A model generated the notes under the pieces. It was given only the letters and a program-made list of their open reading frames with translations. It searched no databases and had not been told where the DNA came from. From assembly GCA_002269645.1 (NCBI GenBank), contig NIVC01002631.1:1-64000 (forward strand): DNA of 64,000 nucleotides, given 5' to 3'. This stretch comes from Macrostomum lignano (lineage: Eukaryota). This document shows, in pieces, positions 1 through 64,000 of the stretch (position 1 is its first letter; the number at the start of each line of letters is the position of its first letter). Both the position numbers and the translations under genes were made by a program.

Positions 1-335
1 CTGAGTCCATTAGAGTCTCCCTGTGTCTCAGTCTGAGACTCCCTGAGTCCATTAGAATCTCACCGTGTCTCTCAGTCTGAGACTCCCTGAGTCCATTAGA
101 ATCTCACCGTGTCTCTCAGTCTGAGACTCCCTGAGTCCATTAGAATCTCACCGTGTCTCTCAGTCTGAGACTCCCTGAGTCCATTAGAATCTCACCGTGT
201 CTCTCAGTCTGAGACTCCTGAGTCCATTAGAATCTCACTGTGTCTCTCAGTCTGAGACTCCCTGAGTCCATTAGAATCTCACCGTGTCTCTCAGTCTGAG
301 ACTCCCTGAGTCCATTAGAATCTCAGTGTGTGCTT
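1..335. repeat. 44-bp minisatellite (CTGAGACTCCCTGAGTCCATTAGAATCTCACCGTGTCTCTCAGT), about 7 copies, in the intron before the URB1 last exon
   Basis: Unit recurs at 33, 77, 121, 165 and onward. Confidence 0.95.
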
Positions 336-408
336 CAGCCTGAGATCCTGAGTCCAATAGAATCGCACTGCTTATGCTCATAACCCGCACACTCACCGCC
401 GCTCCCAG

Positions 409-1391
409 GCGCATTCTGTACACGGCTCTGCACTTTCCGCTGGACCGGCCCTGGCTGAGCCACCGAAGCCGTTCGCCGAGCCATCCAAGCCGGGCCTGTA
501 CGACCCCTGCTGGCTGCTGCCTCTACTGTGCCGCCTGTTGCCATCGGGTCTTGAAGCCAGTGCGGCTGTGCGACACCACTGCCTGGCCCTGGCCATTGCG
601 GCTCTGTCAAGCCATTCAGAACGAGTCCGACTGCTAGCGCTAACCGTGCTGGCCAACCTGCACTCCGCCTGCTCCGGCCAACAAGCTCAACGATTCCCTG
701 AACGGGATCAGACTCGCTACCTGATTGACGTGGTCCGATACACTTTGACATCGGCCACCGACGCTTGCCTTACCTCATTGGTCTGTTCCTGGCCCGCTGC
801 GCGGAGACAATGCTCCGACCGCAGCAGAGGATGTACAGCCTGCTGTGGAAATTCCTCACCGCCCGCTCCTCGGTGCAGCTGAACGCCGCTCCGGAGCTGT
901 GGCGCTTCCTAATGTCCGATCACGTTGATCATCGGGTCGAGCGTCAGTGGCTGCTGAACCTGTTCGCTCAGGGCGTGCGCGACCTGGAAGACTACAGGCT
1001 GCTGGAGAGAAGCTTCGCTGTCAAAACACTGTTGGCTGTCTATCCGGCGTTGGATGGCACCGCCAAGTGTCTGACACTGCAGCTGCTGTGCCGACTGGCC
1101 AGCCTTCGACCTGCTGCTGTCAGTTTAGTGAACCGGCACCAGCTAACCGTCTGGCTGTCTTCTGTCGCCTGTGGCACTGCTGACTCGCGTCAGTTGGTCC
1201 TCTGCCGGCGATTGATCAATCTGCTGTGGAGTTGCTTGCTCGGCTCGCGGTCTGCGGACAGCCTGCCGGAGCATTTCGTCAGCCAGATGCGCTGTCTGGT
1301 GTCGCTGCCTGCCTTCAGCGACTGTTTGGAGTTGAAGACTGTGCGAGACCAGATTGGAGATTGGCCTGCTGTCTCTGCTGCTGATGCCTGA
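409..1391 (+). CDS. URB1: Terminal exon of nucleolar pre-ribosomal-associated protein 1 (URB1/Npa1 C-terminal region), with two apparent 1-nt frameshifts
   Basis: Acceptor ctcccAG at 407-408. Three successive frames give ILYTALHFPLDRPW / GLYDPCWLLPLL...LALAIAALSSHSERVRLLA...FPERDQ / RLPYLIGLFLA...PQQRMY..LWKFL...HRVERQWLL..FAQGVRD. These resemble the URB1 C-terminus as I recall it (HFP..R, LYDP.FLL, RLP, ER.W.L). Stop TGA at 1389-1391. Confidence 0.8.
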
Positions 1392-1624
1392 CCTTAGTTG
1401 AGGCATAGCATTTCGATTCCTAATGAAGCAAATATACAGCCAATGTGTTACTCACTTTGACTCTGTGGATAATTCAGTTTGAGATCAGGCTGGCTTTTTT
1501 TCTGGTTTTCTAGCCAAGGACTGAACATTCGCTTTAAAGGCAAACTAGAAGCCTCTTCATTAAGTTGGGCCAATGAGCGTCTCGCACTTGCGCATAGCTT
1601 TTCACGACCGACAAGTGTCCAGCG

Positions 1625-2069
1625 CATAGATCCTATATAGCTCGTACATTAGATAGGCCATTTAGTGGCACCCAGCCAAACCATTGAGTCTATGGGAAGC
1701 TTTCTAAGAAGTAGTGATTTCAGCTAGTTTTCAGTAGTTGGTGCGCATATTTGTCAGTAGCTGAAACGAGCATTAGATTGCCTTTTTATTTTGCTGTGTC
1801 AGCGTAAGACTTCTCTTTAAGACCGGGTACACAAACGGCAGAAACAACAAAGCAAGGGAAAGCAGCTAGCGTATACTCTGCTAAAAATTTTAGCTGCATC
1901 ATTTATTTGCGATTCAATATATTTCTTCGTCCATGTCCATAGACTACTGACGATTAGTTTTCAGCAGTGCAAGCGAACATTTTTTTCGTCCCCCGAGTCA
2001 ATTTTGGGTGTCATTTTCTATGCATTAGCTGAATGGAGAGTGGCCTATCTAGTCTATATAAGATCCATG
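1625..2069. mobile_element. MITE-like element with imperfect terminal inverted repeats
   Basis: CATAGATCCTATATAG...TAGATAGGCCA (1625-1660) is the reverse complement of TGGCCTATCTA.TCTATATAAGATCCATG (2041-2069). No ORF inside. Confidence 0.55.
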
Positions 2070-2257
2070 GTCCAACCCGAACTTCTTGCACGTGGTAACC
2101 ACCTTTTTCCAATATAAGATTCTCTACGACGCAATAGAAAGATTTGTCTATGACTATGGTTCCCGAAGGCCGAGGGCATAGTATATCATTATTCTTGTTT
2201 CGGACTAGCAGGCTAAATTAACAAAATGATTCTATTTACAACTTCTACATGTATTTA

Positions 2258-2917
2258 CTATTGTACCCGTCTGTCTATGGTTTTCGGCAGTAAGCCTTTC
2301 GACAATAATTCAATTGTTTGCCGGCTGTTTTCGATTGTTGCCGGAAAATTACGAATGAATTTGGCTATAAAAATCGAGAATCGAAGCATGACAACGACGT
2401 GGAGACAAGAACTCCGTTGCAATGCTTGAATGATTCTTCGGTAATGATGTTCACCTGGCAATTGACGGACGGGGATTCCACGTGCCGTTGAATGGCCGCA
2501 CGAAAACAGATGAGAGACTTTGGCGCGTAGCGTGTTCCACCCTGTTTTCGAAGAGACGAAGAGAAAAGCCAGTACACGCTCAAACTTCTGGCAGAGCCCC
2601 TTCTCATTCAGAAACTGGCGGAACCTTGCCACGTGAAGTTTTCGTTGAGTCTCTGTCGATTTCGGTACAGATTCATTCTCAATTCCGGTCCAGCATTTGC
2701 AGGTCTTCGCTAGTCAGCTCAGGCAGCACTTCGGTACTGGACGAAGCATCCAAATAGTTAATCTCCAGAACAAAGCGATTGCTCGACTCTCGGCTGACAA
2801 AAGCCAACTCGTCCGTGGAGAGTCCACATATTTCTCCACCAGGATTATTTTTGTCGCGAATCATAGCTCCTTTTTCTATTGGTATTTCGAATGAAAGCTT
2901 AAAATCCACCAGAGAAT
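2258..2917 (-). mobile_element. Degenerate Crypton-type (tyrosine-recombinase transposon, KCTD1/ZMYM/QRICH1-related) ORF remnant
   Basis: Frameshifted minus-strand peptides LPELTSEDLQML / ENESVPKSTETQRKLHVARFRQFLNEKG / SLRKQGGTRYAPKSLICFRAAIQRHVESPSVNCQVNIITEESFKHCNGVL. They match the RK.DG..Y...SL...RAAIQRH...NI....F...N.VL signature. Confidence 0.65.
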
Positions 2918-2919
2918 TA

Positions 2920-3553
2920 CACTCAGCAACATTGAAAAGTTTCCACCCTAGCGCGCGAAGGGTCAACATTTTGGTGGGTGGAGATATTCATGGTTTGAGC
3001 CATAGACAAATATATAATCCGGATTCGAACGAAGCAAAGGAACAACAAAGAAACAAAGCATGGGTGACAACTTGCTCAGAACAGGGTCAGTAACGCGTAC
3101 AGCAGCCACGTGCGTGCAGCAGAGCGCTCACTCTCCGGGGCATCCCCAGAACCAGGCATCGCAGAAAGTCTTGCCGTAGTTGTTGCCATGCAGTAGACAG
3201 TGATTCGTGCAGTTGGGCAACGTTTTGCGGCGGATTGTCGCGCCGAATCGAGCGCTTCAGGTAACCCCAAACGTGCTGTATGGGATTAATGTCCGGTGAT
3301 CGGACGGCCAGCGCAAGGTTCGCAGGTGCAGCAGCTCCTTCAGATGCGCCACAGTGGCTGCGCGATGCGGTGGGGCGTTGTCGTCTCGGAAGACGCTGTT
3401 CCCCACGCCACCACATGAAGCATCAATGACACAAGTGCGTGTTGACGAAATCATCAATCGTATATGGCACAAGCCTGGCAACAAAAACCAGTTTTGAAAC
3501 TCTAAATATACACGGCTGGCGCGAGGGTGGAAACTCTTCAATGTTGCTGAGTG
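2920..3553 (-). mobile_element. Tc1-family internal deletion derivative (634 bp) with TIRs and TA target duplication
   Basis: TA|CACTCAGCAACATTGAAAAGTTTCCACCC ... GGGTGGAAACTCTTCAATGTTGCTGAGTG|TA. Internal transposase C-terminus FRDDNAPPHRA...WP / SPDINPIQHVWGYLKR...GMPRRVSALLHARG..TRY. Confidence 0.9.
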
Positions 3554-4194
3554 TAATTTATGACAGTATAAGCTAGTCGCCTTTACGAGCGTACTGTTCT
3601 TTCCAATTACCATAGACGATTGGTTATTTTTACTGCCCTTTCAAAGTGAAAGTGCCATAGACAAAAAATTAATAGAAATCCGACAACAATCATATTTCAT
3701 ACAAAAGGTATAATAACCACATAGACAGATTCGCGCTACTACAAAGCTACATGTACGCGGCTTCAGCTTTACACAATTGCAGCAAAAAATCTGTATATAT
3801 GGCTACATTATTCTTATACTGTATTTCGAAAGACTAACAGGCTAAATTAACGAAGTGATTCTATTTACGACTTCTATTTTTAACACTGCTATGGTTCGAC
3901 CTTCAAGGCAGTTTTGCTAACTATCGCTTTGAATTGCGATGCGAATGCAAAGTTTTATTCTAGTTGGATAGGCAGACTGAAATCCAATTAATTGCTAATT
4001 AGTTGGGCATTACTTTTTAATATAATATAGCTGCTCAGACAAGATCTCTTGTACTCTCGTCACCCTTGCGCCTCGCAATTAATAGTGGGACACCGGCCCT
4101 GCATAACTTAACTATTGCCAAATTAACTGAATGAGAGAAGTGTTTTTGCGGAAGGGTCGTTTTACACTATCTAATTGCACTCGGATTTCATAAC

Positions 4195-4580
4195 TCTTAA
4201 TCTTCATATTTCCTGATCCTCATATCCCTAATCTTTATGTCCTCAATCTTCTTATCCCCAATCTTCATATCCTAATCTTCATATCCCAATATTCATACAT
4301 GTATATCCCCAATCTTCATGTATCCCCAATCTTCATACATCCCCAATCTTCATATCCCCAATCTTCATATCCCAATCTTCATATCCCCAATCTTCATACA
4401 TCCCCAATCTTCATATCCCCAATCTTCATATCCCAATCTTCATTTCATACATGTATATCCCCAATCTTCATATCCCAATCTTCATTCATATATATATATA
4501 TATCCCCAATCTTCATGTATCCCCAATCTTCATATGTCCCCATCTTCATATCCTCCAATCTTCATATCCTCCAATCTTCG
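4195..4580. repeat. About 15-bp minisatellite ATCCCCAATCTTCAT
   Basis: Direct inspection. It explains ORFs 4299..4604 and 4318..4641. Confidence 0.9.
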
Positions 4581-7219
4581 TTGCCCCCTATCTTTATATC
4601 TTAATGAAAATTTGAGATTTGGGAGACATGAAGATTATTGATTATGAAGTCAAGCGACTTAAGAAATGGGACTTGTTGCGGTTTGCCGTCCAGGGGCCAT
4701 GAATTTTGATTGCAGTTATGACAGGTATAACAAGACTGTTATACGGACAGCCGTGGCAGTTACCTATTGTGCTCATTGCTCCCACAGTGCTCTGCGCAAC
4801 GCATTGGATAAATAGCAATGCCGCTCCGCTTTATGAGGAGGGAATGATGAGGGAGCAGCTGTATGGCTTTGAGCCTTTTTTGCAGTCTTTATGGCGCGAT
4901 AATGATGCTGCTGATGATGATGATGAAGTTTTTCATGGGATGATGCTGGGCGCTAGGGGACTCCCCGCTGAGCTGAGCGCTTGGCTACTTTTCAGCACAG
5001 TGGCTCACAATGGACTGCTTTAAAGAGAGAGAGAGAGAAGTCTCTGTCCAACCTTTAGCTCCATCTGGTCTACAAAAAGAGCTCTGCATTGCTCACACAC
5101 AATTGCTTTCTGAGGCGCTTCAGGAAAATCTGCCTGACGACTGGAGGGTTAATTCAATCTAATCTTCCTTAATCCTCTGTTAATAACTAGAGCTCAGAAA
5201 AACCAGCTCTCATGGCCTCGTCTGAGCTGCTCGAATGCAGCAGTGCCAGTCAGCTGTGCGCATGCAAAAGTGAGTCTGCGTGCTCAATATTGTTTAAATT
5301 AAGCAGTTACGTGAATTCGATATTTAGTCATTTAATTTGCCACCCGCTGCTGGACAGGCAAGCCTTACTTTTCACAGGCACTTAACACAGCTTTAGTTAT
5401 AAAATTACTAATAATTAATTAATTAGCTAGCTAGCAAACTTGGATGGTAATTTTCAATCATCTCTCCAGCACTTCTAAGAATCTGTCTGCAGTCGGCTTG
5501 AAATCAAATATTTGAGCAAGCCACGGGCTACGCAAGATAAGCCGTGTGTGCTCAGAGCTGATACAGTTTAAACGGGTCTGATTGTTTTCCAACACAGTTT
5601 TAAGGTGTACAGCTAAAGCAGAGAACTATTGAGAAAATCTCGCTGGTGGTAATAATACTTTTCAAAAGCCTTTTTCTCGATAAATATTGTCGGGAAATAT
5701 GATGCATGGAATTATCTGTACATAAAATACACCACAAGTTTCTGAGTCTATACCTAGGCTCAAAAGTACGCGTTGGCAAATCTATAACCCCCCCCCCCAC
5801 GGGCGTACTGATCCCCTTCAGCTCTCCGTTTCATTCCCTATGCTTTTCTCTCCCGTCTTTCTACCTCGTCTCCCCGCCTATAACCTGAGTCTCTTGTCTC
5901 GACCTACCAAACAACAGCCCCTCTGGCCTGCAGTCACCTTTCTCCTCTGACTATGCAGTATACACGGTTGTGTTGCTGTCAGCCAGACTTGATGTGTTCC
6001 TTATTACCCGACTTTCGATAATCAAGGAACAATCACTTCTAGCTCAACAGCTAGGCAACCCAGTAAGTCAAACGAAGGTATTCAATTACCTTTAATCCGG
6101 ATTTGAATTTCTTGAGTAGTTCTCGCTAGGAACTTGTCAGTAGATCTCGTAGATCAGGCGCCTTGATTCTTCAGTTGCTCTGGTCCTGGTTCCTCTTGTA
6201 CTTCCGATAAGTTCTTCCGGCCGGTATCTTCCGTCAGGACCAATCAGAGGCCTCGTAGCAACAATGGGTACCCTGCGCCAAACTGCGGTCTAAATTAAGC
6301 CTCCTTCTTCTAGCAGTGCCTCTATGCACTCTAGGTATAGCTCCGGAAACCACTGATAGTCCTCTAAGATCTATCAGGGGCAGTCCTTCTGGAGACTGCA
6401 ACCAATGGAGTCTAAACAGACTCAAGAGTCTCAACAGACTCAATTAGACTCAAGTCTCAATAGACTTGAGCGAGACGTCTCTAACACAACGGGCGCAAAT
6501 AAGGAAGGCTTACCGCAACAACTCGACCGAGTCTCGATTGACTTGGTAGATCAGGAAGTCCTCCTAAGGCTTCCTCTTCGGAGCGCTCCTCTTCCGTGGG
6601 GAGAATGGCTCCGGTACCGCTTCAGATCGCTTGTATTTATAGACAAGTTTTTGATCCAAAATAGTATCATGACAATTCACGTGTTGCGCTAAAAGGGGAA
6701 AATGGCTCATGGCGTATTATTCTGGTAACATCTTTTTCTGGTAGCGTGATTTATTCAAAGCTTAGGCGCACATGCGTGTACTTACTTACTTATAGTAGTA
6801 TTATACGATTATCTTCTTTTTTCCTTTTTTAACGGGAGGTAGAACACTCTACAGACTCTCTTCCCCATCTACCCACCTCCCATTCCCTTTCCGCACCGAT
6901 GAGGTGTTGGGCGCGCAAGTCAATTGTTAACAGACCACGGCTAGGAAGGGCAGGCGTGAGGATCTAAAGGATTTTAATCAGCTCGTAACCGCAAACTCAA
7001 ATATAGAAACTTCCAAATTCCTTCATGCATGCTAGCAGACTTTTCGGCAGAGGTAAGTACATCGAGTGAGTGCCCCAGTCTAGCCCAGACAGACAGTGCC
7101 AAGTCCGCAAAAGGTGTGCAAACTTCTCTCTCTCACACACACACGCTGCCCCCGTGTCGAGTCTAAGTCAACAAAGCTTCATGGTTCTCGTAAAGCTTAG
7201 AGCCTTATCGTGACAGCTC

Positions 7220-7266
7220 ATTGGCTTATCTGCTCAAAAGCCGCTCTTCCTGCACACTTTTATTGG
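7220..7266 (+). promoter_or_regulatory. Two inverted CCAAT boxes (ATTGG) 100-140 bp upstream of the kinase ATG
   Basis: ATTGG at 7220-7224 and 7262-7266. Motif match only. Confidence 0.25.
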
Positions 7267-7361
7267 CTGTAGCAAATCTTCTTTAACTATACAAGAATGC
7301 GGCAGATTAATTATCCAGTTAATGCATTTTTAAATGCGTTGAGCCCTGACTCCGCGCTGAC

Positions 7362-8892
7362 ATGATGCCCTCAGCTGGTGCACCACACGGCAGATCGTTG
7401 TCCAGCTCCTCTGCGACCTCCTCAGCCTCCGATGAAGTTCCTCAGCAGAGACCGGCTAGCGTTCACTACGTCAAGATTGACAGCTCGAGGCAGCTCGAGT
7501 CCGATTTTGAGTTCGGCGAAACTCTTGGAGAAGGCGCCTTCGGCCAAGTGCTGCTGGCCGTCAGAAAGCGGGACGGCGAGCAGTTTGCGGTGAAAAAGGT
7601 TTGGGAGCCACATCTGAGCTGCATCTAGTCACTCTCTGACTGCTCTAGTCACTCTCTCACTGCTCTAGTCACTCTCTCACTGCTCTAGTCACTCTCTGAC
7701 TGCTCTAGTCACTCTCTGACTGCTCTAGTCACTCTCTGACTGCTCTAGTCACTCTCTGACTGCTCTAGTCACTCTCTCACTGCTCTAGTCACTCTCTCAC
7801 TGCTCTAGTCACTCTCTAACTGCTCTAGTCACTCTCTGACTGCTCTAGTCACTCTCTGACTGCTCTAGTCACTCTCTCACTGCTCTAGTCACTCTCTGAC
7901 TGCTCTAGTCACTCTCTGACTGCTCTAGTCACTCTCTGACTGCTCTAGTCACTCTCTAACTGCTCTAGTCACTCTCTAACTGCTCTAGTAACCTCTGACT
8001 GCTCTAGTCACTCTCTGACTGCTCTAGTCACTCTGACTGCTCTAGTCACTCTCTCACTGCTCTAGTCACTCTCTGACTGCTCTAGTCACTCTCTGACTGC
8101 TCTAGTCACTCTCTAACTGCTCTAGTCACTCTTTGACTGCTCTAGTCACTCTCTCACTGCTCTAGTCACTCTCTGACTGCTCTAGTCACTCTGACTGCTC
8201 TAGTCACTCTCTGACTGCTCTAGTCACTCTCTGACTGCTCTAGTCACTCTCTGACTGCTCTAGTCACTCTCTGACTGCTCTAGTCACTCTCTCACTGCTC
8301 TAGTCACTCATTGATCTACTCACCCTTTGACTGATCCACTCACATTTTTGTAATCTACTCAAATTCTTTTAAATCTACAGAATGAAATCATTTTAATCCG
8401 CTCTACAGCGTAAAGTTAATAGAAATGGAGCTTGAAACTTGAAATTACAAACAGAAATCTAAAAAGTGCGCATGGCTGACCCTAACTGAGCAGAGCACAG
8501 CACCCCCAGCCCCATCTGTCAATCAACTGTTTTCGTGTATTTATTCGACATAGAGAATAGCTAACATAGCTCAGCTCAAGATGAGGGGGCAGCTGGAAAA
8601 AATGGACTACTCTAATACAGACTGCGAGTGCATCACTTCAGCGCTGTTGAAGTGCTCAGCTGAATCGTTTTCCAGCCTATAGAGTGGGTGGGTAGCCTTC
8701 AGACGCCTTGCCTGACTGCTCATCTGCAGGTGCCAGTCACCTATGAGTTGGCCCTGCCCTGCTCAAGTGAGAGAGCGCTTGAATAATGGGAAAGTGGAGC
8801 TGATCATAAAATTTTGACTTCTTTATCTTGAATCAAAAACTATATTGAGATGACAGACAGACAGATACATGTAAACAGAGACAGACAGACAC

Positions 8893-8935
<43 letters not shown>

Positions 8936-8968
8936 CACAGACAGACAGACACACAGACAGACAGACAC

Positions 8969-9001
<33 letters not shown>

Positions 9002-12000
9002 TAGACAGACAGACAGACAGAGACAGACAGACACAGACAGACAGCTCACTGCCCCTGTCCCGCAGCTCGCCAAGAACAAGGACACAAAGTCGACCTACGG
9101 AAAATCCTGGGAGAATGAGATTCGGGTGCTCAGACGCTTCCAGCACGCCAACATCGTGCAGCTGGAGATCATCTTTGAGTCCGAGAGCAACTGCTACCTG
9201 TTCATGGAGCTCTGCGACGCCGGCACCCTGGCGGATGAGCTGAACAGAAAACGGCAGTTTCAGGAGGCCGATGCCAGGTGCCTGCTTAGACAGGTGCGAA
9301 TGCTGTAATCCCTTCCTGTACTCTGATCCTGTACTCTGATCCTGTACTCTGATCCTGTACTCTGATCCTGTACTCTGATCCTGTACTCTGATCCCATCAT
9401 GTACTCTGATCCCATCCTGTACTCTGATCCCATCATGTACTCTGATCCCATTCCAACCCCATCAGGTGGGCAGTGCGCTCAGCTTCCTACACAAGAGTCG
9501 CATCGTTCACAGAGATCTGAAGCTGCAAAACTGCCTACTAAAAGCCCGCTGCTCCCAGAAGCAGCAGCCGCAGCAGGCCAGACGAGTTCGCAGCCATCAC
9601 AGCCTCGCAGAAGACGACATTTCAGCCTCCTGCCCGTTCGACGTCAAGCTGACAGACTTTGGCTTGTCCATCGAACTGCGCTGCCTCGAGCACTCCCTGG
9701 TGGACAATGTCGGCACCCCAGTCTACCAGGCACCCGAGATTGTCAGCGGCAGCAGTTACAACTACAAGTGCGATGTGTGGGCACTGGGCATCATAGCCTA
9801 CTGCATGCTCCACGGCCGCTGCCCCTACGATGAGGCGGATGACCTGACTGAGGCCATTCGATGCTTCAATTATGCAGAGGCCTGCGCCGACTGCGGAGTC
9901 TGCGGACAGCTTAGCAGGGAGTGCCGCGACTGTCTGGATCGCCTGCTGAGGCCCTGCCAGGTGGGCTGGGATCTGAGATGGAGCTGAGTCTGGGATCTGA
10001 GATGGAGCTGAGTCTGGGATCTGAGATGGAGCTGAGTCTGGGATCTGAGATGGAGCTGAGTCTGGGATTTGAGAAGGAGATGAGTCTGGGATCTAGGTGG
10101 GGGGATCTAAGGGACAGAGATCTAAGGTCAGAAATCTAAGGGACAAAGATCTAAGGGGAGAAATCTAAGGGACAGAGATCTAAAGGCAGAAATCTAAGGG
10201 ACAGAGATCTAAAGGCAGAAATCTAAGGGACAGAGATCTAAAGGCAGAAATCTAAGGGACAGAGATCTAAGGGCAGAAATCTAAGCGCAAAGATCTAAGG
10301 GCAGAAATCTAAGGGGCGGAGACCTAAGGGGCGGAGATCTAAGGGGCGGAGACCTAACGGGCGGAGATCTAAGGGGCGGAGACCTAACGGGCGGAGATCT
10401 AAGGGGCGGAGATCTAAGGGACGGAGATCTAAGGGGCGGAGATCTAAGGGGCGGAGATCTAAGAAGCGGAGATCTAAGGGCAGAAATCTAAGCGCAAAGA
10501 TCTAAGGGCAGAAATCTAAGGGGCGGAGACCTAAGGGGCGGAGATCTAAGGGGCGGAGATCTAAGAAGCGGAGATCTAAGGGGCGGAGACCTAAGGGGCG
10601 GAGATCTAAGGGGCGGAGATCTAAGAAGCGGAGATCTAAGGGGCGGAGACCTAAGGGGCGGAGATCTAAGGGGCGGAGATCTAAGGGGCGGAGATCTAAG
10701 GGCGGAGATCTAAGGGGCGGAGATCTAAGGGGCGGAGATCTAAGGGGCGGAGATCTAAGGGGCGGAGATCTAAGGGGTGGAGATCTAAGGGGCGGAGATC
10801 TAAGGGGCGGAGATCTAAGGGACGGAGATCTAAGGGGCGGAGATCTAAGGGGCGGAGATCTAAGGGGCGGAGATCTAAGGGGCGGAGATCTAAGGGCAGA
10901 AATCTAAGCGCAAAGATCTAAGGGCAGAAATCTAAGGGGCGGAGACCTAAGGGGCGGAGATCTAAGGGGCGGAGATCTAAGAAGCGGAGATCTAAGGGGC
11001 GGAGACCTAAGGGGCGGAGATCTAAGGGGCGGAGATCTAAGAAGCGGAGATCTAAGGGGCGGAGACCTAAGGGGCGGAGATCTAAGGGGCGGAGATCTAA
11101 GGGGCGGAGATCTAAGGGGCGGAGATCTAAGGGGCGGAGATCTAAGGGGCGGAGATCTAAGGGGCGGAGATCTAAGGGGCGGAGATCTAAGGGGCGGAGA
11201 TCTAAGGGGCGGAGATCTAAGGGGCGGAGATCTAAGGGACGGAGATCTAAGGGGCGGAGATCTAAGGGGCGGAGATCTAAGGGGCGGAGATCTAAGAAGC
11301 GGAGATCTAAGGGCAGAAATCTAAGCGCAAAGATCTAAGGGCAGAAATCTAAGGGGCGGAGACCTAAGGGGCGGAGATCTAAGGGGCGGAGATCTAAGAA
11401 GCGGAGATCTAAGGGGCGGAGACCTAAGGGGCGGAGATCTAAGGGGCGGAGATCTAAGAAGCGGAGATCTAAGGGGCGGAGACCTAAGGGGCGGAGATCT
11501 AAGGGGCGGAGATCTAAGGGGCGGAGATCTAAGGGGCGGAGATCTAAGGGGCGGAGATCTAAGGGGCGGAGATCTAAGGGGCGGAGATCTAAGGGGCGGA
11601 GATCTAAGGGGCGGAGATCTAAGGGGCGGAGATCTAAGGGGCGGAGATCTAAGGGACGGAGATCTAAGGGGCGGAGATCTAAGGGGCGGAGATCTAAGGG
11701 GCGGAGATCTAAGGGGCGGAGATCTAAGGGCAGAAATCTAAGCGCAAAGATCTAAGGGCAGAAATCTAAGGGGCGGAGACCTAAGGGGCGGAGATCTAAG
11801 GGGCGGAGATCTAAGAAGCGGAGATCTAAGGGGCGGAGACCTAAGGGGCGGAGATCTAAGGGGCGGAGATCTAAGAAGCGGAGATCTAAGGGGCGGAGAC
11901 CTAAGGGGCGGAGATCTAAGGGGCGGAGATCTAAGGGGCGGAGATCTAAGGGGCGGAGATCTAAGGGGCGGAGATCTAAGGGGCGGAGATCTAAGGGGCG

Positions 12001-12374
12001 GAGATCTAAGGGGTGGAGATCTAAGGGGCGGAGATCTAAGGGGCGGAGATCTAAGGGGCGGAGATTTAAGGGGCGGAGATCTAAGGGCAGAAATCTAAGG
12101 GGCGGAGATCTAAGGGGCGGAGATCTAAGGGGCGGAGATCTAAGGGGCGGAGATCTAAGGGGCGGAGATCTAAGGGGTGGAGATCTAAGGGGCGGAGATG
12201 TTGCCCAGCTCAGAAGCAGTTCTCCCCATCCTCACGCAGGTTGAGCGGTCCTCAGCCGCGGAGTTCATGCAGTCTGCCTGGTCCCAAGGCGCCAGCCTAG
12301 CAGAGTCGGACAGCGGACCATCGGGCAGCATCCTTGAGCTGATGCGCAGCATGAACAAGGCCAAACTGGCTTGA
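7362..12374 (+). CDS. STK33: STK33-like CAMK-group Ser/Thr kinase, 4 exons (7362-7598, 9066-9293, 9466-9960, 12240-12374), about 364 aa
   Basis: All introns are GT-AG and phase 0. Motifs [43 protein letters not shown]-terminal VHYVKIDS and C-terminal W.QG....SILELMR resemble STK33. The family call is from memory. Confidence 0.75.
7625..8310. repeat. 20-bp minisatellite CTCTAGTCACTCTCT(G/C/A)ACTG in kinase intron 1
   Basis: About 34 tandem copies. Confidence 0.95.
8848..9044. repeat. (GACA)n microsatellite at the 3' end of kinase intron 1
   Basis: Direct inspection. Confidence 0.95.
9308..9450. repeat. 13/19-bp repeat CTGTACTCTGATC in kinase intron 2
   Basis: Direct inspection. Confidence 0.9.
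9968..12198. repeat. Kinase intron 3 satellite: 24-bp repeat (9968-10090), then about 2.1 kb of 15-bp GGAGATCTAAGGGGC with higher-order structure
   Basis: Direct inspection. The marker block AAGCGCAAAG recurs at about 10286, 10493, 10909, 11326 and 11743. Confidence 0.95.
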
Positions 12375-13204
12375 CCACACCCCTGCACAATATTGCTTTG
12401 AGTTCAAAACCAAACACTCTCTTGTGCCTTTCTGTCTGCTTTCCTCTTGCTTTCAGAACGTTTTCTGCAGATTTTGTATTTCGATTGTAAATGTAATTAC
12501 TCACATTCACGGGGATGTGAACTCTTAACCCCAGCTTTGAGAATTAAACTGGACCTTTCTGTCTTTTACTTTTTGCCTCTGTTTCTTGCTGCTTTTTTGC
12601 TTTGCTTCATCTCTTCTACTTTTCTTTCACTGCCTTCTCTTCTCTCTCATATTCCCTGTCAACTCCCCTCTTATCTCCTCTCTTATCTCCTTCCCATCTC
12701 CTTTCTCCTCTCCCCTCTCATCTCCGCTCTCATCTCCCCTCTCATCTCCCCTCTCATCTCTATTTTGTCTCTCTCACATCCCTCCCAATCGGTAAGAATG
12801 ATACGAATGAGAGCCTGCAGCACGTAGTGGTTAAGGCATTCAGACGGCTGGCCCAGTTCCCACGCCTTTTGAGTACAGAAAGAGCCTCAAACGGCTGCCC
12901 ATGCAATCCCTGTGACAGACAGGTTCAAGTGGCTCCCAGTGCAGTCACAGTAAAGTTACCCAAAGCCTGTCCTTATATTAAAAGCAGAATAAAGTCCTCT
13001 TTTTCTATTTTAAAATTTAGCCAAAGAAGGCCTTTTAGTGCAAGATTTGAATGACCTTGGAAAGGTGAAGGAAATGCTGATTGTTGACGAACTCTTGAAT
13101 CCTTTTTCACTCTCTTCACTTCCTTCTGGCCTTCTTTAATCTCTTTGACCACACTGTACATCTACGAGCGTATAATCTTCCTTCATCTCTCTCCATCTCT
13201 GCTC

Positions 13205-14325
13205 TGCTGCCCACTCCCCTCTGCCCCGACCCCCTCTGCCCACTCACCTCTGCCCCTCTGCTCCTCTGCCCCACTCCCCTCTGCCCCTCTGCCCCACCCC
13301 CCTCTGCCCCAGCCCCTCTGCCCCACCCCCCTCTGCCCCACTCCCCTCTGCCCCACTCCCCTCTGCCCCACTCCCCTCTGCCCCACTCCCCTCTGCCCCA
13401 CTCCCTCTGCCCCACTCCCCTCTGCCCCACCCCCTCTGCCCCACCATCCTCTGCCCCACTCACCTCTGCCCCTCTGCCCCTCTGCCCACACCCCTCTGCC
13501 ACACTCCCCTCTGCCCCACTCCCCTCTGCCCCACTCCCCTCTGCCCCACACCCCTCTGCCCCACTCCCCTCTGCCCCACTCCCCTCTGCCCCACTCCCCT
13601 CTGCCCCACTCCCCTCTGCCCACTCCCCTCTGCCCCACTCCCCTCTGCCCCACTCCCCTCTGCCCCACTCCCCTCTGCCCCACTCCCCTCTGCCCCACTC
13701 CCCTCGGCCCCTCCCCTCTCTGCCCCACTCCCCTCTGCCCCAATCCCCTCTGCCCACCCCCCTCTGCCCCACTCCCCTCTGCCCCACTCCCCTCTGCCCC
13801 ACTCCCCACTGCCCCACTCACCTCTGCCCCACTCCCCTCTGCCCCACTCCCCTCTGCCCACCCCCTCTGCCCCACCATCCTCGGCCCCACTCCCCTCTGC
13901 CCCTCCCCACTCTGCCCCACTCCCTCTGCCCCTCCCCCCTCTGCCCCACTCCCCTCTGCCCCACTCCCCTCTGCCCCACTCCCCTCTGCCCCACTCCCTC
14001 TGCCCCACTCCCCTCTGCCCCACTCCCCTCTGCCCCACTCCCCTCTGCCCCACTCTTCTCTGCCCCTCTCCCCTCTGCCCCACTCCCCTCTGCCCCAATC
14101 CCCTCTGCCCCACTCCCCTCGGCCCCACTCCCCTCTGCCCCTCCCCACTCTGCCCCACTCCCCTCGGCCCCTCCCCTCTCTGCCCCACTCCCCTCTGCCC
14201 CACTCCCCTCGGCCCCACTCCCTCGGCCCCACTCCCCTCTGCCCCTCCCCACTCTGCCCCACTCCCCTCGGCCCCTCCCCCCTCTGCCCCACTCCCCTCT
14301 GCCCCACTCCCCTCGGCCCCACTCC
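13205..14325. repeat. 15-bp C-rich minisatellite CTCTGCCCCACTCCC between two convergent 3' ends
   Basis: Direct inspection. Source of the GQRGV/PLCPT pseudo-ORFs. Confidence 0.95.
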
Positions 14326-14565
14326 ATTCTTTTCTTCCTCTCTTCTTTCAGCAAAGAAAAAGCGTTAGTTCTAGATGCCTCGAGATGCTATTTTATATTT
14401 CAGTTTTTTTTCGAATCACCGAAGCAGTTCTTTGCAGCAATAAAAATCCTAAAAAATCGTTTAAGAAAAAAAATGAACGAGTCAATTTTGTTTTAATTTC
14501 AAAGTCAAATATGATAAAAGTTCTAATGTTGCAATCGCCAAGATCATGGAACTATCTGAAGTCGC

Positions 14566-16998
14566 TTAACTGATCGTCCTGAATGAGCAGCTCTTGTTGA
14601 CCCGGATCTCAACCCATTCACCCCAGAAGCTCTCGGCTCCTTCAGGGCACAGACTGTCCTGCACGTTGTAGTCTTTGCGAATGCGAATCACAGATACTGG
14701 CTGAGTTATCTGGTAGGGAGTGAGCAGTCAGTGAGCAGTCAGTGAGCACTCAGTGATCAGACAGTGATCAGTCAGTGAGCAGTCAGTGAGCAGTCAGTGA
14801 GCAGTCAGTGAGCAGTCAGTGATCAGACAGTGAGCAGTCAGTGAGCAGTCAGTGAGCACTCAGTGATCAGACAGTGATCAGACAGTGAGCAGTCAGTGAG
14901 CAGTCAGTGAGCAGTCAGTGAGCAGTCAGTGAGCAGTCAGTGATCAGACAGTGAGCAGTCAGTGAGCAGTCAGTGATCAGTCAGTGAGCAGTCAGTGATC
15001 AGACAGTGATCAGTCAGTGAGCAGTCAGTGAGCAGTCAGTGAGCAGTCAGTGAGCAGTCAGTGATCAGACAGTGATCAGTCAGTGAGTAGTCAGTGGGCA
15101 GTCAGTGAGCAGTCAGTGAGCAGTCAGCAATGAATGTGCTCACCTGCTCGCACACTCCAACAATCGAGTTTAGCCTATCATCAACCCGACTGCACAGGCA
15201 GTTTAGCTGAACCTGAGCGGCAGGCAGTTCATCAGGCCTGGCTTCAACAACGGCAGTGACCGGGCACACGAGCCCGTCCAGGCGTGTGATCAAAGATCCG
15301 TCGCAAACGTCCTTGTACACCGCGTCGCGAGATTCCTCTACAAGAAATCTGTTGTATTCAAGTTGATCTCGAATGGATCTCAGCGATTGGTTCAGAGTAG
15401 TTGAAGGCTTCTCCTTGCACACGAGCACGCCGGAGCGGCCATCCCCCGGGTGCAGGTGGTAGATAAGCAGCCCCGTGGCCAGCAGCAGCAGCAGCACCAA
15501 TATTGACAGGCACTTTTTCGACTGGCCCTGTCACGGGGGGCGGGAATTGCCGTCAGAACTGTCCTGGCCCTCACTGACTCTCGTCTGAGATCTGTGACTC
15601 TATCCTGACACTCAGTGAATCTATTATGACCTTTCAGTGACTCTATCCTGAGATCTCAGTGCCTCATCCTGACCCCTCAGTGAGTCAACCTCACATCTCA
15701 GTGACTCAACCTGGCATCTCAGTGACTCAACCTCACATCTCAGTGACTCAACCTCTCATCTCAGTGACTCAACCTCTCATCTCAGTGACTCGACCTCTCA
15801 TCTCAGTGACTGAACCTCACATCTCAGTGACTCAACCTGGCATCTCAGTGACTCAACCTCTCATCTCAGTGACTCAACCTCACATCTCAGTGACTGAACC
15901 TCTCATCTCAGTGACTCAACCTCTCATCTCAGTGACTCAACCTCACATCTCAGTGACTGAACCTCTCATCTCAGTGACTCAACCTCTCATCTCAGTGACT
16001 GAACCTCTCATCTCAGTGACTGAACCTCACATCTCAGTGACTCAACCTCGCATCTCAGTGACTCAACCTCTCATCTCAGTGACTCAACCTCTCATCTCAG
16101 TGACTCAACCTCTCATCTCAGTGACTGAACCTCACATCTCAGTGACTCAACCTCACATCTCAGTGACTCAACCTCACATCTCAGTGACTCAACCTCTCAT
16201 CTCAGTGACTCAACCTCACATCTCAGTGACTGAACCTCTCATCTCAGTGACTGAACCTCACATCTCAGTGACTCAACCTCTCATCTCAGTGACTGAACCT
16301 CTCATCTCAGTGACTGAACCTCACATCTCAGTGACTCAACCTCGCATCTCAGTGACTCAACCTCTCATCTCAGTGACTCAACCTCTCATCTCAGTGACTC
16401 AACCTCTCATCTCAGTGACTGAACCTCACATCTCAGTGACTCAACCTCACATCTCAGTGACTCAACCTCACATCTCAGTGACTCAACCTCTCATCTCAGT
16501 GACTCAACCTCACATCTCAGTGACTCAACCTCACATCTCAGTGACTCAACCTCACATCTCAGTGACTCAACCTCACATCTCAGTGACTCAACCTCTCATC
16601 TCAGTGACTCAACCTCTCATCTCAGTGACTCGACCTCTCATCTCAGTGACTCAACCTCTCATCTCAGTGACTCAACCTCTCATCTCAGTGACTGAACCTC
16701 ACATCTCAGTGACTGAACCTCACATCTCAGTGACTGAACCTCACATCTCAGTGACTCAACCTCTCATCTCAGTGACTGAACCTCACATCTCAGTGACTCA
16801 ACCTCGCATCTCAGTGACTCAACCTCTCATCTCAGTGACTCAACCTCATATCTCAGTGACTCAACCTCACATCTCAGTGACTGAACATCACATCTCAGTG
16901 ACTCAACCTCTCATCTCAGTGACTCTCAGCAGCAACTCCAACCTCTCCCTCATAGAAAGGCATCAATAAGAAAGCAACCAACTCACCTGATCTTTCAT
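14566..16998 (-). CDS. Uncharacterised Cys-rich protein with N-terminal signal anchor, 3 exons (16998-16987, 15527-15144, 14709-14566), about 179 aa
   Basis: ATG AAA GAT CAG|gtgagt, gtgacag|GGC CAG, GAG CAG|gtgagc, ctaccag|ATA ACT. All junctions are phase 0 and the frame is open to TAA. Peptide MKDQGQSKKCLSILVLLLLLATGLLIYHLHPG...ITQPVSVIRIRKDYNVQDSLCPEGAESFWGEWVEIRVNKSCSFRTIS. Exon 1 is only 12 nt and is the least certain. Confidence 0.65.
14720..15126. repeat. 11-bp minisatellite CAGTGAGCAGT (intron 2 of the 179-aa gene)
   Basis: Direct inspection. Confidence 0.95.
15640..16925. repeat. 21-bp minisatellite CTCAGTGACTCAACCTC(T/A)CAT (intron 1 of the 179-aa gene), about 60 copies
   Basis: Direct inspection. 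It explains the (ISVTQPL)n ORF 15659..16969. Confidence 0.95.
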
Positions 16999-17475
16999 GG
17001 TTACAAAAAAAGAAGAAATTAATATTCTCCGACAGAAGTCACTCAGTGAGAGAGCACACCATTTTTTGCATGCAGCCGGGAAGTTACGGCCTGCTACTGG
17101 TATGCACAGTGTGGAGCAAATCGTCTCTTCTTTTATCTGAAGTTCGGTTTAATCTAGGACTCTGTTGCTCCAGTTTTATTGCTTTAGATTGTGTTGTGTT
17201 TCTCATTGGCTATCTTGTCTTTGAAATAGATTTTTCAGAAGGGCGGCACTGAGCACTGACAAGGTAAGGTTTGAAGTCTGGAGCAATGCTTGCTAGCCAT
17301 ATCGATGGACTGCTTTTGATAATAAATCAATAAAACAGAAATATTACAGTGTTTGTTTGTATTTATTCGTAAGTTTATAATAATAGACAAGTAATTTTGG
17401 CTGCGTGCAATATTACTATGCAATTGAACATGTGCTGTTATAATTTGCTTACATGAACATTTGGCATGGAGTAGG

Positions 17476-17905
17476 ACTGGGGGGTGGGGAGCGTAGGGTG
17501 GGGAGTGAGGGGTAGGGACTGAGGGGTGGGGAGCGTAGGGCGGGGAGTGAGGGTTAGGGACTGAGGGGTGGGGAGCGTAGGGTGGGGAGTGAGGGGTGGG
17601 GAGTGACGGTTGGGGAGTGAGGGGTGGGGAGTGAGGGTTGGGGAGTGAGGGGTGGGGAGTGAAGGTTGGGGAGTGAGGGGTGGGGAGTGAGGGTTGGGGA
17701 GTGAGGGGTGGGGAGTGAAGGTTGGGGAGTGAGGGGTGGGGAGTGAGGGTTGGGGAGTGAGGGGTGGGGAGTGAGGGGTGGGGAGTGAGGGGTGGGGACT
17801 GAGGGGTGGGGAGTGAGGGGTCGGGAGTGAGGGGTGGGGAGTGAGGGGTCGGGAGTGAGGGGTCGGGAGTGAGGGGTGGGGACTGAGGGGTGGGGACTGA
17901 GGGGT
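17476..17905. repeat. 15-bp G-rich minisatellite GGGGTGGGGAGTGAG
   Basis: Direct inspection. Confidence 0.95.
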
Positions 17906-18014
17906 GTGGAATATTGAAGCAGGAGTGAATGCAAAGTAGAGCATAAGAGCATTTAATATATTTAAATAGCATTAAGGTAATTTAATATTTAGCGATTTCA
18001 GCGGCATAGCAGCT

Positions 18015-25634
<7,620 letters not shown>

Positions 25635-26325
25635 TTTAAAGTAAAAACAGTACAACCTGCTGAATCATAGAAAAATTAACAATATTCTAGACAAGCTTTC
25701 AGAGACTGAATTATATACGTTTCTTCTACCGGTATTTACATAGCTAATAGATAGATAGATATATAGATGTCTATGGCTAGTAAAATTGAAATATTGTTTC
25801 ACAAATTCGAAATTGATTCTGCAAATGACGCTTGGTAGTAACAACAAAATCGATTTCTGAAACGTTTTTACATTTTATAAAAAAAAATTGACAAAAAAAA
25901 GTATTTCAGATTTTAGTTCTTTACTGTACTTTTATTTTAGTAAATTAAAAACATTTTGTTTATGTGAGAAAAAATTTTGCGAAGTAAAAAACTGGCGCCG
26001 ATTTAGTTTCATTCTTTAGAAACTTTTCTTGGCTACAAACGAGCGTGGATAGTCAGCGATTAAACTCTAGCATCAAATTTAAAGCAATTTCTGTAAGTTA
26101 GCTATATGTTTGCGTCCATATATTTTATTTAAAAAATATTTCTGTAATTTTGTACTTTTAAGCAAGTGAATAAGCAATTTTTCCCGCTGCATGATGAAAC
26201 AGTAAAGAAGTCCGTAATATTAGAACTTTGTATTTTTATTGAACAGAAGTTTTTAGTTAACAATAATTTAAATAATTCTACTAATTTATTAATTATCACT
26301 TGTTAGACTCTCCCACAGCTGACTC

Positions 26326-38806
<12,481 letters not shown>

Positions 38807-38861
38807 CTTATTGGCAGGTGAACGAACTCGAATTCCAACAGTACAGGTGTCCGAGTCGGGA

Positions 38862-39292
38862 AATCTAGACCCGAGTCCCAATGTCTAGATCCCGAGTCAC
38901 AACATCTAGATTCCCGAGTCCCAACATCTAGATTCCCGAGTCCCAATGTCTAGATCCCGAGTCACAATATCTAGATTCCCGAGTCCCAATATCTACTAGA
39001 TTCCAGAGTCCCAATATCTAGATTCCCGAGTCCCAACATCTAGATTCCCGAGTCCCAATATCTACTAGATTCCCGAGTCCCAACATCTAGATTCCCGAGT
39101 CCCAATATCTAGATCCCGAGTCCCAACATCTAGATTCCCGAGTTCCAACATCTAGATCCCGAGTCCCAACATCTAGATCCCGAGTCCCAACATCTAGATT
39201 CGCGAGTCCCAACATCTAGATTCGCGAGTCCCAACATCTAGATTCGCGAGTACCAATATATAGATCCCGAGTCCAAACATCTAGATGCCGAA
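38862..39292. repeat. 21-22-bp TCTAGATTCCCGAGTCCCAACA repeat just 3' of the filamin stop
   Basis: Direct inspection. Confidence 0.92.
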
Positions 39293-40009
39293 TTCACAAG
39301 TAATATTTATAACGTATAGACTGTGAAGTTTGTATGCCGGCTACCACGGTCAACTCGTATTGTCATTCCAGCATCCTACAGTAAGTCGTTGACTCGTTTA
39401 GCTATTTTCATCAGCCACAAGAACTTTTTTAATTTCTACTAACAAGTAAAGTAAAACACGAATGAAAAATATTATTATAGTATTTACACATAGCGGCGTT
39501 TTCTCAACGTTCCCGCAAATTTTTTATCCGTAAGGTCACACAGCAAACCCATTTAATGTACATTTCAAAGATAAATATTTTTAACGATTTGAAAAAATTA
39601 ACGTTGATTCTCGGCCACATTTAACTGCTATTAACAATTTTTTCAAACGATATTTAGCAACCTTCACTAAACTGTTTTGCCGTGAAATTTTGGCCTAATA
39701 ATCAAAAAGTGTTTTTTGAAAGCAAAATACCTTCTTTCATTAACTTTCGAGCACCTTCAAAGGGAAGTGATTAATTAGTATAATGCATATATAGCTCTCT
39801 TCCCAGTTTGAAGCCTCACGTATCTGCTAGTGAGGACAATTAGCTTGTGCTATTGATAATTAAAATATATGCGACTCAAAACCATTTTATTAAATCATGA
39901 ATAAACCCCTGGTTTTTTAGCTAAACGTATAAATGCACTGTTTTAATTTTTTCTACCAGACACAGAGGTAACATTTCCATCCAATATGTACCAATCCTCA
40001 TACAATCAC

Positions 40010-40223
40010 CTCCCTCTGCACACCCACCTTACTCCGCACAACCACCTCACTCCGCACACCCACCTCACTCCGCATGCACACCTCACTCCACACCACTCCG
40101 CACACACACACCTCACTCCACACACACACACCTTACTCCACACATGCACACCTCACACCGCACACACACACACACCTCACTCCACACATACACAACTCAC
40201 TCCGCACACACACACACCTCACT

Positions 40224-40263
<40 letters not shown>

Positions 40264-40265
40264 CA
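40010..40265. repeat. CA-rich low-complexity tract and (CA)n
   Basis: Direct inspection. Confidence 0.85.
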
Positions 40266-40429
40266 TTCCGCACTTCCACGTCACTACGCACACCAACCTA
40301 TAACTCGGATTCCCCATAAGAACTCTTGAATTTGAAAATAAAGCAAGTATGTGTCTTGTAGAGGTTGCTCCAAAAGTTGATCCTGCGAGTTCAGCTATAT
40401 TAAATACACTAACGGACATGCATGATTTG

Positions 40430-40932
40430 TCATTGGATGCAGCGACTGACTGGTCATTGGATGCTGGGACTGACTGGTCATTGGATACTGTGACTGACTG
40501 GTCATTGGATGCAGCGACTGACTGGTCATTGGATACTGTGACTGACTGGTCATTGGATGCAGCGACTGACTGGTCATTGGATGCAGCGACTGACTGGTCA
40601 TTGGATGCAGCGACTGACTGGTCATTGGATGCTGTGACTGACTGGTCATTGGGTGCTGTGATTGACTGGTCATTGGATACTGTGACTGACTGGTCATTGG
40701 ATACTGTGACTGACTGGTCATTGGATGCAGCGACTGACTGGTCATTGGATGCAGCGACTGACTGGTCATTGGATGCTGTGACTGACTGGTCATTGGGTGC
40801 TGTGATTGACTGGTCATTGGATACTGTGACTGACTGGTCATTGGATACTGTGACTGACTGGTCATTGGGTGCTGTGACTGACTGGTCATTGGATGCTGTG
40901 ACTGACTGGTCATTGGATGAAGTGACTGACTG
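40430..40932. repeat. 21-bp minisatellite GACTGACTGGTCATTGGATGC
   Basis: About 24 copies. Confidence 0.95.
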
Positions 40933-41119
40933 AGTGGTCTGAGTGGTAATTCGATTAGCTTCTGTGTGAATTACTTTAAGAAAATTCAACAAAGATCATT
41001 AATACGAAACGACAACAACTGTTGAACAACTGCGAGCAACTTAAAAAAGCTTGGCACACAGGAAGGACCAAGACCGTAATCCACTTCTGCAAATCACGGA
41101 GCGCCAAGTTGAATATTCG

Positions 41120-41170
41120 CTACACAATGTGCTGCTCAAAGTGCCGTTTCAGACTGCTGCCAGACTGAAT
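41120..41170 (-). pseudogene. ZNF copy Z0: only the last 17 codons remain (IQSGSSLKRHFEQHIV*)
   Basis: Homologous to the terminal finger, stop and 3' flank of the other copies (GAATATTCGCTACACAA). Confidence 0.75.
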
Positions 41171-41713
41171 ATCCGCTGGCTGAGGCCCTGAGAGCTGAGC
41201 AAGTGCCAGTGACAGCAGCTGCATTTCAACAGTTTACGTGCCCCATTAAAGTCAATAGAGAAATAACTAACATATCAAGACAAATATTCAAACAAACCAG
41301 TTAGTAAAACAAACCACAAATAAAGTTTGCAGTAACACCGGTTTAATTTATAAATACAGAAAAAAATAAGTTTTGAGATTAAATTTCAGCTACGCATTTA
41401 CCTCCAGACACGGGGAAACTTAAATACATGCTGTGACCAAATTCCATCATGAAAGCAATACTAACGCTTGATTACACAGAAACTGGTCGAAACCTTTGGC
41501 AACAACAAGAAGTGAAAAACATTTAGCAGAGTGCACTACAGTGGCTGCCTGAGTGCATTGGGTGCTGGATGAATTACTCTAGGAAAATTTAATAAAGATT
41601 ATTAATATACAACGACAAAAAAGCTGATAAATGATTGCAAACGCTTGGTGCACAGTAAGGACCAAGACCGGTGGTTCACTTCAGCAATCACGGAGAGCGA
41701 AGTTTAAAATTCG

Positions 41714-42157
41714 CTACACAAGGGACTGCTTGGAGTGCTCTTTTAGACTGCTGCCTTGATTGAGTCTCTTGCCGCCCGACATGCATTCAAACGGCTTTTC
41801 TCCTGTGTGCAGCCTTAAGTACGTAGTGAGGTTGCAGCTGACACTGAATATCTTGTTGCACACCTTGCACTGAAACGGCCTCTCACCAGTGTGAGACTGG
41901 ATGTGCCCGTGAAAATGAGTTGCATCTGAGAAGGACTTCCCACACCGCTTGCACCTGTACAGTTTCGCCTTCTCGTGCACTGCACTAATGTGAGCATTGA
42001 GGTGGCTTTTTCTCGAGAATTTCTTTTGGCAAGTGTCGCACTGGATCGGCCTCTGGACACCCTGAGCTCGACAGTGCCGTGTTGCAGCACACTTTGTAGC
42101 TCGGGTCTTCCCGACTGACTCGCACTCGTGACGCTTCGTTACTGCACAACTGCCGTC
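41714..42157 (-). pseudogene. ZNF copy Z1: 5'-truncated, 4 fingers, 2 of them degenerate
   Basis: Homology to Z2/Z3 stops at about 42157, where Gypsy gag sequence begins. Finger 3 has H>Y and finger 4 reads CMSGG. Confidence 0.75.
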
Positions 42158-43690
42158 CTGGAGTCGGATTTTGAGAGCCAACTGCGAGCACAAGCCGACA
42201 GTTTTTAATTTGGAGACTTTCTGAAAGAAGGTCGGTTCGTAGCCGGACGGTGCAATGCGTCGGTGGTGCAAGAATTGATTATTGACTACTAAAGACTCAT
42301 TGACATCTAAGCTGGAGTTGGAGACTGCTACGGCGCAAGAGCAAGTCAGTACGTGTGCCTTGACTTCAAATAGACAGGTGGAAGTAGTAAATTTAATGAT
42401 ATGCAGACTGCGACATCAAAGCAGTGCTCAAAGCCAGGGACGCATTTCGGGAAAGGCTACAGTTTCTGTAGGATGAAGCATTCGACAAACTCATCCTCGG
42501 CACACGTAACCAAGTGTCAAACTGTGGGAGAATGAGCTATTTTGAAGCCGCATGCAGGCTTTAAAGACCATTCGTCTCGTGTGGAAGAGCAAAATTCACT
42601 TCAAACAAAACCAAGAATTCACTGGGTTGACCTTAAACTGAACGGTAAAGACGTTGCAACGATGGTGGATTCTGGAACATCCGTGACTTGCATTCCCAAG
42701 AGCCTGGCTCAACAGCTGGGACTACTCTGGAGAGATAAAAATGGTCAATTAATTCTTATGGGGGACAATATCTGCGAATGTTAGATTGCATAATGTTCAA
42801 TTGGATGAAAGTGATTGCTTACTACCTGTGCTACTCATGGACTTAAAAGCAAAGCCAGTCCGATCGAAATAGTTCAAGGTTAAGAAGTCGAAGTTAGCAA
42901 ACGCTGTTGTCAAGCTTCAGTGGTCTTTAAGCGAATCCAATTGGAGAGACCAGCAGTGTCGAGAGTCCGACCATTCCCGTTTTCGCTTTTACCAGCCGTT
43001 AAGGAAAGGTTAAAGGATTTGGAAAGGTGACAAATTATTGAAAAAGTACAATGCAACGACCTGTGTTTGCTAACACTATTGTGCTAGTTCTGAAAAGTTC
43101 GAGAGTTCTTAGATCATGCTCCGGCTGGTGTTCATCCTTCAAGTGGCCATAAGACTGCGCTATCCTTTATGATTTGACGAAGGACGTTGTCTGGACTAGG
43201 ACGCCAGAACACCAGAGTGCAGTGAAGAAACTGAAGCAGGACATCATATCGAGACACTTGCTGACTCCGTATGATCCAACTGAAGAGCTGTTCCTGACCA
43301 CTGATGAGTCATCCTAACGGCATTGGAGGAGAGTTGAAACAAAAGTGCCACTCGGAGAGAAGCAGATCGAAGATAGTTTCAGTAGATTGTGATCATGCAA
43401 AGATATGCCAGAGTCGTATCGACAACTTCAGAGTAGACTGAGCTACACTGAGAAACTCCTGCTACTGGATCACCGGATAGTCTTTCCTGCTAAGCTGCAA
43501 GCATTGGTCACAAACCGGAGAACATTCGTGGGTCTGATGATGCTTCGTGACCATATCAGACAGAGCACAGCGAGCGACGGACAATCATCTCGAAGACAAC
43601 GATCAGCAAACCAAACTCTTTAGAGCGACAGCAGTGAGCACAGATATCCAGTGCGGACAACAGGACTGGTATTGATTGCTTTGTACCGGT
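42158..43690 (+). mobile_element. Decayed Ty3/Gypsy LTR-retrotransposon internal region (gag, protease, RT, RNase H and integrase fragments)
   Basis: LRAQAD..FGDFL.E..RFVAG (gag), DLKLNGKDVATMVDSGTSVTCIP (aspartic protease), RPFPFSLLPAVKERLKDLE..IIEKV (RT), LLTPYDPTEELFLTTD (RNase H), LLLDHRIVFP (integrase). Many stops and shifts. Confidence 0.8.
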
Positions 43691-44317
43691 TTTGAATACA
43701 TCCAAGGGTAGGAAGCTACCCTGCAGACAGTAGGAGTGCGGTATGGACACTTGAAGATGAACTCCCTAAAAAACTACTGCAGCTGAAACATTCAACCAAC
43801 TTGCTCAACTGACTGCATATTCGCTGACAGGCCCTGTAAGCTGAGCAAATGCCTGTTGTGACAACTGCTACGTTCAACAGTTTACGTGGCCGATTAAAGT
43901 CAATATGAAAGCAAAAAAACAAACATCAGACAAATATTTAGACAAACTAAAAAAACAAAAACAAGTAAAGTTGACAACGCCACCGGTGAAATTTAAATTG
44001 CAGGGAAAAAACAAGTTTTGGGATAAAATGTAAGCCATGCAGTTACCTGCTTGCAGCTGCACTTCAGACTGTGAACTGCGAACTGTGAAACGACCAAATT
44101 TCATCGTGCAAAAAACGCTTCATTTACACGAAAGTTAAACAGAAGTTTAAAAACGTCAAATAACGCAGGAAGATAGGGCTGAGTACTTCTACAGGGGTAA
44201 TGAGATGGCTAGGAAACAACAACAAAAGTACAGTGCAGTATAGTATATGCCACGACTATGAGTGCTGTCACTAACTGGCCGTTGGATTAGCTTCCAAATG
44301 CATTACTCTAGGAGAAT

Positions 44318-45751
44318 TTAACGAAGAGAATTATTTAAAAAGAAAAACAGCGACACAGTAAGAACAGAGTCACTGTTCACATGAGCAATGACGGAGCGTG
44401 GCAAAGTTGAATATTCGCTACACCATGTGCTGCTGGTAAGATTGTTGACTTGACTGAATTTCATGTCGCAAACTTTGCACTCAAATGGCTTTTCTCCTGT
44501 ATGCAGCCTGGAGTGTTTAGTGAGGCTGCTATTGACAGCAAATCTTTTGCCACAAACTTTGCACTGAAATGGTTTTTCTCCGGTGTGCACCCCTGAGTGT
44601 GCAATCAGGTTGCCGTTGACACTGAATCTTTTGCCGCACACTTTGCACTTAAATGGCCTTTCTCCGGTGTGCACCCTTGAGTGTGCAATGAGGCTGCAAC
44701 CGACACTGATTCTCTTGCAACACACTTTGCACTCAAATAGCTTTTCTCCTGTGTGAAGCCTTGAGTGTTTAGTGAGGCTGTAGTTGACAATGAATCTCTT
44801 GCCGCACACCTTGCATTCAAATGGCTTTTCTCCCATGTGAAGCCTTGAGTGCCTACTGAGGCTGCTGCTGTCGCTGAATCTTGTGCCGCACACCTTGCAC
44901 TCAAATGGCTTTTCTCCTGAGTGCAACCTTAAGTGCTTAGTGAGGTTGCTGCTGTCGCTGAATCTCTTGCCGCACACCTTGCACTCAAATGGCTTTTCTC
45001 CTGAGTGCAACCTTAAGTGCTTAGTGAGGTTGCTGCTGTCGCTGAATCTCTTGCCGCACACTTTGCACTCAAACGGCCTTTCTCCCGTGTGCACCCTGGA
45101 GTGCCTTCTCAAGCTGCTGCTTTGATTGAATCTCTTGCCGCACACCTTGCACTCAAACGGTCTCTCACCAGTGTGAGACCGCATATGCACGTGAAGATGA
45201 GATGACGTTGAGAAAAAATTCCCACACAGCTTGCACTTGTGCGGTTTCGCCTTCATGTGCACTGCACTAATGTGAGCTTCGAGGTGGTCTTTTCTGGAGA
45301 ACTTCTTCTGGCAAGTGTCGCACTGGATCGGCCTCTGGACACCCTGAGCTCGACAGTGCCGTGTTGCAGCACTCTTTGTAGCTCGGGTCTTCCCGACTGA
45401 CTCGCACTCCTGACGCTTCGGCACTGCACGACTGCCGTCTGCACACGGCTGCATCGCTGACTCATTGCGAGATGCGACCTGCTCGACTGCCGCCGCTCTG
45501 CCAGCTTCTGAGTTGGTCGCAGCCGCCTCCTCTGGCTCCGAGTCGCAGCCCATTCCGTGTGACCGCACATGACGCAAGTACTGCGCCACTGCCGCTCGGG
45601 TGCGGCAGAACCGCAGAAGGGGCAGGCGACAGAGCCCCGGCGCATCTCTGAGAAACTGTGGGGCTGCGATCCGTGCTGAGATGCCGATGCTCGAATCCCG
45701 TCTCTGCCTGAGCTGCAATGCGGAGCGGTGGACTTCATTACTTGTGATCAT
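44318..45751 (-). CDS. C2H2 zinc-finger gene copy Z2 (10 complete tandem fingers), with 5' and 3' indels relative to paralogs. Possibly a pseudogene.
   Basis: CxxC-HxxxH fingers with TGEKPF linkers. A 7-nt deletion near 45620 shifts the shared MKSTAPH start (45738) out of frame. A deletion near 44432 destroys the last finger and causes read-through. Confidence 0.7.
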   Translation of the reverse strand: MITSNEVHRSALQLRQRRDSSIGISARIAAPQFLRDAPGLCRLPLLRFCRTRAAVAQYLRHVRSHGMGCDSEPEEAAATNSEAGRAAAVEQVASRNESAMQPCADGSRAVPKRQECESVGKTRATKSAATRHCRAQGVQRPIQCDTCQKKFSRKDHLEAHISAVHMKAKPHKCKLCGNFFSTSSHLHVHMRSHTGERPFECKVCGKRFNQSSSLRRHSRVHTGERPFECKVCGKRFSDSSNLTKHLRLHSGEKPFECKVCGKRFSDSSNLTKHLRLHSGEKPFECKVCGTRFSDSSSLSRHSRLHMGEKPFECKVCGKRFIVNYSLTKHSRLHTGEKLFECKVCCKRISVGCSLIAHSRVHTGERPFKCKVCGKRFSVNGNLIAHSGVHTGEKPFQCKVCGKRFAVNSSLTKHSRLHTGEKPFECKVCDMKFSQVNNLTSSTWCSEYSTLPRSVIAHVNSDSVLTVSLFFFLNNSLR

Positions 45752-45839
45752 CTGGGTTTGAAAGTCATCTAAAAGAATTGAACAATATTTTCTGAATTTG
45801 AAAAGCTTCAGAGGATAGCTGAGTCATACTGACAAATAA

Positions 45840-47470
45840 TGCGACCAATTTTACTCATTTTATGAACGTGATGGAAATATTGATGAATATCGAAGCTGCC
45901 ATATTGATGAAGATGAAAAATATGAATCTGCCGGTTTTAAGCCGTCTTTAAATGATTAGGTGTGAAGGAAGAGAAGGCTGACGAACTCTCACCCAATACC
46001 CACTTGTTTTAGGGGTCTCATTGGAGAAGCCGCGTATGACAAATTAAATTACGGAACATGGTCGCTGCGGCGAAGCCGGAAGACAAGACACTCGAGAAAC
46101 TCAAGGATGAAAGTAAAAGCTTGTCACCTCGCAACAAAACTTATTCTGAGGGAAAGCTACTAATACAAGTACTGCGTTCTAAAGCAAGACACATCTGGAC
46201 GGCAAATTTTGAGCTCCGTGAGTTCGGTTTGTAGCCGGTCTGCGCAATGCGTCGTGTTAAAAGAATTGAAGAAAAAGATTAAAGACCCATTGACATTTGA
46301 CCTGACGGTGAGACTGCTGCCACGCAAGATCACGTCAGTAAGAGTGCCTTGCCCTCAAATGGAAAGGTGAAAGCAGTGAATACGAGTACAACAAAGGGCA
46401 GAGTACGACATCAAAGCAGTGTTCAAAGCCAGGGGTGCATTTCGGGCCTGCCTAGTGCTCAGGCGAGACCAAATTTCTATGTACATCCACCTTTCGTAGA
46501 GTACGTACAAATCATGCACTTCGGTATAGCCAACTTGAACGAGAAGCTCATGAGTGCTGTGGTGCTTAAAAATAACGCATGGATCAAAACCGAAGTTTAA
46601 ACATCAAATAAAGCAAGTGTCAGACGGAGTAAAGCAGATCCAAGACGTTTTCAGTCCATTGCGATCATGTGAAGATGTACCAGAGTCGTATCGACGACTG
46701 CAGAGGAGACTGCGCTGCACTGAGAATTCACTGCTACTGGATCATCGGATAGTTATTCCTGGGGAAGCTGCGAGCACTGGTGATGTGGTTTCTACACGAC
46801 CCTCATTCATGATTTCAAGTAATAAAGGCATGGGCGTGGCATTATATTTGCTGGCTGAATATCGAAGCCGAGATAGATAAATGCGTGGCGGAGAGTTTTT
46901 CATATTTTAAAGCATGAGACCTCAGAAATACGAGTAGATGCTTAGAACAACGGCCAATAACAGAGATCATGGTGCCAGGTGCCTGCTGATCTTGGCCAAT
47001 TAGAGGCAAACAACTTCTAGTGATTTCAAATGCTCGAACAGATTTATTTGCACCGAATAAATCCGTGACATCAACGCAGCGGCTGCTGTCAGAGTACTTT
47101 AGAGAAAGTTGTGCAATCTGATCATCCCGGAAGTACTTGTCAGTGACAATGGACCTCAGTTGGTTGCTAAAGAGATAGCAGGTTGGTTGAACTGTTTCTT
47201 AGGCCACAGTCCGATCAGGATCCAAGATATCATCAGTAGAGTGGAGAGGAGCCTTACAAGAAGCTGTGACTGAACAGCCACGGCGAGTCCAAGATCACCA
47301 AGGTCGAGATCTGATGATGCGTAGAGGCCACATCAGAGACAGCTCAGCGAGCGACGGACAACCATCTCGAAGACGAGCAAACAAGCCATTAAGAGCGAAA
47401 GTACTGAGCGCAAATACCCAGTGCGGACAACAGGAAAGGTATTGATTGCTTTGTCCTGGCTTCGAATACA
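45840..47470 (+). mobile_element. Second decayed Ty3/Gypsy remnant (gag and integrase), homologous to 42158-43690
   Basis: LIGEAAYDKL...AAAKPEDKTLEKL (gag), KDPLTFDL..ETAA, LLLDHRIVIP, PEVLVSDNGPQLVAKEI (integrase core). Shares blocks with the first remnant, e.g. GACAA.CATCTCGAAGAC and CCAGTGCGGACAACAGGA. Confidence 0.8.
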
Positions 47471-47565
47471 CCCACAGGCAGGTAGCGACAGAGCAGCCAG
47501 TGAAAGCGAAGAAGATACACATGAAGATGAACTCCATAAAAAAACTATTGCAGCTGATACACTTA

Positions 47566-47854
47566 TTGTATATGCGCTAAAGTAACTGTAGCGTATGCGA
47601 CGCACGTTAGTTTTCATCAATTCATTTGTGTTATGCATTCGGGTGTTCATGTCTATGTGCTTAACTTGAGTGCTCCTAATAAGCCGTGACTAAAAGGGAA
47701 AGAAAGAACAAGTCGCGGCTGCAGGATAAAATATAAGTACGCTGGTAACTCGCTTCAATTAAACATCACGGACTTCCACTTTGATGTCGTCGATCTAGAT
47801 GAGTCTATCGAGACTGGATTTATAGTCATAGAAGAAGCAGAAGACATATCATCA
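47566..47854. mobile_element. About 290-bp insertion, solo-LTR-like (TG...CA)
   Basis: Splits the paralogous GCTGAAACACTTAACCAAC motif. Flanks are CTTA/TTTA. Contains TATAA and AATTAAA. Confidence 0.45.
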
Positions 47855-48688
47855 TTTAACCAACTGGATCAACTGAAGCTGAGTATTTACTGACCGAGGC
47901 CCTGAGAGCTGAGCAACTGCCTATGACAACAGCTGTATTCAACAGTTTGCGTGGCCTATTAAAGTCAATATCAAAACAATCAACACATCAAGACAAACAT
48001 TTAAACAAACCAATTATTAAAACAATGCAACCGGTGTAATTTTAAATTACAGAAGAAAAAAGTTTAAGAAGAAATTAAAGCCATTCATTTAGCTGCTTGC
48101 AGCTAAACTTCAGTCTGAGGAAACTCAACAAAAGGCTGTGAAAGTTTGGAAACGACCAAATTTCATCATGCATAAAATAATACCACTTCATTATACGAAA
48201 TTTGAATACAAGTGAAAAAGACGTCGAACAACGAGTAGGGAGAATAAGTGCTGAGTACTCCTACAGCAAGTAACGAGATACAGGAGACCTCTGGCAGCAC
48301 CAAATAATGAAAAACTGGTCTAGCAGTAGAGTACACTAAAATTGACGACCCACTGGCAATTGAGTGCTGTCACTAGCTGGTCATTGCATTAGCTGCATTA
48401 GCATTAGCTTTGGAGAATTCAACAAAAAAGATTAATAAAACGAAAAATGCTGTTAAGCGATTGCGAGCCACTTGACGCTTGGCGTACACTAAGAATCAAT
48501 ATCGATTGTCTACATCGGCAATTACGGAGAGCAGCTAAACTGAATATTCGCTACACAATGTGCCTTCACTCGAAGTGCCTTTTCAGATTGTTGATTTGAT
48601 TAAATCTCTTGCCACACACCTTGCACTCAACTGGCCTTTCTTCTGTGTGCAGCCATAGGTGTGCAATGAGGTTTCCGTTGACACTGAA

Positions 48689-50143
48689 TTACTTGCTGTA
48701 TACTTTGCCCTCAAATGGCTTTTCTCCTGTGTGCAACCTTGAGTGCCTAGTGAGGCTGCTTCTGTCACTGAATCTCTTGCCGCATATTTTGCACTCAAAC
48801 GGCTTTTCTCCTGTGTGTAGCCTTGAGTGCGTAGTAACATTACTGCTGATACTGAATCTCTTGCCGCACACTTTGCAATCAAATGGCTTTTTTCCTGTGT
48901 GCAGCCGCGAGTGGGTAGTGAGGTTGCCGTTTTGACTGAATCGCTTGCCGCACACCTTGCACTCAAATGGCTTTTCTCCTGTGTGAAGCCGCGAGTGGGT
49001 AGTCAGGTTGCTGTTTTTACTGAATCGCTTGCCGCACACTTTGCAATCAAATGGCTTTTTTCCTGTGTGCAGCCGCGAGTGGGTAGTGAGGTTGCTGTTT
49101 TTACTGAATCGCTTGCCGCACACTTTGCAATCAAATGGCTTTTTTCCTGTGTGCAGCCGCGAGTGGGTAGTGAGGTTGCCGTTTTGACTGAATCTCTTGC
49201 CGCACACCTTGCACTCAAATGGCTTTTCTCCTGTGTGAAGCCGCGAGTGGGTAGTCAGGTTGCTGTTTTTACTGAATCGCTTGCCGCACACTTTGCATTC
49301 AAATGGCTTTTTTCCTGTGTGCAGCCTGGAGTGTGTAGTGAGGCTGCAACTGACACCAAATCTTTTGCCGCACAGTTTGCACTCAAATGGCTTTTTTCCT
49401 GTGTGCAGCCTGGAGTGTGTAGTGAGGCTGCAACTGACACCAAATCTTTTGCCGCACAGTTTGCACTCAAATGGCTTTTTTCCTGTGTGCAGACTTAACT
49501 GCCTAGTGAGGTGGCTGCTTCGATTTAATCTCTTGCCGCACACCTCGCACTCAAACGGCCTCTCTCCAGTGTGAGAACGGATGTGCACGTGTAGATGAGA
49601 CGCCTTTGTGAAGGACTTCCCACACCATTTGCACTTGTGTGGTTTCTCCTTTATGTGCACTGCACTAATGTGAGCCTTGAGGTGGCCTTTTCTGGAGAAC
49701 TTCTTCTGGCAAGTGTCGCACTGGAACGGCCTCTGGACACCCTGAGCTCGACGGTGCCGTGTTGCAGCACTCTTTGTAGCTCGGGTATTCCCGACTGACT
49801 CGCACTCCTGACGCTTCGTCACTGCACGACTGCCGTCTGCACACGGCTGCATCGCTGACTCATTGCGAGACGCGACCTGCTCGACCGCCGCCGCTCTGAC
49901 AGCTTCTGAGTTGGTCGCAGCCGCCTCCTCTGGCTCCGAGTCGCAGCCCATTCCGTGTGACCGCACATGACGCAAGTACTGCGCCACTGCCGCTCGGGTG
50001 CGGCAGAACCGCCTGGGACAAAAGGGGCAGGCGACAGAGCCCCGGCGCATCTCTGAGAAACTGTGGGGCTGCGATCCGTGCTGAGATGCCGATTCTCGAA
50101 GCCCGTCTCTGCCTGAGCTGCAATGCGGAGCGGTAGACTTCAT
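48689..50143 (-). CDS. C2H2 zinc-finger protein copy Z3, 484 aa: N-terminal atypical CPFC..H..H finger, leader and 12 tandem fingers (one with H>Q)
   Basis: Intact ORF from ATG 50143. Two further decayed fingers lie beyond the TAA (48551-48690). Confidence 0.85.
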   Translation of the reverse strand: MKSTAPHCSSGRDGLRESASQHGSQPHSFSEMRRGSVACPFCPRRFCRTRAAVAQYLRHVRSHGMGCDSEPEEAAATNSEAVRAAAVEQVASRNESAMQPCADGSRAVTKRQECESVGNTRATKSAATRHRRAQGVQRPFQCDTCQKKFSRKGHLKAHISAVHIKEKPHKCKWCGKSFTKASHLHVHIRSHTGERPFECEVCGKRLNRSSHLTRQLSLHTGKKPFECKLCGKRFGVSCSLTTHSRLHTGKKPFECKLCGKRFGVSCSLTTHSRLHTGKKPFECKVCGKRFSKNSNLTTHSRLHTGEKPFECKVCGKRFSQNGNLTTHSRLHTGKKPFDCKVCGKRFSKNSNLTTHSRLHTGKKPFDCKVCGKRFSKNSNLTTHSRLHTGEKPFECKVCGKRFSQNGNLTTHSRLHTGKKPFDCKVCGKRFSISSNVTTHSRLHTGEKPFECKICGKRFSDRSSLTRHSRLHTGEKPFEGKVYSK

Positions 50144-50280
50144 TACTTTGTAATCAGAGATTTAATGATATTGGAATTCTTAAGGAAAAATAGATTTATC
50201 CCACATTTACCGGTAAAACTAAGACGTACGTAGACACGGGGCAAAGTTCAGATCTGTGTAACGCCATTTGTAACTGGGTG

Positions 50281-50622
50281 TGTCATGGAATCTGTACTGT
50301 TAAATACATGACTTGAAGTTTTGCTTTTTCGCCTCTGACTACATACTCTCTATGACATGAATGATTTCTGGTCTAAACTGAGGTCTGTAAGTCTTTTAAC
50401 GTAAAATTTAAAATGATGAACCATTTCAAATGCACTTTGAAATGAATCATTGGACATGGTATATAAGTCAAAGAGAGGAAACTTGAGATTATGGTGGTTA
50501 GGGTGAGTCATAGAGTAGGTACGGTGAGTCTAACCAGTCAGGGTGGTTAGCGTGGGAGATCAAGAAGAGTAGTGAAAAGAAGCGGGACACCAGTTCGAAA
50601 TCAAGGATTGTCATTTATGACA
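50281..50622. mobile_element. Solo-LTR-like segment (TGTCAT...ATGACA, 342 bp), repeated at 54240, 58199 and 62158
   Basis: Perfect 6-bp inverted termini and an internal TATATAAG. No target-site duplication found (GGGTG versus AGCAA). Confidence 0.4.
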
Positions 50623-51389
50623 AGCAAATTAATGTTATAAATGCAGACAGAACATTTGTCCACGTGCCGGGATTTTTTTCAATGTCTTCAACAGACAGAC
50701 AGAAGGGGTGCAGTGTGCTCAGAGGCGGTCATGCTCAGCAAGACAACTCAAACGGGCAGAGATTTGGCTTACAACCAGTTAGCTGTGCTCAGTCTTATAC
50801 TGCAGGATTGGAATTACACAACTTGAGTAGCTAAATGCCATGCAGACTGTCAGAGGTGAGCTGTCAGCAGCACTAGCAAGTTGGCAGCCATGAAAATCTG
50901 CATTCAAGCGGCAGCACAGCTGAAGCACCGCATGGCTGGCAAAATGCCTTGCGGAGAAGCTCAGTGCGGGAAACACCTCAATGCGAGCCTCAGCAGAAAA
51001 CTGCTGCAGCTGAAACACTTAACCAACTTGATCAGCTGATTGAATATCCGCTGGCTGAGGCCCTGAGAGCTGAGCAAATTCCCATGGCAACAGCTGCATT
51101 GAACACCCTATGTGGTCTATTAAAGTCAATATTAAAAGAATCAACACCTCAAGACAAACATTTAAACTAACGAATTAGTAAAATTGAAACAATAAAGTTG
51201 TATTTAGTTAAAGCAAACCAGTTAAAGGTTATTAGTAACAATAAAGTGTGCTAGGCAGCCATGCATTTAATTTAATTAATGAAGAAAATTTATAGCCCCA
51301 CATCAAGACAAACATTAAAACAAACATGGGGAACTTTAACACTGGCTGTGAAAGTTGTGTATCGAGAAAATTCCATCATGCAGACAATA

Positions 51390-52455
51390 CGAGGATGCTT
51401 AACAAGTTCGCAGAAAATGTAGCTCGTAGCTTCCTTATATGCAAATAAAATGAGATTTTTTGTGTTTATATCAGTACATATTAAAACTTCATGTCAATTT
51501 TCAGCCTCTGCTTAAAATGCTACGACGCAATGGTCGAAAAAGTGATACGACCCCAGACCCTGTCCTGGGATTGACAATGTGACAGACGAGTTGCAGTTCT
51601 TGTTCAATTTCGATTTGGCCAATCCGCCTCTCGAGCGCTTGCAGATGCTTTGAAAAGCGTTGGGTGATGAAGCATCATCCCAGACAATGGTGTACAAGTG
51701 GTTTGAACGAGAAGGCCGTCCAAATTCGGTTATTACGAACGCAACAGTTCCAGTGTCCAAAGACTGCTCGATGAAGATCGAGGAGTGACGGTTGGCGAAA
51801 TCGAGAAACATGTCGGGATTTCAGATTCAAGCGCCATTTCTATCTTGCATGATCATCTGGGCATGAGGAAAGCGTCTGCACTCTGGGTGCCCCATTACTT
51901 GAACTTCACTCTTATTCCGGTGGTGTGGCATCCTGCCGCACATTCTATTCGAAAAAGGTGCCACAGTGACTAGTCACTGGTACTTAAGTGTCTGCCTGTC
52001 CCAGGTGCTGGAGCTCCTCTGTCAGGATGCGGCCAAAGACCAGAGACCATGCCATTTTCTTGCACCATGACAATGCTCCAGCTCACCGAGCCAGAGTGAC
52101 ACAGGAGTTTCTGGCATTGACTCAGCAGACTCTGCTGCCACATCCAGCCTACTCGCCTGAAATCGCTCCAGCTGACTTCTTCCTCTTCAAGAAGATCAAG
52201 AAGAATCTCAAGGGAAAGCGTTTTGACTCACGCAAGAAGCTTAAAGAGGCGTTGAAAGCAGAGCTGGAAGCTATCCCTCAGGTGGAATTAAGGGCATGTT
52301 TTGCAGCATAGTTTCATGCGATGGAGAAATGCAGAAATCTGTCTGAAAACTATGCTGAGAAGTCTCATTAATTGGGGGGGATACATTCAAAACAATTTTC
52401 AGGTGGCGGCATATTCAGAAGTGTCTTTTTTCCGCGAACTTATTAAGCATCCATT
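51390..52455 (+). mobile_element. Mariner (D,D34D) transposon remnant with internal deletions
   Basis: TA|CGAGGATGCTTAACAAGTTCGCAGAAAA and an inverted TTTTCCGCGAACTTATTAAGCATCC. Motifs WVPHYL, HHDNAPAH and HPAYSPEIAPAD, with exactly 34 residues between the two Asp. Confidence 0.9.
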
Positions 52456-52875
52456 GCAACAACGCTCGGCTTTACAAAACTTAAAGAACAAATGTTAAGA
52501 AGTAGAAACGATGCATGAGTGCTGAGTAGTGATACAGACAGTAATGTTATGAGAAACAACTGGAAACCTTTAGCAGCAACAAGTGAAAAGATGGCCTAAC
52601 AGTAGAGTGCAGTATTGTATATGCCGTGACTAACTAGTCATTGACTGCTGTCACTAACAGGTCATTGGTTTAGCATCCGCCTGTATTGCTCTAGAATAAC
52701 TCAGCGAAGATCATTAAAGCTCTAAAGACAGAAGGACAAGACAAAAAAGCTATGAAACGATGACAAGCAAACACTTGGCGCACAGTATGGACCAAGACCA
52801 ATTGTCCACATCGGCAATTAGCGGAGTGCAGCAAATTTGAATATTCGCTACACAACGTGCTGCTCGGAGTGGCTA

Positions 52876-54102
52876 TTAAGATTGCTGACTTGATTGAATC
52901 TCTTGCCGCACACTTTGCACTGAAACGGCTTTTTTCTCAGTGTGCAGCCTTGAGTGGGTAGTGAGAATGTTGGCTTGATTAAATCTCCTGCCGCACACTT
53001 TGCACTGAAACGGCTTTTCTCCTGTATGCAGCCTTGAGTGGGTTGTGAGAATGTTGACTTGATTAAATCTCCTGCCGCACACTTTGCACTGAAACGGCTT
53101 TTCTCCTGTATGCAGCCTTGAGTGGGTTGTGAGGCTGCTATTGACAGCAAATCTCTTGCCGCAAACTTTGCATTGAAATGGCTTTTCACCAGTGTGTAGC
53201 CTTGAGTGGGTGGTGAGGCTGCTATTGACACTGAATCTCTTGCCGCACACCTTGCAAACAAATGGCTTTTCTCCGGTGTGCAGCCTTAAGTGCTTAGTGA
53301 GACCGCTGCTGTCACTGAATCTCTTGCCGCACACCTTGCACTCAAATGGCTTTTCTCCTGTGTGCACCCTTGAGTGCGTAGTAAGGCTGCTGCTGTCACT
53401 GAATCTCTTGCCGCACACCTTGCACTGAAATGGCTTTTCTCCTGTGTGCAACCTTAAGTGCTTAGTGAGGCTGCTGCTGTCACTGAATCTCTTGCCGCAC
53501 ACCTCGCACTCAAACGGCCTCTCTCCAGTGTGAGAACGGATGTGCACGTGTAGATGAGACGCCTTTGTGAAGGACTTCCCACACCATTTGCACTTGTGTG
53601 GTTTCTCCTTTATGTGCACTGCACTAATGTGAGCCTTGAGGTGGCCTTTTCTGGAGAACTTCTTCTGGCAAGTGTCGCACTGGAACGGCCTCTGGACACC
53701 CTGAGCTCGACGGTGCCGTGTTGCAGCACTCTTTGTAGCTCGGGTATTCCCGACTGACTCGCACTCCTGACGCTTCGTCACTGCACGACTGCCGTCTGCA
53801 CACGGCTGCATCGCTGACTCATTGCGAGACGCGACCTGCTCGACCGCCGCCGCTCTGACAGCTTCTGAGTTGGTCGCAGCCGCCTCCTCTGGCTCCGAGT
53901 CGCAGCCCATTCCGTGTGACCGCACATGACGCAAGTACTGCGCCACTGCCGCTCGGGTGCGGCAGAACCGCCTGGGACAAAAGGGGCAGGCGACAGAGCC
54001 CCGGCGCATCTCTGAGAAACTGTGGGGCTGCGATCCGTGCTGAGATGCCGATTCTCGAAGCCCGTCTCTGCCTGAGCTGCAATGCGGAGCGGTAGACTTC
54101 AT
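52876..54102 (-). CDS. C2H2 zinc-finger protein copy Z4, 408 aa, 9 tandem fingers. A tenth finger is out of frame (homologous stop at 52848).
   Basis: ORF track and finger motifs. The last linker reads CAC ACT GAG AAA AAA GCC (+1 nt). Confidence 0.85.
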   Translation of the reverse strand: MKSTAPHCSSGRDGLRESASQHGSQPHSFSEMRRGSVACPFCPRRFCRTRAAVAQYLRHVRSHGMGCDSEPEEAAATNSEAVRAAAVEQVASRNESAMQPCADGSRAVTKRQECESVGNTRATKSAATRHRRAQGVQRPFQCDTCQKKFSRKGHLKAHISAVHIKEKPHKCKWCGKSFTKASHLHVHIRSHTGERPFECEVCGKRFSDSSSLTKHLRLHTGEKPFQCKVCGKRFSDSSSLTTHSRVHTGEKPFECKVCGKRFSDSSGLTKHLRLHTGEKPFVCKVCGKRFSVNSSLTTHSRLHTGEKPFQCKVCGKRFAVNSSLTTHSRLHTGEKPFQCKVCGRRFNQVNILTTHSRLHTGEKPFQCKVCGRRFNQANILTTHSRLHTEKKAVSVQSVRQEIQSSQQS

Positions 54103-55348
54103 TACTTTGTAATCAGAGATTTAATGATATTGGAATTCTTAAGGAAAAATAGATTTATCCCACATTTACCGGTAAAACTAAGACGTACGTAGACACGGGG
54201 CAAAGTTCAGATCTGTGTAACGCCATTTGTAACTGGGTGTGTCATGGAATCTGTACTGTTAAATACATGACTTGAAGTTTTGCTTTTTCGCCTCTGACTA
54301 CATACTCTCTATGACATGAATGATTTCTGGTCTAAATTGAGGTCTGTAAGTCTTTTAACGTAAAATTTAAAATGATGAACCATTTCAAATGCACTTTGAA
54401 ATGAATCATTGGACATGGTATATAAGTCAAAGAGAGGAAACTTGAGATTATGGTGGTTAGGGTGAGTCATAGAGTAGGTACGGTGAGTCTAACCAGTCAG
54501 GGTGGTTAGCGTGGGAGATCAAGAAGAGTAGTGAAAAGAAGCGGGACACCAGTTCGAAATCAAGGATTGTCATTTATGACAAGCAAATTAATGTTATAAA
54601 TGCAGACAGAACATTTGTCCACGTGCCGGGATTTTTTTCAATGTCTTCAACAGACAGACAGAAGGGGTGCAGTGTGCTCAGAGGCGGTCATGCTCAGCAA
54701 GACAACTCAAACGGGCAGAGATTTGGCTTACAACCAGTTAGCTGTGCTCAGTCTTATACTGCAGGATTGGAATTACACAACTTGAGTAGCTAAATGCCAT
54801 GCAGACTGTCAGAGGTGAGCTGTCAGCAGCACTAGCAAGTTGGCAGCCATGAAAATCTGCATTCAAGCGGCAGCACAGCTGAAGCACCGCATGGCTGGCA
54901 AAATGCCTTGCGGAGAAGCTCAGTGCGGGAAACACCTCAATGCGAGCCTCAGCAGAAAACTGCTGCAGCTGAAACACTTAACCAACTTGATCAGCTGATT
55001 GAATATCCGCTGGCTGAGGCCCTGAGAGCTGAGCAAATTCCCATGGCAACAGCTGCATTGAACACCCTATGTGGTCTATTAAAGTCAATATTAAAAGAAT
55101 CAACACCTCAAGACAAACATTTAAACTAACGAATTAGTAAAATTGAAACAATAAAGTTGTATTTAGTTAAAGCAAACCAGTTAAAGGTTATTAGTAACAA
55201 TAAAGTGTGCTAGGCAGCCATGCATTTAATTTAATTAATGAAGAAAATTTATAGCCCCACATCAAGACAAACATTAAAACAAACATGGGGAACTTTAACA
55301 CTGGCTGTGAAAGTTGTGTATCGAGAAAATTCCATCATGCAGACAATA

Positions 55349-56414
55349 CGAGGATGCTTAACAAGTTCGCAGAAAATGTAGCTCGTAGCTTCCTTATATG
55401 CAAATAAAATGAGATTTTTTGTGTTTATATCAGTACATATTAAAACTTCATGTCAATTTTCAGCCTCTGCTTAAAATGCTACGACGCAATGGTCGAAAAA
55501 GTGATACGACCCCAGACCCTGTCCTGGGATTGACAATGTGACAGACGAGTTGCAGTTCTTGTTCAATTTCGATTTGGCCAATCCGCCTCTCGAGCGCTTG
55601 CAGATGCTTTGAAAAGCGTTGGGTGATGAAGCATCATCCCAGACAATGGTGTACAAGTGGTTTGAACGAGAAGGCCGTCCAAATTCGGTTATTACGAACG
55701 CAACAGTTCCAGTGTCCAAAGACTGCTCGATGAAGATCGAGGAGTGACGGTTGGCGAAATCGAGAAACATGTCGGGATTTCAGATTCAAGCGCCATTTCT
55801 ATCTTGCATGATCATCTGGGCATGAGGAAAGCGTCTGCACTCTGGGTGCCCCATTACTTGAACTTCACTCTTATTCCGGTGGTGTGGCATCCTGCCGCAC
55901 ATTCTATTCGAAAAAGGTGCCACAGTGACTAGTCACTGGTACTTAAGTGTCTGCCTGTCCCAGGTGCTGGAGCTCCTCTGTCAGGATGCGGCCAAAGACC
56001 AGAGACCATGCCATTTTCTTGCACCATGACAATGCTCCAGCTCACCGAGCCAGAGTGACACAGGAGTTTCTGGCATTGACTCAGCAGACTCTGCTGCCAC
56101 ATCCAGCCTACTCGCCTGAAATCGCTCCAGCTGACTTCTTCCTCTTCAAGAAGATCAAGAAGAATCTCAAGGGAAAGCGTTTTGACTCACGCAAGAAGCT
56201 TAAAGAGGCGTTGAAAGCAGAGCTGGAAGCTATCCCTCAGGTGGAATTAAGGGCATGTTTTGCAGCATAGTTTCATGCGATGGAGAAATGCAGAAATCTG
56301 TCTGAAAACTATGCTGAGAAGTCTCATTAATTGGGGGGGATACATTCAAAACAATTTTCAGGTGGCGGCATATTCAGAAGTGTCTTTTTTCCGCGAACTT
56401 ATTAAGCATCCATT
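55349..56414 (+). mobile_element. Mariner remnant, copy in repeat unit 2
   Basis: Same sequence as 51390-52455 at +3959. Confidence 0.9.
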
Positions 56415-56834
56415 GCAACAACGCTCGGCTTTACAAAACTTAAAGAACAAATGTTAAGAAGTAGAAACGATGCATGAGTGCTGAGTAGTGATACAGACAG
56501 TAATGTTATGAGAAACAACTGGAAACCTTTAGCAGCAACAAGTGAAAAGATGGCCTAACAGTAGAGTGCAGTATTGTATATGCCGTGACTAACTAGTCAT
56601 TGACTGCTGTCACTAACAGGTCATTGGTTTAGCATCCGCCTGTATTGCTCTAGAATAACTCAGCGAAGATCATTAAAGCTCTAAAGACAGAAGGACAAGA
56701 CAAAAAAGCTATGAAACGATGACAAGCAAACACTTGGCGCACAGTATGGACCAAGACCAATTGTCCACATCGGCAATTAGCGGAGTGCAGCAAATTTGAA
56801 TATTCGCTACACAACGTGCTGCTCGGAGTGGCTA

Positions 56835-58061
56835 TTAAGATTGCTGACTTGATTGAATCTCTTGCCGCACACTTTGCACTGAAACGGCTTTTTTCTCAGT
56901 GTGCAGCCTTGAGTGGGTAGTGAGAATGTTGGCTTGATTAAATCTCCTGCCGCACACTTTGCACTGAAACGGCTTTTCTCCTGTATGCAGCCTTGAGTGG
57001 GTTGTGAGAATGTTGACTTGATTAAATCTCCTGCCGCACACTTTGCACTGAAACGGCTTTTCTCCTGTATGCAGCCTTGAGTGGGTTGTGAGGCTGCTAT
57101 TGACAGCAAATCTCTTGCCGCAAACTTTGCATTGAAATGGCTTTTCACCAGTGTGTAGCCTTGAGTGGGTGGTGAGGCTGCTATTGACACTGAATCTCTT
57201 GCCGCACACCTTGCAAACAAATGGCTTTTCTCCGGTGTGCAGCCTTAAGTGCTTAGTGAGACCGCTGCTGTCACTGAATCTCTTGCCGCACACCTTGCAC
57301 TCAAATGGCTTTTCTCCTGTGTGCACCCTTGAGTGCGTAGTAAGGCTGCTGCTGTCACTGAATCTCTTGCCGCACACCTTGCACTGAAATGGCTTTTCTC
57401 CTGTGTGCAACCTTAAGTGCTTAGTGAGGCTGCTGCTGTCACTGAATCTCTTGCCGCACACCTCGCACTCAAACGGCCTCTCTCCAGTGTGAGAACGGAT
57501 GTGCACGTGTAGATGAGACGCCTTTGTGAAGGACTTCCCACACCATTTGCACTTGTGTGGTTTCTCCTTTATGTGCACTGCACTAATGTGAGCCTTGAGG
57601 TGGCCTTTTCTGGAGAACTTCTTCTGGCAAGTGTCGCACTGGAACGGCCTCTGGACACCCTGAGCTCGACGGTGCCGTGTTGCAGCACTCTTTGTAGCTC
57701 GGGTATTCCCGACTGACTCGCACTCCTGACGCTTCGTCACTGCACGACTGCCGTCTGCACACGGCTGCATCGCTGACTCATTGCGAGACGCGACCTGCTC
57801 GACCGCCGCCGCTCTGACAGCTTCTGAGTTGGTCGCAGCCGCCTCCTCTGGCTCCGAGTCGCAGCCCATTCCGTGTGACCGCACATGACGCAAGTACTGC
57901 GCCACTGCCGCTCGGGTGCGGCAGAACCGCCTGGGACAAAAGGGGCAGGCGACAGAGCCCCGGCGCATCTCTGAGAAACTGTGGGGCTGCGATCCGTGCT
58001 GAGATGCCGATTCTCGAAGCCCGTCTCTGCCTGAGCTGCAATGCGGAGCGGTAGACTTCAT
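56835..58061 (-). CDS. C2H2 zinc-finger protein copy Z5 (same protein as Z4)
   Basis: Identical translation. Confidence 0.85.
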   Translation of the reverse strand: MKSTAPHCSSGRDGLRESASQHGSQPHSFSEMRRGSVACPFCPRRFCRTRAAVAQYLRHVRSHGMGCDSEPEEAAATNSEAVRAAAVEQVASRNESAMQPCADGSRAVTKRQECESVGNTRATKSAATRHRRAQGVQRPFQCDTCQKKFSRKGHLKAHISAVHIKEKPHKCKWCGKSFTKASHLHVHIRSHTGERPFECEVCGKRFSDSSSLTKHLRLHTGEKPFQCKVCGKRFSDSSSLTTHSRVHTGEKPFECKVCGKRFSDSSGLTKHLRLHTGEKPFVCKVCGKRFSVNSSLTTHSRLHTGEKPFQCKVCGKRFAVNSSLTTHSRLHTGEKPFQCKVCGRRFNQVNILTTHSRLHTGEKPFQCKVCGRRFNQANILTTHSRLHTEKKAVSVQSVRQEIQSSQQS

Positions 58062-59307
58062 TACTTTGTAATCAGAGATTTAATGATATTGGAATTCTTA
58101 AGGAAAAATAGATTTATCCCACATTTACCGGTAAAACTAAGACGTACGTAGACACGGGGCAAAGTTCAGATCTGTGTAACGCCATTTGTAACTGGGTGTG
58201 TCATGGAATCTGTACTGTTAAATACATGACTTGAAGTTTTGCTTTTTCGCCTCTGACTACATACTCTCTATGACATGAATGATTTCTGGTCTAAATTGAG
58301 GTCTGTAAGTCTTTTAACGTAAAATTTAAAATGATGAACCATTTCAAATGCACTTTGAAATGAATCATTGGACATGGTATATAAGTCAAAGAGAGGAAAC
58401 TTGAGATTATGGTGGTTAGGGTGAGTCATAGAGTAGGTACGGTGAGTCTAACCAGTCAGGGTGGTTAGCGTGGGAGATCAAGAAGAGTAGTGAAAAGAAG
58501 CGGGACACCAGTTCGAAATCAAGGATTGTCATTTATGACAAGCAAATTAATGTTATAAATGCAGACAGAACATTTGTCCACGTGCCGGGATTTTTTTCAA
58601 TGTCTTCAACAGACAGACAGAAGGGGTGCAGTGTGCTCAGAGGCGGTCATGCTCAGCAAGACAACTCAAACGGGCAGAGATTTGGCTTACAACCAGTTAG
58701 CTGTGCTCAGTCTTATACTGCAGGATTGGAATTACACAACTTGAGTAGCTAAATGCCATGCAGACTGTCAGAGGTGAGCTGTCAGCAGCACTAGCAAGTT
58801 GGCAGCCATGAAAATCTGCATTCAAGCGGCAGCACAGCTGAAGCACCGCATGGCTGGCAAAATGCCTTGCGGAGAAGCTCAGTGCGGGAAACACCTCAAT
58901 GCGAGCCTCAGCAGAAAACTGCTGCAGCTGAAACACTTAACCAACTTGATCAGCTGATTGAATATCCGCTGGCTGAGGCCCTGAGAGCTGAGCAAATTCC
59001 CATGGCAACAGCTGCATTGAACACCCTATGTGGTCTATTAAAGTCAATATTAAAAGAATCAACACCTCAAGACAAACATTTAAACTAACGAATTAGTAAA
59101 ATTGAAACAATAAAGTTGTATTTAGTTAAAGCAAACCAGTTAAAGGTTATTAGTAACAATAAAGTGTGCTAGGCAGCCATGCATTTAATTTAATTAATGA
59201 AGAAAATTTATAGCCCCACATCAAGACAAACATTAAAACAAACATGGGGAACTTTAACACTGGCTGTGAAAGTTGTGTATCGAGAAAATTCCATCATGCA
59301 GACAATA

Positions 59308-60373
59308 CGAGGATGCTTAACAAGTTCGCAGAAAATGTAGCTCGTAGCTTCCTTATATGCAAATAAAATGAGATTTTTTGTGTTTATATCAGTACATATT
59401 AAAACTTCATGTCAATTTTCAGCCTCTGCTTAAAATGCTACGACGCAATGGTCGAAAAAGTGATACGACCCCAGACCCTGTCCTGGGATTGACAATGTGA
59501 CAGACGAGTTGCAGTTCTTGTTCAATTTCGATTTGGCCAATCCGCCTCTCGAGCGCTTGCAGATGCTTTGAAAAGCGTTGGGTGATGAAGCATCATCCCA
59601 GACAATGGTGTACAAGTGGTTTGAACGAGAAGGCCGTCCAAATTCGGTTATTACGAACGCAACAGTTCCAGTGTCCAAAGACTGCTCGATGAAGATCGAG
59701 GAGTGACGGTTGGCGAAATCGAGAAACATGTCGGGATTTCAGATTCAAGCGCCATTTCTATCTTGCATGATCATCTGGGCATGAGGAAAGCGTCTGCACT
59801 CTGGGTGCCCCATTACTTGAACTTCACTCTTATTCCGGTGGTGTGGCATCCTGCCGCACATTCTATTCGAAAAAGGTGCCACAGTGACTAGTCACTGGTA
59901 CTTAAGTGTCTGCCTGTCCCAGGTGCTGGAGCTCCTCTGTCAGGATGCGGCCAAAGACCAGAGACCATGCCATTTTCTTGCACCATGACAATGCTCCAGC
60001 TCACCGAGCCAGAGTGACACAGGAGTTTCTGGCATTGACTCAGCAGACTCTGCTGCCACATCCAGCCTACTCGCCTGAAATCGCTCCAGCTGACTTCTTC
60101 CTCTTCAAGAAGATCAAGAAGAATCTCAAGGGAAAGCGTTTTGACTCACGCAAGAAGCTTAAAGAGGCGTTGAAAGCAGAGCTGGAAGCTATCCCTCAGG
60201 TGGAATTAAGGGCATGTTTTGCAGCATAGTTTCATGCGATGGAGAAATGCAGAAATCTGTCTGAAAACTATGCTGAGAAGTCTCATTAATTGGGGGGGAT
60301 ACATTCAAAACAATTTTCAGGTGGCGGCATATTCAGAAGTGTCTTTTTTCCGCGAACTTATTAAGCATCCATT
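59308..60373 (+). mobile_element. Mariner remnant, copy in repeat unit 3
   Basis: Same sequence at +7918. Confidence 0.9.
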
Positions 60374-60793
60374 GCAACAACGCTCGGCTTTACAAAACTT
60401 AAAGAACAAATGTTAAGAAGTAGAAACGATGCATGAGTGCTGAGTAGTGATACAGACAGTAATGTTATGAGAAACAACTGGAAACCTTTAGCAGCAACAA
60501 GTGAAAAGATGGCCTAACAGTAGAGTGCAGTATTGTATATGCCGTGACTAACTAGTCATTGACTGCTGTCACTAACAGGTCATTGGTTTAGCATCCGCCT
60601 GTATTGCTCTAGAATAACTCAGCGAAGATCATTAAAGCTCTAAAGACAGAAGGACAAGACAAAAAAGCTATGAAACGATGACAAGCAAACACTTGGCGCA
60701 CAGTATGGACCAAGACCAATTGTCCACATCGGCAATTAGCGGAGTGCAGCAAATTTGAATATTCGCTACACAACGTGCTGCTCGGAGTGGCTA

Positions 60794-62020
60794 TTAAGAT
60801 TGCTGACTTGATTGAATCTCTTGCCGCACACTTTGCACTGAAACGGCTTTTTTCTCAGTGTGCAGCCTTGAGTGGGTAGTGAGAATGTTGGCTTGATTAA
60901 ATCTCCTGCCGCACACTTTGCACTGAAACGGCTTTTCTCCTGTATGCAGCCTTGAGTGGGTTGTGAGAATGTTGACTTGATTAAATCTCCTGCCGCACAC
61001 TTTGCACTGAAACGGCTTTTCTCCTGTATGCAGCCTTGAGTGGGTTGTGAGGCTGCTATTGACAGCAAATCTCTTGCCGCAAACTTTGCATTGAAATGGC
61101 TTTTCACCAGTGTGTAGCCTTGAGTGGGTGGTGAGGCTGCTATTGACACTGAATCTCTTGCCGCACACCTTGCAAACAAATGGCTTTTCTCCGGTGTGCA
61201 GCCTTAAGTGCTTAGTGAGACCGCTGCTGTCACTGAATCTCTTGCCGCACACCTTGCACTCAAATGGCTTTTCTCCTGTGTGCACCCTTGAGTGCGTAGT
61301 AAGGCTGCTGCTGTCACTGAATCTCTTGCCGCACACCTTGCACTGAAATGGCTTTTCTCCTGTGTGCAACCTTAAGTGCTTAGTGAGGCTGCTGCTGTCA
61401 CTGAATCTCTTGCCGCACACCTCGCACTCAAACGGCCTCTCTCCAGTGTGAGAACGGATGTGCACGTGTAGATGAGACGCCTTTGTGAAGGACTTCCCAC
61501 ACCATTTGCACTTGTGTGGTTTCTCCTTTATGTGCACTGCACTAATGTGAGCCTTGAGGTGGCCTTTTCTGGAGAACTTCTTCTGGCAAGTGTCGCACTG
61601 GAACGGCCTCTGGACACCCTGAGCTCGACGGTGCCGTGTTGCAGCACTCTTTGTAGCTCGGGTATTCCCGACTGACTCGCACTCCTGACGCTTCGTCACT
61701 GCACGACTGCCGTCTGCACACGGCTGCATCGCTGACTCATTGCGAGACGCGACCTGCTCGACCGCCGCCGCTCTGACAGCTTCTGAGTTGGTCGCAGCCG
61801 CCTCCTCTGGCTCCGAGTCGCAGCCCATTCCGTGTGACCGCACATGACGCAAGTACTGCGCCACTGCCGCTCGGGTGCGGCAGAACCGCCTGGGACAAAA
61901 GGGGCAGGCGACAGAGCCCCGGCGCATCTCTGAGAAACTGTGGGGCTGCGATCCGTGCTGAGATGCCGATTCTCGAAGCCCGTCTCTGCCTGAGCTGCAA
62001 TGCGGAGCGGTAGACTTCAT
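60794..62020 (-). CDS. C2H2 zinc-finger protein copy Z6 (same protein as Z4)
   Basis: Identical translation. Confidence 0.85.
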   Translation of the reverse strand: MKSTAPHCSSGRDGLRESASQHGSQPHSFSEMRRGSVACPFCPRRFCRTRAAVAQYLRHVRSHGMGCDSEPEEAAATNSEAVRAAAVEQVASRNESAMQPCADGSRAVTKRQECESVGNTRATKSAATRHRRAQGVQRPFQCDTCQKKFSRKGHLKAHISAVHIKEKPHKCKWCGKSFTKASHLHVHIRSHTGERPFECEVCGKRFSDSSSLTKHLRLHTGEKPFQCKVCGKRFSDSSSLTTHSRVHTGEKPFECKVCGKRFSDSSGLTKHLRLHTGEKPFVCKVCGKRFSVNSSLTTHSRLHTGEKPFQCKVCGKRFAVNSSLTTHSRLHTGEKPFQCKVCGRRFNQVNILTTHSRLHTGEKPFQCKVCGRRFNQANILTTHSRLHTEKKAVSVQSVRQEIQSSQQS

Positions 62021-63266
62021 TACTTTGTAATCAGAGATTTAATGATATTGGAATTCTTAAGGAAAAATAGATTTATCCCACATTTACCGGTAAAACTAAG
62101 ACGTACGTAGACACGGGGCAAAGTTCAGATCTGTGTAACGCCATTTGTAACTGGGTGTGTCATGGAATCTGTACTGTTAAATACATGACTTGAAGTTTTG
62201 CTTTTTCGCCTCTGACTACATACTCTCTATGACATGAATGATTTCTGGTCTAAATTGAGGTCTGTAAGTCTTTTAACGTAAAATTTAAAATGATGAACCA
62301 TTTCAAATGCACTTTGAAATGAATCATTGGACATGGTATATAAGTCAAAGAGAGGAAACTTGAGATTATGGTGGTTAGGGTGAGTCATAGAGTAGGTACG
62401 GTGAGTCTAACCAGTCAGGGTGGTTAGCGTGGGAGATCAAGAAGAGTAGTGAAAAGAAGCGGGACACCAGTTCGAAATCAAGGATTGTCATTTATGACAA
62501 GCAAATTAATGTTATAAATGCAGACAGAACATTTGTCCACGTGCCGGGATTTTTTTCAATGTCTTCAACAGACAGACAGAAGGGGTGCAGTGTGCTCAGA
62601 GGCGGTCATGCTCAGCAAGACAACTCAAACGGGCAGAGATTTGGCTTACAACCAGTTAGCTGTGCTCAGTCTTATACTGCAGGATTGGAATTACACAACT
62701 TGAGTAGCTAAATGCCATGCAGACTGTCAGAGGTGAGCTGTCAGCAGCACTAGCAAGTTGGCAGCCATGAAAATCTGCATTCAAGCGGCAGCACAGCTGA
62801 AGCACCGCATGGCTGGCAAAATGCCTTGCGGAGAAGCTCAGTGCGGGAAACACCTCAATGCGAGCCTCAGCAGAAAACTGCTGCAGCTGAAACACTTAAC
62901 CAACTTGATCAGCTGATTGAATATCCGCTGGCTGAGGCCCTGAGAGCTGAGCAAATTCCCATGGCAACAGCTGCATTGAACACCCTATGTGGTCTATTAA
63001 AGTCAATATTAAAAGAATCAACACCTCAAGACAAACATTTAAACTAACGAATTAGTAAAATTGAAACAATAAAGTTGTATTTAGTTAAAGCAAACCAGTT
63101 AAAGGTTATTAGTAACAATAAAGTGTGCTAGGCAGCCATGCATTTAATTTAATTAATGAAGAAAATTTATAGCCCCACATCAAGACAAACATTAAAACAA
63201 ACATGGGGAACTTTAACACTGGCTGTGAAAGTTGTGTATCGAGAAAATTCCATCATGCAGACAATA

Positions 63267-64000
63267 CGAGGATGCTTAACAAGTTCGCAGAAAATGTAGC
63301 TCGTAGCTTCCTTATATGCAAATAAAATGAGATTTTTTGTGTTTATATCAGTACATATTAAAACTTCATGTCAATTTTCAGCCTCTGCTTAAAATGCTAC
63401 GACGCAATGGTCGAAAAAGTGATACGACCCCAGACCCTGTCCTGGGATTGACAATGTGACAGACGAGTTGCAGTTCTTGTTCAATTTCGATTTGGCCAAT
63501 CCGCCTCTCGAGCGCTTGCAGATGCTTTGAAAAGCGTTGGGTGATGAAGCATCATCCCAGACAATGGTGTACAAGTGGTTTGAACGAGAAGGCCGTCCAA
63601 ATTCGGTTATTACGAACGCAACAGTTCCAGTGTCCAAAGACTGCTCGATGAAGATCGAGGAGTGACGGTTGGCGAAATCGAGAAACATGTCGGGATTTCA
63701 GATTCAAGCGCCATTTCTATCTTGCATGATCATCTGGGCATGAGGAAAGCGTCTGCACTCTGGGTGCCCCATTACTTGAACTTCACTCTTATTCCGGTGG
63801 TGTGGCATCCTGCCGCACATTCTATTCGAAAAAGGTGCCACAGTGACTAGTCACTGGTACTTAAGTGTCTGCCTGTCCCAGGTGCTGGAGCTCCTCTGTC
63901 AGGATGCGGCCAAAGACCAGAGACCATGCCATTTTCTTGCACCATGACAATGCTCCAGCTCACCGAGCCAGAGTGACACAGGAGTTTCTGGCATTGACTC
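63267..64000 (+). mobile_element. Mariner remnant, copy in repeat unit 4, cut by the window edge
   Basis: Same sequence at +11877. Confidence 0.88.

What the first reader, a model, noticed from the sequence alone, without database searches (positions are those of the whole stretch)
40930..64000. Effector-less C2H2 zinc-finger cluster built by repeated tandem amplification together with transposon debris
At least seven homologous units occur, with homologous stops at 41120, 41714, 44418, 48551, 52848, 56807 and 60766. Each has a ZNF on - and a shared 3' flank. The ZNFs have no recognisable KRAB, SCAN, BTB, ZAD or SET domain, only a private leader of about 135 aa with an atypical CPFC..H..H finger, and no intron in the ORF although neighbouring genes are intron-rich. 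Old diverged units and brand-new identical ones coexist, and the spacers are largely Gypsy, LTR-like or mariner sequence. Birth-and-death ZNF clusters in vertebrates act against transposons. This could be an independent invertebrate analogue, or passive amplification.
Basis: partly seen in the sequence, partly recalled or inferred. Interest (0 to 1): 0.75.

Follow-up and report, generated by a model that had tools for sequence, protein, structure and literature searches.

The report
Flatworm zinc-finger gene cluster, tandemly amplified
This is a real, still-growing tandem cluster of a zinc-finger gene family seen only in the flatworm Macrostomum lignano; it is a new example of a familiar kind of gene family, and a role in controlling transposons is possible but untested.

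Summary
The window is contig NIVC01002631.1 (bases 1-64000) of the Macrostomum lignano Mlig_3_7 assembly. The cluster runs from about 40.4 kb to 68.8 kb and has nine units (U1-U9), two of them beyond the window.

U1 and U2 are fragments and U3 carries frameshifts. U4-U9 are annotated genes.

From 49527 to 64256 the sequence repeats every 3959 bp with one mismatch. The left edge of that array lies inside finger 3 of U4, so U4 is a chimera. This points to unequal crossover.

No known effector domain was found in the proteins or on the gene strand of the spacers. The spacers carry decayed LTR-retroelement and mariner-like remnants that were copied along as passengers.

Annotated products begin right after an invariant TTGCAG, the published spliced-leader acceptor motif, 26 nt downstream of that ATG.

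Finger scaffolds are under purifying selection (ω 0.22). Contact residues evolve near neutrality (ω 0.83). The leader is conserved as DNA but barely as protein, and this is unexplained.

The link to transposon defence remains untested. Lineage-specific zinc-finger clusters of this kind are already well known.

The parts
40429..40932 (.). 24-bp minisatellite of 21 copies. It is an expansion of a motif present about twice in the 3' flank of each unit, and it marks the 3' flank of terminal unit U1, the left edge of the cluster.
   Evidence: Tandem repeat. The same motif is at 56581-56626, 48352-48386 and about 44250-44290, and is also expanded at L001 2425-3095.
40967..41162 (-). U1: a remnant holding only the end of the last finger, the stop codon (41120-41122) and the 3' flank.
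   Evidence: The flank 40967-41119 is 75% identical to 41570-41713.
41714..42271 (-). U2: a 5'-truncated pseudogene. It keeps the leader from about residue 103, three fingers and a degenerate last finger. Stop at 41714.
42272..44417 (+). Old spacer with decayed LTR-retroelement remnants: aspartic protease at about 42626-42742 and RNase H at about 43201-43314. It also holds a copy of the conserved 3'-flank element at 43770-44048.
   Evidence: Pfam on six-frame translation, E 9e-7 and 7e-5 (the protease match just reaches its Pfam cut-off, the RNase H match is below it). Collinear with 45752-48550 at 75-81% and with spacers in L001 and L002.
44418..45712 (-). U3: an old unit, not annotated as a gene. 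It has a 7-nt deletion in the leader and a frameshift in the last finger. Predicted acceptor TTGCAG at 45713-45718.
   Evidence: No called gene at this place in L008.
45752..48550 (+). Old spacer with an integrase-core remnant at about 47031-47192 and the conserved 3'-flank element at 47853-48025.
   Evidence: rve, E 8e-3, weak.
48551..50117 (-). U4: a chimeric gene. Its 5' part (leader and fingers 1-3, 49527-50117) belongs to the young repeat. Its 3' part (48551-49526) is old sequence with internal three-finger block duplications. An in-frame stop at 48689 cuts off the last two degenerate fingers. The annotated product is 474 aa (48689-50113).
49527..64000 (.). Young tandem array with period 3959 bp and one mismatch (50378). 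It continues to 64256 in the contig. The next unit, U8, is 99.8% identical and has one extra finger.
52848..54076 (-). U5: an intronless zinc-finger gene with predicted exon start 54076. The annotated 5'-partial product of 399 aa spans 52876-54075. The family's shared stop, retained in U9 (the ancestral stop), is at 52848; the last finger before it is out of frame because of a +1 shift in an A run.
   Evidence: Exact look-up of the predicted product succeeded.
56807..58035 (-). U6: identical to U5.
60766..61994 (-). U7: identical to U5.
54077..54082 (-). Invariant TTGCAG, the predicted spliced-leader trans-splice acceptor. Equivalent sites are at 58036-58041, 61995-62000, 50118-50123 and 45713-45718.
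   Evidence: The motif [T/C]TNCAG and the leader sequence are in PMC8629364. Five annotated paralog products and the window's own U5-U7 products begin right after it.
53620..54110 (-). 5' block (acceptor region, leader and finger 1). It is 93-100% identical among all paralogs, although the finger arrays and spacers are only 75-88% identical.
55352..56411 (+). Mariner/Tc1-like remnant with 25-nt terminal inverted repeats and a DDE_3 fragment at about 56001-56204. It is a passenger found only in the young units. Copies lie at 51393-52452 and 59311-60370, and a fourth starts at 63270.
   Evidence: (E 3e-4, below the Pfam cut-off). It is absent from the matching stretch of the old units.
54975..55142 (-). 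Conserved element of about 170-230 bp, found 350-530 bp downstream of the stop in every unit. In the young units the mariner-like insertion has pushed it further away. Its function is unknown and it may mark the 3' end of the transcript.
   Evidence: Copies lie at 41163-41403, 43770-44048, 47853-48025 and 51016-51183 plus multiples of 3959, and also in L001 and L002.

Best explanation
This is a birth-and-death cluster of a zinc-finger gene family found only in Macrostomum lignano.

Each unit is an intronless cassette. It starts at a spliced-leader acceptor (TTGCAG). It then encodes a weakly constrained N-terminal leader, one atypical finger, and a further 7-11 canonical fingers joined by TGEKP linkers. 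About 0.5 kb of shared 3' flank follows.

Units multiply head to tail by unequal crossover between neighbouring units. Whatever transposon remnants lie in the spacer are copied along. Arrays also change internally by duplication of blocks of fingers. Older units decay into pseudogenes.

Nothing upstream of the acceptor is conserved between units. I infer that each mRNA gets its 5' end by trans-splicing, possibly from a long precursor that spans several units. A new copy could then be expressed without bringing its own promoter.

The products are most likely sequence-specific DNA-binding proteins whose specificity drifts or diversifies quickly. Their targets, and whether they repress anything, are not known.

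Shown: the anatomy, the duplication history, the chimeric junction, the gene annotation, and the selection pattern on the fingers. Inferred: trans-splicing, transcription from a multi-unit precursor, and DNA binding.
For: - Source and annotation: the window equals NIVC01002631.1:1-64000. U4-U9 are called genes whose 5'-partial products start right after the TTGCAG. I predicted that start from paralogs and confirmed it by exact look-up.
- The Mlig_3_7 gene ends were set from spliced-leader and poly(A) reads (PMC5730564). The acceptor motif and the leader sequence are in PMC8629364.
- Homology between units begins about 35-60 nt upstream of the acceptor and not before.
- Unequal crossover: the 3959-bp period starts at 49527 inside finger 3 of U4. 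There is a gradient of identical U5-U7, then 99.8% U8, then old U3/U4 spacers at 75-81%.
- Internal array change: periods of 84 and 252 bp within the arrays.
- Selection: among 108 unique fingers from six loci, scaffold ω is 0.22, contact positions 0.83 and other helix positions about 0.9-1.0.
- Family spread: the leader matches only M. lignano proteins among 1.84 billion representatives. Paralogous clusters sit on five other contigs.
- No effector.
Against: - No RNA reads were inspected here. The trans-splice site rests on where the annotation starts and on a motif.
- Identical copies cannot be told apart by short reads, so perhaps only one of U5-U7 is expressed.
- Units in the window are 2.7 kb apart, beyond the 1-kb rule published for operons.
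- One annotated model (P0011) that joins two units could be a mapping artefact.
- The perfect identity of U5-U7 could be exaggerated by Pilon polishing with multiply mapped reads.
- The leader's strong DNA-level conservation with ω near 1 is not explained by this account.
Confidence: 0.7

Rival explanations
1. An adaptive transposon-repressor system, an independent flatworm counterpart of KRAB or FiNZ zinc-finger proteins. New copies would be kept because their fingers recognise invading elements, and the private leader would recruit silencing factors.
For: - Rapid gain and loss of copies, with variation concentrated in the recognition helix (entropy 2.6-2.7 bits at positions -1 and 6; scaffold ω 0.22).
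- The clusters are interleaved with transposons, including an intact Ty3/Gypsy element in L002.
- LTR retrotransposons make up 21% of this genome (PMC5730564).
- Zinc-finger and retroelement numbers correlate across animals regardless of accessory domain (PMC10547256).
- The second half of the leader has ω about 2 (not significant).
Against: - Pooled ω at the contact residues is 0.83, not above 1.
- The leader has no detectable domain and little protein-level constraint, and a weak model predicts disorder.
- The brand-new copies U5-U7 are identical, so they add dosage, not new specificity.
- Many contact positions are serine, which carries little specificity.
- There are no data on binding, expression stage or knock-down.
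- ZAD zinc-finger proteins show that fast-evolving clusters need not target transposons.
Confidence: 0.18
2. Passive amplification of a decaying family. The units multiply only because tandem repeats in this repeat-rich genome recombine easily. Most copies in this cluster would be functionless or on the way to becoming pseudogenes.
For: - U1 and U2 are fragments and U3 is frameshifted. U4-U8 have lost their last finger or fingers.
- U9 and several paralogs lack parts of the leader.
- Leader ω is about 0.9 and contact-residue ω about 0.8.
- The window is full of other tandem repeats.
Against: - Scaffold residues show clear purifying selection even between closely related fingers (Nd 67.5 of 3591 sites against Sd 82.5 of 945 sites, ω 0.22).
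- Long ORFs with 8-12 intact fingers persist in U4-U9 and in paralogs.
- The genes are in a transcript-based annotation.
Confidence: 0.1
3. The three identical units are partly an assembly product. The true locus would have fewer copies, or copies that differ slightly and were made uniform by consensus building and polishing.
For: The assembly was made with Canu from early PacBio reads and polished with Pilon using short reads. It is known to be redundant (PMC5730564; PMC12801592). There are no differences at all across 3 x 3959 bp.
Against: - The assembler kept a single mismatch at 50378.
- It also kept a unit, U8, that differs by 7 mismatches, one indel and one finger, so small differences are not systematically erased.
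- A 4-kb period is well within the length of a PacBio read.
- A gene model held by UniProt (P0004; I did not check which assembly it comes from) also shows near-identical repeated leaders from another cluster of this family.
Confidence: 0.12

Closest known systems
KRAB zinc-finger protein clusters of tetrapods
   Same: Tandem clusters of poly-C2H2 genes with TGEKP linkers. Copies are gained and lost by unequal crossover and finger arrays change internally. Variation is concentrated in the recognition helix. The genes lie among transposons.
   Different: No KRAB domain or any other known effector. The genes have no introns, whereas KRAB genes are multi-exon. The mRNA 5' end is apparently made by spliced-leader trans-splicing. 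Positive selection on contact residues was not shown (ω 0.83).
FiNZ zinc-finger genes of cyprinid fish (Wells et al. 2023, PMC10547256)
   Same: A lineage-restricted poly-zinc-finger family marked by a private N-terminal sequence with no similarity to known domains. It forms tandem clusters in repeat-rich DNA.
   Different: The leader has no sequence relation to fish proteins; only M. lignano proteins match it. The family is much smaller: 26 leader copies in the six loci sampled, against about 700 genes in zebrafish. For FiNZ genes, positive selection, expression at zygotic genome activation and a transposon effect on knock-down were shown. None of these is known here.
ZAD zinc-finger clusters of insects
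   Same: A lineage-specific clustered poly-zinc-finger family in an invertebrate, with a cysteine-containing N-terminal module.
   Different: No Pfam zf-AD match. The CPFC...H...H motif is a single finger-like module with C-x2-C-x16-H-x3-H spacing, not the four-cysteine ZAD fold.
Spliced-leader trans-spliced genes and operon-like transcriptional units of M. lignano (Wudarski 2017; Ustyantsev 2021)
   Same: An acceptor of the [T/C]TNCAG type sits at the annotated 5' end. Neighbours are on the same strand. In paralogous clusters the units lie less than 1 kb apart.
   Different: The published analysis found trans-spliced genes to be mostly conserved and enriched among stem-cell genes. This is a young species-specific family. 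In the window the units are 2.7 kb apart. Whether they share a precursor RNA was not shown.

Membership tests
Tandem-array C2H2 (Krüppel-type) zinc-finger proteins | Several consecutive C-x2-C-x12-H-x3-H fingers joined by TGEKP-like linkers | tested here: met
   Pfam zf-C2H2 and zf-H2C2_2, E 1e-47 to 6e-88. There are 8-12 fingers per intact unit.
KRAB zinc-finger proteins | N-terminal KRAB domain (Pfam PF01352) | tested here: not met
   No KRAB hit in the ORFs, in the leader alone, or in open gene-strand segments of the spacers.
KRAB zinc-finger proteins | Recruitment of TRIM28/KAP1 and silencing of transposons | not testable with these tools
   Needs binding and knock-down experiments.
KRAB zinc-finger proteins | Positive selection at DNA-contact residues -1, 2, 3 and 6 | tested here: inconclusive
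   ω is 0.83 at contact positions against 0.22 at scaffold positions, counted along a minimum spanning tree of 108 fingers. It is raised but not above 1.
FiNZ zinc-finger proteins | The 28-aa FiNZ N-terminal sequence, restricted to cyprinid fish | tested here: not met
   phmmer with the leader against 1.84 billion representative proteins returned only M. lignano proteins plus weak noise.
ZAD, SCAN, BTB or SET zinc-finger proteins | The respective N-terminal domain | tested here: not met
   No such Pfam family at E up to 0.1 or 1.
Spliced-leader trans-spliced genes of M. lignano | A [T/C]TNCAG acceptor immediately before the mRNA 5' end | tested here: met
   TTGCAG (or CTGCAG) directly precedes the annotated 5'-partial products of U5-U8 and of five paralogs; U4's and U9's start a few to about 30 nt further on. 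Motif from PMC8629364.
Spliced-leader trans-spliced genes of M. lignano | RNA reads that carry the 35-nt leader joined at that site | not testable with these tools
   No read data are available here. The annotation pipeline used such reads (PMC5730564).
Operons of M. lignano | Adjacent same-strand trans-spliced genes less than 1 kb apart after removing repeats | tested here: inconclusive
   Same strand throughout. Spacing is 2.7 kb in the window, of which 1.06 kb is the mariner-like remnant. In L002, L003 and L005 the spacing is about 0.4-0.8 kb.

The most novel reading that the evidence does not exclude
A flatworm has evolved its own transposon-surveillance zinc-finger family. Its genes would be promoter-less cassettes that begin at a spliced-leader acceptor, so any tandem duplicate is expressed at once from a shared precursor RNA. 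The 5' block, conserved as DNA, would act as a shared control or effector module for the whole family.
Probability: 0.1. Interest if true: 0.7.

Novelty: new member of a known kind. Interest (0 to 1): 0.38.

Why it matters
Lineage-specific zinc-finger clusters are common, and their link to transposons has been argued for animals in general. So this cluster mainly adds a flatworm example.

Two points give it some extra value. First, M. lignano supports RNAi and transgenesis, and the 5' block is 93-100% identical across the family. A single double-stranded RNA could therefore silence all copies and test the transposon-control idea outside vertebrates. Second, genes that start at a trans-splice acceptor and share nothing upstream suggest how a family can expand without duplicating promoters.

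Tried and rejected
- Upstream coding exon with an effector: homology between units stops about 35-60 nt before the acceptor. No Pfam domain was found in gene-strand open segments of 50 aa or more in the spacers.
- Known fold in the leader: Pfam gives only a sub-threshold C2H2-like hit. The single-sequence AlphaFold model is poor (pLDDT 49.7), so I ran no fold search.
- Overlapping coding as the reason for the leader's DNA conservation: none of the three frames shows constraint over the whole block.
- Zinc-finger gene carried by a transposon: rejected. The spacers are collinear between units and loci, and the units are strictly head to tail.
- Non-coding RNA in the region: no Rfam match.
- Expression class of the paralogs: their identifiers were not found in papers or in one held supplement, which was cut when stored.
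- Corrected along the way: the first look-up of the 408-aa ORF failed because the annotated product starts at the acceptor, not at the ATG. It succeeded with the predicted start.
- An early BLAST table mixed L001 and L002 because one file held both records. It was redone.
- The shared prefix of Mlig009848g4 and g6 hints at one transcriptional unit. Because prefixes were also given by 95% clustering, I do not rely on it.

Full report
**Source.** The leader of the zinc-finger ORFs matches only Macrostomum lignano proteins. An exon of a neighbouring gene, and then the zinc-finger product itself, placed the window exactly. It is contig NIVC01002631.1, bases 1-64000, of assembly GCA_002269645.1 (Mlig_3_7). 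Window and contig coordinates are the same.

To the left of the cluster lie three + strand features:
- a multi-exon filamin-like gene (26326-38806);
- a kinase exon (9466-9987);
- a NopRA1-like exon (765-1391).

Their introns are full of minisatellites. To the right of the cluster lies an LRR gene on the - strand.

**Check of the observation.** All seven homologous stops, each followed by the conserved RIF..A flank, are at the stated coordinates. Canonical fingers occur only on the - strand inside the cluster. I number the units U1 to U9 from low to high coordinates.

| Unit | Position | State |
|---|---|---|
| U1 | 40967-41162 | Tail fragment only |
| U2 | 41714-42271 | 5'-truncated, three fingers |
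| U3 | 44418-45712 | 7-nt deletion in the leader, frameshift in the last finger; not annotated |
| U4 | 48551-50117 | In-frame stop before two degenerate last fingers |
| U5-U7 | stops at 52848, 56807, 60766 | Identical; +1 shift in an A run puts the last finger out of frame |
| U8, U9 | 64752-66035, 67904-68752 | Beyond the window |

U8 shares the +1 shift although it differs elsewhere, so the shift is older than the amplification. U9 keeps an intact last finger and the stop at the position shared by all units (the ancestral stop).

The 24-bp minisatellite at 40429-40932 is an expansion of a motif present in the 3' flank of every unit.

**How the cluster grew.** From 49527 to 64256 the sequence has a period of 3959 bp with one mismatch, at 50378. 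The left edge, between 49526 and 49527, falls inside finger 3 of U4. U4 is therefore a chimera. Its leader and fingers 1-3 belong to the young repeat, and the rest is old, unique sequence. This is the expected product of unequal crossover between neighbouring units.

U8 is 99.8% identical to the young unit over 3.4 kb and has one extra finger. The spacers of U3 and U4 are collinear in seven blocks at 75-81% identity. They are also collinear with spacers of paralogous clusters on other contigs. So the unit, transposon remnants included, has been copied many times over a long period. Within arrays, periods of 84 and 252 bp show duplication of finger blocks.

**Spacers.** Pfam on six-frame translations gives short matches on the + strand, all but the protease one below the curated cut-offs:
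- aspartic protease (about 42626-42742);
- RNase H (about 43201-43314);
- integrase core (about 47031-47192);
- a DDE_3 transposase fragment (about 56001-56204).

The DDE_3 fragment lies between 25-nt inverted repeats at 55352-55376 and 56387-56411. This 1.06-kb mariner-like remnant is present only in the young units. It sits between the stop and a conserved element of 170-230 bp that otherwise lies 350-530 bp downstream of every unit's stop, here and in the paralogous loci L001 and L002. The transposon pieces are passengers.

**No known effector.** Pfam finds only C2H2 families in the ORFs. It finds nothing in gene-strand open segments of the spacers. In the leader alone it finds only a sub-threshold C2H2-like hit for the CPFC...H...H motif. 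A single-sequence AlphaFold model of residues 1-196 is poor (pLDDT 49.7). Outside one helix, it predicts the leader to be disordered.

**Where the mRNA starts.** An alignment of 5' regions from the window and the paralogous loci L001 and L002 shows three things:
- homology begins only a few tens of bases upstream.

The published M. lignano spliced leader is CGGTCTCTTACTGCGAAGACTCAATTTATTGCATG. The published acceptor motif is [T/C]TNCAG (PMC8629364).

The annotated 5'-partial products of five paralogs begin immediately after such a CAG. From this I predicted that the window's U5 product would start at 54075. Looking up that exact 399-aa sequence returned three annotated genes, U5, U6 and U7, on this contig, with U4, U8 and U9 called beside them.

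The Mlig_3_7 gene ends were set from reads carrying the leader and from poly(A) ends (PMC5730564). The genes are also in a transcript-based annotation, which counts as evidence of expression, although identical copies cannot be told apart.

The leader's own AUG would open an 87-codon frame that is out of phase and ends 10 nt before the ATG of residue 97. In U3 the 7-nt deletion happens to bring that frame into the finger frame. The start codon actually used is unknown.

**Selection on the fingers.** I compared 108 unique fingers from six loci along a minimum spanning tree.

| Positions | Nonsynonymous differences / sites | Synonymous differences / sites | ω |
|---|---|---|---|
| Scaffold | 167 / 5335 | 196 / 1406 | 0.22 |
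| Contact (-1, 2, 3, 6) | 135 / 1074 | 32 / 210 | 0.83 |
| Other helix positions | 88 / 759 | 26 / 204 | about 0.9-1.0 |

The fold has been kept by selection. The specificity residues evolve about four times faster, close to neutrality. This fits either a mix of diversifying and purifying selection or simple relaxation. It does not decide the arms-race question.

**An unexplained feature.** The 5' block, about 490 nt running from just upstream of the acceptor through finger 1, is 93-100% identical in all pairs of units within and between loci. The adjoining fingers and the collinear spacer blocks are only 75-88% identical.

- Synonymous divergence in the leader is 0.01-0.14. For the same pairs it is 0.25-0.42 in fingers 1-2.
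- Variable sites are spread evenly over the three codon positions.
- In the main frame, ω is 0.59 for residues 31-97 and 1.99 for residues 97-138, giving 0.93 overall. No other frame does better.

Purifying selection on a protein does not produce this pattern. A quarter of informative site pairs fail the four-gamete test, and nearby sites are more compatible than distant ones (p about 0.04). This favours gene conversion or repeated crossover confined to the block. Constraint on the RNA or DNA itself remains possible, for example on splice signals, translation control or small-RNA targeting.

**Family.** Paralogous clusters with the same unit anatomy occur on NIVC01000975, NIVC01001847, NIVC01004840, NIVC01001846 and NIVC01002369. 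I counted 26 leader copies in the six loci sampled, including truncated and partly deleted ones; some of the loci may be redundant haplotypes. Intact transposons sit among them. One is a Ty3/Gypsy element with gag and pol in L002, and another is a reverse-transcriptase-bearing element in L001.

**Comparison with what is known.** The cluster behaves like KRAB, FiNZ or ZAD zinc-finger clusters. It fails the membership test for each, because the defining N-terminal domain is absent. Wells et al. 2023 (PMC10547256) showed that zinc-finger and retroelement numbers correlate across animals regardless of accessory domain. They also noted that ZAD genes are an exception. I found no paper describing this family.

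**Verdict.** The finding is a new member of a known kind. Its useful extras are the trans-spliced cassette structure, the chimeric junction that documents unequal crossover, and a family-wide conserved 5' block that is both a puzzle and a handle for knock-down.

Noticed in passing
window 53620-54110 (- strand), with equivalents in all units and in L001-L005: The 5' block of the gene is 93-100% identical among paralogs whose fingers and spacers are 75-88% identical. Synonymous divergence is very low, changes are spread evenly over codon positions, and ω is near 1. There are signs of mosaic exchange between copies.
   Followed up: partly
window 40429-40932; also 56581-56626, 48352-48386 and L001 2425-3095: A motif of about 24 bp in the 3' flank of each unit has expanded independently into minisatellites at two loci.
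   Followed up: partly
window 53812-54076 (- strand): If the spliced leader's terminal AUG is used, it opens an 87-codon out-of-frame reading frame ending 10 nt before the ATG of residue 97. In U3 a 7-nt deletion joins this frame to the finger frame.
   Followed up: partly
window 1-40000: Introns of the filamin-like, kinase and neighbouring genes are packed with long minisatellites with periods of about 8-44 bp, for example at 10090-12199, 13183-14330, 15570-16925 and 28054-28584.
   Followed up: no
L002 2299-7838 (- strand); L001 5695-9480: An intact Ty3/Gypsy element (gag with a CCHC knuckle; pol with RT, RNase H and integrase) and a second element bearing reverse transcriptase lie directly among the paralogous zinc-finger units.
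   Followed up: partly
L003 8216-10838: The annotated gene BOX15_Mlig026502g3 joins the leader of one unit to the body of the next. This is either read-through with cis-splicing or a mapping artefact between near-identical leaders.
   Followed up: partly
window 54975-55142, with copies in every unit and in L001 and L002: A conserved element of 170-230 bp and unknown function lies at a fixed distance downstream of the stop. Its end resembles the sequence just after the stop codon (CGGATATTCA).
   Followed up: partly
contig 64001-71993 (L010): The cluster continues beyond the window with U8 (427 aa, one extra finger) and U9 (282 aa, most of the leader deleted, last finger intact). An LRR gene on the same strand follows.
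   Followed up: yes
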